From an uncultured Steroidobacteraceae bacterium (lineage in GTDB: Bacteria > Pseudomonadota > Gammaproteobacteria > Steroidobacterales > Steroidobacteraceae), in the NCBI GenBank assembly GCA_964412975.1, contig CAYPQX010000110.1, positions 1 through 54,874 of the forward strand: a DNA stretch of 54,874 nucleotides. Reading direction: 5' to 3'. The position numbers were made by a program, and so were the translations under genes. The notes beneath the pieces were generated by a model. That model was given only the letters and a program-made list of their open reading frames with translations. It did no database searches and had not been told where the DNA came from. This document shows positions 1-54,874 of the stretch, piece after piece (position 1 is the first letter of the stretch; each line of letters begins with the position of its first letter).

Positions 1-265
1 GAACCAGCGGCGCCCAAATTAGGTAATCGTTTGTGACAAGATTGGAAGCGAGCCAAAACAGCACCACCCATACGACAATGAGCATGGCGTGGGTCGCGCC
101 GAGGCGCGCGCTGCGGGTGAGCCAGCCGAGTATCGCAGCCAAGAGCAAGATTGCCAGTGGGGAGAGTGCCGCCACGATCCATAACGGGTGGATTCCGTGT
201 GCCTGTGCCGCGGTCGGTAACAGGCACATCACAATGGCGAGCTTCCATGATGGGGGCCGAATCAT
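1..265 (-). CDS. Hypothetical membrane protein (5' part of a cassette ORF, truncated by the window edge)
   Basis: The minus-strand frame is open from ATG (263-265) to the window edge: MIRPPSWKLAIVMCLLPTAAQAHGIHPLWIVAALSPLAILLLAAILGW... It is hydrophobic and TM-like. It lies immediately downstream of an attC R' core and has the same orientation as the other cassettes. Confidence 0.4.
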   Translation of the reverse strand, partial: MIRPPSWKLAIVMCLLPTAAQAHGIHPLWIVAALSPLAILLLAAILGWLTRSARLGATHAMLIVVWVVLFWLASNLVTNDYLIWAPLV

Positions 266-277
266 TGGAGTCGTGCC

Positions 278-403
278 GCCTAACGTTCGCGTTGAGCAGG
301 CCGCGATACGCCAAGTCTAGGCGCCGCGGGCACGATAGTGGTCCGCGCGCCTGCGGCGCGCTCGCTCGAACCTCTCACGGACCGCTCCAACGCATAGTTA
401 GGC
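278..403 (-). repeat. attC site (family A, 126 bp)
   Basis: The plus strand reads GCCTAACGTTCGCGTTGAGC...GGACCGCTCCAACGCATAGTTAGGC. Inverted core sites flank an internal imperfect palindrome. It sits at the 3' end of the GFA cassette. Confidence 0.85.
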
Positions 404-419
404 AACAGAAGGCGGGCGG

Positions 420-827
420 TCATTGTGCTTTCCCGGGTGGCCGCGCGTCGTATTGTGGAAGGGCGTCGGTAATCTCGTGCCACGCGGCTTTGGAGCCAAC
501 AAACATATGATAGGTGGGGCGAACGCCGGGGTCCGCGTCGAGTCCGCCCACAGCGAGGTCGCTGAGCTTGCCGGCGCTAGGGAAACCGAGACTGGATCCG
601 CAGACTCGGCAGAAGGCCCAGCCGATGCCTGGAGAAGTTTCATACACAGTAAGAAGGTCTTGCCCTCTGAGCCAATGAAAATTCTCAGTGCTCACCTTCG
701 CATAGGTGGCGAACGCCGCCCCATGAAATCGTCGACACATCGAGCAATGGCAGTTGCCAACGTCGGTAAGTGGACCATCCACTTCGTAACGCATCGCACC
801 GCAAAGGCAACCGCCCTGTATGGTCAC
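420..827 (-). CDS. GFA-family (CENP-V/glutathione-dependent formaldehyde-activating-like) zinc-binding protein, integron cassette
   Basis: 135 aa with a GTG start preceded by GAGGAA. It has the Cys pattern GGCLCGAMRYEV...CHCSMCRR...CRVCGSSL typical of the GFA domain. Confidence 0.8.
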   Translation of the reverse strand: MTIQGGCLCGAMRYEVDGPLTDVGNCHCSMCRRFHGAAFATYAKVSTENFHWLRGQDLLTVYETSPGIGWAFCRVCGSSLGFPSAGKLSDLAVGGLDADPGVRPTYHMFVGSKAAWHEITDALPQYDARPPGKAQ

Positions 828-845
828 GCCGCTGTTTCCTCTGTT

Positions 846-975
846 TCCTAACGTCCGCGATCAGCGGCGGCACGCAGTCGGCGCGCCGCTTGCTGATCGC
901 AACTCCTGGGAGCCGCTTGCAGTTGCTGCAAGCGGCGTGACGACGCGCGACGACCGCTGTATCGCATAGTTAGAC
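846..975 (-). repeat. attC site (family B, 130 bp)
   Basis: TCCTAACGTCCGCGATCAGCGGCGGC...CGACGACCGCTGTATCGCATAGTTAGAC. It is near-identical at both ends to the elements at 2197 and 4870. Confidence 0.85.
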
Positions 976-1001
976 AACGGCATACCACGCTGACCTCTTG
1001 T

Positions 1002-1361
1002 CTATCCGTCGAGTCGAAGCTGGGCGCCGCATTTCGGACACACCGAAGGGTTCAGGTCAACGCCGTATCGAACAGCAAAAGTGCCGCCGCCGCTCATCCT
1101 TCTCATTGGCGGGGCATTGCAGTTAGGACAACGATAATGCTTGGCTATGCGCAGTATCACCACAGTAAACGCAGTGAACACCACAACTAAGCAGATCAAC
1201 TGGAATGTGAACTGAGCCTGTGTAATCTCAAGGGTGCTTCCCTGTGGGCCCAAAGCGAAGGCACCGCCTGCAATTGCTGCTACAAGCAGCCACCACCGCA
1301 CTTTCCTCCAAGTTTGTACTCGGCGGCGCTGAAACTCGACGCTCATGTCGCTATTGGCCAT
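1002..1361 (-). CDS. Hypothetical membrane protein with a C-terminal zinc-ribbon (CPNC...CPKC), integron cassette
   Basis: 119 aa with an ATG start. It has two hydrophobic helices followed by two CxxC pairs, and lies between two attC sites. Confidence 0.6.
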   Translation of the reverse strand: MANSDMSVEFQRRRVQTWRKVRWWLLVAAIAGGAFALGPQGSTLEITQAQFTFQLICLVVVFTAFTVVILRIAKHYRCPNCNAPPMRRMSGGGTFAVRYGVDLNPSVCPKCGAQLRLDG

Positions 1362-1372
1362 CGACTGCCGTT

Positions 1373-1498
1373 GTCAAACGTCCGCGTTGAGCGGGCGGCG
1401 GTACAGCCCAAATAGGCGTCGCGGGCGCAATAATTTCCGTAGCGCCCGCGGCGCCACTCGCCAGACCTGTCACGGACCGCTCCAACGCCTAGTTAGAT
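1373..1498 (-). repeat. attC site (family A, 126 bp)
   Basis: GTCAAACGTCCGCGTTGAGCGGGCGGCGGTA...GGACCGCTCCAACGCCTAGTTAGAT. Confidence 0.8.
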
Positions 1499-1547
1499 TG
1501 CCGAGCCTGAGTTGACCGTATGTCAGAACTGACATATACTGCTTTCC

Positions 1548-1886
1548 GTGGCTGTAGCTGACAAGCCGCTGGTATGGCTGCATGGGGAGATCAAGACCCC
1601 GCCATTCGGAACGGCTGCCAGATTCGAAGCCGGGATGCTGCTTAGAAGGCTGCAGCGTGGCGAGTCTTTGGGAATGCCCCATTCGCGGCCCTTGCCTGGA
1701 ATCGGAAGGCGATGCCACGAGTTGCGTATCAAGGACACCGCCTCCAACTGGAGGATTGTCTATCGCACGGACCGAGATGCAATCGTGATTGGAGCGGTGT
1801 TTGCTAGGAAGACGCGCACCATCCCCAAAGATGTGATTGCAACGTGCCAAAGGCGTTTTCGGGAGTATGAAGATGCGTGCAAGTAA
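1548..1886 (+). CDS. RelE/HigB-superfamily toxin (phage Gp49-like, DUF891-type), in an inverted TA cassette
   Basis: 112 aa. The motif ...ELRIKDTASNWRIVYRTDRDAIVIGAVFARKTRTIPK is typical of Gp49/HigB-like toxins. It overlaps the downstream HTH gene and is on the strand opposite to the rest of the array. Confidence 0.7.
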   Translation: MAVADKPLVWLHGEIKTPPFGTAARFEAGMLLRRLQRGESLGMPHSRPLPGIGRRCHELRIKDTASNWRIVYRTDRDAIVIGAVFARKTRTIPKDVIATCQRRFREYEDACK

Positions 1887-2187
1887 GAGAGCCAAGCTCA
1901 CGGGTCGTGGCTGGAAGGTAGGCGATGCCAAGGAGTTTCTGGATCTGTCGGCGGAGGAGGCTGCTCTGATTGAGCTGCGACTCAAGCTGGCGGCAGGCCT
2001 CAAGGCCCGTCGCAAACGCAAGCGATTGACACAACACGATCTGGCTGCGGCAGTGCAATCCAGCCAGTCGCGAGTCGCCAAGATGGAGTCCGGCGATCCC
2101 ACCGTATCCATCGACCTGCTGATGCGGTCACTCATCGCACTTGGCGCCTCCCGACGTGACCTTGCCCGAATCATAGCGCCGGGCTGA
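1867..2187 (+). CDS. XRE-family HTH antitoxin (HigA-like), partner of the 1548-1886 toxin
   Basis: The ATG at 1867 overlaps the toxin 3' end. The HTH segment is RLTQHDLAAAVQSSQSRVAKMESGD. The track ORF starts further upstream at 1837. Confidence 0.7.
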   Translation: MKMRASKRAKLTGRGWKVGDAKEFLDLSAEEAALIELRLKLAAGLKARRKRKRLTQHDLAAAVQSSQSRVAKMESGDPTVSIDLLMRSLIALGASRRDLARIIAPG

Positions 2188-2196
2188 CTGTCGGCA

Positions 2197-2326
2197 ATCT
2201 AACGTCCGCGATCAGCGGCGGCGCGCAGTCGGCGCGCCGGTTGCTGACCAAAACCCATAGGAACCGCTTGCCGTCCCTGCACCCGGGGTCACCACAACCG
2301 ACGACCGCTGCATCGCATAGTTAGGC
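2197..2326 (-). repeat. attC site (family B, 130 bp)
   Basis: ATCTAACGTCCGCGATCAGCGGCGGCGCGCAGTCGGCGCGCC...CGACGACCGCTGCATCGCATAGTTAGGC. The TAA stop of the 2321-2581 ORF lies inside the GTTAGGC core. Confidence 0.85.
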
Positions 2327-2581
2327 CGCTGACTGCTCTTCGGTTTCCCAGCCGGGGAAAACGAGCACAGCCGGGTGGCACTTCAAAGCCCGAGCCAGGA
2401 CCTTGGCCCTTTCGACGCCCAAGCGAACCCGGCCATTCTCAATCGCCGAGATGGTGGTCTGGGGAATACCGGTGAGCTTGGCGAGCTGGTTCTGGCTGAG
2501 CTCCTGCAACTCGCGAACGATGCGCACGGAGTCGCCAACCGAAACCTTCACACGACGCTTGGCGGGACGGAATTCACTCAT
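2321..2581 (-). CDS. XRE-family HTH antitoxin (HigA-like), integron TA cassette
   Basis: 86 aa with the HTH segment LSQNQLAKLTGIPQTTISAIENGR. It lies immediately downstream of the RelE-like toxin. Confidence 0.8.
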   Translation of the reverse strand: MSEFRPAKRRVKVSVGDSVRIVRELQELSQNQLAKLTGIPQTTISAIENGRVRLGVERAKVLARALKCHPAVLVFPGWETEEQSAA

Positions 2582-2583
2582 TC

Positions 2584-2865
2584 TCAGCGCCTCCGATAAT
2601 CATGTGGAGTTACTTCAACCACCTGAAACAGTAGCTGCGATGCAACCACGCGATAAATGATGCGGTACTGCAAATTCAGTCGAGAGGAGCGGTGACCCTG
2701 CCATTTGCCCGAGAGAGCCTCGTCTCGAAACCCGCGAATTGCTCTTAGACACAGTGGACCGGAAATCCTCGAAATGTCTTTCCACTTTTCATAACGCTTC
2801 TGAATCTCGAGTGGAGCTGAGTCCAGCTGTTTGCTGGTACGTGGGTGCTCCACAATCTGCCACAT
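2584..2865 (-). CDS. RelE/ParE-superfamily mRNA interferase toxin (HigB-like, toxin-first order)
   Basis: 93 aa. The motif GFRDEALSGKWQGHRSSRLNLQYRIIYRV...VVEVTPHDY is typical of RelE/HigB toxins. There is a 2-nt gap to the antitoxin. Confidence 0.8.
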   Translation of the reverse strand: MWQIVEHPRTSKQLDSAPLEIQKRYEKWKDISRISGPLCLRAIRGFRDEALSGKWQGHRSSRLNLQYRIIYRVVASQLLFQVVEVTPHDYRRR

Positions 2866-2914
2866 GCCGTATTGTGCCTAGACCATATATGATCTGTCAA
2901 CGCTCCGGTCAGCG

Positions 2915-3011
2915 GCCTAACGCTTGAACTGAGCCGCGGGGCGGGCTAGGGCGGGGCCCTGGCCGTGGTAGGGCGGCTGGCCGCCCCGTCGGCTCCAGTG
3001 AACCGTTAGGC
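2915..3011 (-). repeat. attC site (short divergent type, 97 bp)
   Basis: GCCTAACGCTTGAACTGAGCCGCGGGGCGGGC...GGCTCCAGTGAACCGTTAGGC. The core sites are conserved but the interior is unrelated to families A and B. Confidence 0.75.
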
Positions 3012-3629
3012 ACCAGCGCGCCGAGCCCCGAGCAGATAGACGGCCGACACGCACACCCAAATGTCGGCGCTGAACTGCATCGCTTTCTGGGCTATCCCGG
3101 GGGCGGGAAGCCTCGGTCCTGCCCCAAAGAGTAGCGCCAGGGAGAGGAGCGCGGCGAGGCCGAGGGCCAGGCTGGTGGCCGCGTACCAGCGCGGTCCCGT
3201 GCCGCTGAGCAACCGGAGCCCAAAGGCTAGCGCTGCCAGCGTCTGGGTGGTCATCGCCGTGAGCCCGGCCACGATATGCCCCTGCATAACGGCGGAGGGG
3301 GCCTCGGGCGAACAGCCCGGCCGATCGCACGGCAGCAACCCGACGGCAACGAAGGCCACGCCACTGACGGCGAGCAGCAGGCTGCCGGCGGTTCCGAGAG
3401 GCCCAGGCGGCTGCGATCGCAGAAGCGGCACACTGAACACGACGAGCAGGAGCCCGACGAGGGCGATGCCCAGCAGGTTCATGACGGCGGGAAAGGGGGC
3501 ATCCGGCGCGCCGAGCTCACTAATGAAGTCGCGTGCCTGCGAATAGTCCGGGTGCATTGCACCCAGCAGCAGGATCAGTCCGAGCCGGAGCAGTGGAGCG
3601 AGGATCCCCGACCAAGCCAATAGGCGCAT
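3006..3629 (-). CDS. DUF998-like polytopic membrane protein, integron cassette
   Basis: I trimmed the track ORF (3006-3983) to the ATG at 3627-3629, because the upstream 118 codons read through attC 3660-3786. The 207-aa product is MRLLAWSGILAPLL...HPDYSQARDFISELGAPDAPFPAVMNLLG with about 6 TM helices. Its TAA stop lies in the attC core. Confidence 0.65.
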   Translation of the reverse strand: MRLLAWSGILAPLLRLGLILLLGAMHPDYSQARDFISELGAPDAPFPAVMNLLGIALVGLLLVVFSVPLLRSQPPGPLGTAGSLLLAVSGVAFVAVGLLPCDRPGCSPEAPSAVMQGHIVAGLTAMTTQTLAALAFGLRLLSGTGPRWYAATSLALGLAALLSLALLFGAGPRLPAPGIAQKAMQFSADIWVCVSAVYLLGARRAGA

Positions 3630-3659
3630 GGACTCTCCGAACGAGCGGCTCCTGTGTGT

Positions 3660-3786
3660 GCCTAACGTCCGCGTTGAGCGGGCCGCGGTAGAGCTCAAAC
3701 TGTGCGCCGCAGGCGCGAAAATGTCTCCCGCGCCTGCGGCGCACTTCCGCCAAGCCTTCCCGGATCGCTCCAACGCATAGTTAGAA
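3660..3786 (-). repeat. attC site (family A, 127 bp)
   Basis: GCCTAACGTCCGCGTTGAGCGGGCCGCGGTA...GGATCGCTCCAACGCATAGTTAGAA. Confidence 0.85.
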
Positions 3787-3820
3787 ATCACCGCGCGGAG
3801 TATCGGCCGCACGCCCGCCA

Positions 3821-4324
3821 TTACGACCGGAGGATGGGCGGCTTCGCCAGGACCACCGACGTCTCGACTTGGCGAGGTGATACCGTCCAGTAGGTCCGCA
3901 GCAACTGGCCGGTCTCCACGCTGGGCACGAGCATGTAGCCATGGTTCTGGTAGAAACGTATCGCCCAAGCAGCGTCGGCCCACGTCCCTATGAGTATTTG
4001 TCGCCGACTCACGTCCTCCAGGTAGCGGAGGAGTGCGCCCCCGACCCCTCGCCCCTGTTGGTCGGGCCGTACGTACGCGTGGCGGATCAGATCGACATCC
4101 CGGACCCGCTGGATGCCCATGACACCAAGGAGAACGTCGAAGTCGTCTTCGTAGCCCCAGAAGGTCACCCCAGCGACGATGTCTTGCTCAAGCTGGTCGG
4201 CGGGCATGTAGGGCTCGTGCCAGCAATCGGCCGGAATTGCACTGCGATAGCGTTCGGCCGCCGCATTCACGATCGCGAGCATCGCGGGGCGTTCTTCAAC
4301 GCAGCATAGGCGAATCGTGCTCAT
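3821..4324 (-). CDS. GNAT-family N-acetyltransferase, integron cassette
   Basis: 167 aa. It has the acetyl-CoA binding motif RPDQQGRGVGGALL plus ...AIRFYQNHGY. Confidence 0.85.
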   Translation of the reverse strand: MSTIRLCCVEERPAMLAIVNAAAERYRSAIPADCWHEPYMPADQLEQDIVAGVTFWGYEDDFDVLLGVMGIQRVRDVDLIRHAYVRPDQQGRGVGGALLRYLEDVSRRQILIGTWADAAWAIRFYQNHGYMLVPSVETGQLLRTYWTVSPRQVETSVVLAKPPILRS

Positions 4325-4391
4325 GCGGGGAGGCGCTGAGATGGGATGCTCACTCGAGACGCCGCCAGCCTATCAATGAATTCATCGCGAT

Positions 4392-4471
4392 GTCTAACGT
4401 CCGCGTTGAGCCGGCCGCGCGAGGCGCGCTCGCCAAAACCTTCCACGGACCGCTCCAACGCATAGTTAGGC
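4392..4471 (-). repeat. attC site (family A ends, shortened interior, 80 bp)
   Basis: GTCTAACGTCCGCGTTGAGCCGGCCGCGCGAGGCGCGCTCGCC...GGACCGCTCCAACGCATAGTTAGGC. Confidence 0.8.
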
Positions 4472-4849
4472 AGCGCGGCGCTTGTGTCGTGTGGCATAGA
4501 CGATGAAGCCACCAAGGGCTAAAGCCGCCGCAGCAAAAGCGCGAATTGTTCCTGGTCCCCTCGATCCCGATATCAAGGCGAGCTCGGCGATCTGCACCCC
4601 AAAGAACGGAGTCAGGACACCAGCCAGGATCATGATTACTCCGAGAATGCGTATCGCGTTCGGCAGCCGTGAACTTGGCGCGGCTAGAATGAAGATGATT
4701 CCGAATGCCACGCGTAGCAGGGCCGCAAGGTATAGAGCGGGTGGCAAATGGATCATCGAAATCAAGCGCTGAATCACTTCAGGCGCTGTCATGCCGACGA
4801 GGCCAAGGGCTGCAACGAGCAGTCCAATGATGAGTGCCGCAACACGCAT
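4466..4849 (-). CDS. Hypothetical small membrane protein (4 predicted TM helices), integron cassette
   Basis: 127 aa. The ATG is preceded by AGGAG with a 6-nt spacer. The protein is hydrophobic throughout, and its TAA stop lies in the attC core. Confidence 0.65.
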   Translation of the reverse strand: MRVAALIIGLLVAALGLVGMTAPEVIQRLISMIHLPPALYLAALLRVAFGIIFILAAPSSRLPNAIRILGVIMILAGVLTPFFGVQIAELALISGSRGPGTIRAFAAAALALGGFIVYATRHKRRAA

Positions 4850-4869
4850 TGTGAACTCCTGGTAGTGCT

Positions 4870-4999
4870 GCCTAACGCTCGCGACCAGCGGCGGCGCGCA
4901 GTTGGCGCGCCGCTTGCTGAGTCAAACCGTTGGGCACCGCATGCATTTCTTGCAAGCGGCGTGACGACGCGCGACGACCGCTGCATCGCATAGTTAGGC
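4870..4999 (-). repeat. attC site (family B, 130 bp)
   Basis: GCCTAACGCTCGCGACCAGCGGCGGCGCGCAGTTGGCGCGCC...CGACGACCGCTGCATCGCATAGTTAGGC. Confidence 0.85.
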
Positions 5000-5007
5000 G
5001 TCGCTCG

Positions 5008-5202
5008 CTAGGCGCGCTTCTTGTGCTTGGCGATGAGCTCGCGAACCTCAGGGACGAGCTCGGCAGGAACGGCCATGACAGTACCGCCCATCGCAGCCGC
5101 GTCTTCAGCCACCGCCTCGTATTCGGACTGGGACTCGTAATGAGTGATGACGCCCTTGACACGCTTCTCGTCCCAGCCAGGAGAAAACCGGTTCTTGCTC
5201 AT
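5008..5202 (-). CDS. Putative antitoxin of a BrnT-like TA pair (first cassette next to attI)
   Basis: 64 aa. Its ATG overlaps the stop of the upstream toxin-like reading frame (ATGA overlap at 5199-5202). It is a small acidic protein, MSKNRFSPGWDEKRVKGVITHYESQSEYEAV... Confidence 0.55.
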   Translation of the reverse strand: MSKNRFSPGWDEKRVKGVITHYESQSEYEAVAEDAAAMGGTVMAVPAELVPEVRELIAKHKKRA

Positions 5203-5485
5203 GGGCCCAGTTTGCGCCTGCGCCGCCGATAGGCCAATGCTGGTTTGCCACGAAGTTGGTAAGCCGTGATGACGAAAACACTTTTGGGCTCTGGGTCAGG
5301 GACATAAATCACCCGCAGCAGGCGTCCGGCCCGGGTCCGGCCAGTGGCCACCCGGGGGACCCACCGCTCCCGGCGCGATCCTCGCCAGGGTGGGCCAGGA
5401 CCTCCTCAACCTCTGATTCTGCGACGTCATGCTTGTAGATGTGCGGCTGTACGGTCTCGGGATCGATGTAGTAACAGACCTTCAC
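5199..5485 (-). pseudogene. BrnT-like (DUF497-type) toxin gene with an apparent frameshift
   Basis: From GTG at 5483-5485 the frame gives VKVCYYIDPETVQPHIYKHDVAESEVEEVLAHPGEDRAG... and then stops. A second frame continues ...TGRTRAGRLLRVIYVPDPEPKSVFVITAYQLRGKPALAYRRRRRKLGP* and ends in the ATGA overlap with the antitoxin. The 287-nt span is not a multiple of 3, so the shift lies near 5365-5380. Confidence 0.55.
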
Positions 5486-5507
5486 GGCGCCTCTGTGATC
5501 GAGCGAT

Positions 5508-5640
5508 GTCTAACTACAATTGGATTTGAAAAGTCACATGATGTTTTACGTCATTTTTGACTATTAATCATCCGGCGGCATCATAAGTGCTTGTCTAGGC
5601 TCCCAGTCGCTGATGTTCAACTGCGACATAAAGCGAGCCA
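5508..5640. other. attI region: cassette junction GTTAGAC (minus strand) followed by an AT-rich spacer up to the intI start
   Basis: GTCTAAC at 5508-5514 is the last core site and has no partner palindrome. The following ~90 bp are visibly AT-rich compared with the rest of the window. Confidence 0.6.
5592..5620 (-). promoter_or_regulatory. Candidate cassette promoter (Pc-like): TTGAAC-17 nt-TAGACA on the minus strand
   Basis: The reverse complement of 5615-5620 is TTGAAC and that of 5592-5597 is TAGACA, with a 17-nt spacer. It points into the cassette array. The -10 match is weak. Confidence 0.25.
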
Positions 5641-6624
5641 ATGATGTCCAACCCCCCACGATTGCTGGATCAGGTCCGGGATTGCATTCGCGCCCGGCAC
5701 ATGAGTTACCGGACCGAGAAAACGTACCTCTACTGAATACGCCGCTTCATACTCTTCCATAAGCCGAAACATCCATGCGAAATGGGTGGCCCTGAGGTCG
5801 AGGGATTCCTGACCGCCTTGGCAGTGGTCAACAAGGTTGCGGCGTCCACGCAGAACCAGGCGCTGGCGGGGGTGCTTTTCCTGTATCGCGATGTGTTGCA
5901 GATCGACTTGCCGTGGCTGGCAAGCGTGGTCCGCGCGAAGCGACCGATTCATCTGCCAGTCGTAATGACGCGACAGAAAGTTCAACGCGTTCTGGCGAAT
6001 CTGACGGGAACGGAGTGGCTGGTCGCGTCACTTCTATACGGCGCCGGCATGCGAGTAACCGAATGTTTGCAACTTCGAGTCAAGGATCTCGAACTCTTCC
6101 GGCACGAAATCTTGATTCGCGATTCAAAGGGGCAAAAGGACCGGATCACGATCCTGCCTGACGCCCTGGCGGCTCCCGTGAAAGAACAACTCACTAGATT
6201 GCGACAACTGTTCGAGGAGTATGTTGACAGGAAACACCCGGGTGTCGCGCTGCCATTCGCACTGCGGCGCAAGTATCCGGATGCGGCGACTTCCTGGGGT
6301 TGGCAATGGCTCTTTCCCGCCGGCATTCTTAGCCGCGATCCATATTCCGGTGAGCTCGTGCGATTCCACCTTCATCCGCAGAATGTTCAGCGAGCAGTCA
6401 AGTTGGCAATCCGCAGGGCCGGCATCGAAAAGCCCGCGAGCACCCACACGTTCCGCCACTGCTTCGCGACGCATCTCCTCGAAGACGGCTACGACATCCG
6501 CACGGTCCAGGAACTTCTCGGTCATGCGGACGTGAAGACCACGATGATCTACACGCACGTACTCAATCGGGGTGGGCGGGGTGTCCGAAGCCCGCTCGAC
6601 TCGGGCCGCGCCTCACGTGAATAG
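5641..6624 (+). pseudogene. intI: Integron integrase intI interrupted by an in-frame TGA (5734-5736) at a conserved Trp position
   Basis: From ATG 5641 the frame reads MMSNPPRLLDQVRDCIRARHMSYRTEKTYLY*IRRFILFHKPKHPCEMGGPEVEGFLTALAV..., the same frame as track ORF 5782-6624. It contains the IntI-specific insert ALRRKYPDAATSWGWQWLFPAGILSRDPYSGELVRFHLH and the catalytic region HTFRHCFATHLLEDGYDIRTVQELLGHADVKTTMIYTHVL. Confidence 0.85.
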
Positions 6625-7476
6625 CGAAACGATGGCGTCCGCGAATCGATCTGGCGCGCCGGGATCGGTTCGCAGATACACGGCTGGCTCGACGAGTTCG
6701 AGCTCCATGATCCGGAAGCTGTCACCGCTTCGCACGATATCCGCACGTGCATAGAGGAGTTGCTGGCCGATTGCCGCAATCGCGGCATCGCCCGCAGCGC
6801 GGAGCGCGGGTTCGGGCGAGACCGGAATGATTTCGCTGCCGAGCTCTTCCTGTACGCGGAAGTCGCCGCGCTTGGGCACCTTCAGGACGCTGTGGCTGTG
6901 CGTGCCGTTGAAATAGATCATCGAGTACTCGCCTTCCTCGACGATGCCACGTTCGAACGGCTGCATCATGAGGGGCCGGTTCGAAAAATAAGCTTCGATT
7001 TCTGCGGAGAGATCATTCGTGCGCCTGCGGTCGAGCCGCCAGGCGCCTTCGGCATTCGCGCTCATTACGGGCTTGATGACCGCTTCTTCACTTCGAAGCT
7101 CCTCGAATAGCGGCAGCAGCTCGCCGCGGCCGAGCCGCTCGCGCCAGAACGTCGGCACGATCTCGATGCCACGTGCCGCAAGATCGCGCAGGTAGGTCTT
7201 TTCCATGTTCCAGCGCGCGATCTCGCTGCTGTTCTCGAGCCGGACGCCGCAGTTCTCGATCGTTGCAAGGACATCGACAAACTTGTCCGCGTGGTGCTGA
7301 TAGTCCCAGGTCGAACGGACGACGACGAGTTGATATCGCCTCCAGTCGACGCCGCGCCGGTCCCAGGGAAGCGTTTCGACCTGCCAACCGCGCTTTGCGA
7401 GCGGGGCGATGGCGAGGTTGTCGTCGATGACGAAACCGGACGGGTCGCTCAGGGTCAGGAAAGCAACGCGCGACAT
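6613..7476 (-). CDS. ATP-grasp domain protein (RimK/glutathione-synthetase-like fold)
   Basis: 287 aa. The overall pattern ...RSTWDYQHH...KTYLRDL...IKPVMSANAEG...MQPF...EGEYSMIYFNG...RADIV...MELELVEP is typical of ATP-grasp ligases. There is a 2-nt gap from the upstream gene. Confidence 0.7.
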   Translation of the reverse strand: MSRVAFLTLSDPSGFVIDDNLAIAPLAKRGWQVETLPWDRRGVDWRRYQLVVVRSTWDYQHHADKFVDVLATIENCGVRLENSSEIARWNMEKTYLRDLAARGIEIVPTFWRERLGRGELLPLFEELRSEEAVIKPVMSANAEGAWRLDRRRTNDLSAEIEAYFSNRPLMMQPFERGIVEEGEYSMIYFNGTHSHSVLKVPKRGDFRVQEELGSEIIPVSPEPALRAAGDAAIAAIGQQLLYARADIVRSGDSFRIMELELVEPAVYLRTDPGAPDRFADAIVSLFT

Positions 7477-7478
7477 GG

Positions 7479-8138
7479 TCAGAATCGCGCGGTCCAGCGA
7501 AACGTCTGGCGGCCGAAATTGAGCTGCTCGAGTCCCCAGGCGATGTTGTTGCGCGCCTGCCGTTCGTAGCGCTCGCGGAACTCATGCGTCGCGTAGACGG
7601 CCGACCGCATTGCGAAGGAATTGAGGATATCGCAACGCTGCTTGCGATAGAGGCTCGTCGGCACCCACCAGTACTCGGCGCGGACCTGCAGCTCGAACTC
7701 CGCATAGCGGTCTGCGTCGGCGCCGAGGATCGCGAGGTCTATGTCGACCAGCAGTTGCAGCGGCGGCTCGGTCGGCTGAACGCCGTGACACGTCGCGAGT
7801 ATCAGGGCGCGCACGAGCGCGCAATCGGCGGCGCTTCCGCCGGAACGGTCGAGCACCCGCACGGCGGCATCGGCGCTCCGTTCCTCGTTCTTGCGCGAGA
7901 ACGTGTTGTAGATGGCGTCGTGAAACCACAGCGCGTACTCGACCAGTGGGTTCGACGCCTCGGGATGCTGTGCGCGGTCGAGAATGCCGAGGCACTCGTT
8001 GATATGCCGCGGTGTATGGTATTTCCGCGCCGCTTCCTCATAGTGCGATTCGAGCCAGCGGAATGCGACGAGCGGCTTGATGATTCCGAGTCGTGCCGCG
8101 AGGTCGTTCCAGCGCGCGGCGACGAGCGTCTCTTTCAC
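7479..8138 (-). CDS. HD-superfamily-like metal-dependent phosphohydrolase (COG4339-type), function unknown
   Basis: I trimmed it to the GTG at 8136-8138, just after the hutI stop. The motif YHTPRHINECL...ALWFHDAIY is HD-like. Confidence 0.6.
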   Translation of the reverse strand: MKETLVAARWNDLAARLGIIKPLVAFRWLESHYEEAARKYHTPRHINECLGILDRAQHPEASNPLVEYALWFHDAIYNTFSRKNEERSADAAVRVLDRSGGSAADCALVRALILATCHGVQPTEPPLQLLVDIDLAILGADADRYAEFELQVRAEYWWVPTSLYRKQRCDILNSFAMRSAVYATHEFRERYERQARNNIAWGLEQLNFGRQTFRWTARF

Positions 8139-8160
8139 GCCGCTGCACCTTTTGGTGGTA

Positions 8161-9390
8161 TCACGCAGCGCCGTTGCGGAGGACGGCCGCCGGTCGCAGG
8201 AGCCCGAACTGCGCGGCAAGCTCCGCCGGATGCTCGGCATTCCAGATGACGAGGTCGGCGACCTTGCCGGGCTCGATCGTCCCGCGTTCCTTGCGAAGTC
8301 CGAGTGCCCGCGCCGCGTGGCGGGTGACGCCGAGCAGCGCTTCTTCGGTCGTGAGACCGAATTGTGTGCAGGCGAGATGCATGTTCAGCATCAGCGAAGC
8401 AAGCGGGGCGCTGCCGGGGTTGAGGTCGCTCGCGATCGCGATCGGTACCCGATGCACGCGGAGCAGTTCGATCGGCGGCAGTTTCGTCTCGCGGAGGTAC
8501 GAATAGGCGCCTGGCAGCAGGACGGCGACGGTCCGCGCGGCCGCCATGGCGTGCACGCCGTCCTTGTCGAGATGCTCGAGATGATCGGCCGAGAGCGCCT
8601 TGAACTTGGCGGCGAGCGCGGCGCCCTGCTGGTTCGAAAACTGTTCGGCGTGCAGCTTGACCGCGAGTCCGAGTTCCTGCGCACGCGTGAACACGCGCTC
8701 GACCTGGGCAGTCGTGAAGCCGATGTCGTCGCAATAGGCATCCACGGCATCGGCAAGCCCTTCAGCCGCGGCGGCGGGCAGGATCTCCTCGCAAACACAT
8801 TTAATGTAATCGTCGCTGCGGTCCTTGAATTCGGGCGGCACGGCATGGGCCGCGAGGAGCGTGGTGCGAACCGTCAGGGACAGGCGCTTGCCGAGCGTGC
8901 GTGCGACGCGAAGCATCTTGAGCTCGTTGTCACGGTCGAGCCCGTAACCCGACTTGATCTCGATTGCAGTCACGCCTTCGGCGACGAGCTTTGCGGCGCG
9001 ACCCATCGCAAGCGTTAGTAAGTCGCCTTCGCTCGCTGCGCGGGTGGCGGTCACGGTGGATGCAATGCCGCCGCCTGCGCGGGCGATATCTTCGTAGTTC
9101 GCGCCCTGGAGCCGCTGTTCGAATTCGCGATAGCGTGAGCCGGCCCAGACGAGGTGCGTGTGGCAGTCGATCAGGCCGGGTGTGACGAGTGCACCACGGG
9201 CATCGGTATGAGCAACGTTCTTCGGCAATTCTGCGGGCAGTTCCTTTCGCGCGCCGACCCAGGCGATACGGCTCCCTGCGAGCGCGATTGCGCCCTTCGG
9301 AATCAGCCCGTACGGCCGGCCATCCGTGCAGGTCGCGACGGTTGCATTCCGTATCAGCCGGGTCCAGCCCTGTGTGTCGATGATGGCCAC
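8161..9390 (-). CDS. hutI: Imidazolonepropionase
   Basis: 409 aa. It has the amidohydrolase motif GLIDCHTHLVWAG, plus ...KSGYGL... and ...HAEQ...SADHLEH..., and resembles HutI over its full length. Confidence 0.93.
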   Translation of the reverse strand: MAIIDTQGWTRLIRNATVATCTDGRPYGLIPKGAIALAGSRIAWVGARKELPAELPKNVAHTDARGALVTPGLIDCHTHLVWAGSRYREFEQRLQGANYEDIARAGGGIASTVTATRAASEGDLLTLAMGRAAKLVAEGVTAIEIKSGYGLDRDNELKMLRVARTLGKRLSLTVRTTLLAAHAVPPEFKDRSDDYIKCVCEEILPAAAAEGLADAVDAYCDDIGFTTAQVERVFTRAQELGLAVKLHAEQFSNQQGAALAAKFKALSADHLEHLDKDGVHAMAAARTVAVLLPGAYSYLRETKLPPIELLRVHRVPIAIASDLNPGSAPLASLMLNMHLACTQFGLTTEEALLGVTRHAARALGLRKERGTIEPGKVADLVIWNAEHPAELAAQFGLLRPAAVLRNGAA

Positions 9391-9475
9391 ATTGCAGAGC
9401 TTACCGGAAGCGATCGCCGCCGCGTTATGCTGCGTGTCTCAGTTGCCTTCCGCTGGAGCCCTCGTGCCGGATCCC

Positions 9476-10684
9476 ATGATCACGCGCGAATTCGTCGCCG
9501 CACTGCCCAAGACCGACCTTCACGTGCACCTGGACGGGTCGCTCCGCATCCCGACGCTGATCGAGCTCGCGCGCGCGGAGCGGGTGGAGCTGCCGAGCTA
9601 TACCGAAGGCGGTTTGCGCGAGACTGTATATAAGGAGCGCTATTCGAGCTTGGGCGACTACCTGAAGGGCTTCCAGTACACCGTGGCCGTCATGCAGACC
9701 GCGGAATCGCTCGAGCGGATTGCGGCTGAACTTGCCGAGGACAACCAGGCGGAGGGCGTGCGCTACCTCGAAGTGCGCTTCGCACCGCAATTGCATGTAC
9801 GTCCCGGCCTCGATGCGGTGCAGGTGATTGCCGCCGTGGATCGGGGGCTTCGCCGCGCGCGGGATGCTTACAACCGCAATCCCGAGATCGTCGCGGGCCG
9901 CGAGCCGCCGTTCGAGTACGGCATCATCTGCTGCGCGCTTCGCATGTTCACGGCCGGGTTCAGTCGCTACTACGACACGTTGTTCGCAGCGCACCCCTAC
10001 ACGCGGCCCAAGAACCTTTACGCGATGGCCTCGGTGGATCTCGCGCGAGCGGCCGTGCTCGCGCGCGACAACCTGCGTCTCCAGGTCGTCGGCTTCGACC
10101 TCGCGGGCGAGGAATCCGGATACCCGGCCAGTGCGCACAAGGAAGCCTTCGAATACGCGCACAAGCATTTCCTGAAGCGCACCGTGCACGCAGGCGAAGC
10201 CTACGGACCGGAATCGATCTTCCAGGCGATCACCGACCTGCACGCCGATCGCATCGGCCACGGCACCTACCTGCTCGAAGCCAGCGAGATCCGCGATCCG
10301 GAAATAGAGGACCGCGAGCGCTACGTGGAGATGCTCGGTAACTACATCGCGGACCGGCGCATCACGCTCGAGATCTGCCTGACGAGCAATCTCCAGACTA
10401 ACCCGGCCATGAAGTGGCTGGACGACCACACCTTCCGCAAGCTCCGGGCGGCGCGCATCTCGACGACGCTCTGCACGGACAACCGGCTCATGAGCAACAC
10501 GACGGTGACGAACGAGCTGATGCTCGCCGTCAAGCACCTCAGTCTCGACCGGCATGACCTGAAGTCGATCGTGATCTACGGCTTCAAGCGCAGCTTCTGG
10601 CCCGGCAGCTACCTGGGCAAGCGCCAGTACGTGCGCCAGGTCATCGATCACTACGACGCGGTGGAACGAAAATTCGCATCCTGA
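9476..10684 (+). CDS. add: Adenosine deaminase
   Basis: The N-terminus is LPKTDLHVHLDGSLRIPTLIELA, followed by ...HAGE... and ...TLCTDNRLMSNT. The track ORF starts at 9326. The likely start is ATG 9476 or GTG 9464, the latter with GGAG 5 nt upstream. Confidence 0.88.
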   Translation: MITREFVAALPKTDLHVHLDGSLRIPTLIELARAERVELPSYTEGGLRETVYKERYSSLGDYLKGFQYTVAVMQTAESLERIAAELAEDNQAEGVRYLEVRFAPQLHVRPGLDAVQVIAAVDRGLRRARDAYNRNPEIVAGREPPFEYGIICCALRMFTAGFSRYYDTLFAAHPYTRPKNLYAMASVDLARAAVLARDNLRLQVVGFDLAGEESGYPASAHKEAFEYAHKHFLKRTVHAGEAYGPESIFQAITDLHADRIGHGTYLLEASEIRDPEIEDRERYVEMLGNYIADRRITLEICLTSNLQTNPAMKWLDDHTFRKLRAARISTTLCTDNRLMSNTTVTNELMLAVKHLSLDRHDLKSIVIYGFKRSFWPGSYLGKRQYVRQVIDHYDAVERKFAS

Positions 10685-10722
10685 TCATCGACGGTCATCC
10701 CGATCCCGCCCGCGAGCGTTTC

Positions 10723-11247
10723 ATGCACGCGCTCGTCGCGGGCTATCGCAACGCGGCAACGGCGGCCGGTCACACGGTGCAGACGATCGAAGTGGCGACG
10801 CTCGATTTCCCGCTTCTGCGTTCCGCGGAAGACTTCCAGAAGGGCAGGCCGCCGGCTGTAATCCACGCGGCCCAGCGCCAGATCGGCCTGGCCGAGCATC
10901 TGGCGATCTTCTATCCGCTCTGGCTCGGCTCGATGCCCTCGCTTACCAAGGCCTTCTTCGAGCAATGCCTGCGTCCCGGTTTCGCCTTCGGACCGGCAAG
11001 CGGCCGCGGCCTGCCGGAACAGAAGCTGAAGGGACGCTCGGCCCGCGTGGTCGTCACGATGGGCATGCCCTCTTTCTTCTATCGCTGGTTCTATCGCGCG
11101 CACTCGCTGAAGAGCTTCGAGCGCAACATCCTCTACTTCTGCGGAATCCGCCCGGTGAGGGCCACGATCGTGGGCGGAGTCGAAAGCAAGGCGGCGCGAG
11201 GGCGCGCACTTGCGACGATGCGGCGCCTGGGCGCTGCGGCTCGCTGA
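10723..11247 (+). CDS. Flavodoxin-like-fold NAD(P)H oxidoreductase (KefF/quinone reductase family); the conserved N-terminus lies upstream of the first canonical start
   Basis: The coordinates begin at the first ATG. The same frame is open from 10558 and encodes TKIRILIIDGHPDPARERF just upstream, which is the conserved first beta-strand and FMN loop of the family. That stretch contains no ATG, GTG or TTG (see findings). Confidence 0.75.
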   Translation: MHALVAGYRNAATAAGHTVQTIEVATLDFPLLRSAEDFQKGRPPAVIHAAQRQIGLAEHLAIFYPLWLGSMPSLTKAFFEQCLRPGFAFGPASGRGLPEQKLKGRSARVVVTMGMPSFFYRWFYRAHSLKSFERNILYFCGIRPVRATIVGGVESKAARGRALATMRRLGAAAR

Positions 11248-12122
11248 ACCTCAGATCTCGACTTCGGTCGCGAGCACGATACCGAATGTTTCGGCTTCCC
11301 GCGCACCATGGGAAGGAACAGCGCCGCCGCGAGCAGGATGAGGAATCCGGGATCCGTCGTGCCGCCACCGCCGCCGCTGCTTGCCGCGCGCGTGACTTTG
11401 ACGCTGCCGTCATTCCGGATGCGTTCCTTGAACACTGCCAGTTCTTTATCCAGATTCAAAGTCATGTCGGCCATCGCCTGCTCGAATCCCTTTCGCTGTG
11501 TCACGCGCATGTCCTGCTCCTGGTCGACGAGCGTCGCGCTGCTCTGGACATCGCTGACGCCCGGCGCGCGGAATAGGAGTTTGCGCGTCGCGATGTCGAA
11601 CACGGCGGTATCCACGAAGGTCTGCGCGTCGTTCTTGTTACCTTTAACGACGTAGGCGCCGACGATCGTCCAGTAAAGTAGCGACGAGGTCGTCTCCGAG
11701 GTGTTCGCCACCTGGTCGTAGGAGACGAGCGCCATGACATCGAGATCGTAGAGGCGGGCGGTCTGCTCGAGCCCACCAAAGCCGCGGCCGGCGCGCATGT
11801 AGGCTTCCGGGATCACGGCGATTTCCTCGATGAAGTCGCGACCGGAGAATGCGGTCTTGACGTCTTGCAGCATCTTCATCCGCTCCGCTTCGGATAGGCC
11901 TTGCGAGCTTCCGTAGCCCGCGGGCACGAATGCGAGCCCGATCTTCAACGGCAGTTGCAGGTGCGGTATCTGGCCTGACTGCGCCGGAGGCTTCTCGCCT
12001 TCGGGATACAGGTAGTCGACCAGGCTGCTCGAGACGCCCTCGCGCCGGGAACCGCCGAATAGGCCGGCGCAGGCCGTCATCGTGATTACGAACACAAGCA
12101 GGAACAGGCGCGTCGCTTTCAT
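11133..12122 (-). CDS. Lipoprotein with a GlyGly-CTERM-like sorting signal (rhombosortase-target-like)
   Basis: It has the lipobox VITMTAC and the C-terminal motif [32 protein letters not shown]. The ORF then continues about 50 codons antisense through the 3' end of the 10723-11247 gene. Confidence 0.7.
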
Positions 12123-12238
12123 GGGCGATCCTCCTGTCGCAGAGCTGCGCCGCCGAGGCCGCAGCGGGGGGTGCGGCGCGATTATGCCCTAATCGGGTGT
12201 TTGGGCCGTCACGGCGCGGCGCGGTATCCTGCCAGTCC

Positions 12239-13918
12239 ATGAATGCTGAACCCGTTCCCACGACCGCAGGGCCGCGCGTCGTGCGTGCGCCGCGCGGCAA
12301 CGAGCTGAGTTGCGGCAGCTGGTTGACCGAGGCGCCGTACCGGATGATCCAGAACAACCTGGACCCGGAAGTCGCCGAGCATCCGGATCGCCTCGTCGTT
12401 TACGGCGGCATCGGCAAGGCCGCGCGCGATTGGGATGCTTTCGACCGTATCCTCGATGTCTTGAAAAGACTGAAGGACGACGAGTCGCTCCTCGTGCAGT
12501 CCGGAAAACCGGTCGGCGTGTTCCGCACGCATCCGGATGCGCCGCGCGTCCTGATCGCGAACTCGAATCTCGTGCCGCACTGGGCGACCTGGGAACACGT
12601 CCATGAGCTCGACCGAAAGGGCCTCATGATGTATGGGCAGATGACGGCGGGCTCGTGGATCTACATCGGCTCGCAGGGCATCGTGCAAGGCACCTACGAA
12701 ACTTTCGGCGCCTGCGCGCGCGAGCATTTCGCCGGCGATGCGCGCGGCCGCTGGATACTCACCGCCGGCCTTGGCGGGATGGGCGGCGCACAGCCGCTCG
12801 CGGCGACGATGGCGGGCTTCTCGATGCTCGCGGTCGAGTGCGACGAGTCGCGCATCGATTTCCGGTTGCGCACCGGGTACGTTGACCGGAAGGCGACGAC
12901 ACTCGACGAGGCGCTTGGCATGATCGACGAGGCACGACGCGCGAAGAAGGCGCTGTCAGTCGGCTTGCTCGGCAACGCGGCGGACGTGTATCCGGAGCTC
13001 GCGCGCCGCGGCGTCCTGCCGGACGCCGTGACCGACCAGACGTCTGCGCACGATCCGCGAAACGGTTACCTGCCGCGAGGCTGGACGATGGTGCAGGCCG
13101 CGGATGCGCGCGCGAAAGAACCGGCGCGTATCGAGCGCGAGGCACGCGCCTCGATGAAGATTCACGTGCAGGCGATGCTCGACCTCAAGTCCCAGGGCGC
13201 CGTCGTCTTCGACTACGGCAATAACATCCGCCAGGTTGCGCTCGAAGAAGGGCTCGAGAACGCCTTCGACTTTCCGGGCTTCGTGCCGGCCTACATCAGG
13301 CCGCTCTTCTGCGAGGGCATCGGGCCCTTCCGCTGGGTCGCGCTCTCGGGCGACCCCGAGGACATCTATCGCACAGACGCGAAGGTGAAGGAACTGATGC
13401 CGGGCGATGCGCACCTGCTTCGCTGGCTCGACATGGCGCGCGAGCGCATCCGCTTCCAGGGGCTGCCCGCGCGCATCTGCTGGGTCGGACTCAAGGATCG
13501 CGCGCGTCTCGGCCTCGCTTTCAACGAGATGGTCGCGAAGGGCGAATTGTCGGCGCCGGTCGTGATCGGCCGCGATCATCTCGACTCCGGCTCGGTCGCG
13601 AGCCCGAACCGCGAGACGGAGGCGATGAAGGACGGTTCGGATGCGGTCTCGGACTGGCCTTTCCTGAATGCGCTTCTTAACACCGCAAGCGGCGCGACCT
13701 GGGTGTCGATCCATCACGGCGGCGGCGTCGGCATGGGCTTCTCGCAACATGCCGGCGTCGTGATCGTCTGCGACGGCAGCGCGGCCGCGGCGGCGCGGAT
13801 CGCGCGCGTCCTCCGAAACGACCCGGGCACAGGCGTCATGCGCCACGCTGATGCCGGCTACGAGCGCGCGATCGCCTGCGCGCACGAGCAGGGTCTCGAC
13901 CTGCCGTCGGTGCGCTGA
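12239..13918 (+). CDS. hutU: Urocanate hydratase
   Basis: It resembles HutU over its full length ([32 protein letters not shown]..., [10 protein letters not shown], ...HHGGGVGMG). The start is trimmed to ATG 12239. Confidence 0.95.
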
Positions 13919-13919
13919 A

Positions 13920-15449
13920 GTGCCCTCGATCACACTGAAGCCGGGCTCGATTTCGCTCGCAGATCTTCGCCGGATATCACGCGGTGCGGATGCCGTCGCG
14001 CTCGCGGAGGGCTGGCGCGGACCGGTCGAGCAGTCGCTTGCGGCCGTCCGCAAGCGGCTCCAGGCGGGCGAATCGCTCTATGGAATCAACACGGGCTTCG
14101 GCAAGCTCGCGAAAACGCGAATCTCCGACGATGAACTCGCGACGCTCCAGCTCTATCTGATGCGGTCGCATGCGGCGGGCGTCGGCGCGCCGCTTGCGGA
14201 TTCCACCGTGCGTCTCATCCTGGTGCTCAAGGCTGCGAGCCTCGCGCGCGGATTCTCCGGCGTGCGCGCGCTCGTGATCGAGCGCTTGCTGCAACTCGTC
14301 AACGCAGGCATCTGCCCGCTCGTACCTGGTCAGGGCTCGGTCGGCGCCTCCGGCGACCTCGCGCCGCTCGCGCACCTCTCGCTCGCGCTGATCGGTGAGG
14401 GCCGCGTGCGCGTCCGCGGCCAGGAACAGGACTGCGCCACGGCACTGAAGCCAGCCGGCATCGAGCCGCTCGTGCTCGGCCCGAAGGAGGGGCTCGCGCT
14501 CCTGAATGGCACGCAGGTTTCGACCGCGATCGCGCTCGAGGCGCTGTTCGAAGCGGAGGACCTGCTTGCAGGTTCGATCATCAGCGGCGCAATGTCAGTC
14601 GATGCCGCGCTCGGCAGCCGCATTCCTTTCGATGCGCGAATCCACACCGCACGGGGACAGCCGGCACAGGTTGCGGTCGCGGCTGCGTTCCGCGCCGTGC
14701 TCGACGAAAGCGAGATCGGTCATTCGCACGAGAACTGCGACCGCGTGCAGGATCCGTATTCGCTGCGCTGCCAGCCGCAGGTCGCGGGCGCCTGCCTCCA
14801 GCAGATCCAGGACGTCGCGCGCACGCTGATGCTCGAGGCGAACGGCGTTTCCGATAACCCGCTTGTGTTCGGTCGCGAAGGAGACGTGCTGTCGGGTGGC
14901 AATTTCCACGGGGAGCCGGTGGCATTCGCTGCGGATAATCTCGCGCTCGCGATCGCGGAGATCGGTGGACTCGCCGAGCGGCGCATCGCGATGCTGATCG
15001 ACGACAGCCTGAGCCAGCTCCCGGCCTTCCTCGTGCGCCAGGGCGGACTCAACTCCGGTTTCATGATCGCGCAGGTGACAGCCGCCGCGCTCGCCTCCGA
15101 GAACAAGTCGCTCGCGCACCCGGCCTCCGTCGACAGCCTGCCGACCTCCGCGAACCAGGAGGATCACGTCAGCATGGCGACCTTCGCCGCACGCCGGCTC
15201 GGGCCGATGGCGGAGAACAGCCGCGGCGTGATCGCGATCGAGCTGCTGGCGGCCGCGCAGGGAATCGATTTCAGGCGTCCCATGAAATCAAGTCCGGCGC
15301 TCGAAAAGGCGCACGCACTTTTGCGCGCCCAGGTCGCCTTCTACGACCACGACCGTCTCTTCGCCCCGGACATCGCAGCCGCGAAATCGGTCATCGCCAG
15401 CGAAGACCTGCTGTCACTCGTTCCGACCGGTCTCGTGCCCAGCCGCTGA
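13920..15449 (+). CDS. hutH: Histidine ammonia-lyase
   Basis: The GTG at 13920 lies 1 nt after the hutU stop. It carries the MIO-forming motif [14 protein letters not shown]. Confidence 0.95.
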
Positions 15450-15454
15450 CGGGT

Positions 15455-15552
15455 CGCCCGGCGCGCGGGATCCGGCGGGGTTTCTCGCTCGCAAACTCCG
15501 CCGGAACTTACGAGTTTGCTCGCGAGAACCCCGCCACCTCGCGCGCCGGGCG
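15455..15552. repeat. Long imperfect palindrome (REP-like) in the convergent intergenic region
   Basis: The outer arms CGCCCGGCGCGCG / CGCGCGCCGGGCG pair perfectly. The inner arms GGCGGGGTTTCTCGCTCGCAAACTC / GAGTTTGCTCGCGAGAACCCCGCC pair imperfectly. Confidence 0.6.
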
Positions 15553-15575
15553 CACCGCCGTCACTCGCCGCAAAC

Positions 15576-15661
15576 GCGCGAACCAGGCGGCCGGGAACTA
15601 TGAGCGAGCGAATGTCCGATCTTCTGAGCGAGCGAACAGTTCCCGGCCGCCTGGTTCGCGC
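15576..15661. terminator. Perfect 24-bp inverted repeat with a 38-nt loop; probable bidirectional terminator or REP-like element
   Basis: GCGCGAACCAGGCGGCCGGGAACT (15576-15599) is the exact reverse complement of 15638-15661. The loop carries a direct duplication of TGAGCGAGCGAA. The right arm touches the stop codon of the M48 peptidase gene. Confidence 0.5.
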
Positions 15662-16890
15662 TATCGAGGTGGATGCTCCGCGAGCCACCGCATGGAACGC
15701 TCAACACGAGCCCGCCCGCTCGGGTGATCGAAAAAGATCAGTTCCTCGAGCGCCGACGGTTCCAGCTTGCGATACGTGCTGAGACGCATTGCGACACTCG
15801 CGAACCCATGCGGCTCCCGCGCGGTATCGAGTCCGAATGCGTCGGCCTGGTTCTCAGCCGTGCGGATCATCGAATTCGTGACCGGCGACAGCAGGTACAT
15901 GACGACCGTGAAGATCGCGAAGGCGAGTGGCAGTCCCGCGGGATCCGAAAGATCCCTGACGCCCCAGCGCTCGCCGTGCCGGCGCTGGAACCGGCCGTAC
16001 AGGCGGTTGATGGCCCAGTAGCCGATTCCGAGAGCGAGCGTGAACCCGAGTGTCAGCCACAACCCGTGATTCAACTTGTAATGACCCATCTCGTGGCCCA
16101 TGACGGCGCGGATCTCGGGGAGCGAGGTGCCGTTCATCAGGTTGTCGTTCAGTGAAATGCGCGTCGTACCGGCGAGGCCGGAGACATTCGCGCTGATGCG
16201 CTTGGTCTGCTTCGAGGCGTCGTACCAGAACACATCGTCTGCCGGCATGCCCGTGTCACGCGCGAGCGCCAGGATCGATTCGCGGATTTCGCCGTCCGGC
16301 AGGCTGTGGTAATCGTTGAATAGCGGCGCCACGAACACCGGGTTGACCAGGATCACGAAGAGAATGAAGAGCGCAGTCACGCCGGTCGCCCAGTACACCC
16401 ATCGCTCGCGTACCCTTCGTACGAGCGCGAGGATGCCCGCGATCGCGAATCCAATGAATGCGATGCTGAGCGCGGCGCCGATCGCCCATTCGCCGAGGAA
16501 GCTGCCCATCGTCTGGTTCGACATGCCGTACTGGTGTTCGCGGAAGTAACCCGTGTAGAGCGTCCAGGGCAGCGTCAGGATGGCGAGCGCAAGCAGGAAG
16601 CCGCCGGCGACGATGAATGACTGCATGAATGGCCCGCGCCCGCGCGCCGCGGCCCAGTCCCGAATCCGTGCAGCAAACCGGAAGTGGAGCAACAGCCAGG
16701 CGACAAGCACGACGAGCAGGGTGCCGAAGGCGTCGATCCAGTAACCGCCTTCGTAGTACGCATCGGATTTTTCCCGGTCCGCGGCGGGCACGGTCGCGAG
16801 ATACGCATCGGTTGCCCGTGCGACGTCGAAGTACGGCCCCCATTCGGCTTCCGGCGGCAGTTGAAGCTGCGTGGCTTGTCGTTCGGCCAT
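15661..16890 (-). CDS. M48-family zinc metallopeptidase (Ste24/HtpX-like), polytopic membrane protein
   Basis: It is trimmed to the ATG at 16888-16890, which is preceded by GGGGAGGAA. It has the HEMGH zincin motif and multiple TM helices. Confidence 0.88.
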   Translation of the reverse strand: MAERQATQLQLPPEAEWGPYFDVARATDAYLATVPAADREKSDAYYEGGYWIDAFGTLLVVLVAWLLLHFRFAARIRDWAAARGRGPFMQSFIVAGGFLLALAILTLPWTLYTGYFREHQYGMSNQTMGSFLGEWAIGAALSIAFIGFAIAGILALVRRVRERWVYWATGVTALFILFVILVNPVFVAPLFNDYHSLPDGEIRESILALARDTGMPADDVFWYDASKQTKRISANVSGLAGTTRISLNDNLMNGTSLPEIRAVMGHEMGHYKLNHGLWLTLGFTLALGIGYWAINRLYGRFQRRHGERWGVRDLSDPAGLPLAFAIFTVVMYLLSPVTNSMIRTAENQADAFGLDTAREPHGFASVAMRLSTYRKLEPSALEELIFFDHPSGRARVERSMRWLAEHPPR

Positions 16891-16948
16891 GGTTCCTCCC
16901 CGGTTCGGCACGTTATAGTGCGGACTTTGCAGTGCAACAAGCGAGTCG

Positions 16949-18067
16949 ATGGCGGCGTTGCCTAAAACCGGGCTGATCGGCTGGCGCGGCATGGTCGGGT
17001 CCGTGCTCGTTGAGCGCATGCGCGCCGAGCGTGATTTCGCGCGGATTGAACCCGCTTTCTTTTCCACGACGCAGGCCGGCAGCACCGCACCGAACACGGG
17101 TGGAAAGCTCGCGACGGTCGGCGACGCAAAAGATCTCGAAGCGCTCGCGCGCTGCGACATCCTGGTTTCCTGCCAGGGGGGCGAGTACACCGAGGCCGTC
17201 CACCCGAAGCTTCGCGCCTCAGGCTGGCGCGGCCACTGGATCGACGCGGCGTCCACGCTTCGCCTCAGGGACGACGCCGTGATCATTCTCGATCCGGTCA
17301 ATCGCCATGTGATTGATGCGGCACTCGCGGCGGGGCGCCGCGACTGGATCGGCGGCAACTGCACGGTGAGCCTGATGCTGATGGCTTTCGGCGGCCTGTT
17401 CCATGCCGGTCTCGTCGAATGGATGACGACGATGACCTACCAGGCGGCCTCCGGAGCCGGCGCGCGGGAAATGCGCGAGCTGCTCGCGCAGATGGGACAT
17501 CTGCGTGACGCCGTGGGGTCGCTCCTCGACGATCCGGCGAGCGCGATCCTCGATATCGATCGCCGCGCAGCCACTGCATTCGCCGAAAGCATGCCCGTCG
17601 CTCGCCTCGGTTATCCGCTCGCCGGAAGCCTATTGCCCTGGGTGGATCGCGACCTCGGCAACGGCTACAGCCGCGAGGAATTCAAGGCAGGCACGGAGGG
17701 GAACAAGATTCTCGGCCTGTCGTCCGAGCCAGTTCCGATCGACGGCATCTGCGTGCGCATCGGCGCGATGCGGTGCCACAGCCAGGCGGTGACGATAAAG
17801 CTCACGCGTACGATTCCGATCGCGGAGATCGAACGCCTGCTCGAAGGCGCCCATCGCTGGGTGCGGATCGTCCCGAATGAGCGCGAGGCGACGCTCGCAC
17901 AACTGACGCCCGCGGCGGTGACCGGCAAGCTCGAGATCGCCGTCGGGCGCATCCGCTATCTCGCGATGGGAGAGGACTACATCACGGCGTTTACCGTTGG
18001 CGACCAGTTGCTCTGGGGCGCGGCGGAGCCGCTCCGCCGCATGCTTCGATTCCTGGCCGAACGCTGA
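16949..18067 (+). CDS. asd: Aspartate-semialdehyde dehydrogenase
   Basis: It is collinear with E. coli-type Asd: GLIGWRGMVGSVL, GGNCTVSLMLMAFGGLF, TYQAASGAGAREMRELL, FTVGDQLLWGAAEPLRRML. Confidence 0.97.
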   Translation: MAALPKTGLIGWRGMVGSVLVERMRAERDFARIEPAFFSTTQAGSTAPNTGGKLATVGDAKDLEALARCDILVSCQGGEYTEAVHPKLRASGWRGHWIDAASTLRLRDDAVIILDPVNRHVIDAALAAGRRDWIGGNCTVSLMLMAFGGLFHAGLVEWMTTMTYQAASGAGAREMRELLAQMGHLRDAVGSLLDDPASAILDIDRRAATAFAESMPVARLGYPLAGSLLPWVDRDLGNGYSREEFKAGTEGNKILGLSSEPVPIDGICVRIGAMRCHSQAVTIKLTRTIPIAEIERLLEGAHRWVRIVPNEREATLAQLTPAAVTGKLEIAVGRIRYLAMGEDYITAFTVGDQLLWGAAEPLRRMLRFLAER

Positions 18068-18077
18068 ACGCCTCCGC

Positions 18078-19328
18078 ATGACAGAGATCGACAGCGCGCA
18101 AGCGCCACTCGGCAGGCTCCTCGCTTACCCGGGCTTCACGCGCTTCCTTTCGGCACGGCTTCTGGCATCCGTTGCCGTACAGATGCAGACGGTCGCCGTC
18201 GGCTGGCAGATCTATGCGATCACGCGCGATCCGCTCGACCTCGGCCTGATCGGCCTGTCGCAGTTCCTGCCGTTCGTCCTGCTGGTGCTGCCCGCGGGGC
18301 ATGTCGCCGACCGGCACAACCGCGCGCTGATCCTGGCGCTCTGCTTTGCGCTCGAATTCGCCTGCGCGCTGCTCCTGCTCGCCTTCACGCTCTCGGGCCT
18401 TGCGGTCGCCTGGCCGGTTTTCGCGGTGATGGTCATCTTCGGCACCGCGCGCGCATTCTCGATGCCAGCGGGCCAGGCGATCATGCCGAATCTCGTGCCG
18501 CCGCCGCTTTTCTCGCGCGCGGTCGCGGTCAACTCGAGCGCGTGGCAGGTCTCGACCATCGCGGGCCCTGCGATTGGCGGACTCGTCTACCTGGCAGGCC
18601 CTGACGTCGTTTACGGCACCGTCGCCGTGCTGCTCGCCGCGGCCTTCGTCCTGATCGCCGGCGTGCGGACGGAGAAACCCGCGCGGTCAGCCGAGCCGGA
18701 TACATGGCAAACGCTGCTCGAGGGAATCCGCTTCGTCTGGCAGCGGAAGATCATCCTCGGTGCCGTGTCGCTCGACCTGTTTGCGGTCCTCTTCGGCGGC
18801 GCGACCGCGCTCCTGCCCGCGTATGCGAGCGACATCCTGCATGTGGGTCCGGACGGCTTCGGGTGGTTACGTGCGGCGCCCGGCGTCGGTGCTGCGATCA
18901 TTGCGCTTACGCTCGCCTGCCGGCCGATCACCCGGCATGTTGGGACCCTGATGTTTGCGGGCGTCGCGATCTTCGGATTTGCGACGGTCGTTTTCGGCCT
19001 CTCGCACAGTTATTTTCTGTCGCTCGCGGCGCTCGTGGTCCTGGGCGCCTCGGACATGGTGAGCGTCTACATCCGCCACATGCTGGTGCAGCTCGAGACG
19101 CCGGATGCGATCCGCGGTCGGGTCAGCGCGGTCAACGCCGTCTTCATTGGCGCATCCAACGAGCTCGGGGAGTTCGAATCCGGCCTTACGGCCGCGTGGT
19201 GGGGATTGAAGCCTGCCGTCGTCGTTGGCGGCATCGCGAGCATCGCGATCGCCGGTCTCTGGATGCGCTGGTTCCCGGGACTTCGGCGCATCAGCCGCTT
19301 TCCGGAGCAGGTCTCGCCACCGTCTTGA
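18078..19328 (+). CDS. MFS transporter (EntS/MFS_3-like)
   Basis: It is trimmed to ATG 18078. It has about 12 TM helices, with the loop motif AGHVADRHNR between TM2 and TM3. Confidence 0.85.
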   Translation: MTEIDSAQAPLGRLLAYPGFTRFLSARLLASVAVQMQTVAVGWQIYAITRDPLDLGLIGLSQFLPFVLLVLPAGHVADRHNRALILALCFALEFACALLLLAFTLSGLAVAWPVFAVMVIFGTARAFSMPAGQAIMPNLVPPPLFSRAVAVNSSAWQVSTIAGPAIGGLVYLAGPDVVYGTVAVLLAAAFVLIAGVRTEKPARSAEPDTWQTLLEGIRFVWQRKIILGAVSLDLFAVLFGGATALLPAYASDILHVGPDGFGWLRAAPGVGAAIIALTLACRPITRHVGTLMFAGVAIFGFATVVFGLSHSYFLSLAALVVLGASDMVSVYIRHMLVQLETPDAIRGRVSAVNAVFIGASNELGEFESGLTAAWWGLKPAVVVGGIASIAIAGLWMRWFPGLRRISRFPEQVSPPS

Positions 19329-19362
19329 CCCGATCGGGCCATAGCTGTATATCCATACAGTC

Positions 19363-20433
19363 ATGGCATCAGGCCAACACAAGGGGCGTGGAGCGATTTC
19401 GAACCGGACCGGGCGCTTTGAGGCGCTTGCGGTCGAGGCCGTGGACGATGGCTGGGGCATCGCCGACGAGCCGCTGCCGCCGTTACAGACAACGGTGCAG
19501 CCCGAACCGGCGCACTCGGTCATCACGAAAAACAACTCGCCCGACATCCCTTTCGAGCTGTCAATCAACCCGTATCGCGGATGTGAACATGGATGCCCCT
19601 ACTGCTATGCCCGCCCGAGCCACCAGTACCTGAACCTCTCGCCGGGCCTCGATTTCGAGACGAAGCTCTTCTACAAGAAGGATGCGGCGCTGCACCTGCG
19701 CGAGGAACTGAACCGCCGCAGCTACCGCCCGAGCCCGATCAACCTGGGCGCGAATACCGATCCTTACCAGCCGATCGAGCGACGGCTCGGCATCACGCGC
19801 TCCCTGCTCGAGGTGCTGGCCGAAAGTCATCACCCGGTCACGATCGTGACCAAGGGCGCGCTCGTCGTCCGCGACATCGATGTGCTCGTTCGCCTCGCCG
19901 CGGAACGACTGGTAAAAGTGTTTGTCAGTGTGACTACGCTCGACGACGAGCTGAAACGGCGGATGGAACCGCGCGCGGCGTCGCCGGCGGCACGACTGGC
20001 GGCGATTTCGAAGCTGGCGGCGGCGGGCATTCCGACAGGCGTGATGTTTGCGCCGGTCGTTCCGGCCATCAACGACCACGAACTCGAGGGCGTGCTGGAC
20101 GCGGCGGCTGCGGCAGGAGCGAAAACAGCAGGTTATGTCCTGTTGCGCCTGCCGGGAGAAGTCATGGATCTCTTCTATGAATGGCTGGAGACACATTACC
20201 CCGACCGGTCGCGTCGCGTGCAAAGCCGGATCCGCGAACTGCGCGGCGGCCGGGACAATGATCCGCGCTTCGGCCACCGCATGCGCGGGCAGGGTCCCTG
20301 GGCCGAATTGCTCCACCGGCGCTTCGAGGCGTGCTGCCGCCGGAATGGCCTTGAAAAAGGCCGTAGCGCGCCACTTACGACAGAGTTGTTTCGCCCGCCA
20401 AACCGCTCGCCCGATCAGATGGAACTGTGGTGA
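19363..20433 (+). CDS. Radical SAM protein (PA0069/SplB-like, COG1533)
   Basis: It has the CEHGCPYCYA (CxxxCxxC) cluster motif after the conserved N-terminal KGRGAISNRTGRFE. Confidence 0.88.
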   Translation: MASGQHKGRGAISNRTGRFEALAVEAVDDGWGIADEPLPPLQTTVQPEPAHSVITKNNSPDIPFELSINPYRGCEHGCPYCYARPSHQYLNLSPGLDFETKLFYKKDAALHLREELNRRSYRPSPINLGANTDPYQPIERRLGITRSLLEVLAESHHPVTIVTKGALVVRDIDVLVRLAAERLVKVFVSVTTLDDELKRRMEPRAASPAARLAAISKLAAAGIPTGVMFAPVVPAINDHELEGVLDAAAAAGAKTAGYVLLRLPGEVMDLFYEWLETHYPDRSRRVQSRIRELRGGRDNDPRFGHRMRGQGPWAELLHRRFEACCRRNGLEKGRSAPLTTELFRPPNRSPDQMELW

Positions 20434-20484
20434 TCGCGGCGTATACTCGGATAGATCGTGCATTGCAGGTCAAGGAGCGATCGC

Positions 20485-21183
20485 ATGATGCGCCAGAGGG
20501 TTCGCTCGTTATGCGAGGCCGGCACCGGTGCCGCGATTTTCCTCCTGCTGGCCGGTTGTATGACCGCGCGCCTCGAGGAAGACCGGCAGCTCTCGACCGC
20601 CATTGCCTCGCATGAGGCCGTTGTACTGCTCGCCAAGCCGCATGTCGAAGGCATTACGGCGGAAGACGACTTCATGGATTGCGTCGGCGACAAGATGGCG
20701 AAGGCGACCGGCATCCAGGTGCGCCCGAACGATAACTTCGTCGATTCGATGTTCCCCTGGCTCGAGCCGTCGACGGCACCCCAACGGCCGGAAGGCATCA
20801 CCAAGCTTCTCTCCAGGGATGTAGTCGCGACTCGTGTCGCGGAGAGCGGCGTGCGCTATCTCATCTGGATCGATGGTGCGACGCGCCAGACGGACAGCGG
20901 CGGTAGCATCACCTGTACGCTCGGTCCGGCGGGCGGTGGCTGCATCGGATTTGGCTGGTGGGAAAAGGAATCGGACTACCAGGCGACCGTCTGGGACATC
21001 CAAACCGCGCGGACCGCCGGCTCCATAACGACCAACGTGATCGGAACGTCCGCGCTTGTCGGCGTCGTGGTTCCGCTGCCGTTCATCGCGCGCGTTCAGG
21101 GCACTGCCTGCGACCGACTGGCCAGCCAGCTTGGCATGTTCCTCCGGGGCGACGATCCCTCCGCCATACCTGCTGGGACCTGA
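20485..21183 (+). CDS. Hypothetical lipoprotein
   Basis: ATG 20485 lies 7 nt after AAGGAG. It has the lipobox LLLAGC and no recognisable domain. Confidence 0.65.
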   Translation: MMRQRVRSLCEAGTGAAIFLLLAGCMTARLEEDRQLSTAIASHEAVVLLAKPHVEGITAEDDFMDCVGDKMAKATGIQVRPNDNFVDSMFPWLEPSTAPQRPEGITKLLSRDVVATRVAESGVRYLIWIDGATRQTDSGGSITCTLGPAGGGCIGFGWWEKESDYQATVWDIQTARTAGSITTNVIGTSALVGVVVPLPFIARVQGTACDRLASQLGMFLRGDDPSAIPAGT

Positions 21184-21290
21184 TCGCGGAGCGGCTCCCG
21201 GGCCGGTGAACCAATGGCGGGGGCAGGTTTCCAAGTTTTACGGACAGGCTCGAAACCGGCCGCCCTGAAAGGAGGCGCCCGGCGGGGAGA

Positions 21291-22568
21291 ATGAGGATGA
21301 AATCCACTCGTATTCTGCGTGCCATTGCAGTCGCGGCGGCCATCAGCTTGCTGGCCGGCTGCATGACCCAGAGCTCGTCTTCGCGACCGGAATCCGGTGG
21401 CGGTTCGTCGGGCGGTTCGTCGGGCGGTTCGTCCGGTGGTGGCTCGTCCGGCGGAGGTTCATCCGGCGGCGGCAGTTCGTCGGGAGGTGGTTCCTCTGAC
21501 GGCGGCTCGTCCGGCGGCGGCGGCGGCGGCGGATCCGACAGTTCCGGCGGCGGCGGTTCGACATCCGAGTTCCCGACCGAAGGTGACCAGAGCGGCGGCG
21601 AAGCCGCAGCTATTCCGATGCCGGGTGAGGACGGTGGCGCGTCCGGTGGTTCGACGCAGGATGCGAGCGGTGGCTCGACGGGCGGTGCCGAAGGCGCAAG
21701 TGGCGGGGGTTCGCCGGGCCAGGGTCCGGAATCCGGTGCGCAGGGTGGGAATGCTGGCGGCACATCCGAGGCCGGCCAGCCATGCGTCAGCACCGACGAT
21801 GAGACGACGACTAAAGATGGCGACGACATCAATACCACCGTCTGCGTCGACCTCCAGGTCGGCAGCTTGCCGGGCGGCCTCCCGGGTAGCTTGCCAGGCG
21901 GTGTACCGGGCGGCCCGCCGGGAGCACCTGGTGGAAATCCCGGTCAGGCTGGCGGAGAGCCGGGTTTGCCTGGTGTACCGGGTTCGACACAGGGTAGTCC
22001 GGGAGCTGGCGGCGATGTGGCCGGCCAGGCCGGACAACCGGACGGAGCCGGCGGCGCGGCGGGTCAGGGGCCCGGAGCCCCGGGTTCGGGAGGCCGTAGC
22101 GAGCAGATCGGCCGGCGGCTCGACGAAACATTCGGCACCTTCGATGCGGCGGTGCGCACGGCGCAAGCGGATATCGCGAAGGAGCGCTCGGCCGCCGAGG
22201 AAGCGGGGGCCGGTGGCGGTGAACCCGGCGGGGAAGGCGCGGGCGGCGAGGATGGCGAAGGCGCCGACGGCAGCAGCCCGAATCGCCAAGGCGGCCTGGA
22301 ATCGACGGGTGGCGCGGGCGGCGCCGGCGGCGCCGGCGAAACCGGCGCGGGCAGTGCGGACGCGGGCACGCCCGAAAGCGAGCAGGGCGGCGTGGGCGGC
22401 AGCGGCGCGGGCGGCCGCGGTCCGAGCGGGATTCCGGCCGACATTCCCGATGGCCGGGACGACGATATCGTCGCGCGGCAGATTCGCGAGGCGGCCATGA
22501 AGGAGACGGACCCGGAATTGCGCGAAGCGCTCTGGGAGGAATACCGTCGCTACAAGAAGGGGCGCTGA
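21291..22568 (+). CDS. Low-complexity Gly/Ser/Pro-rich lipoprotein with a conserved charged C-terminal helix
   Basis: It has the lipobox SLLAGC (alternative start ATG 21297). About 330 aa are GGSSG/PGG-type repeats, followed by DIPDGRDDDIVARQIREAAMKETDPELREALWEEYRRYKKGR. Confidence 0.75.
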   Translation: MRMKSTRILRAIAVAAAISLLAGCMTQSSSSRPESGGGSSGGSSGGSSGGGSSGGGSSGGGSSSGGGSSDGGSSGGGGGGGSDSSGGGGSTSEFPTEGDQSGGEAAAIPMPGEDGGASGGSTQDASGGSTGGAEGASGGGSPGQGPESGAQGGNAGGTSEAGQPCVSTDDETTTKDGDDINTTVCVDLQVGSLPGGLPGSLPGGVPGGPPGAPGGNPGQAGGEPGLPGVPGSTQGSPGAGGDVAGQAGQPDGAGGAAGQGPGAPGSGGRSEQIGRRLDETFGTFDAAVRTAQADIAKERSAAEEAGAGGGEPGGEGAGGEDGEGADGSSPNRQGGLESTGGAGGAGGAGETGAGSADAGTPESEQGGVGGSGAGGRGPSGIPADIPDGRDDDIVARQIREAAMKETDPELREALWEEYRRYKKGR

Positions 22569-22587
22569 GGCGCGTCCGACGGGTGCA

Positions 22588-23859
22588 ATGAACATGAATC
22601 GAACGGTGGCACTGGGACTGGTCTTCGCGGGCGCGCTCCTCGCGAGCGGCTGCGTCAAGGAGATGCGGCCCCTGCCGATCCTCCAGGCGACCCAGGCGAC
22701 GACCGAAATACCCGCCGAGCAGCTGCTCGACGTCGGCGTGCACATCCTCGATCCCGGCGTGCCGAAGGAGGTCGAGGAAGACCCCGAGCTCATGGATAAG
22801 CGGCGGATCTATCCGGAGATCCGCCAGGCCGAGGCGCGCTACATTGCGATGCAGCTTCGCGACACGCTCGAAGACACCGGCCATTGGGGCACGGCGCGGG
22901 TCGTGCCATCGACGGTGCAGTATTTCGACGTGACGGTCGACGGCCGGATCCTCGAGTCGAATGGCGCCAACCTGAAACTCGAAGTTACGGCGTACGACGC
23001 GATGGGCCGCATCTGGTTCGCCGAGCGCGAGTACGAGGGCCGCGCCGATACGCGCGCCTATAAGGACGGCTACAACAACGGCCGCGACCCGTTCGAGAAC
23101 GTCTACGTCGCGATCGCGAACGATCTCCTGGCGGCACGCGGGACGCGCCCGGCCGCCGAGCTCGCCAACATCCGCAAGGTCAGCGAGATGCGCTTCGCGG
23201 CCGACTTCGCTCCGGTCGCATTCAGCCAGTATCTCGAGAAGAACAAGAGGTCGGGCGAGTACAAAGTGCTCCGCCTGCCGGCCGAGGACGATCTGCTCGT
23301 GCAGCGCATCAACCAGATCCGCGAGCGCGACTACGGGATGATCGACACGGTCAGCGAAAACTACGCGGCCTTCAGCGAGCGGCTCGAAGAGCCTTACACG
23401 AGCTGGCGCCGCTACACCTATGACGAGATCACGGCTGAGGAGAAGCTCAAGGCCCAGGCGCGGAACCGTATGTTGATGGGTGCTGCGGCCGTCGCTGCAG
23501 CCGTGTTCGTGCCTGACAGCTGCAGCAGCAACGACTGCGCGCGCGTCGCGGATGCCGCACGCTACGGCGCGATGGCTGGTGGCGTCGCGGCGGTCATCAG
23601 CGGCTATCGCAAGCGCGAAGAGTCCAAGATCCACACCGAGTCGATCAAGGAAATCTCGAGCTCGTTCCAGAGTGAAGCGGCGCCTCTCGTCGTCGATGTC
23701 GAGGGGCGGACGCTGCGTCTGACCGGCACGGCGGAAGAACAGTACGCGGAGTGGCGCCGGCTCCTGCACGAGCTCTATCGGGAAGAAACCGGCCTGGTGC
23801 CAACCACGCCCGCCGCGGATTCGACGACGCCTGCCGCGCAATCGAGCGGCGCGGGTTGA
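22588..23859 (+). CDS. Hypothetical lipoprotein (423 aa)
   Basis: It has the lipobox LLASGC and starts 20 nt after the preceding gene. A hydrophobic segment lies near residue 300, and no domain is recognisable. Confidence 0.75.
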   Translation: MNMNRTVALGLVFAGALLASGCVKEMRPLPILQATQATTEIPAEQLLDVGVHILDPGVPKEVEEDPELMDKRRIYPEIRQAEARYIAMQLRDTLEDTGHWGTARVVPSTVQYFDVTVDGRILESNGANLKLEVTAYDAMGRIWFAEREYEGRADTRAYKDGYNNGRDPFENVYVAIANDLLAARGTRPAAELANIRKVSEMRFAADFAPVAFSQYLEKNKRSGEYKVLRLPAEDDLLVQRINQIRERDYGMIDTVSENYAAFSERLEEPYTSWRRYTYDEITAEEKLKAQARNRMLMGAAAVAAAVFVPDSCSSNDCARVADAARYGAMAGGVAAVISGYRKREESKIHTESIKEISSSFQSEAAPLVVDVEGRTLRLTGTAEEQYAEWRRLLHELYREETGLVPTTPAADSTTPAAQSSGAG

Positions 23860-23865
23860 TTCCCC

Positions 23866-26124
23866 ATGAAGGATTTGACGCCCGGGCTCGAACTCGGCGC
23901 CCGGTTTGTGCTGGTTCGGCGGATCGGCCGCGGAGGATCGGCGGAGGTCTGGCTCGCGGTTGACCGGGAGCGCGGTGAACACGTCGCGCTCAAGATCCTG
24001 GACGAATCCCTCGCGGGCGACGCCCCCCGCATGGCGAAGCTCGCGGACGAAATCGCGCGCGCGCAGTCCCTGCCGCCGGAGTTCACGGTCGCCGTTCACG
24101 GCATCCACCAGGCGGAAGGCCTCACGTTCGTCGCAATGGAATACCTCGAGACGGGCGACCTCGGCCAGTTGCGCGGCCGATCGTTCGAGAGTTGGGCGCG
24201 GGCGGCCGACGATGTCGCGGCAGGACTCGAGGCCCTCCATGCGCGCGGCCTCGTGCATCGCGACCTGAAATGCGCCAACGTCCTCCTCGATGGCGCGGGC
24301 CGCGCCCGCCTTGCCGATTTCGGGCTCACGGCGCTCGCGGGAAGCCGCGTGCCAGCCGGAGGTTCGCCCTACAACATAAGCCCGCAACAGTTGCGGGGCG
24401 AACCCGCGCAAGCCGCCGACGACCTCTATGCCTACGGCGCGCTCCTCTATGAATTGATCGCCGGGCATCCGCCTTACTACCCGGAGATCACGCAGGACCG
24501 CGTGTTGTACGAACCCGTGCCATCGCTCCTGCCGCGTGGCGTCGTGCCGGTCGGTGTCAGGGAACTTGCGCTGCGCCTGCTCGCGAAGTCGGCAAACGAG
24601 CGCCCGGCGAGCATGACGCAGGTGCGTGCAAAGCTCGCGGCGGCGGCGGCCGACGGGGGCGAGATCGTGCAACCGATCGCCCATGCGCTGCCGGCGGATG
24701 CCGCCCTGCAAGGCGGCCGCCGGCGCCGGTGGTTGCCGCTCGCGTTCGCCGCCGCGGTGATTGCGGCGGTCGCGACCTTCATCTGGCTCCAGCCGAAGCT
24801 TTCGGGCGGCAACTCAGCCTTCGAGCGCGATGCGCGCATTGAGGCCGAGCGGCAGGGGGAGGCAAAGCGCTCGCGCGAAGAGCGCCTGACGGAACAGGCG
24901 GCTACCCGCGCGAAGTCCGAGGCCGCGCGGGACAAGTACGAAACAGCGTTCAAGGCGCTCGACGCGCGCGCGGCCGCGCGCTGGGCCACGGCAGTCTTCG
25001 CAAAGGCCCGCGATGCCGGGGCCGAGGCCGCGCAGCGTTACGCCGTCGGCGAATACGCCGCCGCCGCAGAAGGATGGGAAGCGGGCCTCGCAAGTCTTGC
25101 CGAGCTCGAAAAGAAACTGCCGCAGGCGCTTGCGGATACGATGCGCCGCGGGCAACAGGCGCTCGCGGGTGCGCAGACCGCGGCGGCACGAGAGGCATTC
25201 GGGCTCGCGCTCGCAATCGCGCCGGGACATGCGCAGGCAACCGCCGGCATTGCGCGCGCCGACCGGCTCGACGAGGCATTGGCCGCGGTTGATGCGGCGC
25301 TTGCCGAGGAGCGCGCCGGGCGGCTTGCCGCCGCGGAATCGGGATTCCGCAAGGCGCTCTCGATCGATCGCGCGGTGCCTGGCGCGCAGGAGGCCATCGA
25401 CCGGCTCGCCGCGCGCCGCACCGGCGACGCATTTGCGGCGACCATGTCGCGCGGATTCGCCGATCTCGCCGCCGGGCGGAGCGATGCCGCGCGCGAAAGT
25501 TTTCGCCAGGCGCTTGCGCTTCGCCCCGGTTCGCAGGAGGCGCGCGATGCCATCGCGGCGCTCGAGCAGGGCGAGCGCTCGTCCGCATTGCGGCTCCTGG
25601 AAGCACGCGCGCGGACCGCAGAGGGCGATGAGCGCTGGGACGAGGCGCTCACAGCCTGGCGGGAGGCGGCGGCGCTCGAGCCTTCACTCGAATCGGCGCG
25701 CGAAGGCATTGCGCGCACAGCGCCGCGGGCGGAACTCCAGGGCAGGATCGAGGCTCTGAACAGCAAGCCGGAACGGCTCTGGGATCCCGAAGGTCGCGCC
25801 GAAGCGCGGACTCTTCTTGCGACGGCCGCCGCCACGGGCAATCCGCGCCAGCGCCTCGCCGCGGCCGCAGGCGAGCTCGAACGACTCACCGCTGCCGCGC
25901 AGTCTCCCGTGCGGCTGCGGCTCGAATCCGACGGGCTCACGCAGGTCGTGATCTATCGCGTTGGCCAGTACGGCACTTTTTCGACGCGAGAAGTCGAGTT
26001 GCTGCCGGGGCGCTATACGGTTGTCGGGACGCGAAACGGTTATCGTGACGTCCGGCGCGAAGTCGTGCTGCCGCCGGGCGCCCCGGCCCCGTCGGTCGTC
26101 GTGAGATGCGAGGAACCGATTTGA
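23866..26124 (+). CDS. Hanks-type Ser/Thr protein kinase with one TM helix and a periplasmic TPR/coiled-coil region
   Basis: It has the G-loop [26 protein letters not shown] and ADFG. The TM helix is [20 protein letters not shown]. Ala/Arg-rich TPR-like repeats follow, and it ends in a beta-rich C-terminal domain. Confidence 0.9.
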
Positions 26125-28493
26125 AGGAAGTCTGGCTCGACGATCCGCTCGGCGAACGACGGCTATTGCCGTCCGACCTGCCGCTGACCGTCGGGGGGGC
26201 CGGCGCGGGCGTCGTGATTCCGGGATGCAAACCCGGCGAGATACGCGCGCGCATCGCGCTCTCCGCGCGCGGCCTCGAGGTGACGCCAGGCCCGGGTGCA
26301 GGCGCTGCCGCGCTCGATGGCGTGCAGATTGAACTCGACGACCGCGAGGGCCGGCCGGTGATCGTTGTTCGGCACGGCGGCGTCACGAACCTGACGCGCC
26401 CACCGCAGTTCGAAGGCCAACCCGCTGACGCTGCCGCTGCGCAGGACGACCGGCAGCCGATCGCGATCATCGAGTACGCGCCGCGCGCCGCCCCCAGCCC
26501 GCGATCCACGGCACCGCGGAACTGGACGCGCCCCGCGCTCTGGGCGGCGGTCGCACTCGTGGTGCTCGCGCTCGGCTATCTCTTCACGGCGACTTCCGTC
26601 GAGGTGACGACGAGTCCGGAGGCGGATCTGGACGACGTCGATTTCGCGGGCACGACCCTCGACTTCGGCTTTGCCGGCCGCTACATGGTGCCGCCCGGCC
26701 AGTACGTGCTCGCGGTAGAGGCCGAGGGATATTCCAGGGCGCTGCAGCCGGTCGAGGTGGGTCGCCAGTCCGGTCAGCGTTTCGTGGTCGCGCTCGAGCG
26801 GCTGCCGGGTCGGGTGGCATTCGACACCGGCGGGATTGCCGCGACGCTTGCCGTCGACGGCGCGCCGGTCGGCGCGCTGCCGGGCGAATACGAACTGCGC
26901 GCCGGCACACGCGAACTCGCAATCGTTGCGCCGCGCCACGCCGAGGAGCGGCTTCGCTTCGAGGTCGCGGGTGGCGGAGAGCGCCAGGAATTGAAAGTTA
27001 CCCTGAAACCCCAGTACGCGCGGATCACCGTGACGAGCGTCCCATCCGGCGCAACGGTTTGGGCTGACGACCGCGAGCTCGGGACGACGCCGCTCGAAGC
27101 GGAGCTCGATGCGGGCCGCTACACGCTTGCGATCCTGCATCCGGAATTTCGTCGCTTCGAAAGTCCGCTCACGGTGCGTGCAGGCGAACCGCTCACCGTC
27201 GGTCCGGTGGAGCTCGGCATGCCCGACGGGCGCCTGATCGTGCAGAGCCGGCCGGCGGGTGCGGACGTGAGCATTGGCGGGCGTTATCGTGGCCGTACGC
27301 CGCTCACGGTCGGCGTCGCGCCCGGCATGCCGCAGGATGTGTTGCTGACGCTCGCGGGCCACGCGCCGGTGACCCAGAGCGTGAGCGTTGAAAGTCGCGC
27401 TGAGCGGCGGCTCAGCGTTGACCTGACGCCGGTGCTCGGCGAAGTCCGCGTGAGCGGCGAGCCGGCCGATGCGATCCTCTATGTCGACGGCGCGTCACGC
27501 GGGCCCGCGAACCAGACGCTTTCACTGTCCACGGCACCGCATGTATTCGAGATCCGGAAGGCGGGGCTCGAGCCATTCCGTTCGACCGTCACGCCGCGCG
27601 AAGGACAGACGCAGGTCGTCGAATTCACCCTGCGCACGGCCGGCGAAGCGCGAATTGCCAGCATGCCGGCGACACGCACGACGTCCCTCGGGCAGCCACT
27701 CGTGCTCGTGAACGGCGGCCGGTTCACGATGGGCAGCGCGCGACGCGAAGCGGGACGCCGCTCCAACGAAACCGAACGGATGGTCGAATTGAAGCGGCCT
27801 TTCTACCTGGGACGCTTCCAAGTGACGAACCGCGAGTTCCGGGAGTTCCGGGCCGACCATTTGTCCGGTATCTTCAAGGACGAAACACTGGATCTCGAGC
27901 GCCAGCCGGTGACCCGCGTGACCTGGCAGGATGCCGCGGCGTTCTGCAACTGGCTTTCGGAGCGCGACAAGCTGCCGCCGGCCTATGCGCGCAAGGGCGA
28001 CCGGCTGGAGCTGATCGAGCCGGTGACGACCGGCTACCGATTGCCGACGGAAGCGGAGTGGGAGTTCGCGGCGCGCTTCGATGGAAGCCGCGCGACTCGC
28101 AAGTACCCCTGGGGCAACGACCTGCCGGTGCCGGCGCGCTCCGGCAACTGGGGCGATGCGACGGCGATCTACCTCACGCCGGTGACGATCTCTGGCTATG
28201 ACGACGGCTTCCGCGTCGCGGCGCCGGTCGGCAGTTTTCCGGCCAATCCGCTCGGCATCCACGACCTCGGCGGCAACGTGCTCGAGTGGACGACGGATCG
28301 CTACTCCATCTACGTCGTCGGTCCCGATCATCTTTCGACGGATCCCGCCGGTCCGCGCGCCGGCGAGAATTACGTGATTCGCGGCGCGGGCTGGCTCACC
28401 GGCAAGGTTCCGGAACTGCGCGTCGCCGCGCGTGATTCGGGCGCCTCCGGCCGTCCGGATCTCGGTTTCCGGATCGCGCGTTATGCGGAATAG
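26106..28493 (+). CDS. Membrane protein with a cytoplasmic N-domain, one TM helix, several PEGA repeats and a C-terminal FGE/SUMF1-like (non-catalytic) domain
   Basis: It overlaps the kinase stop by 19 nt. PEGA-like units include [44 protein letters not shown] and [22 protein letters not shown]-like motifs include [41 protein letters not shown] and GFRIAR. The Cys pair of true FGEs is absent. Confidence 0.85.
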
Positions 28494-28497
28494 GCCA

Positions 28498-28818
28498 ATG
28501 GACATGAGGCTCCTGATCGGCATCGGCGCTTCATTGCTCGTGCTCGCGGCATTGGCCATCGAGCCGCCGAAGCCTGCGACGCCGCCCGCACGGGCGCCGC
28601 AGAACCGGGAGCCGGTCTCGACGCCGCCTTCCGCGCCGGCATCCGAAGCGCCGTCGCCTGAAGGGGCCGACACGGCCGCGGCGGAGGCGGAAGGCGAAGA
28701 AGAAACGCTGCCTCCGCTGCCGGCCGATGCTGCGCCTTCAGGGCCGCCGCCCGCACGATTCAATCCGACGGAAAAAGTCCGGGCGGACTTTCCCGTCTCG
28801 TTCCCGATCGATATCTGA
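28498..28818 (+). CDS. Small membrane-anchored Pro/Ala-rich protein
   Basis: The ATG lies 2 nt after the upstream stop (alternative ATG 28483). It has the TM helix MRLLIGIGASLLVLAALAI, a PxP-rich segment, and the C-terminal RFNPTEKVRADFPVSFPIDI. Confidence 0.55.
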   Translation: MDMRLLIGIGASLLVLAALAIEPPKPATPPARAPQNREPVSTPPSAPASEAPSPEGADTAAAEAEGEEETLPPLPADAAPSGPPPARFNPTEKVRADFPVSFPIDI

Positions 28819-28831
28819 GGACAACGACAAC

Positions 28832-29629
28832 ATGAAGAGCCGATATCCGAAGGAGTTCCTGTACAGCCTGGGCTCGCTGCTGGCCGCCGCAATCGTCATA
28901 CATACGATCTGGACCGCCTGGGTGCGTCCCAATGCGCAGGCCGTCCTGTCCGTCCAGTATGAAGCGATGCAAAAGGATCCAAATTTCGTTTCCGAAAGAT
29001 CGCTGTTCGTGGTCATGAAAGACTGGGAGCAGGAGAGTTGCGTCGTCTTGATGGTCTGGGCGCTCGCGATGATCGCCTTCAAGAACCGCATCACGCGGCG
29101 CGAACAGGACCTTCTGGACGGCGATCCCGTGCGCGTCCCGGAGGGGATGCGCATCCTGCCTGAGGACACGCGCGAGTACGTACGGCAGCTCGAATCGCTG
29201 CCGGGCGAGCAGCAGCAGTCCTTGATCGTGCGCGCTGCCAAGGCGGCGCTCGCGCGCTTCGGCGCGACCCGGAATGTCCAGGACGTCTCGGAGGCGGGTC
29301 ATGCGGTCTGCGCCGCCGAGGCGGAAAGGCTCGATTCGGAGCTGTCGATGCTCCGCTACATCGCCTGGGCGATACCGGCCATCGGCTTCATCGGCACCGT
29401 GCGCGGCATCGGCGACGCGCTCTCGCAGGCCCACAAGGCGGTGACCGGCGACATCTCGGGCGTCACGGAAGGCCTCGGCGTTGCGTTCAATTCGACGCTC
29501 GTCGCGCTGTTGCTTTCGCTCGTTCTGATGTTCCTGCTGCACCAGCTGCAGCTCGCGCAGGAGAGGCTCGTGCTCGACGCCGAAACCTACCTCGACAATC
29601 GCGTGTTGCGGAACCTGCAGGTCCGTTGA
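28832..29629 (+). CDS. MotA/TolQ/ExbB-family proton-channel protein
   Basis: It is trimmed to ATG 28832. It has an N-terminal TM helix, a cytoplasmic segment, and then the family signature AIPAIGFIGTVRGIGDALS...GVTEGLGVAFNSTLVALLLSLVLMF. Confidence 0.82.
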   Translation: MKSRYPKEFLYSLGSLLAAAIVIHTIWTAWVRPNAQAVLSVQYEAMQKDPNFVSERSLFVVMKDWEQESCVVLMVWALAMIAFKNRITRREQDLLDGDPVRVPEGMRILPEDTREYVRQLESLPGEQQQSLIVRAAKAALARFGATRNVQDVSEAGHAVCAAEAERLDSELSMLRYIAWAIPAIGFIGTVRGIGDALSQAHKAVTGDISGVTEGLGVAFNSTLVALLLSLVLMFLLHQLQLAQERLVLDAETYLDNRVLRNLQVR

Positions 29630-29630
29630 G

Positions 29631-30971
29631 ATGCCGTCGATCGGCATCGAAGTCGTCGATGCGGCCGTTACGGTTGTGCGGGACGGCGCACGCCTCGCGT
29701 CGAGCCCCGGCATCGCGCTCCTCGAGCCGGCAGGCGTAGTGGTCGGCGAGGCGGCAGCGGCTGCCGCGCGACTGCAGCCGGTGCTCGCAAGCGACCGGTT
29801 CTGGTCGGATCTCGCCCAGGAATCGCTGGCCGGGCCGCCGGATCGTGTGATGTCGCACGCGGATCTCGCTTACGCGCACCTGGCGGAACTCTGGCGCGCG
29901 ACCGCGCGCGAGGGTGATGCGGCAGCCTTCGCCGTGCCCGGCTCGATGCGCGTGCAGCAGGTCGGCCTGCTGCTTGGGATTGCGCGCGCCGCCGGCATCC
30001 CGGTGGCGGGCGCCGTGGATTCCGCCGTCGCCGCCTGTGCGGGACTCGCGGCGCGTGCGTCGGTGCTGCATCTCGACGTGCAATTGCACCAGACGGTGCT
30101 GACGGAATTGCAGGGCGCGACCGTGCTGCGCCGCCGCCGCGTGGAGTTCGCGCCGCGCGCGGGACTCAAGCCGATGTATTCCGCCTGGGCGCAGCTGGTG
30201 AGCGAAGCGATGGTGCGACGCACGCGCTTCGATCCGCTGCATCAGGCCGCGAGCGAGCAGCAGCTTTACCAGCGCTTGCCGGCCTGGCTCGGCGAGCTGG
30301 CGGGCCGGGACTCGCTCGACGTCGCGATCGAAACCGAAGCGGGATCGTTCGGCGCGACCCTCCGGCGTGAGCAGTTCACGCTGGCGGCGGAGGCCTGGTA
30401 CGCGCAGATCTCGGAGCTCGTGCGCGGCGGCCGTCGCGCCGACGAGTCGGCGACGCTCGTCATTTCGGCGCGCGCCGCGTCGCTGCCCGCGCTCGGCGAG
30501 CGCCTCGCGTCGCTGCCTGGACTCGAATTGCAGTCCCTGCCGGATACCGCGGCTGCGGCCTCGGCAGCCGCCCGCGCGGACGAGATCGGCCCCGGTGAAC
30601 CGCCCGCGCTCGTGACTGCACTCGCGCGGAGTCATCCGGTTGAAGGAGGCGACCGCCGCCGCGAAGTTGCGGCATCGGCGACCCACATCGTCCATGAAGG
30701 CCGGGCGTATGCGATCGACGACCGGCCGCTCGTGATCGGCCTGGGGCCGGGCGACGGACGGCGCATCGCGCTTGGAGGCGCGGGCGACGGCATCTCGCGC
30801 GCGCACTGCACGCTCATGCGTCGCGCGGGCCGCGCGGTCATCCGCGACCATAGCCGTTACGGGACCTTCGTGAATGGCGAGCGCGTGGAAGGCGAATCGG
30901 GCCTCGGCCCAGGCGACCGGCTCCGCGTCGGCACGCCGGGTGTCGTGTTCGAACTGGTGGCGGTCGGCTGA
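29631..30971 (+). CDS. Cytoplasmic protein with a C-terminal FHA domain and an unassigned ~330-aa N-terminal domain
   Basis: The FHA domain is RPLVIGLGPGDGRRIALGGAGDGISRAHCTLMRRAGRAVIRDHSRYGTFVNGERVEGESGLGPGDRLRVG. It starts 1 nt after the ExbB-like stop and overlaps the next gene start by 1 nt. Confidence 0.85.
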   Translation: MPSIGIEVVDAAVTVVRDGARLASSPGIALLEPAGVVVGEAAAAAARLQPVLASDRFWSDLAQESLAGPPDRVMSHADLAYAHLAELWRATAREGDAAAFAVPGSMRVQQVGLLLGIARAAGIPVAGAVDSAVAACAGLAARASVLHLDVQLHQTVLTELQGATVLRRRRVEFAPRAGLKPMYSAWAQLVSEAMVRRTRFDPLHQAASEQQLYQRLPAWLGELAGRDSLDVAIETEAGSFGATLRREQFTLAAEAWYAQISELVRGGRRADESATLVISARAASLPALGERLASLPGLELQSLPDTAAAASAAARADEIGPGEPPALVTALARSHPVEGGDRRREVAASATHIVHEGRAYAIDDRPLVIGLGPGDGRRIALGGAGDGISRAHCTLMRRAGRAVIRDHSRYGTFVNGERVEGESGLGPGDRLRVGTPGVVFELVAVG

Positions 30972-32053
30972 TGGCGCGGCGCAAGACACTCACGTACAGC
31001 ATGTCCTTCCTGGACGTGATCTCCTGCGGCTTCGGCGCGGTCGTGCTGTTCTACACGATCATCAGCGCGCAGGCCGGCCTGTACCGGATCAAGGAAAGCT
31101 CGGATCTTTCCGCGGAATCCCGCCGGCTCGAGCAGGAGGTGCTCGACGGATACAAGCACCTCGCGGAATTGCGCAATGCCCTCGAATCCACGGAAGACCG
31201 GACCGTCCGGGCCGCGGGCCTGTCGCGAGAGATGCTGGAAAAACTCCGCATGACGGAGGAGGAACTCGCGCGATACGAGCACGATACCCTTGCGCGCCGC
31301 GAAAGCCTTGAACGCCTGAAAGCCGACCTCAAGTCGCTCGAGGAAAGCACGCGGCGGCTGAAGGAAGCCGCGCCGCCGGAGTCCGGCGAGTCCAGGGTGC
31401 CGATCATCGACAAGCAGCAGCTAGTGACGCTTCGAATCGATGGCAGGCGCGTGCTGGTGCTGGTCGATTCGTCTGCCAGCATGCTCGACGAGACGCTCGT
31501 CAACATCATTCGCCTGCGTAACATGGCACCGGAGCGACGCATCGCTTCGAGCAAGTGGCGGCAGGCGGTCAACACGGTCGAGTGGGTCGCTTCGCGCCTG
31601 CCGGATACGACGCAATTCCAGATCTACGCCTTCGATACCGCGGCGCGCCCGTTGGTCGAAGGGAGCGCGGGCCGCTGGCTCAGCGTGAAGGACGCGGGGC
31701 AGATTGAGCTCGCATTGCAGGCCCTGCGCAGGACGGCGCCCACGGGCGGCTCGAGCCTGCAAAACGCCTTTGCCGTCATTAAGACCCTGAATCCTGCGCC
31801 GGACAATGTGATCCTGGTGACCGACGGGCTGCCGACGCAGGGCGCCAAGCCACCGCTCATGCGCACGCTCGTGACGATGGAACAGCGCGAGGACCTGATG
31901 CAGGACGCGATCAAGTCGCTGCCGCCATCGCCGCCCCCGTTCAGCACGGTTTTGCTGCCGATGGAGGGCGATCCTTCCGCGCCCATCTACTTCTGGCGCC
32001 TGGCCCGCTCCACTGGCGGCGGCTTCCTGAGCCCGGCGAAGGACTGGCCGTGA
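30971..32053 (+). CDS. TM (ExbD/TolR-like Asp helix) - coiled coil - vWA domain protein, paralog 1
   Basis: The N-terminus is MARRKTLTYSMSFLDVISCGFGAVVLF. A heptad-rich segment follows, then vWA MIDAS LVLVDSSASM and ...ILVTDGLPTQG. Confidence 0.85.
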   Translation: MARRKTLTYSMSFLDVISCGFGAVVLFYTIISAQAGLYRIKESSDLSAESRRLEQEVLDGYKHLAELRNALESTEDRTVRAAGLSREMLEKLRMTEEELARYEHDTLARRESLERLKADLKSLEESTRRLKEAAPPESGESRVPIIDKQQLVTLRIDGRRVLVLVDSSASMLDETLVNIIRLRNMAPERRIASSKWRQAVNTVEWVASRLPDTTQFQIYAFDTAARPLVEGSAGRWLSVKDAGQIELALQALRRTAPTGGSSLQNAFAVIKTLNPAPDNVILVTDGLPTQGAKPPLMRTLVTMEQREDLMQDAIKSLPPSPPPFSTVLLPMEGDPSAPIYFWRLARSTGGGFLSPAKDWP

Positions 32054-33069
32054 AACGCCGCACGCGACGCGATACCGAGACCTTCAGCATGTCGTTCCTC
32101 GACTGCATCTGCTGCGGATTCGGCGCGATCATCCTGTTGCTGGTACTGAACGAGGTCGGCCAGCCGATCCAGCTCGAGCAGGCCAAAGTAGACCTCGACG
32201 CACAGATCGTGAAGATGGAGAAGGAGATTTTCGATATTCGCGGGATGTCGATCGTGCTCGAGCGGGAACTGCGCGCGCGGATCGAGCAGTTGTCGGAAGA
32301 ACAGAAGCGTGTCGCCAGGCTGCGTGGCGACTTGTCCGAGATTTCCGGCAAGCACAAGGCAGGCACCGACGAGGAAGACGCGCTCAAGAAGCTCACGGAA
32401 ACGCTCACGAGCGCTCGCCGTGCGCTGATCGACGAGACACGGGAATTGCAGGCGAGCGGCCGCCAACAGATGTACAACCAGCCGGTCGCGGGCGTCCCGA
32501 TCGACAGCGAATACGTCATCTTCATCGTCGACACCTCGGGCTCCATGCAGTCGCAGAACTGGCGCTACGCGGAGCAGAAGCTCGGTGAGGTGCTGAACAT
32601 CTACCCGAAGCTCAAGGGAATCCAGGTGATGGATGACGAGGGCGGGTACATGTTCAGCGAATACCGCGGCAAGTGGATCCCGGACTCGCCGGCGCGGCGT
32701 CGGGCGATCCTGGACCGCTTCCGCAAGTGGCAGGCATTCTCGAATTCGAGTCCGTCCGAAGGGATCATCGCGGCGATCCGCACGTTCTGGACTCGCGACC
32801 ATCCGATCAGCATTTACGTGTTCGGCGACGAGTTCACCGGGCCGTCGATCCAGGAAGTCGTCGACACCGTCGACCGGATCAACCGCTCGGCCGGTACGGG
32901 CGAGCGCCTCGTCCGCATTCATTCGCTCGGGTTTCCGATTCCGGCCCAGTACCCGCAGCACACGAGCATGCGTTACGCGACGCTCATGCGCATACTGTCG
33001 GCGCGAAACGGCGGCGTGTTCGTCGGCCTTCCCGAAGGCAATAGTACCGCCTTGCGACGGAGCAATTGA
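32050..33069 (+). CDS. TM (ExbD/TolR-like Asp helix) - coiled coil - vWA domain protein, paralog 2
   Basis: The GTG start overlaps the previous stop (GTGA). The N-terminus is MKRRTRRDTETFSMSFLDCICCGFGAIILL. A coiled coil follows, then MIDAS IFIVDTSGSM. Confidence 0.85.
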   Translation: MKRRTRRDTETFSMSFLDCICCGFGAIILLLVLNEVGQPIQLEQAKVDLDAQIVKMEKEIFDIRGMSIVLERELRARIEQLSEEQKRVARLRGDLSEISGKHKAGTDEEDALKKLTETLTSARRALIDETRELQASGRQQMYNQPVAGVPIDSEYVIFIVDTSGSMQSQNWRYAEQKLGEVLNIYPKLKGIQVMDDEGGYMFSEYRGKWIPDSPARRRAILDRFRKWQAFSNSSPSEGIIAAIRTFWTRDHPISIYVFGDEFTGPSIQEVVDTVDRINRSAGTGERLVRIHSLGFPIPAQYPQHTSMRYATLMRILSARNGGVFVGLPEGNSTALRRSN

Positions 33070-33842
33070 TGAGACAAGCGAACATCCGCACGGCGGTCGC
33101 CGCCCTTTTTATCGCGCTGTTTTCGGGCTGCACGGCGACCCGCCTCACCACGGAGGCGCAGCTGCCGCCGCCGCTGATCGAGAAGCTGCCGATACGCGTT
33201 GGCGTCTACTACTCGAAGGAGTTCCAGGAGTACGTGCACCGCGAAACCCGCGGCAACATCGAGTACGAGATCGGCCTCGGGGCCGCGCACGTGACGAACA
33301 TCGACTGGCTGATGAAGGCGATGTTCACCGACGTGGTGCCGGTTGAGGACCCGACGAAGATCGCCGATAGCAATCCGCCGTTCGTCTTCGTACTCGAGCC
33401 GAAATTCGAGGAGTACTCTTTCCTGACGCCGAAGGACGTGGCCGGCGAAGCCTTCATCGTGACGATCCGCTATATGCTGACGCTCTACGACGGCGACGGC
33501 GCTCGCGTGGATTCTTTCACGCTCACCGGGTATGGGCGCGAGAAGGCGCGCACGCTCGCGAGCAAGGAACCACTTCAGGTCGCGACGCAGCGGGCGATGC
33601 GGGATGCGGGAGCCAAGGTCGCCGTCGAGTTGACCGAGCAGGAATCCGTGCGGCTCCTGATCCGCAATGCGGGCAGTTTTTCGCCGCTACCGCCTCCACC
33701 CCTGTATCCGCCGGCGGGCGAAGCGCCACCGGTTGAGGCGCCACCCGGCGCAGCACCGACGCTGGAACAGATGCCGGTGGGGGAACTTCCCGCCGAGGCG
33801 CCGCCTGAACCGGAGGCGCCGCCCTCAACTACCGGGGTCTGA
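33069..33842 (+). CDS. Hypothetical lipoprotein with a Pro-rich C-terminal tail
   Basis: ATG 33069 (or TTG 33066) overlaps the upstream stop. It has the lipobox ALFSGC and the tail PLPPPPLYPPAGEAPPVEAPPGAAP. Confidence 0.75.
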   Translation: MRQANIRTAVAALFIALFSGCTATRLTTEAQLPPPLIEKLPIRVGVYYSKEFQEYVHRETRGNIEYEIGLGAAHVTNIDWLMKAMFTDVVPVEDPTKIADSNPPFVFVLEPKFEEYSFLTPKDVAGEAFIVTIRYMLTLYDGDGARVDSFTLTGYGREKARTLASKEPLQVATQRAMRDAGAKVAVELTEQESVRLLIRNAGSFSPLPPPPLYPPAGEAPPVEAPPGAAPTLEQMPVGELPAEAPPEPEAPPSTTGV

Positions 33843-35441
33843 CTTCGCGGCCGGGGTCGGTGTCGCGGCCGGCGCCGGGTTGTGTTCCTCGTACCATTCG
33901 CCGGTGAAGGTGACGCCTTCGGTTGCGACCGCCTTGCCGTTGGCAAAGCGCGGGCTGTAGATCGCCTTGGACAATGAGCGCATCGACTGCGACAGCTGGC
34001 CTTCCGACATGTTGGTCGAGACGACCGAGACGTTCTGCGGCACCCCGGTTTCCGAGACGAAAAAGCTGAAGACGGTCTTGCGAATGATGTACTGGCCGGT
34101 CAGCGTGTTGAGGCCGCGGGCCGCGGAGACCGGCGGGCGATAGAACACCATCCGCGGCACCATGAGCGGATTGCCGGCCAGCGGATCAAAGGAGTTTCGC
34201 GTCTCGAGGATCGTGGCAGCTTCCTTATAGAAGGGAATCGCAAAGTTCGGCCGCGACGTCGTTTGGTACCAGTCGCCGAGTTCGATCAGCGTTTCGGTCA
34301 TGAGATCCTGCGGCGGATCCGACGTCGCGCGCAAGAGCTCGAGCGCCGTCTGCACGGACTTGAGGCCGGTGCGGTCAGCCGCCGGCGGCGGCACGCGCGA
34401 CTCGCGATAGACCTTGCCGACGATCTCGCCCGTGATCTCGTCGCGCGCCGGCTGCTGGCTTTCGAGCGTGTCCGGATCCATCGTGTACTGCAGACGGTGG
34501 GTGCGGGCGACTCCGACGAGCGCCTTGATCGCAAGCGGATTGAATCCGCCGCTCTCCCTGAAGGCGGCATCGCGCGCGCGCAGGTACATCATCCGCGCCG
34601 CGATGAATTCCCGGAGCGACTCATAGAAGGTCGCGAGTTGCAGCAGTGCCGGGAGCGTGCGCTCGTCGCCGTAACCGTAATTCTGTTCGGCGATCTTGAG
34701 CGCGTACATGTACTGTTTCTCGACGCCGCCAAAATCATTGATGGCGTACCGGCTGTCCGCGGCCTGTTCGATCAGTGGCAACTGCGCCAGGTTGAACAGG
34801 CCCTCGGAGCGGCGGCTGACCGCGAGCGCGCGATCGAAGAGCCCGGCGGCGAGCGCGTGCTGGTCCTGCGCCGCGTACACGGCGCCGAGACCGGCAAGCG
34901 GGACGATGAGGCGCCGGGACGAAATGCCCTGGGTCGCCTCGAGCAGTTCGAGCGATTTCTGGTAGCTTCCTGCCGCGGCCGGGTAATTGGAGAGCTGATA
35001 CTGCGTCGCGCCCAGGTTGTTATACGCAATCGGCAATTCGTAATCGCGTTCGGGGTCGGCTTCCGACAACTCGACGACGCGCCGCGCATAAGGCAAGGCT
35101 TCTTCGAAGTGCGCGGTTTCGTAGAGACCGCGGAACTGATCGTAGGCCTCCATGCGCGGATCCTGCGCAAGGATACGCAGCTGCTGGCGGGGCGCCGCCG
35201 GCTTCACATGTGCCTCGATCACGTCCGCGGTCGGCATCGTCACCGGGGTTCCAGCGGGCTCGCCGGTTGCAGGCCCTGCCGATCTGTCTGCGCCGGAAGC
35301 CGGCGGGTTCGCTGGTAGCGATTCGGCGGCGCCGGTTTCCACTGGCGGCGGCGCAGGGGTCACCGCGACCTCGGCCTCGGCCGAGGCAGCCGCGAGCAAC
35401 AGGAAGGCGAGCACCGGGGTCATGCTGTGACGATAGACCAT
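33825..35441 (-). CDS. Periplasmic TPR-repeat protein with a C-terminal TonB_C-like domain
   Basis: It has the signal peptide MTPVLAFLLLAAASAEA (start ATG 35441 or 35423) and TPR-like repeats (YNNLGATQYQLSNYPAAAGSYQKSLELL). The C-terminus VFSFFVSETGVPQNVSVVSTN...AIYSPRFANGKAV resembles the TonB C-terminal fold. It is convergent with the upstream block and overlaps it by 18 nt. Confidence 0.75.
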   Translation of the reverse strand: MVYRHSMTPVLAFLLLAAASAEAEVAVTPAPPPVETGAAESLPANPPASGADRSAGPATGEPAGTPVTMPTADVIEAHVKPAAPRQQLRILAQDPRMEAYDQFRGLYETAHFEEALPYARRVVELSEADPERDYELPIAYNNLGATQYQLSNYPAAAGSYQKSLELLEATQGISSRRLIVPLAGLGAVYAAQDQHALAAGLFDRALAVSRRSEGLFNLAQLPLIEQAADSRYAINDFGGVEKQYMYALKIAEQNYGYGDERTLPALLQLATFYESLREFIAARMMYLRARDAAFRESGGFNPLAIKALVGVARTHRLQYTMDPDTLESQQPARDEITGEIVGKVYRESRVPPPAADRTGLKSVQTALELLRATSDPPQDLMTETLIELGDWYQTTSRPNFAIPFYKEAATILETRNSFDPLAGNPLMVPRMVFYRPPVSAARGLNTLTGQYIIRKTVFSFFVSETGVPQNVSVVSTNMSEGQLSQSMRSLSKAIYSPRFANGKAVATEGVTFTGEWYEEHNPAPAATPTPAAKSDPGS

Positions 35442-35481
35442 ACGCCGTCGGGCGTGTTCCCTGCGGGCCAGGGCCGGCCAT

Positions 35482-36639
35482 TCATTTGCCCCTGGCATCG
35501 CGTTCGAAAACCGCTATCAGGCCGCCCGCGCAGACAGCGAGCAGGGGATCGGTGATTTCAGCCGTCTGGCCCGGCAGCCAGGTCTGCAGGAACTCGATCG
35601 AAAACACAGCCCCGGCGCCGAGTCCAGCCGCCGCGAAGACCGGCAAGCCGAACTGAACAAGGAGCCAGACCAGGGCGCCATTCATGAAGCAGCGAAGGAA
35701 CATGTCCGTCAGGTTGGTTGCGCGATACTGGGTCAGCGACTCACCGAAGGGCAGCAGCGCGAACCGGTCCTGTGAGAGCTGGAAGTCGAAGGGGGCGAGA
35801 CCTTCGATCGCGATCAGTAGCAGGAGCGCGACGGCGAGTACGAACGCAACCCGCGGAACCGGCAGCCGCGCGAGCGGACGCGCAAGTGCGAGCGCCGCGG
35901 CCATGCCCGTGACTTCGGCGGGCTCGAGTGCGATTCCGGCGAACAGCACGCGACCTGCGAGCACGAAGCCCATGGCGATCGCGACGATCGCAATAGGCCG
36001 GCCAGGAGCGAGCCGACCGCAGATCAAGACGAGCACGAGCCAGGCGACGAGGTGCGGTAGCACCGCGGCAGTCTGGAGCCAGCCGCCGCCGGCTAGCGGG
36101 TTGAACGCGGAGGCCCACTTGTCGGGTTCCAGAACCGGCGCAAATGGCGCCAGCCGGTAGCCGATCCATGAGAGAAGCAGCACGGCCGCTACTGGATGGC
36201 TGAGCACGCCCGCGAACGGCGACGAATCCAGCCGGTTGCGTGTGCGCGCAATCGCAAGCGCAAAGCAGGCGCCCGCGAACGCGCCGATGGTGTTACACGA
36301 GAAATCGGCGAGGCTCGTGACGCGCCGCGTTTCGTAAAGCTGGGCGAACTCGATGGCGAAGGACAATGCGGCGGCCGCGATGGTTGCCGTGGCGACTGCG
36401 AACGGGCCGCTGGCGCGCGCGGACAGGAGCCAGGCGAGGCAGGCGCCGAGCGGCAGATAGAGCAGCACATTGGCCGCGACGTCGCTTCGAGTCGTGCCCG
36501 CGAAAGTGAGCCCGCGCAGGAGATCGACCGGACTCGAGCCGACCGCGGCGAAGCTGAAGGGATAAAGCGAGCCGAAGACGATGAGGAACAGGATGACGGC
36601 GAGGAGCGAGGCTGCAATCCTGAGATCCTGCGCCGCCAC
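35482..36639 (-). CDS. VanZ-like polytopic membrane protein
   Basis: It has a GTG start. The N-terminal segment LYPFSF...NVLLYLPLG...FAIEFAQLY...SLADFSCNTIGA is typical of the VanZ domain, and additional TM helices follow. Confidence 0.7.
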   Translation of the reverse strand: MAAQDLRIAASLLAVILFLIVFGSLYPFSFAAVGSSPVDLLRGLTFAGTTRSDVAANVLLYLPLGACLAWLLSARASGPFAVATATIAAAALSFAIEFAQLYETRRVTSLADFSCNTIGAFAGACFALAIARTRNRLDSSPFAGVLSHPVAAVLLLSWIGYRLAPFAPVLEPDKWASAFNPLAGGGWLQTAAVLPHLVAWLVLVLICGRLAPGRPIAIVAIAMGFVLAGRVLFAGIALEPAEVTGMAAALALARPLARLPVPRVAFVLAVALLLLIAIEGLAPFDFQLSQDRFALLPFGESLTQYRATNLTDMFLRCFMNGALVWLLVQFGLPVFAAAGLGAGAVFSIEFLQTWLPGQTAEITDPLLAVCAGGLIAVFERDARGK

Positions 36640-36645
36640 GCCCGC

Positions 36646-37491
36646 TTATCCGAGGTCGACGGAGCGCCGCAACGCGAGGACTTCCTCGTAGCGAAGCGCC
36701 CGGAAATGGCCCGGTGGCAGCTTGCCGAGCTGAAGCGAGCCGAGGGCGACGCGCTCGAGGCTCTTGACCTTCATGCCGACCCGCGCGAACAGACGGCGTA
36801 TCTCGCGGTTCTGGCCTTCGCGGAGGGTCACCGACACGAGCGAGAGATCGCCGCGGCGCCGGTCCTTCATCCGCTTCAGGATGCGCACCTCCTTCAGGCG
36901 CGCGCGTTTCGCGCCGCCCTGGGGCGAGCCGGTGTCGGCGAGGAACATTCCCTGCGCGAGGCGCGCGATCGAATCGCTCGAGAGTTCCCCCTGCACCGCG
37001 ACCCGATACTCCTTTGCGATTCCGCGGCTCGGGTGCGCGAGGCGGTGGGCGAGTTCTCCGTCATTGGTGAGGAGCACGAGTCCGGTCGAATCGGCGTCGA
37101 GCCGGCCGACGGGATACACGCGGTCGCCGGCCGGCACGGCGGCGCGCACCATGTCGACGACATTCGGCCGCCCGCCTGGGTCCCGCGCGGTCGAGATCAC
37201 GCCGCGCGGCTTGTTGAGCACGAGATACAGCCGGTCGCGCGCGCGGACGCCCGTGCGGCGCCGTGTGTCGATGACGGTGCCGTCGAACTCGATCAGGTCG
37301 CGTAGGGGCTCGACGAGACAGGGGAGCGCAAGCACGCGCCGGCCGTTCACCCGCACGCGCCCGGCGCGAATGGCGAATTCCGAGTCACGTCGCGACGCGA
37401 CGCCCGCATCCGCCAGCACTTTCTGCAGGCGCTCGCCACCCTCCGTCGGCACGGCGACGGGTTTCCGGTCGCGAAAACGCGGGTCGCGCAT
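36646..37491 (-). CDS. RsuA/RluB-family rRNA pseudouridine synthase
   Basis: It has an S4 domain (RLQKVLADAGVASRRDSEFAIRAGRVRVNG) and the catalytic motif VYPVGRLDADSTGLVLLTNDGELAHRL. The start is either ATG 37491 or GTG 37533. Confidence 0.88.
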   Translation of the reverse strand: MRDPRFRDRKPVAVPTEGGERLQKVLADAGVASRRDSEFAIRAGRVRVNGRRVLALPCLVEPLRDLIEFDGTVIDTRRRTGVRARDRLYLVLNKPRGVISTARDPGGRPNVVDMVRAAVPAGDRVYPVGRLDADSTGLVLLTNDGELAHRLAHPSRGIAKEYRVAVQGELSSDSIARLAQGMFLADTGSPQGGAKRARLKEVRILKRMKDRRRGDLSLVSVTLREGQNREIRRLFARVGMKVKSLERVALGSLQLGKLPPGHFRALRYEEVLALRRSVDLG

Positions 37492-37556
37492 TGTCCTGTT
37501 CTCGATGATAGAGAACGGGTACGAGACTGACACGGGCGGCGGATCGCGCCCGTCCT

Positions 37557-37581
37557 AAAGGCGCCGCGGAGCGGCGCCCGG
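37557..37581 (-). terminator. Candidate rho-independent terminator after the HiPIP gene
   Basis: The stem is GGCGCCGC-gga-GCGGCGCC (37560-37578), followed on the minus strand by TTTAGGA. Confidence 0.45.
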
Positions 37582-37584
37582 GGC

Positions 37585-37926
37585 TTAACCGACCTTTGCG
37601 CCGGGTTTCAGCACCCAGACCTTGCACCAGCCCTGAGCAGCGACGTCCTTGCCAGGGAAGATATTGCAGGGACCTGCCGCGGCACCGGCCTTGCCGGTGT
37701 ATTGCATGCAGTTCGCGCAGATCTGGCCCGCCTTGTAGTTCGGGTTCGCTGCCGCATCGACCTTCTTGGCATCGGCGACATAGCCGAGCGACTTCGCGGT
37801 CGCATCGCTTTCCGACAGGGTTTCGGCAGTGACGTCGCGGGCGAAGAGCGAGGCCGCGGGCACGGCGGCGATGCCGGCAAGCGCGCCTTGCAACAACCGC
37901 CTGCGTGAAAGCTTTTCGTCGATCAT
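37585..37926 (-). CDS. High-potential iron-sulfur protein (HiPIP) with a Tat signal
   Basis: ATG 37926 is preceded by CAGGAG. It has the twin-arginine signal SRRRLLQG and the Cys pattern CANCMQY...GPCNIF...GWC. Confidence 0.85.
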   Translation of the reverse strand: MIDEKLSRRRLLQGALAGIAAVPAASLFARDVTAETLSESDATAKSLGYVADAKKVDAAANPNYKAGQICANCMQYTGKAGAAAGPCNIFPGKDVAAQGWCKVWVLKPGAKVG

Positions 37927-38063
37927 GGGAAGCTCCTGAATGAGTAGCCTGGCCTGCCGCCAGTATTCGCGTAATTGTCGCAATTCCTACCCGACCCTGC
38001 ATCCAATGAGAACTATTCTTGACTCGCGCCGGTGGCGGGCAATCGATTTGCTAGACTCCCGCC

Positions 38064-38389
38064 GGGCCTGTAGCTCAGTGGTTAGAGCAGGGGACTCATC
38101 TTTTGTTGCGAAAGGTGCCCCGGTTGCGAAAGTTTCCGGGTGGACGGGACGAATTCAGGGAAACCTTCCAGCGCGCACGCGGCTGATGGCAATCCTGAGC
38201 CGAGCCGGCGGTGCACCGCCGGAAGGTGCAGAGACTACCTGAGGGCTTTGAGTGCCCTTGATGACAGGCAAGAGCGTCCCGCACCCCCACGGCCGACTGG
38301 CGCCGCGGGTGAAGAGATAGTCCGCGCCCGCCGGAAACGGCGGGACCACGCGAATCCCTTGGTCCTGGGTTCGAATCCCAGCGGGCCCA
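38064..38389 (+). tRNA. tRNA-Ile(CAU) (ileX-like, lysidine-type) gene interrupted by a group I intron in the anticodon loop
   Basis: The exons GGGCCTGTAGCTCAGTGGTTAGAGCAGGGGACTCAT (38064-38099) and AATCCCTTGGTCCTGGGTTCGAATCCCAGCGGGCCCA (38353-38389) join into a 73-nt cloverleaf. It is collinear with E. coli tRNA-Ile2 as I recall it, including C4-G69 and C5-G68. CCA is not encoded. Confidence 0.85.
38100..38352 (+). ncRNA. Group I (IC3-like) self-splicing intron, 253 nt, with no internal ORF
   Basis: It is inserted right after anticodon CAU. The GGUGCC near the 5' end can form P1 with exon CAU, giving a U-G wobble at the splice site. Conserved core elements are GAATTCAGGGAAACC (P-like), GATGGCAATCCTGAGCC (Q-like), GAAGGTGCAGAGACTACC (R) and GAAGAGATAGTCC (S). 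The last nucleotide is G. Confidence 0.8.
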
Positions 38390-38530
38390 GCATTCCGGAT
38401 TTCATTGCGGACCCCGCCGCCGGCGTGGCCTGCACGCAACAACCTTTCGCACTTGCGGTAAATATCGATTGCAGAGACACTCTTGGCCACAACACCGCCC
38501 GGATCCACGGGCTGAAACAGGGGCAGGATC

Positions 38531-41482
<2,952 letters not shown>

Positions 41483-41501
41483 AGCCTGTTCGTTGATCCA
41501 G

Positions 41502-41534
41502 AGGCCGGTCCCCCGCGGGACCGGCCTTCTTTAT
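41502..41534 (+). terminator. Rho-independent terminator after the receptor gene
   Basis: AGGCCGGTCCC-ccgc-GGGACCGGCCT is a perfect 11-bp stem, followed by TCTTTAT. Confidence 0.75.
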
Positions 41535-41663
41535 GCCAGGAATCGGGCAGTCTTCGGGTCGAATTGCGCCGTTTGTCATATTTTTGCGCCCCGCGTCACG
41601 CTCGCTGACCGCGCAGTTTGTCACTGTCTCCCGAATCATCCGCAGGCCCCGGATCGCATCGCA

Positions 41664-42860
41664 TTGTCCAGATATCGCAAAATTCCAGTCGCTGAACTCG
41701 AGATCGGCATGTACGTATCCGAGCTCGATCGCCCGTGGCTCGAGACTCCGTTTCTGTTCCAGGGCTTCTACGTCCGGAGCGAGGATGAGGTTGCGGCGGT
41801 GCGGAGCCACTGCCAGCAGATTGTCATCGACACGCGCGTCGACGACGAGCCGCCGAAGGCGGCGACGCCCACGGCGCGCCCCGCGCGTCCGCCTGAGGAA
41901 GCGATGCGGGAGCTGAAGGACGAGATCAAGCAGGCCACCGGCATCCACGTTGCCGTCTATGCCTCCATCGAGGACGTGATGGGCGAGCTGAAGAGCTCGG
42001 GCAAGCTGAATGTCCACAAGCTCGAAGCCGCGGTGCTGCCGATGGTGGACAGCGTGCTGCGCAATCCCGCCGCGATGTCCTGCCTGATGCGCATCCGCCG
42101 CAAGGGCGGTTATCTCTATTCGCATTCGCTCGCCTCGTCGGTGTGGGCGACCGCGCTTGGCCGCGAGATCGGCCTCGACCGGGATGCGCTGCGGGTCGTT
42201 GCACTGGGCGCGATGCTGCTCGACGTCGGAAAGATCCGGATCCCCGGCAAGATCCTCGACAAGCCCGGCAAGCTCGATGCCGCCGAGATTGCGCTGGTGC
42301 GCCGGCACGTCGAATTCGGCCTGGACCTCGTGAGGGAGGCGGGCGACGTGGACCCGCGCGTGCTCGACATGGTCGCGCACCATCACGAGCGCCACAACGG
42401 CCTAGGCTACCCAAAGGCCCTCAAGGGCAGCGAGATTCCCGTTTACGGCCGTATCGCGGGCATCGTCGACACATACGACGCGATGATCACGTCGCGGCCT
42501 TATGCGAGCACGCAATCGTCCTATGGCGCGCTCCGCCAGCTCCGCGCGCTCGCCGGAACCGAATTCCAGTCAGAAGTCGTCGACCAGTTCACGCAGGCGA
42601 TCGGCATGTTCCCGACCGGGACGCTGGTACTTCTCAACACCGGAGAGGTGGCGGTCGTGACCGCGCAGAGCCGCATCCGCAGGCTCCGCCCGGAAGTCAT
42701 GATCATCCTCGATGCAGACAAGCAGCCGCTCGCGGATTATCGCGTCGTCGATCTCAACCAGGTCTCGGCGACCGCCGACGACCAGGCCTCGCTCTGGATC
42801 GAATCGGGGCTCGAACCCGGCGCCTATGACGTCGATCCCGCGGAGTACTACCTCAATTGA
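41664..42860 (+). CDS. HD-GYP domain c-di-GMP phosphodiesterase with an N-terminal DUF3391-like domain
   Basis: I chose the TTG start at 41664 because the family begins ...RKIPVAELEIGMYVSELDRPW. The upstream part of the track ORF covers the terminator. It has the HD motif LLDVGK...HHERHNGLGYP. Confidence 0.82.
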   Translation: MSRYRKIPVAELEIGMYVSELDRPWLETPFLFQGFYVRSEDEVAAVRSHCQQIVIDTRVDDEPPKAATPTARPARPPEEAMRELKDEIKQATGIHVAVYASIEDVMGELKSSGKLNVHKLEAAVLPMVDSVLRNPAAMSCLMRIRRKGGYLYSHSLASSVWATALGREIGLDRDALRVVALGAMLLDVGKIRIPGKILDKPGKLDAAEIALVRRHVEFGLDLVREAGDVDPRVLDMVAHHHERHNGLGYPKALKGSEIPVYGRIAGIVDTYDAMITSRPYASTQSSYGALRQLRALAGTEFQSEVVDQFTQAIGMFPTGTLVLLNTGEVAVVTAQSRIRRLRPEVMIILDADKQPLADYRVVDLNQVSATADDQASLWIESGLEPGAYDVDPAEYYLN

Positions 42861-42864
42861 CGCC

Positions 42865-44163
42865 ATGATCAAAGCGGCGCCGTTGCCGACGGGGAGCAGC
42901 GGCTATGCAGACTGCCTCGAGGCGATTCGCGCCCGGCTCGCCGCGCGCGAGGCGAAGCTCTACGGCATCGCTGTGCTCGTCGTCTACGTTCACCAGCTCG
43001 AGCGCCTGTTCGCGAGCGCCGGGCACGAGAACGCGGGGCGCATGCTCGACGAACTGCGCAATCGATTGTCGCAGGTCTCGAAGCCGGGAGACTATTTCTC
43101 GCGCCTCGGCGACCGCAAGTTCGTGTATGTGCTGTCAAACCTCAGAAACGAGGGCCACGCGCTGCTCGCGGCAAACAAGATCCTGCGCACCGGTTCCGAG
43201 CCCATCTCCGCGGGCGGACAGCATGCCAATGTCCGGCTCTCGGTCGGCATCGCCATGTACCCGGGGCATGCGCGCCATCCCGAGGCGCTGATGCAGTGCG
43301 CGGAAATCGCGCTGCTCGAAGCCTGGAAAACTTCGCAGCCATCCGTGGTCTACACCACCCGCAAGGCGGACGAGCTCGTCGCCGGCTGGGACCTCGAGAC
43401 GCAGCTCGCGACCGCGCTCGAGCATGGCGACCTCGTGATGAACTACCAGCCAAAGCTTTCGCTGCCGAAGCTCGAGGTCGTCGGCGTCGAGGCGCTCATG
43501 CGCTGGAACCGCCCGGAATCGGGCAACGTGCCGCCGGAGATCTTCATCGACGTCGCCGAGATGACCGGGCAGATCGACCCGCTGACGCGATTCGCCTTCC
43601 ATCGCGCGCTTCGCCAGCTCGGCGAGTGGCCGAAGAACCTCGGCTCGATTGGCGTCGCGGTGAATGTCACGCCGTCGATCATCTGCAACCCGGAGATCGT
43701 GGAAGTCATCCGCAATGCCGCCGGCCTCTGGTCGATCGATTTCAGGCGCCTGACCGTCGAGGTGACGGAGAACGCGCTGATGGTCGACCGCGAGCGCAGC
43801 CACCGCGTGCTGACCGAGATCCGCGAACTCGGCGCGCGCGTTTCGATCGACGATTTCGGAACGGGTTATTCGTCGCTGTCGTATCTGAAGCAGATCCCCG
43901 CCGACGAACTGAAGATCGACAAGTCCTTCGTGATGAACATGCTAGCCGATGAGGCTGACCTGAAGATCGTCGAACAGATCATCGCGCTCGGGCGTTCATT
44001 CAACCTCGAAGTGGTCGCGGAGGGCGTCGAGAACGCGGAAGTCGCGCGCCGGCTCGCGGAAATGGGTTGCAATTGCGCACAAGGCTTCCACTACGCGCGT
44101 CCGCTGCCGCCAGAGGAACTTTCGACCTGGATCCAGGAGTGGCGTCGTACGCGCAATTCCTGA
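42865..44163 (+). CDS. Degenerate GGDEF - EAL domain protein (probable c-di-GMP phosphodiesterase or effector)
   Basis: ATG 42865 lies 5 nt after the HD-GYP stop. The GGDEF site is degenerated to RLGDRKF. The EAL motifs are intact: GVEALMRW, EVTEN, DDFGTGYSSLSYL, KIDKSF, EGVE. Confidence 0.85.
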   Translation: MIKAAPLPTGSSGYADCLEAIRARLAAREAKLYGIAVLVVYVHQLERLFASAGHENAGRMLDELRNRLSQVSKPGDYFSRLGDRKFVYVLSNLRNEGHALLAANKILRTGSEPISAGGQHANVRLSVGIAMYPGHARHPEALMQCAEIALLEAWKTSQPSVVYTTRKADELVAGWDLETQLATALEHGDLVMNYQPKLSLPKLEVVGVEALMRWNRPESGNVPPEIFIDVAEMTGQIDPLTRFAFHRALRQLGEWPKNLGSIGVAVNVTPSIICNPEIVEVIRNAAGLWSIDFRRLTVEVTENALMVDRERSHRVLTEIRELGARVSIDDFGTGYSSLSYLKQIPADELKIDKSFVMNMLADEADLKIVEQIIALGRSFNLEVVAEGVENAEVARRLAEMGCNCAQGFHYARPLPPEELSTWIQEWRRTRNS

Positions 44164-44190
44164 AAGAGCCCCGGCCGTGCCGGCGGGCCT

Positions 44191-44679
44191 TCAGTTGTTG
44201 TCGTAAGGGTTGATCCCGCCGAACTTGTCTTTCTTGCCGGGCCTTGGCTTCGCGGCCTCGGCTTTTGCTTCCGGCTTCATGACCTTCCGCAGGATCTGCG
44301 TGCTGACGAGGGACAGTTCGTCAGCGGCACGACGTGTCGTATCGGTCAGCGGAGCCGCCGTAACGTCCGCGCTGCGCCCCGGCTTGGCGCCGGATTCGGC
44401 CGCCAGGGCTTTCTTGAGGTCGGCTTCGCTCACGATGCGGAAGAGGCCGGTCGCGGTGTCGCGCGCGAGGATGCCGTCCTTCCGCCCGGCAGCCAGCTTC
44501 TGGATCTCGCCCCGCGTCTTGCCGCCACCCGACTTGAGGATCTTTTCCAGCGCGGTCGTAGAAACGAGTTCGAGTTCGACGGCATCGACCTTTCCGAGCC
44601 AGACCGACCGGCCACGCTCGTCCGGCGCGACCTTGTCGACCTTGCGGATACGAACCGTTTTCGTGTGGTCCTTGCTCAT
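44191..44679 (-). CDS. Hypothetical protein (162 aa, Lys/Ala-rich C-terminus)
   Basis: It is trimmed to the ATG at 44677-44679 (MSKDHTKTVRIRKVDKV...). I recognise no domain. Confidence 0.55.
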   Translation of the reverse strand: MSKDHTKTVRIRKVDKVAPDERGRSVWLGKVDAVELELVSTTALEKILKSGGGKTRGEIQKLAAGRKDGILARDTATGLFRIVSEADLKKALAAESGAKPGRSADVTAAPLTDTTRRAADELSLVSTQILRKVMKPEAKAEAAKPRPGKKDKFGGINPYDNN

Positions 44680-44736
44680 CGGATCGGGCCCGGGGTGGCG
44701 GCGCATCGCCGCCGGAAAACTATATACTTTCGGCCG

Positions 44737-45366
44737 GTGAACGTCTTCATCCTCAATGCCGGCCGCTCCGGATCGAAGACGTTCGCGCGGGCCTGCGATC
44801 ACATCGCCAATTACACGAGCGCGCACGAGTCCCGCAGCGGACTCCTCGGCGAGGCGCATTTTGATTATCCGGACAACCACATCGAGTCGGACAACCGCCT
44901 GTCCTGGCTGCTCGGACGGCTCGACCGCAGGTTTGGTGACCGCGCCTTCTACGTTCACCTGACGCGGGAGGTCGGCCCGGTCGCCGCAAGCTGGGCGAAG
45001 CGTTCCTACACGGGAATGATGAACGCGTATCGCTACGCGATCCTATGGCATTGCCCGAAGGAGGCGACGCCGGTCGAAGTCGCCCTCGATTACTGCGATA
45101 CGGTCGAACAGAACATCCGGCTCTTCCTGCGCGACAAGACGAACCGGATGGAATTCAGGCTCGAGGAAGGCCGCGACCGATTCCCTGAGTTCTGGCAACG
45201 GATCGGTGCCGAGGGTGATTTCGCCGCCGCGCTCGCGGAATTCGACGTGCGGCACAACGCCGCCTGGGACCAGCGGCCCGAGCTCGAGCCGGGGCCGTTC
45301 AGGCGGTTCGCAAGCAAGCTCTACCGCATCGGACGGAAGCTCCCGGTGTTCCTGCGAAACGCCTGA
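44737..45366 (+). CDS. Hypothetical protein (possible sulfotransferase-like P-loop NAGRSGSKT)
   Basis: It has a GTG start at 44737 (VNVFILNAGRSGSKTFARA...) and is 209 aa long. The functional call is weak. Confidence 0.5.
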   Translation: MNVFILNAGRSGSKTFARACDHIANYTSAHESRSGLLGEAHFDYPDNHIESDNRLSWLLGRLDRRFGDRAFYVHLTREVGPVAASWAKRSYTGMMNAYRYAILWHCPKEATPVEVALDYCDTVEQNIRLFLRDKTNRMEFRLEEGRDRFPEFWQRIGAEGDFAAALAEFDVRHNAAWDQRPELEPGPFRRFASKLYRIGRKLPVFLRNA

Positions 45367-45376
45367 GGCGGTCGCG

Positions 45377-45625
45377 TCAGCCCTCTTTCTCGAGTTCCAT
45401 CAGCGCGAGCTTCACGTCGCGGAGGCCGGGCCGATCCGACCCGCCCATGTTCTCTTCCTCCGCGACCGACAGCAATTGCGCGTCGAGTGCCCATGAATCG
45501 AGGATCCGGCGCTTCTCTTCAGGCGTAAAGGCCGGGTCGGAGACAACTTCGCGCGGCGACCGGAAATGCTTCACGGGATCCTTGATGATCGTCTCGATGC
45601 TCGGCCTGCCGGTCGCGGTTCCCAT
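45377..45625 (-). CDS. Hypothetical small protein (82 aa)
   Basis: It is a clean ORF with coding-like composition: [28 protein letters not shown]... Confidence 0.5.
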
Positions 45626-45799
45626 GTGCTTGCCTCTTTCGCCAGAGTCGCAGGATGCCTGTACCTGATGGCACCTGCCAAGCGATTGCAGTGGCTTGCG
45701 CCTGTGGGTCCCGTCCTACGTCTTGTAGTCACCGGGGCCGACGGAAGTGCGGGATCGTATGCGTCAGGCTTGAACCACGAGCTAAACCGAGGTGTCGCC

Positions 45800-45964
45800 A
45801 TGCTTTACTACGCAGTCGTATTCTTTGTTGTAGCGTTGATCGCCGCGGTATTCGGGTTCGGTGGGCTCGCAGCCGGTGCGGCGGGAATCGCCAAGATACT
45901 ATTCGTGCTGTTCCTGATCGGCGCGGTCATCACGTTCTTCATCAGTCTCGGTCGCCGCGCCTGA
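45800..45964 (+). CDS. DUF1328/UPF0391 (YtjA-like) small membrane protein
   Basis: 54 aa with the sequence [47 protein letters not shown], which is the family signature. A GAGG RBS is present. Confidence 0.8.
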
Positions 45965-46035
45965 ACGCAGGGAGAACCGGCAATCCGCGCCTGTCGGGCC
46001 GCCATGCTAGGATAAAAACGGAGAGGAGACGACCG

Positions 46036-46383
46036 ATGGAAAACATGACCGCAACAGGCAAGCCGGGCGGCAGCACTGTCCACAACGGTGGCAAGGCGTC
46101 CGCACGCGGCACGGAGTGGCGCAATCTGGTTGCCGACGTCGAGGACCTGATCAAGAAGGTCGCGAATGTCAAGGACGATGAAGTCGCCGAGATCCGGGCC
46201 AAGGTCGAGCAGACGCTCGCCAAGGCGAAGACTTCCGCCACGCAGGGTATGGACGCGATTCGGGGCCAGGCTGAAGAGGTCACGGAAGCCACCGACCAGT
46301 ACGTCCGCGAGAACCCGTGGGCCGCGATTGGCATTGCGGCCGCGGTCGGCATTGTGATCGGGCTCATCGCCGGGCGTCGCTGA
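46036..46383 (+). CDS. ElaB/YqjD/DUF883-family membrane-anchored stress protein
   Basis: The ATG is preceded by GGAGAGGAG. The C-terminus YVRENPWAAIGIAAAVGIVIGLIAGRR is the family hallmark. Confidence 0.85.
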   Translation: MENMTATGKPGGSTVHNGGKASARGTEWRNLVADVEDLIKKVANVKDDEVAEIRAKVEQTLAKAKTSATQGMDAIRGQAEEVTEATDQYVRENPWAAIGIAAAVGIVIGLIAGRR

Positions 46384-46410
46384 TTCGCCGCCCGCGGGGG
46401 GGTAGTTCCG

Positions 46411-46800
46411 ATGCGTTCAATGCTTGCACGGCTGGTGCCCGCACTCCTGCGGCACCTTGAAGGCTACGCCGATGTCGCGGGCGAGGATGCGCGCGACGCG
46501 GCTGCGATCGTCGCGCGGCGTTTGCTTGCCCTCCTGCTCGGCGTTGCGGCGGCACTCATCGCGCTACTGATGTTTTGCGCCTGGCTTCTCGCCCTGGCCT
46601 GGGACGGTCCTTGGCGCCTCTGGACCGCCGCGGGCCTTGCGCTCGCTTTCGCGGCAGGTGCGGCGGGCCTCGCAATTCCGGCGCTGCGGCGCCGCTCGAA
46701 GGCGGACGCAAAGTTCTTTTCGCGCGTGCGGCACGAATGGGATCGGGACCGCGAGCTCATCGACCGTGCCCTGGACCGGAGTGATCATGCGACGAAATGA
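46411..46800 (+). CDS. YqjE-like (DUF1469, holin-X-like) inner membrane protein
   Basis: 129 aa with two TM helices. It sits in the position expected for the elaB/yqjD-yqjE-yqjK operon order. Confidence 0.65.
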   Translation: MRSMLARLVPALLRHLEGYADVAGEDARDAAAIVARRLLALLLGVAAALIALLMFCAWLLALAWDGPWRLWTAAGLALAFAAGAAGLAIPALRRRSKADAKFFSRVRHEWDRDRELIDRALDRSDHATK

Positions 46801-47080
46801 AATGGCGCCGGATGAGTCGCCCCTGGATTTGCTGTCGCCGGCGGAGCGCAGGCTCGCCGCGAGCCGGGCCGACATCGAGGCATTGCTGAGTCGGGAACCC
46901 GACACGTTTCCGCGCAGCGAAACGATGCGCTTCCTGATGGGCGGGCAAGGGAGAATCGTGGCGCTGGGTGTGCTTGCGGGCCTGCTTGCATTCAAGCCGA
47001 AGCTCGCGCTTTCGCTGGTCCGCTTCCTGCCTGCTAGCGGGCTCCTGCCCATCGGGCGCATCCTGCAGCAACTGCGCTGA
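46787..47080 (+). CDS. YqjK-like small protein
   Basis: ATG 46787 overlaps the end of the previous gene. It is 97 aa with one hydrophobic segment. The functional call rests on operon position only. Confidence 0.45.
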   Translation: MRRNEMAPDESPLDLLSPAERRLAASRADIEALLSREPDTFPRSETMRFLMGGQGRIVALGVLAGLLAFKPKLALSLVRFLPASGLLPIGRILQQLR

Positions 47081-47183
47081 GCGGTTGCCGTCCCGGACCG
47101 GGGAGAGCCATGTAAGCATTCCGCGTCTGCGATCGACGCGCACCCGACGGCTTACAGCCAGTTGCTCCAGCGGCGCGGTGGAG

Positions 47184-48305
47184 CTACCGCGTTTTCTGAG
47201 CGGCCTTGAGGCTTCCCGGCACCGGCGGACCCGCAGCCGGGTTGAACTTGCGGTGATCGAGTCCGAGGTATTGCAGCATCGTCGCTGCGACGTCGCTCTG
47301 CGTCACGTCGGGGAAATTCTGTACTTCGCCGAGTGCCGGGGTGTCCGGCCCGATGATCGCGATCCAGATGTCCTGGCTGCCCTGGATTCCGAAATCGTGC
47401 TCGGACCAGTCGGTGGACGTACGCCCACGGCCGTGATCGGTCGTGATGACCAGCGTCGTGTTGCCGCGATAGCCGTCGAGCGACTGCAGCGTTTTCCACA
47501 GCTCCGCGAGAAATCCGTCCGCGAGGTGCAGGTAATCGAGCAGCCGGTCGTAACGGCGGGCATGCGCCCAGTCGTCCGACTGGCCGAGGCCGAGCCAGAG
47601 CACGCGCGGCTTGTTTTTCTTCAGGTAGCCGAGGGCGATGTGGAATGTGAGCGCGTCGTTGCTGCTTTCCTCCCAGTTTTCGATCACCTGTTCGCGCAGG
47701 CGTCCCATCAGGTCCATATCAGGCGTGCTGAGTTCCGGCGGGACGATACCGTAGGCGCCGCTCATGAAAAACGTGCCGTCCTTTTGCGAAGCCGCGTACT
47801 TGAATCCGTCCCAGGAGCCGATCTGCGCGACCTCGGTCGGCTTGAGTGTCAGCGTCCGGTGCACGTAGTCGAGCACGGTCTCGTGCGGATAGCGGACGAA
47901 ATCGTTGCTCTTGATCTCGGGATGGGCCTCGCCGGTCAGGATTTCCGAGTAACCCGGGTAGGAGAACCACTGGTTGTTTTGGACGGTGACTTTGCTGCCG
48001 AGCGCCTGGTTCCCGAGCACCATGCCGGCGGGTGCGAGCGTCTTCCAGAAAAACGGCATCAGCGCTTCGCGTCGCTCTTTCGCGGTCGAACGCCCGTAGC
48101 GTGAGCGGGTTACGTCGATCTCGTAGATGCCGGATTCCGCTTCCGGCGCATCGGCAATCACGGCATCGAGGCCGCCGAAGAGCTCCTGAATGCGCACGCC
48201 GTCGAGCGTGACGAGGACGATGTTGCGGTCATTTGGCGCGGCGGAGGCCGAAGCGAGCGCGAGGCTGCCGAAAAGCGCCGCAAAGAATGCCGGGAGTCGT
48301 TTCAT
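47184..48305 (-). CDS. Secreted alkaline-phosphatase-superfamily metalloenzyme
   Basis: It is trimmed to the ATG at 48303-48305. It has the signal peptide MKRLPAFFAALFGSLALASASA, the metal-site N-terminus NIVLVTLDGVR, and later TTDHGRG. Confidence 0.75.
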   Translation of the reverse strand: MKRLPAFFAALFGSLALASASAAPNDRNIVLVTLDGVRIQELFGGLDAVIADAPEAESGIYEIDVTRSRYGRSTAKERREALMPFFWKTLAPAGMVLGNQALGSKVTVQNNQWFSYPGYSEILTGEAHPEIKSNDFVRYPHETVLDYVHRTLTLKPTEVAQIGSWDGFKYAASQKDGTFFMSGAYGIVPPELSTPDMDLMGRLREQVIENWEESSNDALTFHIALGYLKKNKPRVLWLGLGQSDDWAHARRYDRLLDYLHLADGFLAELWKTLQSLDGYRGNTTLVITTDHGRGRTSTDWSEHDFGIQGSQDIWIAIIGPDTPALGEVQNFPDVTQSDVAATMLQYLGLDHRKFNPAAGPPVPGSLKAAQKTR

Positions 48306-48400
48306 CTGCCGCCGTCCCTGTGTCGAAATCGCGGGATCGCGATCTCGTTGAGGATAACCCATGACTGAAGACGCGGGAAATCCGGCCTTTCGCGGACGAT

Positions 48401-49861
48401 TCACCGGGTTTCCGTTGGGCCCTCGATCTCGAACGGCGGCAGGCGCATCGTCGCGGCGCAGGCGTCGTCGATGGCGCCCGTATCGGCTGAATCGAGGAAT
48501 CGCTGCGCGATTGGGCCGAGGCAGGCTTCGAACCCGAACGACAGCGCATGCGAGCGGTTGTGCGCTACGACAAGCCGTGCATCGTCGGCATGCCGAACAA
48601 CCGTGCGCGCCCAGTCGAGGCTCGTTGCGGGATCGCGGTCGCCGTTGATCACGAGCATCGGAGTCGCCGCCGTGACCGGTGTCTTGATGTCCACGGGCAT
48701 TTCGGCGCGCGGCCAGAGCGCGCAGGCAGCCTGCTGGCTCGCCACGCGGTGATCGCCGAGCCAGGTGGCGGCCGCGGCCGTCGTCTCGGCGGCGACGTCG
48801 ACGAATGGCATGTCCTCGGCGCAAACGACAGAGGCGTACATCCCCTCGGCCAGGGACCGGGACAAGCCGCGGCGCCAGCGGAGCGCCCCGCGAACGAGTT
48901 CCGCGCCGTTGCCCTGGGCGGCTTGCGTCAGGATCCCGGGCAGGCGCGCCGCTTCCTGCACCGCGTAGAGGCGGCTTCGGATCCAGGCAATCGCATGCAC
49001 ATATGAAATCCTCGCAGGCCTCGCTTCACCCTCGTCGAGGCTGACGGTGGCGGCAATACCCGCGGTCCGCGCCTTGTTCAGGAAAGCGGTCGCGTTAGCG
49101 CGCAGGTGCGGATAAGCGGCAGCACAGGTGCGGTCCGCTTCGCAGCTCTCGAAGAACTGTTCGATCGTCGCGTCGAGCGATTCGGCCGTGCCTTCGGTGA
49201 TGCTGGCGGACGGCGGCACGGCGCCCAGCAGCACGGCCGCACGGACGCGTTCCGGACGGCGGCGAAGATATTCCTGGACGACGCGCGTCCCGTAGGATTC
49301 GCCGACGAGATTGATTCTCTCGTAGCCGAGTGCGGCCCGGATGGCGTCGGCATCCAGGATCGCATCGGCGGTGCCGTAGCGGATCAGGTCGTGGCTTGCA
49401 GCGAGGCGATCCCGGCAGGCCTTCAGGTGACCGCGGTCGAAGAGATCGATCGCATAGGTGTTCGGATCGTCGGGATCGCCCGCAAAGCTGCAATGCATGG
49501 GTGCCGAGCGGCCGGTTCCGCGCTGGTCGATGAAGACGAGATCCCTCCGTTCGCGCGCCGTCCGCCAGGCTCGCTCCGTTTTCGCCGCCTCGTCGGAGGC
49601 GGCGGCACCGGGTCCGCCATAAAAGAAGAAGACCGGATCCGGAAGCGGCTTCGCTCCCGTCGCCGGCGCGATCGCGACATGGATCTCGATGGAACGGCCG
49701 GAAGCGGCGGACCGGTTTTCGAGCACGCGCAGCGTGCCGCAGCGCAGGCCTTCGATGGCGATTCGCACGCAGGGGATCGGCGACAGGCTGGCCTGCGGCG
49801 ACGCGGCGGCAAAGCCTGGGCCGAGCACGGTCGCAGTGGCCAGGATTGAAAGGCATTTCAC
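48401..49861 (-). CDS. Secreted alpha/beta hydrolase (S33 / tripeptidyl-aminopeptidase-like)
   Basis: It has a GTG start and a signal peptide. It carries FFYGGPGAAAS, FIDQRGTGRS, the nucleophile elbow GESYG, and a C-terminal cap/TAP-like region. Confidence 0.8.
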   Translation of the reverse strand: MKCLSILATATVLGPGFAAASPQASLSPIPCVRIAIEGLRCGTLRVLENRSAASGRSIEIHVAIAPATGAKPLPDPVFFFYGGPGAAASDEAAKTERAWRTARERRDLVFIDQRGTGRSAPMHCSFAGDPDDPNTYAIDLFDRGHLKACRDRLAASHDLIRYGTADAILDADAIRAALGYERINLVGESYGTRVVQEYLRRRPERVRAAVLLGAVPPSASITEGTAESLDATIEQFFESCEADRTCAAAYPHLRANATAFLNKARTAGIAATVSLDEGEARPARISYVHAIAWIRSRLYAVQEAARLPGILTQAAQGNGAELVRGALRWRRGLSRSLAEGMYASVVCAEDMPFVDVAAETTAAAATWLGDHRVASQQAACALWPRAEMPVDIKTPVTAATPMLVINGDRDPATSLDWARTVVRHADDARLVVAHNRSHALSFGFEACLGPIAQRFLDSADTGAIDDACAATMRLPPFEIEGPTETR

Positions 49862-49924
49862 GCGGCGCTCCCCAGGACAAGCGGCGGCAGGTGGCCGTGG
49901 CCCATCGACCGCGGACCCCGGCGG

Positions 49925-51529
49925 TCAGTTCACCCCGCTGATCACGAGGTCGTAGAGTTTGTCCGGCCGGGCACTGCTTCCCCAGTCCACGATGTGGATG
50001 TAGAACGTCGTGGCGCCGCTGACCTGGACCTGCAGGAAGGAGTCGAGGACGACGCCGAGATCTTCGTCGTCGTGCGTGCACACAGAATTGAAGAGCGGAG
50101 CCACGCAGGTGTTGAGCGGGTTACCGTTCGCGTCCACGATCTCAATTACCGAATCGAGCGGACTGCCGTTGACCTGTGCATTGATGTCGACGGTGACGGT
50201 GGACGCTGCCGTCGTTGTAATCGCGTAGTAGTCCTCGTCGGGCTGGAACACGGTGTTTGGATGGCCGCTCGGGCTGATCGAAGCAGCATAGCTTCCATTG
50301 CCCGGTAGCACGGTGGCATCGGCGATCGTGTCATTCCGCCCGAGCACCGCGGCGTTGATCGTAATGCTGAGCGCCTGCGTGACCGAGTCCGGGCAGGAAT
50401 CCGTGACTGTCACCTCAAATGCCTGCGTTTCGAGAGTGTCCGGCGTTCCAGTGATCTGCCCTGTCGTGGAATTGAGGACGAGCTGGCTCGGCAACACGCC
50501 CGCCGTGACCGCGAAAGAATAGGGTGGAACGCCGCCTGATGCCTGGACCGACGCGTTGTAAGCGGTGTTGATGGCTCCGTTCGGAAGGGCGCCTGTCGTG
50601 ATATCGAGCACCGCAGGATTCAGTGTCAGGCCGATCGCCGCCTGCGTGTCCGTCTGCGCCGGGCTGTCGATATCCGTCACCCGCACGGTCAGGGCCGTCG
50701 CCGCCGCGACACAAACCGGGTCGGGCGTACCGCTGATCTCTCCAGTGGCCGGGTCCGGACCTCCGAGGCCGGCTGGCAGGGTGCCGGCGGTCAGTGACCA
50801 GGTGAGGGGCAACAGACCGCCCTCGGCCTCGACTGCGGCAGAGTATGGCTCGCCGCCGGTGGCATCGGGCAGCGCCGTGGTCGTGATCTCGAGGTCGACG
50901 TCGATCTGGTATTCCTGCGAGGCATTTTGCGGCGGAAATGTGTCGTCGTCGACGAAAACCGAGAAGACCTCGCTCCGCGCGTCAGGCGCGACCGTTCCTG
51001 CGATCACGCCGTCCGCACCGATCCCGAGGCCGGAGGGCAGCGAGCCCGGGCCGATGCCAAACGCGTAGGCCGTCGTACCGCCTGTGACGACGATGGCCGC
51101 TGAGTAGGCCGCGCCCACGGTCGTCGCCGGCAGCGTAGTGGTTGTAATCACAAGAGGATCGACGACGTCGATTGAAAGCGCCTGCGTATCGGTTGCGGGC
51201 TGTTTCGCCGTATCGGAGACTGACACCGTGAAGTTGGTGGTCCCCGCGGGCCCTGCCGGGGTGCCGGTGATGGCGCCCGCGGCGCTGAGCGTGAGGCCGG
51301 CAGGCAGCGCGCCCGCGCTGATGCTGAAGGTCCGCGTGCCCTTGCCGCCGGTGGCGGCAACGGTCTGGCTGTAGGCGACGCCGACCACGCCATCGTTGAC
51401 CGTGGTGCTCGTAATGTTGAGCGGGCCACTGCCACCGCCGCCATCGCCGCCCCCGCCGCAGGCCGAAATGACTGCGGTCAGCAGAACCAGCGTGAATGCG
51501 CGGGCAAAGGGTGCGTTCCACATTCTCAT
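49925..51529 (-). CDS. Lipoprotein with five tandem Ig-like (putative-Ig/cadherin-like) repeats and a C-terminal pre-peptidase (PPC)-like domain
   Basis: It has the lipobox AVISAC. Repeated units of about 85 aa follow the pattern LP.G..G..Y...V.A.GG..P..F....G.LP.GL.L...G.I.GTP. Its start overlaps the metzincin stop (ATGA). Confidence 0.8.
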   Translation of the reverse strand: MRMWNAPFARAFTLVLLTAVISACGGGGDGGGGSGPLNITSTTVNDGVVGVAYSQTVAATGGKGTRTFSISAGALPAGLTLSAAGAITGTPAGPAGTTNFTVSVSDTAKQPATDTQALSIDVVDPLVITTTTLPATTVGAAYSAAIVVTGGTTAYAFGIGPGSLPSGLGIGADGVIAGTVAPDARSEVFSVFVDDDTFPPQNASQEYQIDVDLEITTTALPDATGGEPYSAAVEAEGGLLPLTWSLTAGTLPAGLGGPDPATGEISGTPDPVCVAAATALTVRVTDIDSPAQTDTQAAIGLTLNPAVLDITTGALPNGAINTAYNASVQASGGVPPYSFAVTAGVLPSQLVLNSTTGQITGTPDTLETQAFEVTVTDSCPDSVTQALSITINAAVLGRNDTIADATVLPGNGSYAASISPSGHPNTVFQPDEDYYAITTTAASTVTVDINAQVNGSPLDSVIEIVDANGNPLNTCVAPLFNSVCTHDDEDLGVVLDSFLQVQVSGATTFYIHIVDWGSSARPDKLYDLVISGVN

Positions 51530-52761
51530 GGACCCGGGCCCTCGAACTGATCAAAGCGCGGGTCGGTTCCGACGAGCGTGACGTCGTTTCCGGAATCGGT
51601 CGCCCCGGCAGTCACCGTAATCGGACCGATCGATGCGGGCGCGAAGCCGGGCATTTTGATTCGGACAGGTCCACCCACGCTTGAGCCGTCGACGAACTCC
51701 GCGTTGATGGACTCGACTTCGATCGTGTAATTGCCCGGTGGCAGCGGGATTTCGTAGAAGCCGATGTGGGCAGGAACCTGGCTCCCGAAAATGTCACTGC
51801 CGGCGTTGATCGGATTGCCGTTGAAGAAGCGGAACCTGTAACCCGAGACGTTCGAACCGGCGGTCGTGCGGCTTTCGTCCACGCCTGCAGTGGCCGGATT
51901 GTCCACGCGCCGCGCGATGACGTTGACGCCCTGCGCATGCGACTCGCCGTCGGTGAAGAACACCGTGCCCGTGATGTGGCCGTGCGTCGAAGTGAATCCC
52001 GATCCGCCCGTCGCGGGGTAGATCTTGGAGATCCAGGCGATATCATCGACTGACAGGACCCCCTGCGATTCGCTGACAAGGAAGGGAAACATCGTCGGCA
52101 GGCCGGCGATGTTGTCGGTGCCGCAGTTCACGAAGCCGCATTCGACGTTGATCTGGGAGTGATCGAGACCCGAAAAGTGGCCAAACTCGTGCACGAAGGT
52201 TGCGTCGAACTCGGCATCCGTAAGGTCGGCCGGATTGTCAGCATTGCTGACGCCATCCAGGAAGAGCCCGTTCATGACGGCCTCGCCGGCCAGGATCCGC
52301 CCCGTTGCCGGGTTGAAGGAGCAGGGTCCCGCAAATCCGATCACGCTCGTTACGTCAATTCCCAGTGCGGTGAAGATCGCGCCGTCTGCGTCGTAGACGA
52401 TCGGGCTCTGGTTGCCGTCGCTGCAATCGCCCTCGACGGCATTGAATTCGCCGAGATTGCTCACGTCGCCGTCGGTGAATCCTGCGACGTCCTGGATGTC
52501 GCCCGCGCGGTTGAATGCAATGTTTGCCGAAGCTACGCTCTGCCAGACGGCGAACATGTTCGCGACGCGGGTCCGCGCGGCCGCTCCGTTAACCAATGGG
52601 CTCAGGTCGCCGCCATCAGTCTGGTAAGGGATGGCCGCCGTCGTGTCCCATGCAATCGGCGTGCCGTCGTCGTTGACGATCAGCGGCCCACCTGCAATTG
52701 CGGTGGCTGGCAGGAACATCACGGCGAGCGTAGCCAGCCACCTGGTAAAGAATTCCCGCAT
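51526..52761 (-). CDS. Secreted zinc metalloprotease (metzincin, HExxHxxGxxH)
   Basis: It has the motif HEFGHFSGLDH and a signal peptide after ATG 52761. The track uses an upstream TTG at 52779. Confidence 0.82.
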   Translation of the reverse strand: MREFFTRWLATLAVMFLPATAIAGGPLIVNDDGTPIAWDTTAAIPYQTDGGDLSPLVNGAAARTRVANMFAVWQSVASANIAFNRAGDIQDVAGFTDGDVSNLGEFNAVEGDCSDGNQSPIVYDADGAIFTALGIDVTSVIGFAGPCSFNPATGRILAGEAVMNGLFLDGVSNADNPADLTDAEFDATFVHEFGHFSGLDHSQINVECGFVNCGTDNIAGLPTMFPFLVSESQGVLSVDDIAWISKIYPATGGSGFTSTHGHITGTVFFTDGESHAQGVNVIARRVDNPATAGVDESRTTAGSNVSGYRFRFFNGNPINAGSDIFGSQVPAHIGFYEIPLPPGNYTIEVESINAEFVDGSSVGGPVRIKMPGFAPASIGPITVTAGATDSGNDVTLVGTDPRFDQFEGPGP

Positions 52762-52762
52762 G

Positions 52763-53362
52763 TCATTCGCTCCGGACAAATTCCCGTATGAGCGCGGTCA
52801 GATCGCTCAATTCGATGGGTCCCTTGCGGTGCTTGCCGACCAGGCTGGATTGCGCGGGCGCGAGCGCGATGCCTTCCTTTGAGACCTCGGATTGCAGTCC
52901 ATCGAACAGCCGGATGTTGCCTGTGCCGTTCACGGCCACCTCGCGGCCCGACCGGTCGCGCTGGATCCGGAACCGTCCCTGGTCCATTCCCGCCGGGCTC
53001 GAGAGGCCATGCGGACTCGGCGCAATCATCAGGAGCAGCATGTCCTGCCCCTTGGCATATCCAGCGGCGTCGTAATGGTCGCGCATATCCCAGATGTACT
53101 GGCGGAAGGTGAACGTGCCCTGTGCATGGCCCTTAAGCGTTTCGCGCACGCGCAGTGTCACGACAACGGTGTCGAGGTTCGTAAATTCCGGGTGCTTTTC
53201 GACGCGCGCACTGACGACTGTGCCACGCACGATGTCGGACGCACGATCCGTCAGCTGGTTGAGGTTACGCGGCACCGTCATCGCGCCGCGCTGGGCCCAG
53301 ACCGGGGCCGCCACGACGCAGGCGAGGAGTATGAGGAAGCAGCGTTGCAGATCGCGGCACAT
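52763..53362 (-). CDS. Hypothetical secreted protein
   Basis: It is trimmed to the ATG at 53360-53362. It has the signal peptide MCRDLQRCFLILLACVVAAPVWA. Its stop lies 1 nt before the metzincin start. Confidence 0.6.
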   Translation of the reverse strand: MCRDLQRCFLILLACVVAAPVWAQRGAMTVPRNLNQLTDRASDIVRGTVVSARVEKHPEFTNLDTVVVTLRVRETLKGHAQGTFTFRQYIWDMRDHYDAAGYAKGQDMLLLMIAPSPHGLSSPAGMDQGRFRIQRDRSGREVAVNGTGNIRLFDGLQSEVSKEGIALAPAQSSLVGKHRKGPIELSDLTALIREFVRSE

Positions 53363-53471
53363 GGTGTCGGTGGACACTCGCAACTCAGTGTGCTCCCTGA
53401 TTATGTCCCGACGCGGCTTGATGCCGTTTTTGAGCATGCATCCGTACCGGCATGAAGGCAAGCCGCAACGA

Positions 53472-54874
53472 TCAGCGAAGGCTGAACTCCGCCGAAATCG
53501 GCAGGTGATCGGAGCCGAAGTCTTCGTGGACCCTGAAATTGTGGAGGCGCACTGGCGCCGTCGCGAGGATGTGATCTATGGGCACGCCCAGGGGCCCCAC
53601 CGAGGGCCAGGTGGGACCGACGCCGAATCCGGCACGCGCGTTGTACAGACCGCCCAGTTCCGCGAACTCGCGGTAGTGGCGATTCCACATCGTGGCATTG
53701 AGATCGCCGGCCAGCACGACCGGTCGTTTCTGATCGCGGACGTAGCGGCCAAGCGCGCTCAGCTGCGCATTGCGACGCTGCACGTGGTTCTCGTCGATAG
53801 GCGATACCGGGTGCACCAGGATGAACTCGATCTCGCCGTCGGGAATCTTCATCGTGGCCGCGAAGGCCGGCGTTCCGGAATCGCCGACGTGCAGGGTCCG
53901 TGCATTCGTCAGTGGCAGCTTGCTGTAGAGCGCGAGTCCGATGGTCGCCTCGTCCGGGATTTCGAAGTGAAACGGATAGTCGGAACGCAAAGGCCCGAGC
54001 TTACGCAGCCATCGTGAATTCACTTCGATCAGCCCGACGACGTCCGGATGTTCCTCCGCGATCAGCCGGAGGAGTTCCTTGTGCCCCCGGTTGTGGATAT
54101 AGACATTCGATACGAAGAGCTTGACGGTCCCCGCTTCGGGCGCGGGTTGTAGACCGGGGGCAGGCAAGTACCACGGCACGACAAGCGTGAGCGAGAACGC
54201 GATGCCGGCGGCTGCGACGAATGCGAAGCGCAAGTCGCGAATGATCGCGAGCACGATTGTGCAAAACAGGAAGGCCCCGGCGAAATGCACGGGGAAGTTA
54301 GAGAGGTTATCCAGGGCGAAATGCAGTTCGCCGAACTGCGAGGCAGTGAAGGCCATGCCGAGCAACGCGACCATTGTCCGCGCGAACCGCCCGATCTCGG
54401 CAGCGGACGCAGTGTCACCGAATACGCGGCGCAGGTTCGGGAGCACGACGTCGCGTCGCAGCGGCACAAAGCGGTAGAGGAATCGGCCAGCGGCTGGCAC
54501 CGCGACCTCCGCGGGCTCGGCCAGCGCCACGGCGGACGCGTAGGTTCGATCGTGCGTCAACGACAGCGCGATGCTGTGCAGCCGGTACCGGGCCAGCACC
54601 GCCTGCGCGTTCGAACTCAGCACGGCCTGAGGCGCACCGTAGTTGTCACGCACGACGGAGAAATCCGCCGGCTCGAGCTGTCCGAGCGCAGCCTCGCGCG
54701 GAAAGAGCTTGATGCAGGCTTCCTTTGCGGCGACGCGCGCGGCAAGACTTGCAGTGCGGCCTGGGCCGTCGCCGCTGTCGGCCAGTTCCTGCGCGGAAAA
54801 GAGCTTGCGGAGATCGGTGGCCGGCGTCTGCGCGAGCAGCCGTTCAATCCGCGCGATTTCGACAGTGTCGATCC
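53472..54874 (-). CDS. Composite ORF open to the window edge: AcpS-type 4'-phosphopantetheinyl transferase, then an acyltransferase N-terminal-like segment, then a TM region and an endonuclease/exonuclease/phosphatase (EEP) domain
   Basis: A single minus-strand frame runs from the right edge: GIDTVEIARIERLL...AAKEACIKLF...SLTHDRTYASAVALAE (AcpS), then RFLYRFVPLRRDVVLPNLRRVFGDTASAAEIGRF, then TM helices, then EEP motifs (LIEVN, LVHP, LAGDLNAT, DHI, GSDHLPI). The track starts the ORF at an internal GTG (54653). An alternative EEP start is ATG 54374. Confidence 0.7.
   Translation of the reverse strand, partial: IDTVEIARIERLLAQTPATDLRKLFSAQELADSGDGPGRTASLAARVAAKEACIKLFPREAALGQLEPADFSVVRDNYGAPQAVLSSNAQAVLARYRLHSIALSLTHDRTYASAVALAEPAEVAVPAAGRFLYRFVPLRRDVVLPNLRRVFGDTASAAEIGRFARTMVALLGMAFTASQFGELHFALDNLSNFPVHFAGAFLFCTIVLAIIRDLRFAFVAAAGIAFSLTLVVPWYLPAPGLQPAPEAGTVKLFVSNVYIHNRGHKELLRLIAEEHPDVVGLIEVNSRWLRKLGPLRSDYPFHFEIPDEATIGLALYSKLPLTNARTLHVGDSGTPAFAATMKIPDGEIEFILVHPVSPIDENHVQRRNAQLSALGRYVRDQKRPVVLAGDLNATMWNRHYREFAELGGLYNARAGFGVGPTWPSVGPLGVPIDHILATAPVRLHNFRVHEDFGSDHLPISAEFSLR

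Follow-up and report, generated by a model that had tools for sequence, protein, structure and literature searches.

A conserved gene cluster predicted to encode a proton-driven envelope motor with paired vWA-headed proteins

Genes of the cluster

The window analyzed in this study is a 54,874-nt stretch (positions 1-54,874) of contig CAYPQX010000110.1 of an uncultured Steroidobacteraceae bacterium. It contains a real gene cluster, tightly packed as a single operon, and the earlier observation of such a block is confirmed overall; all of the open reading frames and junctions given in the initial annotation were found in the ORF table. The junctions include gaps of 19 nt between g1 and g2 (22568/22588), 6 nt between g2 and g3 (23859/23866), 4 nt between g4 and g5 (28493/28498), 13 nt between g5 and g6 (28818/28832) and 1 nt between g6 and g7 (29629/29631). 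The other junctions are overlaps of 19 nt between g3 and g4 (26124/26106), 1 nt between g7 and g8 (30971/30971), and 4 nt each between g8 and g9 (32053/32050) and between g9 and g10 (33069/33066). A convergent gene, g11 (33825-35498, minus strand), has an 18-nt overlap with g10, the final gene on the plus strand. The start of the block had been placed too late; the upstream gene g0 belongs to the system, and therefore the block begins approximately 800 nt earlier. The neighbors in the window (hut genes, an rluA-like gene and an M48 peptidase gene) are housekeeping genes, with no mobile or defense island, and radical SAM, MFS and VanZ neighbors are recurrent at related loci.

Four lipoproteins (g0, g1, g2 and g10) are encoded rather than the three counted previously, among which g0 was overlooked. 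This conserved lipoprotein (20485-21183, plus strand; lipobox LLLAGC), whose ORF opens with GTG at 20458 and whose likely start is Met at 20485, has four invariant Cys residues and the motifs FPWFEPxTAP, GVRYLVWxDG and GGCxGFxWWE, and it matched nothing in Pfam or among the PDB sequences. Its members form a single family present at 42 of the 52 long loci, upstream of g1 in Steroidobacteraceae-type loci and downstream of g10 in Pseudomonadales-type loci, and this occurrence on either flank according to lineage indicates that g0 travels with the cluster. The lipoprotein g1 (21291-22568, plus strand; LLAGC) contains a Gly/Ser/Pro low-complexity region of about 330 aa and a short conserved charged C-terminal segment. 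It has no Pfam match, and only its C-terminal part is detectable elsewhere by tblastn among 80 related loci. The conserved 423-aa lipoprotein g2 (22588-23859, plus strand; LLASGC) has a Gly/Ala-rich hydrophobic pair at about aa 295-340 and occurs in nearly all long gammaproteobacterial and acidobacterial loci; BLASTP against the Verrucomicrobia locus and a search of PDB sequences gave no match. A protein search returned 2442 homologues of g2, and among the 120 matches listed all were unnamed or hypothetical, with no Pfam domain. The remaining lipoprotein, g10 (33066-33842, plus strand; LFSGC), combines a conserved domain (about 180 aa) with a tail rich in Pro, and no match was found in the PDB. 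It is present in gammaproteobacterial loci, co-occurs with g0 and g11, and is absent from Acidobacteriota and Woeseia-like loci.

The convergent gene g11 encodes a secreted TPR protein (Pfam TPR_12, E 2.4e-22) with a signal peptide, a C-terminal TonB_C domain and no SHLS-type TM anchor. The full-length Pfam scan misses TonB_C at E<=0.01, and the C-terminal segment reaches E 0.0099, which is below the curated cut-off. However, TonB_C is matched in 19 of 22 family members, and the profile of the C-terminal family matches PDB TonB2 (2k9k) at E 2.4e-11; the TonB_C domain originally proposed for this gene thus stands. In Pseudomonadales-type loci, g11 lies on the same strand and upstream.

The protein g4 (26106-28493, plus strand) comprises a cytoplasmic FHA-like N-terminus, a TM helix at aa 144-162, PEGA repeats (Pfam E 6.7e-41) and a C-terminal FGE/SUMF1-fold domain (Pfam FGE-sulfatase, E 8.6e-47). 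The PEGA and FGE parts had been recognized in the initial annotation, as had the loss of the catalytic Cys pair, with which our alignment agrees (human FGE 'MCHRSYCYRYR' stands opposite 'LTGK--VPELR'); the FHA-like N-terminus had not. According to the alignment, this N-terminus is internally deleted in the window's lineage, and the g4 branch of the wiring may therefore be defunct here. In addition, the FGE domain matches PorK/GldK (NCBIfam TIGR03525, E 1.6e-27; PDB PorK 9mzu, E about 1.7e-17). The small protein g5 (28498-28818, plus strand) has the N-terminal hydrophobic helix (signal or anchor) and the low-complexity Pro/acidic linker expected from its earlier description as a Pro-rich membrane protein, which overlooked a conserved C-terminus, ...F.PTEKV.AD..VSFP(V/I)DI-COOH (FPVDI). 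Most of the 25 inspected loci, including those of Acidobacteriota, have a g5-type ORF between g4 and g6; at one of them, L060, a large insertion is found at this position. A small gene also follows the g4-like gene in the Verrucomicrobia locus, where the g5 equivalent ends in ...VEMPSDV.

The putative motor core

The gene g6 (28832-29629, plus strand) encodes a 265-aa proton-channel subunit of the MotA/TolQ/ExbB family (Pfam PF01618, E 2.3e-14), presumed to be the pentameric 'A' subunit, with 3 or 4 TM helices in a hydropathy scan and about 8000 homologues in a protein search. Its residues T189 (GTVRG) and T222 (FNST) are invariant in 75 of 75 sequences and align with the two pore Thr of TolQ in 8odt; the sequence match to the solved TolQ is weak (E 0.067).

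Two paralogues follow, g8 or 'B1' (30971-32053, plus strand) and g9 or 'B2' (32050-33069, plus strand), which share a layout of a short basic tail, a trans-pore helix, a long helix, a flexible linker and a vWA domain and match each other in BLASTP at E 1e-13 across the N-terminal 173 aa. The Asp of the trans-pore helix is invariant in both (Asp15 in 63 of 63 g8 sequences and Asp18 in 46 of 46 g9 sequences), and so is the MIDAS motif DxSxS...D of the vWA heads (D166, S168, S170 and D285 in g8; D161, S163, S165 and D260 in g9). A stalk of about 100 residues separates the N-terminal helix from the head. The AF2 model of g8 (pLDDT 91.2) has one continuous helix at residues 8-133, then the linker and the vWA domain, and its Foldseek matches are vWA domains, BatB (3ibs, 4jdu) among them; the Pfam VWA_2 match of g9 is weak (E 0.0032). 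The family of g8 contains 251 clusters at 50% identity (E<=1e-30), including Verrucomicrobia. As the initial annotation had claimed, the heads are of the MIDAS type and there is no OmpA/MotB-type partner. An ExbD or TolR gene is also absent from the block: Pfam and other profile scans found no ExbD, TolR or MotB/OmpA family among the block proteins. A profile of the g8/g9 helix likewise did not match ExbD/TolR, and the likeness to them is therefore at the motif level only. Its proposal of one A subunit and two B subunits with ExbD-like TM helices held in the sequence-level tests (invariant Asp, pore Thr and co-conservation). We consider that the cluster most likely encodes a proton-driven membrane motor in which the two rotor proteins g8 and g9 end in adhesive vWA heads.

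The suggestion that the block fits nothing known is out of date, because PMC12204202 (Mol Biol Evol 2025) already describes this motor class. That study predicts a motor of TolQ-like and paired trans-pore-helix (TPH) vWA proteins, reports a tolQ-like gene tightly linked to heterologous TPH-vWA gene pairs with the conserved Asp and without tolR/exbD, and presents an AF3 5:2 model for the same architecture class that is independent of the present analysis. It is silent on the rest of the system beyond the motor core. Thus, the motor core is already known as a 2025 prediction, and the other approximately ten genes, the kinase control and the function are undescribed.

Conservation and the kinase/FHA layer

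We searched 80 fetched related loci with 11 window proteins by tblastn. The order g2-g3-g4-g5-g6-g7-g8-g9 is retained at every sufficiently long locus, with g6 identity down to 57%, and the shared gene order is far above chance expectation. Relatives of the cluster occur in Gammaproteobacteria, Acidobacteriota and Verrucomicrobiota (counted as three phyla), and at least 584 species genomes contain a g6 relative. The core of the Verrucomicrobia locus consists of g3-, g4-, g6-, g8- and g9-like genes and an Hsp70-like gene at the g7 position. The genes are thus co-conserved across these three phyla. A CsgG-family gene adjoins the Verrucomicrobia locus.

Two proteins could connect the motor with phospho-Thr signaling. 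The first, g3 (23866-26124, plus strand), has a Hanks Ser/Thr kinase domain at aa 1-270 (Pfam Pkinase, E 3.5e-31), a TM helix at aa 290-308 (hydropathy scan), a periplasmic TPR region also found by Pfam, and a C-terminal PEGA-like beta domain. The catalytic motifs VALK, HRDLKxxN and DFG are retained, which is in agreement with its earlier description as a catalytically intact kinase with periplasmic TPRs. The second, g7 (29631-30971, plus strand), is cytoplasmic; the FHA domain previously ascribed to it is present at the C-terminus (Pfam E 1.7e-10), but its main domain had been overlooked. This domain (aa 1-330) has a fold like that of the Hsp70/DnaK nucleotide-binding domain, with diverged phosphate-binding motifs (AF2 model pLDDT 82.8; Foldseek against DnaK NBDs, E about 1e-15, TM 0.74-0.76, rmsd 3.6-3.7 A).

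The kinase, the g4 FHA-like N-terminus and the g7 FHA are all present at 33 of 65 evaluable loci and all absent at 12 of 65; the mixed cases mostly reflect contig ends or the sensitivity limits of tblastn. The g3 orthologues of Pseudomonadales-type and Verrucomicrobia loci have no kinase domain, and those of L065 and L079 have a degenerate one. At loci lacking the kinase, the g7 FHA is degenerate or lost, and all three modules are missing from the Verrucomicrobia locus. Because the kinase and both FHA modules occur together or are missing together across lineages, we regard them as an accessory regulatory layer. The phospho-Thr wiring proposed initially therefore has its kinase and FHA components in the window but is not part of the core. 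A Thr at the tail position is found in 28 of 53 g8 and 28 of 52 g9 sequences of kinase-bearing loci, and is thus missing in about half of them, versus 0 of 10 and 0 of 10 at kinase-less loci, a correlation in which phylogeny is a confounder, as the kinase-less loci are essentially one clade. The block lacks a PP2C phosphatase gene.

Proposed function and competing explanations

We believe that, on balance, the 12 genes (g0-g11) probably form a single machine that spans the envelope and has a proton-driven 5:2-type motor at its center, and the best reading of the system is a regulated, PMF-energized trans-envelope force transducer. We infer the 5:2 assembly, the rotation and all periplasmic contacts. 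According to knowledge of the family, five g6 copies would enclose the N-terminal helices of a single g8 and a single g9, the Asp in each helix would bind protons, and the passage of protons would rotate the g8/g9 pair or exert a pull on it. The stalks, of roughly 15 nm, would bring the two vWA heads to the peptidoglycan/outer-membrane layer, where the MIDAS would hold a binding partner by way of a metal-bound carboxylate. Such a partner could be the Cys-less FGE/lectin-fold head of g4, which the PEGA stalk would place at a similar height, the acidic g5 C-terminus, which is invariant, one of the outer-membrane lipoproteins (g0, g2 or g10), or the TPR-TonB_C protein g11. A comparable contact is known between the periplasmic vWA domain of PpkA and TagR, which belongs to COG1262 (FGE) (PMC3224232, PMC13584744). 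Encoded between g6 and g8, g7 would be a fixed cytoplasmic partner that probably docks to the cytoplasmic face of the motor or to the conserved g8/g9 tails; in GltG, the FHA domain adjoining the TM helix is predicted to bind the AglR pentamer (PMC11761067). In many lineages, including that of the window, a regulatory layer appears to have been added, of which the co-variation is observed and the following mechanism is proposed. The g3 kinase would sense the periplasm by its TPR region and phosphorylate a Thr, possibly in the RRxT-E-x-F tail of g8/g9, which would be read by the g7 FHA and, in most lineages, the g4 FHA-like N-terminus, and phosphorylation would switch the motor or its assembly. 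Fha is described as binding the pThr of TssL (PMC3953482). As the output, we favor an energized process that handles or tethers a complex of lipoprotein or glycan in the outer envelope; this assignment is a guess, given that the cluster has no conserved gene for an outer-membrane barrel, an effector or a substrate.

An apparatus for surface motility, adhesion or secretion, similar to Agl-Glt or the T9SS GldLM/PorKLMN, would differ from the force transducer only in its output: the motor would drive adhesin cycling or export, and g4 would be a PorK/GldK-like structural part. This explanation is unlikely, although the g4 FGE domain matches PorK/GldK (TIGR03525, 9mzu), Agl-Glt likewise joins a TolQ/R-like motor with FHA, TPR, TonB_C-like and vWA components (PMC11761067), PMC12204202 raises gliding for a related family of SHLS-anchored vWA transducers, and the CsgG-family gene lies beside the Verrucomicrobia locus. 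The vWA domains have an inner-membrane anchor and are not exposed at the surface, the lipoprotein PorK differs from g4, which has a TM anchor, and the cluster has no conserved barrel, secreted adhesin, PorL/M/N, GltA-K or substrate gene. The repertoire shared with the T6SS TagQRST-PpkA-Fha pathway (Hanks kinase, FHA, vWA, COG1262/FGE and outer-membrane lipoproteins), together with the periplasmic TPR sensor region of the kinase, could suggest a sensor of envelope damage or of a ligand. In such a sensor, a cue from the outer envelope would be picked up by the lipoproteins, FGE fold and vWA domains and passed on by the kinase and FHA proteins to a target whose gene lies elsewhere, and g6 would only energize or gate sensing. 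However, entire lineages do without the kinase and the two FHA modules yet keep the motor, vWA, FGE, Hsp70-like and lipoprotein genes, which rules out signaling as the core function. The vicinity contains no T6SS genes, no PP2C and no evident output gene, and we consider this sensor quite unlikely.

A Zorya-type anti-phage or conflict system, in which a MotAB-like motor senses phage perturbation of the envelope and triggers a response, is very improbable. The PADLOC matches of g6 to ZorA are weak (E 6.9e-5) and confined to the MotA/ExbB domain, and the matches of the kinase to kinase models of defense systems represent generic Pkinase similarity. ZorB, ZorC, ZorD, a nuclease and any other effector are absent, and defense systems are patchy and island-borne, whereas this cluster has a fixed gene order that tracks taxonomy across hundreds of species and housekeeping neighbors. 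BatA, BatB and BatC comprise TM-anchored vWA pairs and TPR proteins. The pair g8/g9 and the TPR proteins recall them, and BatB is among the Foldseek matches of g8, so that a Bat-like (BatA-E) or TerY-like vWA/TPR envelope complex without a motor, with g6 as a passive membrane scaffold, could be envisaged. We give it very little credence: profile scans found no MoxR ATPase, DUF58 or PP2C, and the TM Asp and the g6 pore Thr are invariant in three phyla, which is hard to explain without ion conduction.

Composition, limits and conservation of the gene block

All of the genes and junctions reported in the initial annotation are present in the ORF table. Ten plus-strand genes occupy 21291-33842, with a gap or an overlap of 1-19 nt at each junction, and the last of them shares 18 nt with a convergent minus-strand gene, g11 (33825-35498). 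However, the limits originally given to the block were too narrow by one gene. All-against-all clustering of the ORFs of 52 long related loci revealed g0, a plus-strand lipoprotein gene just upstream of the reported block (ORF 20458-21183, likely start 20485), which has a family member in 42 loci and encodes the lipobox LLLAGC and four invariant Cys residues. Long minus-strand ORFs, for example 21829-24711 (960 aa) and 21459-22793, were regarded as artefacts that arise from a GC content of 65-70%. A codon-position GC filter was passed by only two of the antisense ORFs to which it was applied, 26163-27362 and 28738-29241, and both lie wholly within well-supported genes. A promoter/terminator scan gave counts at chance level. 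No curated system was recognised when all block proteins were scanned with NCBIfam and PADLOC; the matches were to generic kinase and FGE families, plus a weak match to ZorA. For the lipoproteins g0, g2 and g10, sequence-profile searches gave no match in PDB or Pfam.

The gene block is a genuine feature and occurs widely. The MotA/TolQ/ExbB-family protein of the block, g6, has about 8000 homologues (90% clusters), and when the species genomes of GTDB were scanned, a g6 relative was present in at least 584 of them; the carriers are soil, sediment and marine bacteria of three phyla. Among the matches listed, the g6-bearing species are mostly Steroidobacteraceae, Woeseiaceae, Nevskiaceae and the GTDB 'Pseudomonadales', and the same scan found relatives in Vicinamibacteria, Thermoanaerobaculia and other Acidobacteriota. 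The initial annotation had staked its reading on the co-conservation of these genes. According to a tblastn comparison of 11 window proteins with 80 fetched loci, the order g1(C-terminus)-g2-g3-g4-g6-g7-g8-g9 is found in every contig that is long enough. This order is kept at g6 identities down to 57% and at identities of about 25-45% for the other proteins, and the g6-(g7)-g8-g9 order, in which g7 is an FHA protein and g8 and g9 are paralogous vWA proteins, is kept in all long loci. The g8 family comprises 251 clusters at 50% identity (E<=1e-30), and a g8 homologue at 28% identity occurs in Puniceicoccaceae (Verrucomicrobiota). In this Verrucomicrobia locus the order is the same: a kinase-less g3-like protein, a PEGA-FGE protein, a small protein, a MotA_ExbB protein, a 499-aa protein with the N-terminus 'MKYLGIDLSDANV' and two vWA proteins with the helices 'F[GS]LSFMDCICCGFGAVIL'. 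On this sequence conservation, the cluster is a single system in three phyla and no chance juxtaposition.

The arrangement of the cluster differs between lineages. In Steroidobacteraceae-type loci, g0 is located 5′ of the lipoprotein gene g1 and g11 closes the cluster in convergent orientation, whereas in Pseudomonadales-type loci g0 is located 3′ of the lipoprotein gene g10, g11 is upstream and on the same strand, and the complete order is g11-g1-g2-g3-g4-g5-g6-g7-g8-g9-g10-g0. Compared with the window, the operon is circularly permuted in L050, L052, L054, L057, L067, L068, L072, L078 and L080. Through these permutations, g0 stays with the cluster. Moreover, g0, g10 and g11 are jointly missing from the Acidobacteriota and Woeseia-like loci, and these three genes constitute an accessory 'outer' module.

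The proposed motor core and the published motor class

Ion-driven 5:2 motors power flagella, TonB-dependent uptake, Tol-Pal, gliding and the T9SS, and Zorya defence, and each member of this family, once understood, has opened a field. The channel candidate g6 (265 aa, three or four TM helices) matches PF01618 with an E of 2.3e-14 (53.7 bits, Pfam cut-off 22.9), and its matches to the NCBIfam TolQ and ExbB families are weak and below cut-off. Two threonines, T189 (GTVRG) and T222 (FNST), are invariant in 75/75 sequences; in the HMMER alignment they pair with the Thr of 'GLFGTVWGI' and of 'LIAT' in TolQ 8odt, which we take to be the essential TolQ threonines.

The proteins g8 and g9 are paralogues (E 1e-13 across the first 173 residues) with the layout of bitopic B subunits, in which a single N-terminal TM helix carries an Asp near its cytoplasmic end. 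Each begins with a short basic tail followed by the motif FS[LM]SFLD..CGFGA, and the helix Asp is invariant (g8 D15 in 63/63 sequences, g9 D18 in 46/46). Neither trans-pore helix ('FLDVISCGFGAVVLFYTII' and 'FLDCICCGFGAIILLLVL') contains a His or an SHLS/His motif. Pfam assigns VWA_2 to g8 (E 2.7e-6) and, weakly, to g9 (E 0.0032). The AF2 model of g8 (pLDDT 91.2) consists of a continuous helix at residues 8-133, a disordered linker and an alpha/beta domain that Foldseek identifies as a vWA domain, with CLCA1, anthrax-toxin receptors, BatB and integrin I domains among its matches, and the MIDAS motif DxSxS...D is invariant in both proteins. With about 100 helical residues past the membrane, the vWA heads would lie some 15 nm away from it, in the vicinity of the peptidoglycan and the outer membrane. 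No block protein matched the ExbD, TolR or MotB/OmpA families in Pfam or NCBIfam, and the g8 profile searched against PDB gave coiled coils and vWA domains and no ExbD/TolR match; a helix of this length is below what profiles can detect. As initially reported, the block contains no PP2C, MoxR ATPase or OmpA/MotB-type partner according to Pfam and NCBIfam. By analogy with the family architecture of MotAB, ExbBD, TolQR and GldLM, we infer that g6 forms a pentameric channel and that g8 and g9 form a heterodimeric B pair.

The proposal of the initial annotation, a proton-driven stator with one channel subunit and two vWA-headed B-like subunits, was thus largely right, given the invariant Asp, Thr and MIDAS residues and the missing ExbD/TolR gene, but it is not unprecedented. 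According to PMC12204202 (Mol Biol Evol 2025;42:msaf138, Fig. 4c-d), a tolQ-like gene is tightly linked to mostly heterologous pairs of TM-tethered vWA genes, with no tolR/exbD gene. The TolR/ExbD-like trans-pore helix of that class has a conserved Asp and no SHLS motif, its AF3 5:2 model has the Asp residues facing a Thr ring, and the class, the function of which is called unknown there, occurs in Proteobacteria and Verrucomicrobia. Judged on architecture and motifs, the cluster has in common with this class, for which Idiomarina loihiensis provides an example, the tolQ-like gene with two differing TM-vWA genes, the missing tolR/exbD gene, the helix Asp without SHLS or His, the conserved pore threonines and the occurrence in Proteobacteria and Verrucomicrobia. 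Therefore, the motor idea has already been published as a prediction.

However, PMC12204202 covers the motor and vWA genes only, and the cluster has further partner genes. The words kinase, phosphorylation, forkhead, Hsp70, DnaK, PEGA and sulfatase are absent from its text, and the small protein with a C-terminal motif, the lipoproteins and the TPR-TonB_C protein are unmentioned. A literature search found no follow-up work on this motor. Although a 5:2 motor with vWA-headed B subunits is already predicted, the surrounding 12-gene system and its regulation, an optional Ser/Thr-kinase control, are undescribed and not in published work. The vWA-headed motor is not a three-gene oddity but lies at the heart of about 12 genes that form one system. 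Its partners are defined and comprise one protein of Hsp70 fold, one with a catalytically dead FGE-lectin borne on a PEGA stalk, a small protein with a peptide tail, a TPR-TonB_C protein and four lipoproteins.

Partner proteins and the kinase/FHA layer

The initial description of g7 as an FHA protein captured its FHA domain (Pfam E 1.7e-10) and left unnoticed that its main part is an Hsp70-like domain. The AF2 model (pLDDT 82.8) aligns with DnaK nucleotide-binding domains in Foldseek with an E of about 1e-15, a TM score of 0.74-0.76 and an rmsd of 3.6-3.7 A, and the g7 profile gives weak matches to Ssz1, Ssb1 and DnaK. The family consensus has 'ELNDAG' and 'HLDxxLH' in place of DLGTTNS and DLGGGTFD, with D10 and D130 invariant, and a linker and the FHA domain take the place of the substrate-binding domain. 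Because the phosphate motifs have diverged and the substrate-binding domain has been replaced, g7 is Hsp70-like in fold and lies outside the chaperone family.

The protein g4 matches PEGA (E 6.7e-41) and FGE-sulfatase (E 8.6e-47) in Pfam, and its FGE domain matches PorK (E 1.6e-17). The catalytic Cys pair (C336/C341 of the human enzyme) is missing from g4, as the initial annotation had noted: in the HMMER alignment with human FGE (2aii/2afy), 'MCHRSYCYRYR' pairs with 'LTGK--VPELR'. In most lineages the N-terminus of g4 is a cytoplasmic FHA-like domain (alignment A5), which is internally deleted in the window (26106-26560) and in the closest relatives, L001 and L008. This module may be non-functional in the window because the segment 'NG...L..GD..G' (A5 columns 100-200) is missing. 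We take COG1262 to be the FGE/SUMF1 domain. The periplasmic vWA domain of PpkA interacts with TagR, a COG1262 protein that is kept at the outer membrane by an outer-membrane lipoprotein (PMC3224232, PMC13584744), and this precedent makes the g4 FGE head a reasonable candidate ligand of the vWA heads.

Between g4 and g6, most of the 25 loci inspected carry g5 (28498-28818 in the window), a small protein with a hydrophobic N-terminus, a low-complexity linker and the C-terminus '...PTEKV.AD..VSFP(V/I)DI'. This C-terminus is near-invariant across phyla; that of the Verrucomicrobia equivalent is '...MPSDV'. It could be a candidate MIDAS ligand or beta-augmentation ligand. In g11, a cleavable-looking signal peptide is followed by TPRs, which were found by Pfam, and there is no His-containing anchor. 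The TonB_C domain initially assigned to g11 has no Pfam match at E<=0.01 in the full-length protein, and the C-terminal segment gives an E of 0.0099, below the Pfam cut-off. The assignment is nevertheless supported by the family profile, which matches PDB 2k9k with an E of 2.4e-11, and by the PF03544 matches of 19/22 family members.

The kinase-TPR protein g3 (Pkinase E 3.5e-31 plus TPR in Pfam) keeps VALK, HRDLKxxN and DFG, in agreement with its initial description as catalytically intact. Its orthologue in Pseudomonadales-type loci is about 500 aa long and wholly lacks the kinase domain. In L065 and L079 the kinase domain is kept but the catalytic loops are degenerate (HRS and HGQ), and L079 has also lost the g7 FHA domain and the FHA-like N-terminus of g4; these two loci resemble transitional steps towards losing the regulatory layer. 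We recorded the kinase, the g4 FHA-like N-terminus and the g7 FHA domain in 65 evaluable loci, checked against alignments A2 and A5. All three modules are present in 33/65 loci and absent in 12/65; the other 20 are mixed, and most of these reflect contig ends or the sensitivity limits of tblastn. The Verrucomicrobia locus has none of the three. On this distribution, the kinase, the g4 FHA-like domain and the g7 FHA domain behave as one evolutionary unit, which argues that they work together and regulate the machine from outside its core. The phospho-Thr wiring through the kinase and FHA protein suggested initially is therefore supported in that the kinase and FHA co-vary, although the 65-locus census places it outside the core and dispensable in whole lineages.

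The tails of g8 and g9 contain the motif RRxT-E-x-FS, with a Thr three residues before the conserved Phe (window 30971-31010 and 32050-32100). This Thr is found in 28/53 (g8) and 28/52 (g9) of the kinase-bearing loci and in 0/10 and 0/10 of the kinase-less loci. The pattern makes the tail Thr a candidate phospho-acceptor site, but it is suggestive at most: the loci without a kinase belong essentially to a single clade, and phylogeny confounds the comparison. As a precedent, the title of PMC3953482 gives the binding of Fha to a phospho-Thr of TssL.

Proposed mechanism, rival readings and genomic surroundings

We consider it fairly probable that the cluster as a whole is a motor-based envelope machine. 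This reading draws on gene content, topology signals, invariant residues, folds, gene co-conservation and kinase/FHA co-variation, all of which were directly observed. By analogy with known motors, five copies of g6 with one g8 and one g9 would form a proton motor, and the vWA heads would engage an outer-envelope assembly with candidate members in the g4 FGE head, the g5 C-terminal peptide, the lipoproteins g2, g0 and g10, and g11. The Hsp70-like g7 would dock from the cytoplasmic side and serve as a clutch or in assembly, and phospho-Thr made by the kinase and read by the FHA domains would switch the machine. For the output, our preferred reading is that the machine uses energy to tether or handle a lipoprotein or glycan complex of the outer envelope. 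A more elaborate proposal, which we put forward tentatively and regard as rather unlikely, is that of an unrecognised multi-phylum trans-envelope machine in which the B subunits of a 5:2 proton motor would be 15-nm arms, headed by integrin-like MIDAS domains, that pull an outer-membrane FGE-lectin/lipoprotein/TonB_C assembly, with an Hsp70-fold cytoplasmic clutch and, in some lineages, a kinase switch through B-tail phosphorylation read by FHA. If true, this would be the first ion-driven stator under Ser/Thr phosphorylation control. The ligands of the vWA heads, the possible control of a stator by Ser/Thr phosphorylation and the envelope process that is energised in these abundant environmental bacteria are now testable, and a natural on/off comparison is available between lineages that have the kinase/FHA layer and those that lack it. 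Even an ordinary function, such as that of a redundant outer-membrane tether, would fill a large block of 'hypothetical protein' annotation.

The initial annotation could not place the block in any known system, and this holds for Tol-Pal, Ton, Zorya, the T6SS pathway and the Bat operon but not for the class of PMC12204202, to which the cluster corresponds in architecture and motifs. TolQR-TolA and ExbBD-TonB have in common with the cluster a MotA/TolQ/ExbB-family A subunit, a bitopic B subunit with a TM Asp, the logic of proton-driven trans-envelope force transduction and a TonB_C domain, here in g11. However, where ExbD and TolR have their periplasmic domain, the B subunits of the cluster have a coiled-coil stalk topped by vWA heads; a separate TolA/TonB with an SHLS anchor is missing, the TonB_C domain is on a secreted, unanchored TPR protein, and TolB, Pal and a linked TonB-dependent transporter are lacking. 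The Tol-Pal parts TolA, TolB, Pal and CpoB gave no match among the 12 proteins in Pfam and NCBIfam. We rejected g11 as a TonB since, despite its TonB_C domain, it has a signal peptide and TPRs and no SHLS anchor, and the cluster is without ExbD.

A rival reading assigns the machine a gliding or secretion output. The Agl-Glt machinery of Myxococcus likewise combines one TolQ-like subunit, AglR, with two TolR-like subunits, AglQ and AglS, and it has TPR proteins, TonB_C-like domains, a vWA protein and, in GltG, an FHA domain flanking a TM helix that is predicted to bind the AglR pentamer of the motor (PMC11761067). However, the vWA component there, CglB, serves as a surface adhesin of the outer membrane and not as a motor B subunit, the cluster encodes no GltA-K, AglZ, MglA or outer-membrane barrels, and Pfam and NCBIfam gave no sequence-level family matches. 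GldLM-GldKN (PorKLMN) is also a 5:2 proton motor in which a bitopic subunit spans the periplasm towards an FGE-fold protein, PorK/GldK. In that system the FGE protein is an outer-membrane ring lipoprotein, whereas g4 is anchored in the inner membrane via its PEGA stalk; the cluster has no PorL, PorM or PorN homologues, and the phyla differ. According to another rival, the cluster is a pure sensor. The TagQRST-PpkA-PppA-Fha1 pathway of the P. aeruginosa H1-T6SS has a membrane-spanning Hanks kinase with a periplasmic sensor, an FHA reader, a periplasmic vWA domain, the FGE-family (COG1262) periplasmic partner TagR and an outer-membrane lipoprotein, all with counterparts in the cluster. However, its vWA domain is fused to the kinase, whereas in the cluster the vWA domains are on the motor subunits and the kinase carries TPRs; the cluster has no PP2C, TagS/T or T6SS, and its kinase layer is dispensable in whole lineages. 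Pfam found no PP2C or T6SS genes in the block or in the window ORFs scanned, and this threonine phosphorylation pathway shares only a domain repertoire with the cluster.

The vWA heads would also suit a passive complex of the Bat type, but Pfam and NCBIfam found no AAA+ or DUF58 match of the Bat/MoxR-vWA operon in the block. The ternary vWA conflict systems (eLife 2020) were set aside because their architecture differs and they have no MotA/ExbB. A Zorya-like defence function has in its favour a weak PADLOC match (E 6.9e-5) within the MotA-like region of ZorA, which was the only Zor match. However, Zorya has a ZorA with a long cytoplasmic tail, which g6 lacks, a ZorB with a peptidoglycan-binding domain, and effectors. 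Moreover, the window context is housekeeping (hut genes, an rluA-like gene and an M48 peptidase) and not that of a defence island, and conservation of the cluster tracks taxonomy.

Two plus-strand genes upstream of the cluster, a radical SAM gene immediately adjacent (19363-20433) and an MFS transporter gene (17997-19328), recur in 27 and 21 related loci, respectively. They were rejected as members of the system because they are kept in the Steroidobacteraceae-type arrangement only, and their conservation is probably local synteny. About 3 kb downstream of the block, a plus-strand gene (38531-41482) encodes a 983-aa protein in which a TonB-dependent receptor (Plug and barrel) continues into an OmpA peptidoglycan-binding domain at the C-terminus, an unusual architecture; this gene is outside the ORF families that recur beside the cluster. 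In the Verrucomicrobia locus (L081), a CsgG-family lipoprotein gene (12982-13944, minus strand) directly follows the cluster, and a T2SS-type ATPase (MshEN/T2SSE) is encoded a few kb beyond it.

Follow-up and report, generated by a model that had tools for sequence, protein, structure and literature searches.

Can a vWA protein serve as the inner subunit of a proton-driven membrane motor? Two adjacent genes for membrane-anchored vWA proteins raise this question in a 54,874-nucleotide stretch of contig CAYPQX010000110.1 (assembly GCA_964412975.1, from an uncultured Steroidobacteraceae bacterium), hereafter called the window. Proton-driven 5:2 motors power flagella, TonB-dependent import, the Tol-Pal system, gliding and Zorya defence, and a newly recognised inner subunit would represent another route by which inner-membrane energy enters the envelope. 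The initial annotation of the window proposed that the two proteins, vWA1 and vWA2, are paralogs with an ExbD/TolR-like transmembrane (TM) helix that carries a conserved Asp. The genes surrounding them are listed in Table 1.

Table 1. Features of the vWA gene cluster, with positions in the window.
Feature	Position	Strand	Length	Description
Lipoprotein gene	20458-21183	+		L-[AS]-G-C lipobox
Lipoprotein gene	21291-22568	+		L-[AS]-G-C lipobox
Lipoprotein gene	22588-23859	+		L-[AS]-G-C lipobox
Ser/Thr protein kinase	23866..26124	+	752 aa	TM 290-308; periplasmic TPR-containing region
PEGA/FGE-sulfatase protein	26106..28493	+	795 aa	Bitopic membrane protein; ~140-aa cytoplasmic N-terminal extension, TM 144-162, periplasmic PEGA repeats, then FGE-sulfatase domain
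Small signal-peptide protein	28498..28818	+		Pro/Ala-rich; between FGE and MotA genes; start codon uncertain
MotA/ExbB/TolQ-family protein	28832..29629	+	265 aa	MotA_ExbB Pfam match, E=2.3e-14
Hsp70-NBD-like/FHA protein	29631..30971	+	446 aa	Cytoplasmic; 1-330 Hsp70/DnaK nucleotide-binding-domain-like (actin-fold), 350-446 FHA
vWA1	30971..32053	+	360 aa	ATG start; basic stub 1-9, transpore-type TM helix 10-31, long helix to 133, disordered linker 134-159, vWA domain 160-360
vWA1 Asp15 codon	31013-31015	+
vWA2	32050..33069	+	339 aa	GTG start; TM helix ~residues 13-34, helical stalk, divergent vWA domain
vWA2 Asp18 codon	32101-32103	+
Lipoprotein	33066..33842	+		Lipobox LFSGC; likely start ATG 33069; directly 3' of vWA2

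Both vWA reading frames are present with N-termini exactly as first quoted, and the paralogy assigned to them is confirmed. BLASTP aligns vWA1 with vWA2 over the N-terminal 170 aa (E=1e-13), and a profile-profile comparison of their ortholog families extends this alignment to full length (317 columns, probability 99.9%, E=3.9e-36). The vWA2 start overlaps the vWA1 stop through the sequence GTGA, an overlap that points to one operon. Separate orthologs of each protein occur in four distant clusters from Gammaproteobacteria and Verrucomicrobia, and a vWA2-type gene lies downstream of a vWA1-type gene in 72 of 80 metagenome loci. By these sequence comparisons, vWA1 and vWA2 are ancient paralogs that are almost always adjacent. 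The family comprises 1243 clusters at 50% identity (E<=1e-3) and is common in soil and marine Gammaproteobacteria and Verrucomicrobia. Its presence in cultured Halieaceae makes it experimentally tractable.

The AlphaFold2 model of vWA1 consists of one unbroken helix (13-133), a disordered linker and a confident vWA fold, the last of which matches many solved vWA domains in Foldseek searches. The Pfam score of the corresponding vWA2 domain is by itself below threshold, and its fold is assigned because of the profile comparison with the vWA1 family. The vWA superfamily is characterised by a Rossmann-like fold on which a DxSxS motif and downstream Thr/Ser and Asp residues serve as metal ligands. 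Both domains carry such an intact MIDAS, as had been noted. In vWA1 it comprises D166-S-S168-A-S170 with later ligands S262 and D285, all invariant or nearly so in the family; in vWA2 it comprises D161-T-S163-G-S165 with S233 and D260, which are invariant. A helical stalk of roughly 100 aa separates the TM segment from the linker or vWA domain in each protein, and the spacing between the TM Asp and the MIDAS is conserved in length (~150-157 residues in vWA1-type and 136-145 in vWA2-type proteins). BatA and BatB are likewise TM-anchored vWA proteins with a MIDAS, and the Foldseek matches include the BatB structure 3ibs. However, Bat operons centre on a MoxR AAA+ ATPase and lack a MotA-like gene, the TM Asp motif and the long coiled-coil stalk.

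Hydropathy analysis identifies a single hydrophobic segment per protein (residues 13-31 of vWA1 and 15-33 of vWA2). In each, a basic stub precedes the TM helix, which carries the motif SFLD-x3-CGFGA. Asp15 and Asp18 occupy the third or fourth position of these segments. The hallmark of MotB/ExbD/TolR-type subunits is a single-pass helix with an invariant, buried Asp at its cytoplasmic end. Conservation of this residue among orthologs had been set beforehand as a point on which the motor idea could fail, and the Asp proves invariant across diverse orthologs of both paralogs. It is present in 99 of 99 vWA1-type homologs with an intact N-terminus, drawn from a library that had been clustered at 50% identity; these homologs are 27-52% identical to the query. 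For vWA2, it is retained in all nine orthologs of alignment A5 and in 71 of 71 helices from metagenome loci. The helix columns of the 99 vWA1-type homologs contain neither a conserved His nor an SHLS motif. The flanks of the helix differ in mean net charge (+2.75 on the N-terminal side and −1.09 on the C-terminal side), with the N-flank more positive in 91 of the 99 sequences. Because of this asymmetry, the N-terminus is predicted to be cytoplasmic and the coiled coil and vWA domain periplasmic. The charge pattern thus supports the N-in, vWA-out topology that the initial annotation assumed.

The proposed kinship of this helix with ExbD and TolR holds in part. The local motif x-F-[IL]-D-V-[ML] and its Asp are common to the vWA helix and ExbD/TolR/MotB, but no profile comparison between them reaches significance. 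A profile of the TM helix matches no ExbD, TolR, MotB or ZorB chain in the PDB, 42 N-terminal segments give no match to the Pfam ExbD family (PF02472) at E<=10, and full-length vWA1 and vWA2 likewise give no ExbD match. When the helix is aligned with E. coli ExbD and TolR by hhalign, the register that places Asp on Asp is selected, with an insignificant E of 0.16-0.18. As judged from these sequence searches, the resemblance is at the level of a motif and is not statistically demonstrable. Like ExbD/TolR/MotB, the vWA proteins cross the membrane with one N-in helix, have an essential-type Asp close to the cytoplasmic face and are encoded in an operon with a MotA/ExbB/TolQ-family gene. They differ in forming a pair of distinct paralogs rather than a homodimer, in having the long helical stalk, and in carrying a vWA/MIDAS head in place of the ExbD/TolR periplasmic fold or an OmpA-like peptidoglycan-binding domain.

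The MotA-like protein is presumed to form a pentameric proton channel. Alignment to TolQ and MotA chains in the PDB covers TM3-TM4 and reveals conservation of both pore threonines (in IGTVRGI and FNSTLVAL), which are also kept in five distant orthologs. Contrary to the statement that each vWA gene follows a MotA/ExbB gene, the window contains only one gene of this family, and the 446-aa Hsp70-NBD-like/FHA gene separates it from vWA1; an intervening gene is found at this place in most clusters. The window has no ExbD/TolR/MotB gene, and none was found across 756 kb of related loci. The more general expectation, that the vWA pair co-occurs with MotA/ExbB-family genes elsewhere, is borne out. Of the 38 metagenome loci that extend far enough upstream, 33 have a MotA-like gene linked to the pair, and so do six of the seven distant contigs that are equally informative (for example, from Halieaceae and the verrucomicrobial Puniceicoccaceae). 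The gene is missing from the cluster in the remaining five metagenome loci (~13%), as it is from a Steroidobacteraceae subclade (L023, L024, L026 and L027) and from L043. In these MotA-less loci, both vWA helices are unchanged wherever they could be read.

A similar arrangement has been described independently (Mol Biol Evol 2025; PMC12204202). That study reports TM-tethered vWA pairs with a conserved Asp beside tolQ-like genes in Proteobacteria and Verrucomicrobia, and its AlphaFold3 5:2 models place the helices within the pentamer, with the Asp pair inside a Thr ring (section 8, Fig. 4c,d). Another vWA family in the same work, which has an SHLS motif with a conserved His in the TM helix, a proline-rich or disordered linker, and an adjacent tolQ with two tolR-like genes, is proposed to act as TonB/TolA-like transducers on the outside of the motor. 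Several features of the published TPH-vWA/TolQ-like family are found here: single-TM vWA proteins in heterologous tandem pairs, a neighbouring tolQ-like gene without tolR or exbD, the TM Asp with no SHLS motif or His, the TolQ-like Thr ring, and occurrence in Proteobacteria and Verrucomicrobia. Membership is judged by these features. The seed proteins of that study are from Idiomarina loihiensis, and no Idiomarina members are among the named homolog matches. Thus, the reading of the proteins as vWA-headed motor subunits gains support, but the architecture, initially called unusual, is no longer unreported, and the motor idea is already published as a prediction. The text of that paper makes no mention of the PEGA/FGE-sulfatase protein, the Hsp70-like protein, the lipoproteins, the kinase/FHA overlay or the MotA-less variants.

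We consider it probable that vWA1 and vWA2 together make up the inner (B-type) heterodimer of a proton-driven 5:2 motor, with the MotA-like product as the outer pentamer. This reading survives the refutation tests run on the Asp, the topology and co-occurrence, and is to that extent supported. In such a motor, the two vWA helices would lie inside the MotA-like pentamer, where protonation and deprotonation of the Asp residues against the Thr ring would drive relative rotation. A paired helical stalk of ~100 residues (~15 nm) would carry the two MIDAS vWA heads across the periplasm, and each head might bind its partner through an acidic residue coordinated to the metal. As partners, the PEGA/FGE-sulfatase protein or one of the lipoproteins, all encoded in the same cluster, are the most plausible. 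Proton-motive force would in this way be coupled to mechanical work in the envelope. If this is true, a heteromeric inner dimer bearing two metal-dependent adhesion (vWA) heads would constitute a mechanically distinct output module.

The vWA pair could instead act as a scaffold or adhesin module, anchored in the membrane, within a periplasmic complex organised around the PEGA/FGE-sulfatase protein and the lipoproteins. The Asp helix would then mediate helix-helix association with the bitopic FGE protein or the kinase/TPR protein, and the MotA-like protein would be an accessory. Linkage of the PEGA/FGE-sulfatase gene to the vWA pair, seen in 21 of the 22 loci that extend at least 5.2 kb upstream, is at least as tight as that of the MotA-like gene, and persistence of the same helix in MotA-less clusters also fits such a role. 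The small-xxx-small character of C-G-F-G-A would suit a packing helix, and the lack of significant similarity to ExbD/TolR/MotB is also compatible with it. Nonetheless, we regard a scaffold as unlikely, given the placement of the Asp that typifies MotB/ExbD/TolR-type subunits, the intact pore threonines of a MotA-like protein for which the cluster offers no other inner-subunit candidate, and the position of the helices in the published models (PMC12204202).

Two further explanations assign the pair or the whole cluster to known kinds of system. Docking of the vWA proteins, as TonB/TolA-like force transducers, onto the exterior of an ExbB-ExbD or TolQ-TolR motor whose genes lie elsewhere would be in keeping with their TM-stalk-globular head layout and with MotA-less loci, in which the pair exists without a dedicated motor gene nearby. 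We judge this very improbable: the helix lacks the SHLS motif and a conserved His, the stalk is helical and not proline-rich, there is no adjacent tolR/exbD-like pair, and a charged Asp is unexpected on a peripheral helix that faces lipid. Even less probable is a Zorya-like or conflict-type (MoxR-vWA or kinase-based) anti-phage defence cluster that uses the MotA-like channel. Zorya combines a long-tailed ZorA and a ZorB that has a peptidoglycan-binding domain with ZorC/ZorD or ZorE effectors. Neither vWA protein matches any PADLOC model, ZorB, ZorC, ZorD and ZorE matches are absent, and a MoxR AAA+ gene was not detected. PADLOC does return weak ZorA matches for the MotA-like protein (E=7e-5 and 3e-3) and defence-kinase models for the kinase, but the latter reflect generic Pkinase similarity, and most orthologous clusters lack the kinase domain. 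Moreover, synteny of the cluster, seen in 37 Steroidobacteraceae loci, is stable; the setting is chromosomal, between housekeeping genes, and is not island-like.

In addition to providing the putative motor, the vWA pair and the MotA-like channel could, with a chance that we place somewhat below even, be the core of an undescribed multi-component trans-envelope machine. In some lineages this machine would be under eukaryote-like Ser/Thr-kinase/FHA control, and some may run it without a dedicated MotA gene. Its conserved parts may include the PEGA/FGE-sulfatase protein, the small secreted protein, the Hsp70-NBD-like protein, three to four lipoproteins and the TPR protein. An ortholog of the Hsp70-like part is encoded in 36 of 38 informative loci, and this protein could partner the pentamer on its cytoplasmic side. 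In several other clusters, the ortholog of the kinase gene product retains the TPR part but has no kinase domain. In the lineage of the window, assembly or activity is probably gated by the membrane Ser/Thr kinase, as suggested by the FHA domain of the Hsp70-like protein and the cytoplasmic extension of the FGE protein. The conserved partners, the kinase/FHA overlay and the MotA-less variants provide handles on what the machine does.

The layout of such a machine may be analogous to that of GldKLMN or Agl-Glt, yet evolutionarily separate. The order of an FGE-sulfatase-fold protein, a motor pentamer and a periplasm-spanning dimer is the same as in GldK-GldL-GldM-GldN (PorKLMN), which forms the core of the machinery for type IX secretion and gliding, and in both cases an ion-driven 5:2 motor, here a predicted one, would be coupled to a long periplasmic dimer. 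The FGE protein of the window has a domain-level match to GldK/PorK and GldJ models, with a GldK score of 97 bits against a cutoff of 350. However, it is a bitopic inner-membrane protein with PEGA repeats rather than an outer-membrane lipoprotein, the motor belongs to the MotA/TolQ family with an Asp/Thr pair rather than to GldL/GldM, and no GldN homolog was detected. The likeness to GldKLMN is therefore one of analogy only.

All three upstream lipoprotein genes keep their synteny across Steroidobacteraceae, and homologs of them occur in the Chromatocurvus (L038) and L041 clusters. A homolog of the lipoprotein encoded after vWA2 is detectable by phmmer at the same position in L038, and unmatched genes of similar size (~229 aa) follow vWA2 in L040 and L042. 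The small signal-peptide protein has a C-terminal RFNPTEKVRADFPVSFPIDI motif that is common to the window and L023, and small ORFs of 93, 88, 69 and 49 aa occupy the corresponding position in distant clusters.

Two adjacent vWA genes, vWA1 and vWA2, had been proposed for this region by the initial annotation, and both are present as described. Within a series of genes on one strand whose stops and starts overlap or abut, they occupy the fifth and sixth places. The accompanying statement that each follows a MotA/ExbB-family gene proved to be loose: one MotA-family ORF does lie upstream of the pair, and it is the only one in the window. No ExbD, TolR or MotB homolog was found within the window. 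Named database matches put the source organism within or close to Steroidobacteraceae.

Genes of the vWA cluster in the window
Gene product	Position	Strand	Pfam E-value
Three further lipoprotein genes, just upstream of the kinase gene	20458-23859	+	
Ser/Thr kinase with TM segment and periplasmic TPR region	23866-26124	+	
Bitopic PEGA-repeat/FGE-sulfatase protein	26106-28493	+	
Small signal-peptide protein, Pro/Ala-rich	about 28498-28818	+	
MotA_ExbB-family protein	28832-29629	+	2.3e-14
446-aa protein with C-terminal FHA domain	29631-30971	+	
vWA1, 360 aa	30971-32053	+	
vWA2, 339 aa, GTG start, GTGA overlap on the vWA1 stop	32050-33069	+	
Lipoprotein	33066-33842	+	

Directly before the lipoprotein end of the cluster stands a radical-SAM gene (19363-20433, + strand). 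The distant locus L044 has a radical-SAM gene in the same relative place (669-1679), which there additionally bears Mob_synth_C and so is MoaA-like in appearance; the shared position may be coincidence. At the other end, a convergent gene (33825-35498, - strand) encodes a 557-aa signal-peptide TPR protein (TPR_12, E=2.4e-22) that could be an additional component of the system. A homolog heads the Chromatocurvus cluster (L038, 113-1363, E=6e-16).

Each vWA protein begins with a basic stub, followed by one hydrophobic helix whose cytoplasmic end bears an Asp (Asp15 in vWA1, Asp18 in vWA2). An AlphaFold2 model of vWA1 from an 89-sequence alignment shows a single continuous helix at residues 13-133, a disordered linker at 134-159 and a vWA domain spanning 160-360 (pLDDT about 90). 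In Foldseek searches, the last 200 residues match many solved vWA domains, including 4fx5, anthrax toxin receptor, CLCA1, ITIH1 and BatB. vWA2 scores under the threshold of Pfam VWA_2; its ortholog family aligns full length with that of vWA1 in hhalign (probability 99.9%, E=3.9e-36, 317 columns). The intact MIDAS ascribed to both proteins was borne out, with the complete set kept across both families. Both paralogs have orthologs of their own in Halieaceae, in a verrucomicrobial Puniceicoccaceae and in two further distant contigs, so the duplication is old and the pair heterologous by design. The length of the Asp-to-MIDAS interval is conserved as well, lying mostly at 150-157 residues in vWA1-type proteins and at 136-145 in those of the vWA2 type, which fits a paired stalk of fixed length.

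In a library clustered at 50% identity, an exhaustive HMMER search recovered 1243 related clusters at E<=1e-3, of which 251 also passed E<=1e-30. When 107 representatives of nearly full length were aligned with the pair from the window, every one of the 99 sequences with an intact N-terminus had Asp in this column. The surrounding motif is strikingly fixed: [RK]2-3-x5-F-S-[LM]-S-F-L-D-[VCI]-[MI]-x-C-G-F-G-A-V-x-L-L-F. The residue is likewise invariant in the vWA2 orthologs of one alignment (9/9) and in vWA2 helices from metagenome loci (71/71). The metagenome set was excluded as evidence for the vWA1 Asp because the scan pattern itself included that residue. The mean charge of the N-terminal flank is +2.75, against -1.09 for the C-terminal one, and 91 of the 99 sequences have the more positive flank on the N-side. 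This asymmetry indicates an N-in, vWA-out topology, in agreement with the proposed placement of the vWA domain outside the cytoplasm.

The suggested resemblance of the helix to ExbD/TolR/MotB profiles reached significance in no comparison with PDB, Pfam or hhalign. A 42-sequence helix profile matched no ExbD, TolR or MotB chain in the PDB, and helix segments searched individually against Pfam at E<=10 gave no match to the ExbD family. Comparison by hhalign with E. coli ExbD and TolR placed Asp on Asp at an insignificant E=0.16-0.18. Because all of these comparisons were insignificant, homology is not claimed; the vWA proteins may plausibly act like ExbD/TolR, yet outside the ExbD/TolR family.

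Association of the pair with MotA/ExbB-family genes was recovered well beyond the window. The same cluster occurs in 37/37 Steroidobacteraceae loci, with the MotA-like gene missing in one subclade. A single-sequence query against genome contigs returned close Steroidobacteraceae relatives only. Seven distant contigs have enough upstream sequence to be judged (L039 and L045 end at contig edges). Six of the seven carry a MotA_ExbB gene: L038 (Chromatocurvus halotolerans), L040 (Puniceicoccaceae K14), L041, L042, L044 and L046. Their order starts with PEGA/FGE-sulfatase, followed in most by a small ORF, then MotA_ExbB, usually a protein of 420-512 aa, and last the two vWA genes; the precomputed Pfam lists for these six contigs contain no ExbD, TolR or MotB family. 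In the seventh, L043, neither a MotA-like nor an FGE gene lies within 8 kb. Custom HMMs were used to annotate 80 metagenome loci. Of the 38 with at least 2.6 kb of upstream sequence, 33 include the MotA-like gene and 36 the Hsp70-like gene, counterpart of the 446-aa protein gene. Of the 22 with at least 5.2 kb upstream, 21 contain the FGE gene, and a vWA2-type gene follows downstream in 72 of the 80. The MotA-like protein aligns with solved TolQ and MotA chains over its last two TM helices, and both TolQ pore threonines are kept in it (IGTVRGI, FNSTLVAL) and in five distant orthologs.

TM-tethered vWA proteins beside tolQ-like genes were treated in section 8 of a June 2025 paper (Mol Biol Evol; PMC12204202), which describes them as lacking the SHLS motif, occurring predominantly in heterologous pairs and found mainly in Proteobacteria and Verrucomicrobia. 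AlphaFold3 models in that study place the vWA helices inside a TolQ-like pentamer, with threonines ringing the Asp pair (PMC12204202). The proteins studied here show the same TM tether, tolQ-like neighbor, conserved Asp, absence of SHLS, heterologous pairing and distribution over Proteobacteria and Verrucomicrobia, and the window genes are therefore filed as new members of the predicted kind, a putative assignment made by descriptors. Idiomarina, the genus of the published seed, did not turn up in two look-ups of taxon names among the related clusters. We found no experimental study in the literature, and the published text makes no mention of sulfatase, PEGA, Hsp70 or kinase (PMC12204202). 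The observation is genuine and soundly argued, but its central idea had been published before, and the remaining value lies in the extended conserved cluster, the kinase/FHA control and the variants without MotA.

We consider it probable that the two vWA proteins pair as a heterodimer to make up the inner unit of a MotA-like 5:2 proton motor. Protons would be shuttled against the Thr ring by Asp15 and Asp18, and a helical stalk of roughly 15 nm would hold two MIDAS heads out toward a partner from the same cluster, located in the periplasm or outer membrane. The main rival, that the pair is a scaffold within an FGE/lipoprotein complex and the helix serves TM-TM packing, appears unlikely. The neighbor with the tightest linkage is the PEGA/FGE-sulfatase protein, and the MotA gene is cleanly missing from a Steroidobacteraceae subclade (L023, L024, L026, L027, L053 and L054) as well as from L103, L118, L078 and L043. 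Throughout that subclade the Hsp70-like gene begins right at the small-ORF stop (within 10 nt in L023, 8320-8665), and the clusters lacking MotA are otherwise intact. The transpore-type helix is unchanged in those MotA-less loci where helices were read (SFLD...CGFG kept). For such loci, a partner gene located elsewhere is possible, as is a MotA-independent role of the helix.

Several known systems were considered and rejected: TonB/TolA-like proteins, given the helical stalk and lack of a His/SHLS motif; Zorya or other defence systems; MoxR-vWA/Bat systems, as the MoxR gene is absent; and the MoxR-vWA ternary or GTPase-Hsp70 conflict systems (PMC7159879), since neither a MoxR nor a GTPase gene occurs in the cluster. 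The gldK-gldL-gldM genes likewise encode, in order, an FGE-fold protein, a motor and a periplasm-spanning dimer; the window FGE protein matches GldK at the domain level only (97 bits versus a cutoff of 350).

The N-terminal part of the 446-aa protein adopts an Hsp70/DnaK nucleotide-binding-domain-like fold (model with pLDDT 86; Foldseek E-values of about 1e-14 to 4e-16), with the FHA domain after it, and orthologs of the Hsp70-like part occur in most clusters. The phosphate-binding motif of DnaK is IGIDLGTTNS. The corresponding sequence near the N-terminus here, IGIEVVDAAV, departs from it, and the protein may therefore be a non-catalytic actin-fold scaffold; E7 and D10 are invariant among close homologs. 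At lenient thresholds, Pfam yielded no match to the small protein, the Hsp70-like domain, the lipoproteins or the FGE protein's cytoplasmic extension, which by eye looks FHA-like. This ~140-aa N-terminal extension (26106-26540), the kinase domain and the FHA domain (30680-30971) occur together in the window and L042, and all three are absent from L038, L040, L041 and L044; the TM-TPR part alone remains of the kinase orthologs in L038 and L041. This distribution suggests that the three constitute a regulatory overlay. The small protein has a C-terminal RFNPTEKVRADFPVSFPIDI motif common to the window and L023, and distant clusters carry a small ORF (49-93 aa) at the same FGE-to-MotA position.

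Directly downstream of the vWA cluster in L042, a 1313-aa protein (13023-16964) combines protein kinase, Laminin_G_3 and FGE-sulfatase domains with a weak C-type lectin match, a second kinase/FGE link at that locus. Farther along the window, a 983-aa TonB-dependent receptor (38531-41482, + strand; Plug and beta-barrel) ends in an OmpA peptidoglycan-binding domain (Pfam OmpA, E=6.6e-22); a long linker of poly-proline and an Asp-rich repeat of the thrombospondin type connect the two parts. This fusion of receptor and peptidoglycan anchor is unusual. Just 3' of it lie cyclic-di-GMP turnover genes (41493-44163, + strand), encoding an HD-GYP-type protein (DUF3391 and HD_5) and then a GGDEF-EAL protein.

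What the first reader, a model, noticed from the sequence alone, without database searches (positions are those of the whole stretch)
38064..38389. Group I intron splitting a tRNA-Ile(CAU) gene
A 253-nt insertion sits exactly after anticodon CAU, between exon ends ...GGGGACTCAT and AATCCCTTGG... It carries the classical group I core elements: GAATTCAGGGAAACC, GATGGCAATCCTGAGCC, GGTGCAGAGACTACC and GAAGAGATAGTCC. A GUG guide can pair with exon CAU through a U-G wobble, and the intron ends in G.

Bacterial tRNA group I introns are rare. From memory, the best-known case outside cyanobacteria is the small IC3 intron in the Azoarcus tRNA-Ile(CAU) gene, which ours resembles in the ...ATGGCAA.GCC.AGCC... 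and GAAGGTG.AGAGACTA segments. This one is about 50 nt longer, with extra peripheral helices between R and S. It is too small to encode a homing endonuclease. If this is the only tRNA-Ile2 gene, splicing is essential for decoding AUA.
Basis: partly seen in the sequence, partly recalled or inferred. Interest (0 to 1): 0.6.

Follow-up and report, generated by a model that had tools for sequence, protein, structure and literature searches.

The report
Self-splicing-type intron in tRNA-Ile gene
The gene for the tRNA that reads the rare isoleucine codon AUA is split by a real, well-conserved 253-base group I ribozyme intron, but this is one of the four classical, already catalogued settings for such introns in bacteria and is common in related Gammaproteobacteria.

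Summary
Exon 1 is 38064-38099, the intron is 38100-38352 (253 nt) and exon 2 is 38353-38389. Rfam Intron_gpI scores 62.2 bits against a cut-off of 50. The joined exons fold into a CAU cloverleaf with tRNA-Ile2 marks (G3-C70, C4-G69, C5-G68). Intronless orthologues in the same order read ...GACTCAT/AATCCC..., which fixes the splice sites.

The intron sits at the same syntenic locus in 28 of 36 sampled genomes of the genus. A closely similar form occurs in Steroidobacteraceae, Woeseiaceae, Lysobacter, Luteimonas and others. On 28 diverse copies, 95.9% of cells are paired and 33 pairs carry compensatory changes, so the ribozyme fold is under selection. It is the only tRNA-Ile2 gene found in this 86%-complete MAG. 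TilS is present and AUA codons are in use.

This is class 'Ile2.5Ug' of Williams 2020, a known kind, and this scan has met it many times on other DNA.

Such introns are not very rare. This one is also not specially Azoarcus-like: core identity is 62-64%. It carries a conserved hairpin between P7 and P3', the site of P7.1/7.2 in IA introns, which Azoarcus-type copies lack.

Splicing itself was not tested. Interest is low.

The parts
38049..38057 (+). Possible extended -10 element (TGCTAGACT), ending 6 nt before tRNA position 1
   Evidence: Read from the sequence. Similar TAGAAT/TAGTAT/TAGACT strings lie 7-20 nt upstream of the same gene in other families. The consensus scan found no sigma-70 site, so this is inference only.
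38064..38099 (+). Exon 1 of tRNA-Ile2(CAU): acceptor 5' strand, D arm, anticodon stem 5' strand, loop CUCAU
   Evidence: It is 97% identical to exon 1 of intronless orthologues in the same order.
38100..38352 (+). Group I intron, 253 nt, no ORF with a known domain
   Evidence: RF00028 at 62.2 bits. Boundaries are fixed by the intronless orthologues. No Pfam match for any ORF over it.
38097..38117 (+). P1: exon CAU plus intron CUUU (38097-38103) pairs with AAAGGUG (38111-38117). U38099-G38115 is the wobble pair at the 5' splice site. The guide GGUG is 38114-38117.
   Evidence: One search lists the pairs. The four proximal pairs C-G, A-U, U-G, C-G are invariant in 28 of 28 diverse copies.
38119..38140 (+). 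P2 hairpin with GAAA tetraloop
   Evidence: RNAalifold. All 8 pairs show compensatory changes.
38145..38151 (+). P3 5' strand (CGGGACG), pairs with 38275-38281
   Evidence: It is 100% paired, with C-G / U-G / U-A at one position.
38155..38227 (+). P4-P5-P5a-P6-P6a domain (contains GAATTCAGGGAAACC and GGCAATCCTGAGCC)
   Evidence: P6a has 4 pairs with compensatory changes. P5a varies too much to align across families.
38233..38237 (+). P7 5' strand (GACUA), pseudoknot with 38318-38322 (UAGUC)
   Evidence: The pairs are invariant and paired in 28 of 28. Invariant pairs are neutral evidence.
38238..38268 (+). Extra hairpin between P7 and P3' ('P7.1-like'). The outer stem is CCUG/CAGG and the inner stem GGGC/GCCC. 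The internal loop is asymmetric: A opposite UUGAUGA.
   Evidence: 35-nt insertion against the Rfam consensus. RNAalifold predicts it. Two inner pairs switch GC to AU in 6-7 of 28 copies with 100% pairing. It is present in all gamma-type copies and absent from Azoarcus-type copies.
38275..38281 (+). P3 3' strand (CGUCCCG)
38282..38311 (+). P8 (CACCC ... GGGUG) with a variable distal part
38318..38322 (+). P7 3' strand (UAGUC), within GAAGAGAUAGUCC
38324..38352 (+). P9.0 (GCG 38324-38326 with CGC 38349-38351), P9 hairpin with GAAA loop (38327-38344), and the terminal G at 38352
   Evidence: P9.0 has compensatory changes in 2 of 3 pairs and P9 in 6 of 7. The terminal G is invariant.
38353..38389 (+). 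Exon 2 of tRNA-Ile2: AA of the anticodon loop, anticodon stem 3' strand, T arm, acceptor 3' strand, discriminator A. The next bases are GCA, so no CCA is encoded.

Best explanation
This is the tRNA-Ile2 (ileX-type, anticodon CAU) gene of an uncultured gammaproteobacterium. It is interrupted between anticodon-loop positions 36 and 37 by an ORF-less group I intron of the catalogued 'Ile2.5Ug' class.

The likely pathway is inferred from the anatomy and from the Azoarcus model system; it was not shown here. The gene is transcribed as a precursor of about 326 nt. The anticodon stem holds the two exons together. Exon CAU pairs with the guide GUG to form P1, with a U-G wobble at the splice site. A free guanosine bound in P7 attacks after U38099. 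The terminal G38352, presented by P9.0, then takes the G site, and the 5' exon attacks after it. This joins the exons and releases the intron.

Only after splicing can TilS convert C34 to lysidine, so that the tRNA reads AUA as Ile. CCA must be added afterwards, because it is not encoded.

The GAAA loops of P2 and P9 and the extra hairpin between P7 and P3' probably brace the fold through tertiary contacts.

The intron is inherited vertically at a fixed locus in the genus. It has no mobility gene.
For: CM hit above the gathering score and full length; single copy in the genome. Splice sites are fixed uniquely by the intronless orthologues ...GACTCATAATCCC....

Ile2 marks G3-C70, C4-G69 and C5-G68 are present (criteria from PMC1635315). 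The other two CAU tRNAs carry Met and fMet marks. TilS scores 159.5 bits, over its cut-off.

AUA makes up 1.4 per 1000 codons and occurs in 51% of 749 long ORFs.

RNAalifold recovers the tRNA arms, P1-P6, P8, P9.0 and P9 without guidance. On 28 copies from many families, 95.9% of cells are paired against 36-47% for slid partners, and 33 pairs show double changes. No shuffle out of 500 reaches any of the five measures.

28 of 36 genus genomes carry it at 86-95% identity, with the same neighbours (RluA-like gene, orf205, TonB-receptor-OmpA gene). There is no protein domain in any ORF over the intron.

The class is described in bioRxiv 10.1101/2020.01.27.920355. Self-splicing of the Azoarcus member is shown in PMC13168695.
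Against: No splicing data exist for this intron or any close relative that I could find.

P7, the outer stem of the extra hairpin, P4 and most of P3 never vary, so they give no covariation support.

The MAG is 86% complete, so a second intronless tRNA-Ile2 gene cannot be excluded. One genus genome (G021) has such a copy on a short contig.

No obvious P10 pairing with the 3' exon is visible. Seven genus genomes show neither an interrupted nor an intact copy, and the reason is unknown.

The sequences are related, so the shuffle control overstates significance.
Confidence: 0.93

Rival explanations
1. It is a real group I intron, but it does not splice on its own in the cell. It needs a host protein or RNA chaperone to fold, and the extra hairpin could be the docking site.
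For: The hairpin between P7 and P3' has an invariant asymmetric loop (A opposite UURAUNA) with no assigned partner. P5 and P8 lack the 11-nt tetraloop receptors that I recall from Azoarcus and saw in the Azoarcus-type copies L120/L122 (CCTAAG...TATGG). Protein-assisted group I splicing is known (review PMC3984707).
Against: No candidate cofactor gene travels with the intron; its neighbours differ between families. Small tRNA introns of this subgroup that have been tested self-splice (PMC13168695). A high G+C content and long G-C helices favour autonomous folding.
Confidence: 0.12
2. The gene is a decaying pseudogene. The intron no longer splices, and AUA is read by another tRNA missing from the assembly.
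For: The MAG is incomplete. No CCA is encoded here, unlike the other tRNAs of the genome that were printed. G021 has a second, intronless copy.
Against: Every helix of the window's copy pairs; the only non-standard pair is one U-U in P2. All columns that are invariant in the genus are kept. Compensatory changes across the genus and beyond show purifying selection on the fold. The exons are identical or nearly identical across the genus. In the 98%-complete, 2-contig genome G003, no other Ile2-like copy was found by BLAST. The missing CCA is shared by 13 of 30 copies, and PolyA_pol-family (CCA-adding enzyme type) genes are present.
Confidence: 0.03
3. It is a tRNA-Arg(CCG) gene with the intron between positions 34 and 35, as ARAGORN's intron mode reports.
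For: ARAGORN -i calls Arg(CCG) i(35,253).
Against: That reading puts C, not U, before the 5' splice site. In relatives the two bases that would complete the anticodon vary (CG or TG), which would turn the same gene into Gln(CUG). Intronless orthologues read CAT. The genome already has an ordinary tRNA-Arg(CCG) with a different body.
Confidence: 0.01

Closest known systems
'Ile2.5Ug' class of group I intron-split bacterial tRNA genes (Williams 2020, bioRxiv 10.1101/2020.01.27.920355)
   Same: Same host tRNA (Ile2, CAU). Same site, after the fifth nucleotide of the anticodon loop. U before the 5' splice site, terminal G, no ORF, found by the Rfam Intron_gpI model.
   Different: Nothing that defines the class differs. 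The preprint gives counts, not structures, so it does not say whether it covers the extra hairpin. I could not run its gpI_bact_tRNA model.
[quoted passage not shown]
   Same: Same gene, same insertion site, CAU/GUG P1. GAAA loops on P2 and P9. Same order of helices, no ORF.
   Different: This one has 253 nt against 205. Azoarcus-type copies found here (L120, L122; 204 nt) go from GACUA straight through GAC into P3', while the window has a 31-nt hairpin there. P4 is UCAGGG rather than UCGGYG. P5 and P8 lack the CCUAAG/UAUGG motifs. Core identity is 62-64%. A tree places them apart, but an AU test does not reject one common clade (p 0.17).
[quoted passage not shown]
   Same: The core strings GGCAATCCTGAGCC and GGTGCAGAGACT are shared. 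From my own memory these are the conserved strings that the plant trnL primers g and h target. It is also an anticodon-loop intron without an ORF.
   Different: Different tRNA and site (after U34 in Leu). tRNA-Leu introns in my sample have 43-64 nt between the two P7 strands against 85 here, so they have no hairpin there.
P7.1/P7.2 extension of subgroup IA introns (phage T4 td; PMC4498298)
   Same: An extra structure is inserted between P7 and P3, the same place as the window's hairpin. In td it packs on the P7-P3-P8 domain.
   Different: Here it is one short hairpin, not two helices. The rest of the intron looks IC3-like. No sequence likeness was tested.

Membership tests
Group I intron (Rfam RF00028) | Covariance-model score at or above the gathering cut-off over the whole model | tested here: met
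   62.2 bits against 50, model positions 1-253 of 253, E 1.9e-13.
Group I intron (Rfam RF00028) | P1 formed by the 5' exon and an internal guide, with a U-G wobble at the 5' splice site | tested here: met
   CAU pairs with GUG. U38099-G38115 is U-G in 28 of 28 and in 30 of 30 copies.
Group I intron (Rfam RF00028) | Terminal guanosine before the 3' splice site | tested here: met
   G38352 is invariant in all aligned copies. It is preceded by a covarying P9.0.
Group I intron (Rfam RF00028) | Conserved P3-P8 and P4-P6 helices supported by compensatory changes | tested here: met
   95.9% of cells paired, 33 pairs with double changes, slid controls 36-47%. The support comes mainly from P2, P6a, P9, P9.0 and the extra hairpin. 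P3 and P4 vary on one side only, at a single pair each.
Group I intron (Rfam RF00028) | P7 pseudoknot that holds the guanosine-binding site | tested here: inconclusive
   GACUA/UAGUC can pair in every copy, but neither strand ever varies. This is compatible with the feature without showing it.
Group I intron (Rfam RF00028) | Guanosine-dependent self-splicing | not testable with these tools
   Needs an in vitro transcript or RNA from the organism.
Ile2.5Ug class (Williams 2020) | Host gene is tRNA-Ile2 (CAU to be lysidinylated), not tRNA-Met or tRNA-fMet | tested here: met
   G3-C70, C4-G69 and C5-G68 are present. It lacks A11-U24 (criteria from PMC1635315). Separate Met and fMet genes exist, and so does TilS. 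tRNAscan-SE isotype models were not available.
Ile2.5Ug class (Williams 2020) | Intron after the fifth nucleotide of the anticodon loop (between 36 and 37) | tested here: met
   This is the only placement that rebuilds CTCATAA as in nine intronless orthologues.
Subgroup IC3 | Best match to a subgroup-specific model; compact periphery (P2, P9, no P5abc, no P7.1/7.2) | tested here: inconclusive
   No subgroup models were on hand. There is no P5abc, and P2 and P9 carry GAAA loops. Core strings are shared with IC3 tRNA introns. However, a hairpin sits where IA introns have P7.1/7.2 (PMC4498298).
Azoarcus-type tRNA-Ile intron (narrow sense) | About 205 nt; P7 joined to P3' by 3 nt; 11-nt tetraloop receptors in P5 and P8 | tested here: not met
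   253 nt; 41 nt between P7 and P3'; no CCUAAG/UAUGG motifs. Core identity is 62-64%.

The most novel reading that the evidence does not exclude
The gammaproteobacterial tRNA-Ile2 introns, this one included, form a distinct and so far undescribed structural sub-type of IC3-like tRNA introns. Its mark is a conserved P7.1-like hairpin between P7 and P3' with an invariant asymmetric loop (A opposite UURAUNA). This hairpin may replace the 11-nt tetraloop receptors of the Azoarcus type as the main tertiary brace. The tRNA-Ile2 site may thus have been colonised by more than one intron lineage.
Probability: 0.3. Interest if true: 0.3.

Novelty: new member of a known kind. Interest (0 to 1): 0.15.

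Why it matters
The main use is for annotation. Default tRNA finders miss this gene. ARAGORN's intron mode misnames it Arg(CCG) or Gln(CUG). Genomes of this group would then appear to lack the AUA-reading tRNA.

Biologically it shows that an ORF-less ribozyme can stay fixed in what appears to be an essential single-copy tRNA gene across a whole genus, with its fold kept by compensatory changes.

The extra hairpin gives ribozyme structural biologists a natural variant to compare with the much-studied Azoarcus ribozyme. None of this changes what is known about group I introns.

Tried and rejected
1. K-turn (box C/D-like) reading of the extra hairpin. CUGA and UGAUGA are both present. However, the G that would form the first sheared G-A pair is A in about nine of 28 copies. 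The G that would pair with C176 is A, C or U in many copies. The bulge would be 2 nt rather than 3. CCUG/CAGG is invariant and fully Watson-Crick. Rejected.

2. 11-nt tetraloop receptor or T-loop in the same loop. The sequence does not fit. Rejected by inspection.

3. Independent origin of the gamma-type and Azoarcus-type Ile2 introns. The tree separates them, but it rests on 124 columns, and the AU test does not reject one clade (p 0.17). The group was also named after I had seen the tree. Left open.

4. There is no Pfam domain in any ORF over the intron or in the upstream 205-aa ORF.

5. The other ARAGORN intron-mode calls in the genome (C68, C96, C105, C122, C130, C167, C169). None is backed by an RF00028 hit, so I treat them as false.

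6. Partial second matches in G014 and G011. No Rfam hit at E 0.01.

7. The sigma-70 promoter and terminator scan found nothing.

8. Ikawa et al. 2000 (PMC110692), on IC3 structure, is not held in the library.

9. The taxon could not be named below 'Gammaproteobacteria bacterium'. Genus mates L098 (= G027) and L100 carry only that title.

Full report
OBSERVATION. Rfam's Intron_gpI model matches 38087-38344 at 62.2 bits (gathering score 50, E 1.9e-13), covering model positions 1-253. It is the only such match in the 2.50-Mb, 211-contig, 86%-complete assembly that holds the window. ARAGORN in default mode sees no tRNA anywhere in the window. On the joined exons it draws a regular 73-nt cloverleaf with anticodon CAU.

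SPLICE SITES. ARAGORN's intron mode finds the gene at exactly 38064-38389 with a 253-nt intron, but shifts the intron 2 nt to the 5' side and calls it tRNA-Arg(CCG). Comparison settles the matter.
- Nine intronless orthologues, eight from other families of the same order and one from G021, read ...GGGGACTCATAATCCC....
- In 30 interrupted copies, CAT before the intron never varies, whereas the last two intron bases are CG or TG.
- So exon 1 is 38064-38099, the intron is 38100-38352 and exon 2 is 38353-38389, with U before the 5' splice site and G38352 as the terminal G.
- The same artefact made ARAGORN label many related genes Gln(CUG) or Arg(CCG).

WHICH tRNA. The body has G3-C70, C4-G69 and C5-G68. 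Silva et al. (PMC1635315) give these as marks of tRNA-Ile(CAU) as against Met and fMet, which usually have C3-G70. The assembly has two other CAU tRNAs:
- one on C72 with C3-G70 and a Met-elongator-like body;
- one on C124 with A11, G12 and the GGG/CCC anticodon stem of initiators.

TilS is encoded at 159.5 bits, over its cut-off. AUA makes up 1.4 per 1000 codons and 2.9% of Ile codons. It occurs in 383 of 749 long, coding-like ORFs. No tRNA-Ile(UAU) was found. As far as an incomplete MAG can show, the interrupted gene is therefore the only reader of AUA.

STRUCTURE. RNAalifold on 30 interrupted genes, 27 from the genus and three from other families of the order, recovers these elements without any guidance:
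- the acceptor, anticodon and T stems;
- P1 (CAUCUUU/AAAGGUG);
- P2 with a GAAA loop;
- P3 (CGGGACG/CGUCCCG);
- P4, P5, P5a, P6a and P8;
- P9.0, and P9 with a GAAA loop.

I added P7 (GACUA 38233-38237 with UAGUC 38318-38322) as a pseudoknot and put P6 in its canonical register. I then counted the pairs on a wider alignment of 28 copies from many families:
- 95.9% of cells form standard pairs, against 36-47% when partners are slid by 1-3 columns.
- 33 of 94 pairs show changes on both sides.
- The covariation score is 0.237, against about 0.05 for the slid controls.
- No shuffle out of 500 reaches any of the five measures. The sequences are related, so I put more weight on the slid controls.
- The support comes from P2 (8 of 8 pairs), P6a, P9 (6 of 7), P9.0 (2 of 3), the T stem and the extra hairpin.
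- P7, P4, most of P3 and the outer stem of the hairpin never vary and so are neutral evidence.

In the window's own copy every helix pairs, apart from one U-U in P2. The fold is therefore under selection and this copy looks intact.

THE EXTRA HAIRPIN. Against the Rfam consensus there is a 35-nt insertion directly after AGAGACUA. It folds as follows (38238-38268):
- an outer stem CCUG/CAGG;
- an inner stem GGGC/GCCC;
- a variable end loop;
- a very asymmetric internal loop, A on the 5' side and UUGAUGA on the 3' side.

It is present in every gamma-type copy examined, with a loop consensus of UURAUNA. Two inner pairs switch from GC to AU in 6-7 of 28 copies without loss of pairing.

Matsumura et al. 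[quoted passage not shown] The window's hairpin sits at that same site. I therefore call it P7.1-like and infer, without proof, a tertiary bracing role. A K-turn reading fails (see tried and rejected).

DISTRIBUTION AND INHERITANCE.
- Within the genus. Among 36 other genomes sampled from the genus, 28 have the full interrupted gene at 86-95% identity and one has a piece at a contig end. Two of these genomes, G005 and G012, are unpublished. Without them the counts are 26 plus one of 34. No other claim rests on the unpublished genomes, except that G005 was one of the 19 loci in the synteny check.
- Genus genomes without it. Seven genus genomes (59-94% complete) show neither an interrupted nor an intact copy.
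- Synteny. The neighbours are the same across the genus: an RluA-like pseudouridine synthase gene, a 205-aa ORF, the tRNA, and a TonB-dependent receptor fused to an OmpA domain. They are not shared with other families. This points to vertical descent at a fixed locus.
- Within the order. Three of 24 genomes from other families carry the intron (72-79% identity), and at least eight have an uninterrupted gene.
- Across the species genomes held (one per species). Of the 80 loci returned, 26 are gamma-type tRNA-Ile2 genes from Steroidobacteraceae, Woeseiaceae, Rhodanobacteraceae, Lysobacter, Luteimonas, Azotimanducaceae, Pseudomonadales and unnamed Gammaproteobacteria. There are also two from Burkholderiales, two Azoarcus-type and about 30 tRNA-Leu(UAA).
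- Taxon name. Two loci (L098 = G027, and L100) belong to the window's genus. They are titled only 'Gammaproteobacteria bacterium'.

RELATION TO AZOARCUS. Two copies in my sample match what I remember of the Azoarcus sequence: L120 (Neisseriaceae bacterium TC5R-5) and L122. They are 204 nt long, run from GACUA through GAC into P3', and carry CCTAAG...TATGG-type motifs in P5 and P8.
- Over the P3-to-P7 core, the window's intron is 70-95% identical to gamma-type copies.
- It is only 62-64% identical to these two and 63-68% to the Burkholderiales copies. That is no more than to some tRNA-Leu and tRNA-Ser introns.
- A maximum-likelihood tree on 124 columns groups the 24 gamma-type copies (98/94). 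It places them with the Burkholderiales copies and some Ser/Asn introns (98/95), away from the Azoarcus type.
- An AU test does not reject a single clade of all tRNA-Ile2 introns (p 0.17). I also named that group after seeing the tree.

So the likeness to Azoarcus is one of class and insertion site. A separate origin is possible but not shown.

WHAT IS KNOWN. Williams (bioRxiv 10.1101/2020.01.27.920355) surveyed 80,413 bacterial genomes and found 5292 tRNA genes split by group I introns. He lists Ile2.5Ug as one of the four classical settings, all marked IC3 in the earlier database. Together the four account for 3453 introns. The window's gene meets each feature of that class.

The Azoarcus member self-splices and circularises in vitro, with the 5' exon paired to the guide and the 3' exon unpaired before the first step (PMC13168695). 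The review by Hausner et al. (PMC3984707) describes the general two-step mechanism that I apply here.

Notes from this scan show the same class confirmed on many other genomes. One of them also mentions 'one extra conserved hairpin'. I reached the same points from my own calls before reading them.

MECHANISM, AND WHAT IS SHOWN.
- Shown here: the element is present, its boundaries are fixed, its fold is conserved by compensatory change, it interrupts the apparently sole tRNA-Ile2 gene, and it carries no ORF with a known domain.
- Inferred from the family: guanosine-initiated two-step transesterification; the anticodon stem holding the exons, since no P10 is evident; and the order of events, namely splicing, then lysidine formation by TilS, then CCA addition.
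- CCA addition is needed because the bases after the discriminator are GCA. PolyA_pol-family (CCA-adding enzyme type) genes are present.
- A possible extended -10 (TGCTAGACT, 38049-38057) lies just upstream. The consensus scan found no promoter or terminator.

VERDICT. This is a correct and carefully described observation of an ordinary member of a catalogued class. The only mildly new point is the conserved P7.1-like hairpin of the gammaproteobacterial form, whose role is untested.

Noticed in passing
window 38390-38392: The bases after the discriminator are GCA, so this tRNA has no encoded CCA. The other tRNAs of the genome that I printed end in CCA. Among 30 interrupted copies, 17 encode CCA and 13 do not. 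Three PolyA_pol-family (CCA-adding enzyme type) matches exist in the genome.
   Followed up: partly
window 37385-38002 (-): A 205-aa ORF with no Pfam match lies between the RluA-like gene and the tRNA. It overlaps the annotated 5' end of the RluA-like ORF by about 150 nt. It is kept in the genus but far less conserved than its neighbours (45-70% against 68-93% identity). It may be a fast-evolving small gene or may not be coding.
   Followed up: partly
window 38049-38057: TGCTAGACT looks like an extended -10 element ending 6 nt before tRNA position 1. TAGAAT/TAGTAT-like strings stand at similar distances in other families. This would mean a very short or absent 5' leader. The promoter scan found nothing.
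   Followed up: no
window 38531-41482 (+): One 983-aa ORF holds a TonB-dependent receptor (Plug plus barrel) with a C-terminal OmpA peptidoglycan-binding domain. It is conserved next to the tRNA in the genus and was already noted by the scan (e1-4158265).
   Followed up: partly
L042 / L168 (G021:C31:4483-4556): One genus genome carries, besides the interrupted gene, an intronless tRNA-Ile2-like gene on a 6.9-kb contig. It is 92% and 84% identical in the two halves and has no CCA. It could be a second copy, a mobile-element copy or contamination.
   Followed up: partly
L167:106-407 (G059:C27): A genome from another family of the same order has a further group I intron (RF00028, 80.6 bits) in a tRNA cluster. 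Its 3' part is 76% like the window's intron. The host tRNA was not identified.
   Followed up: no
L046-L124: ARAGORN's intron mode labels nearly all tRNA-Ile2 genes of this class as Gln(CUG) or Arg(CCG), because it places the intron 1-2 nt too far 5'. This is a systematic annotation trap.
   Followed up: yes
L050, L068: Two matches to the intron pattern lie in MAGs titled 'Candidatus Pacearchaeota archaeon'. Williams 2020 suspected mis-binned bacterial scaffolds for a similar case. I did not check this.
   Followed up: no
L061, L069, L090: Other tRNA introns also have a hairpin between P7 and P3', but with different sequences. The Burkholderiales tRNA-Ile2 copies have GGGUG...CACCC. L090, whose host tRNA ARAGORN calls Asn(GUU) (not checked), has GGUG AUUA CACC. 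The site seems to be a recurrent place for insertions.
   Followed up: partly
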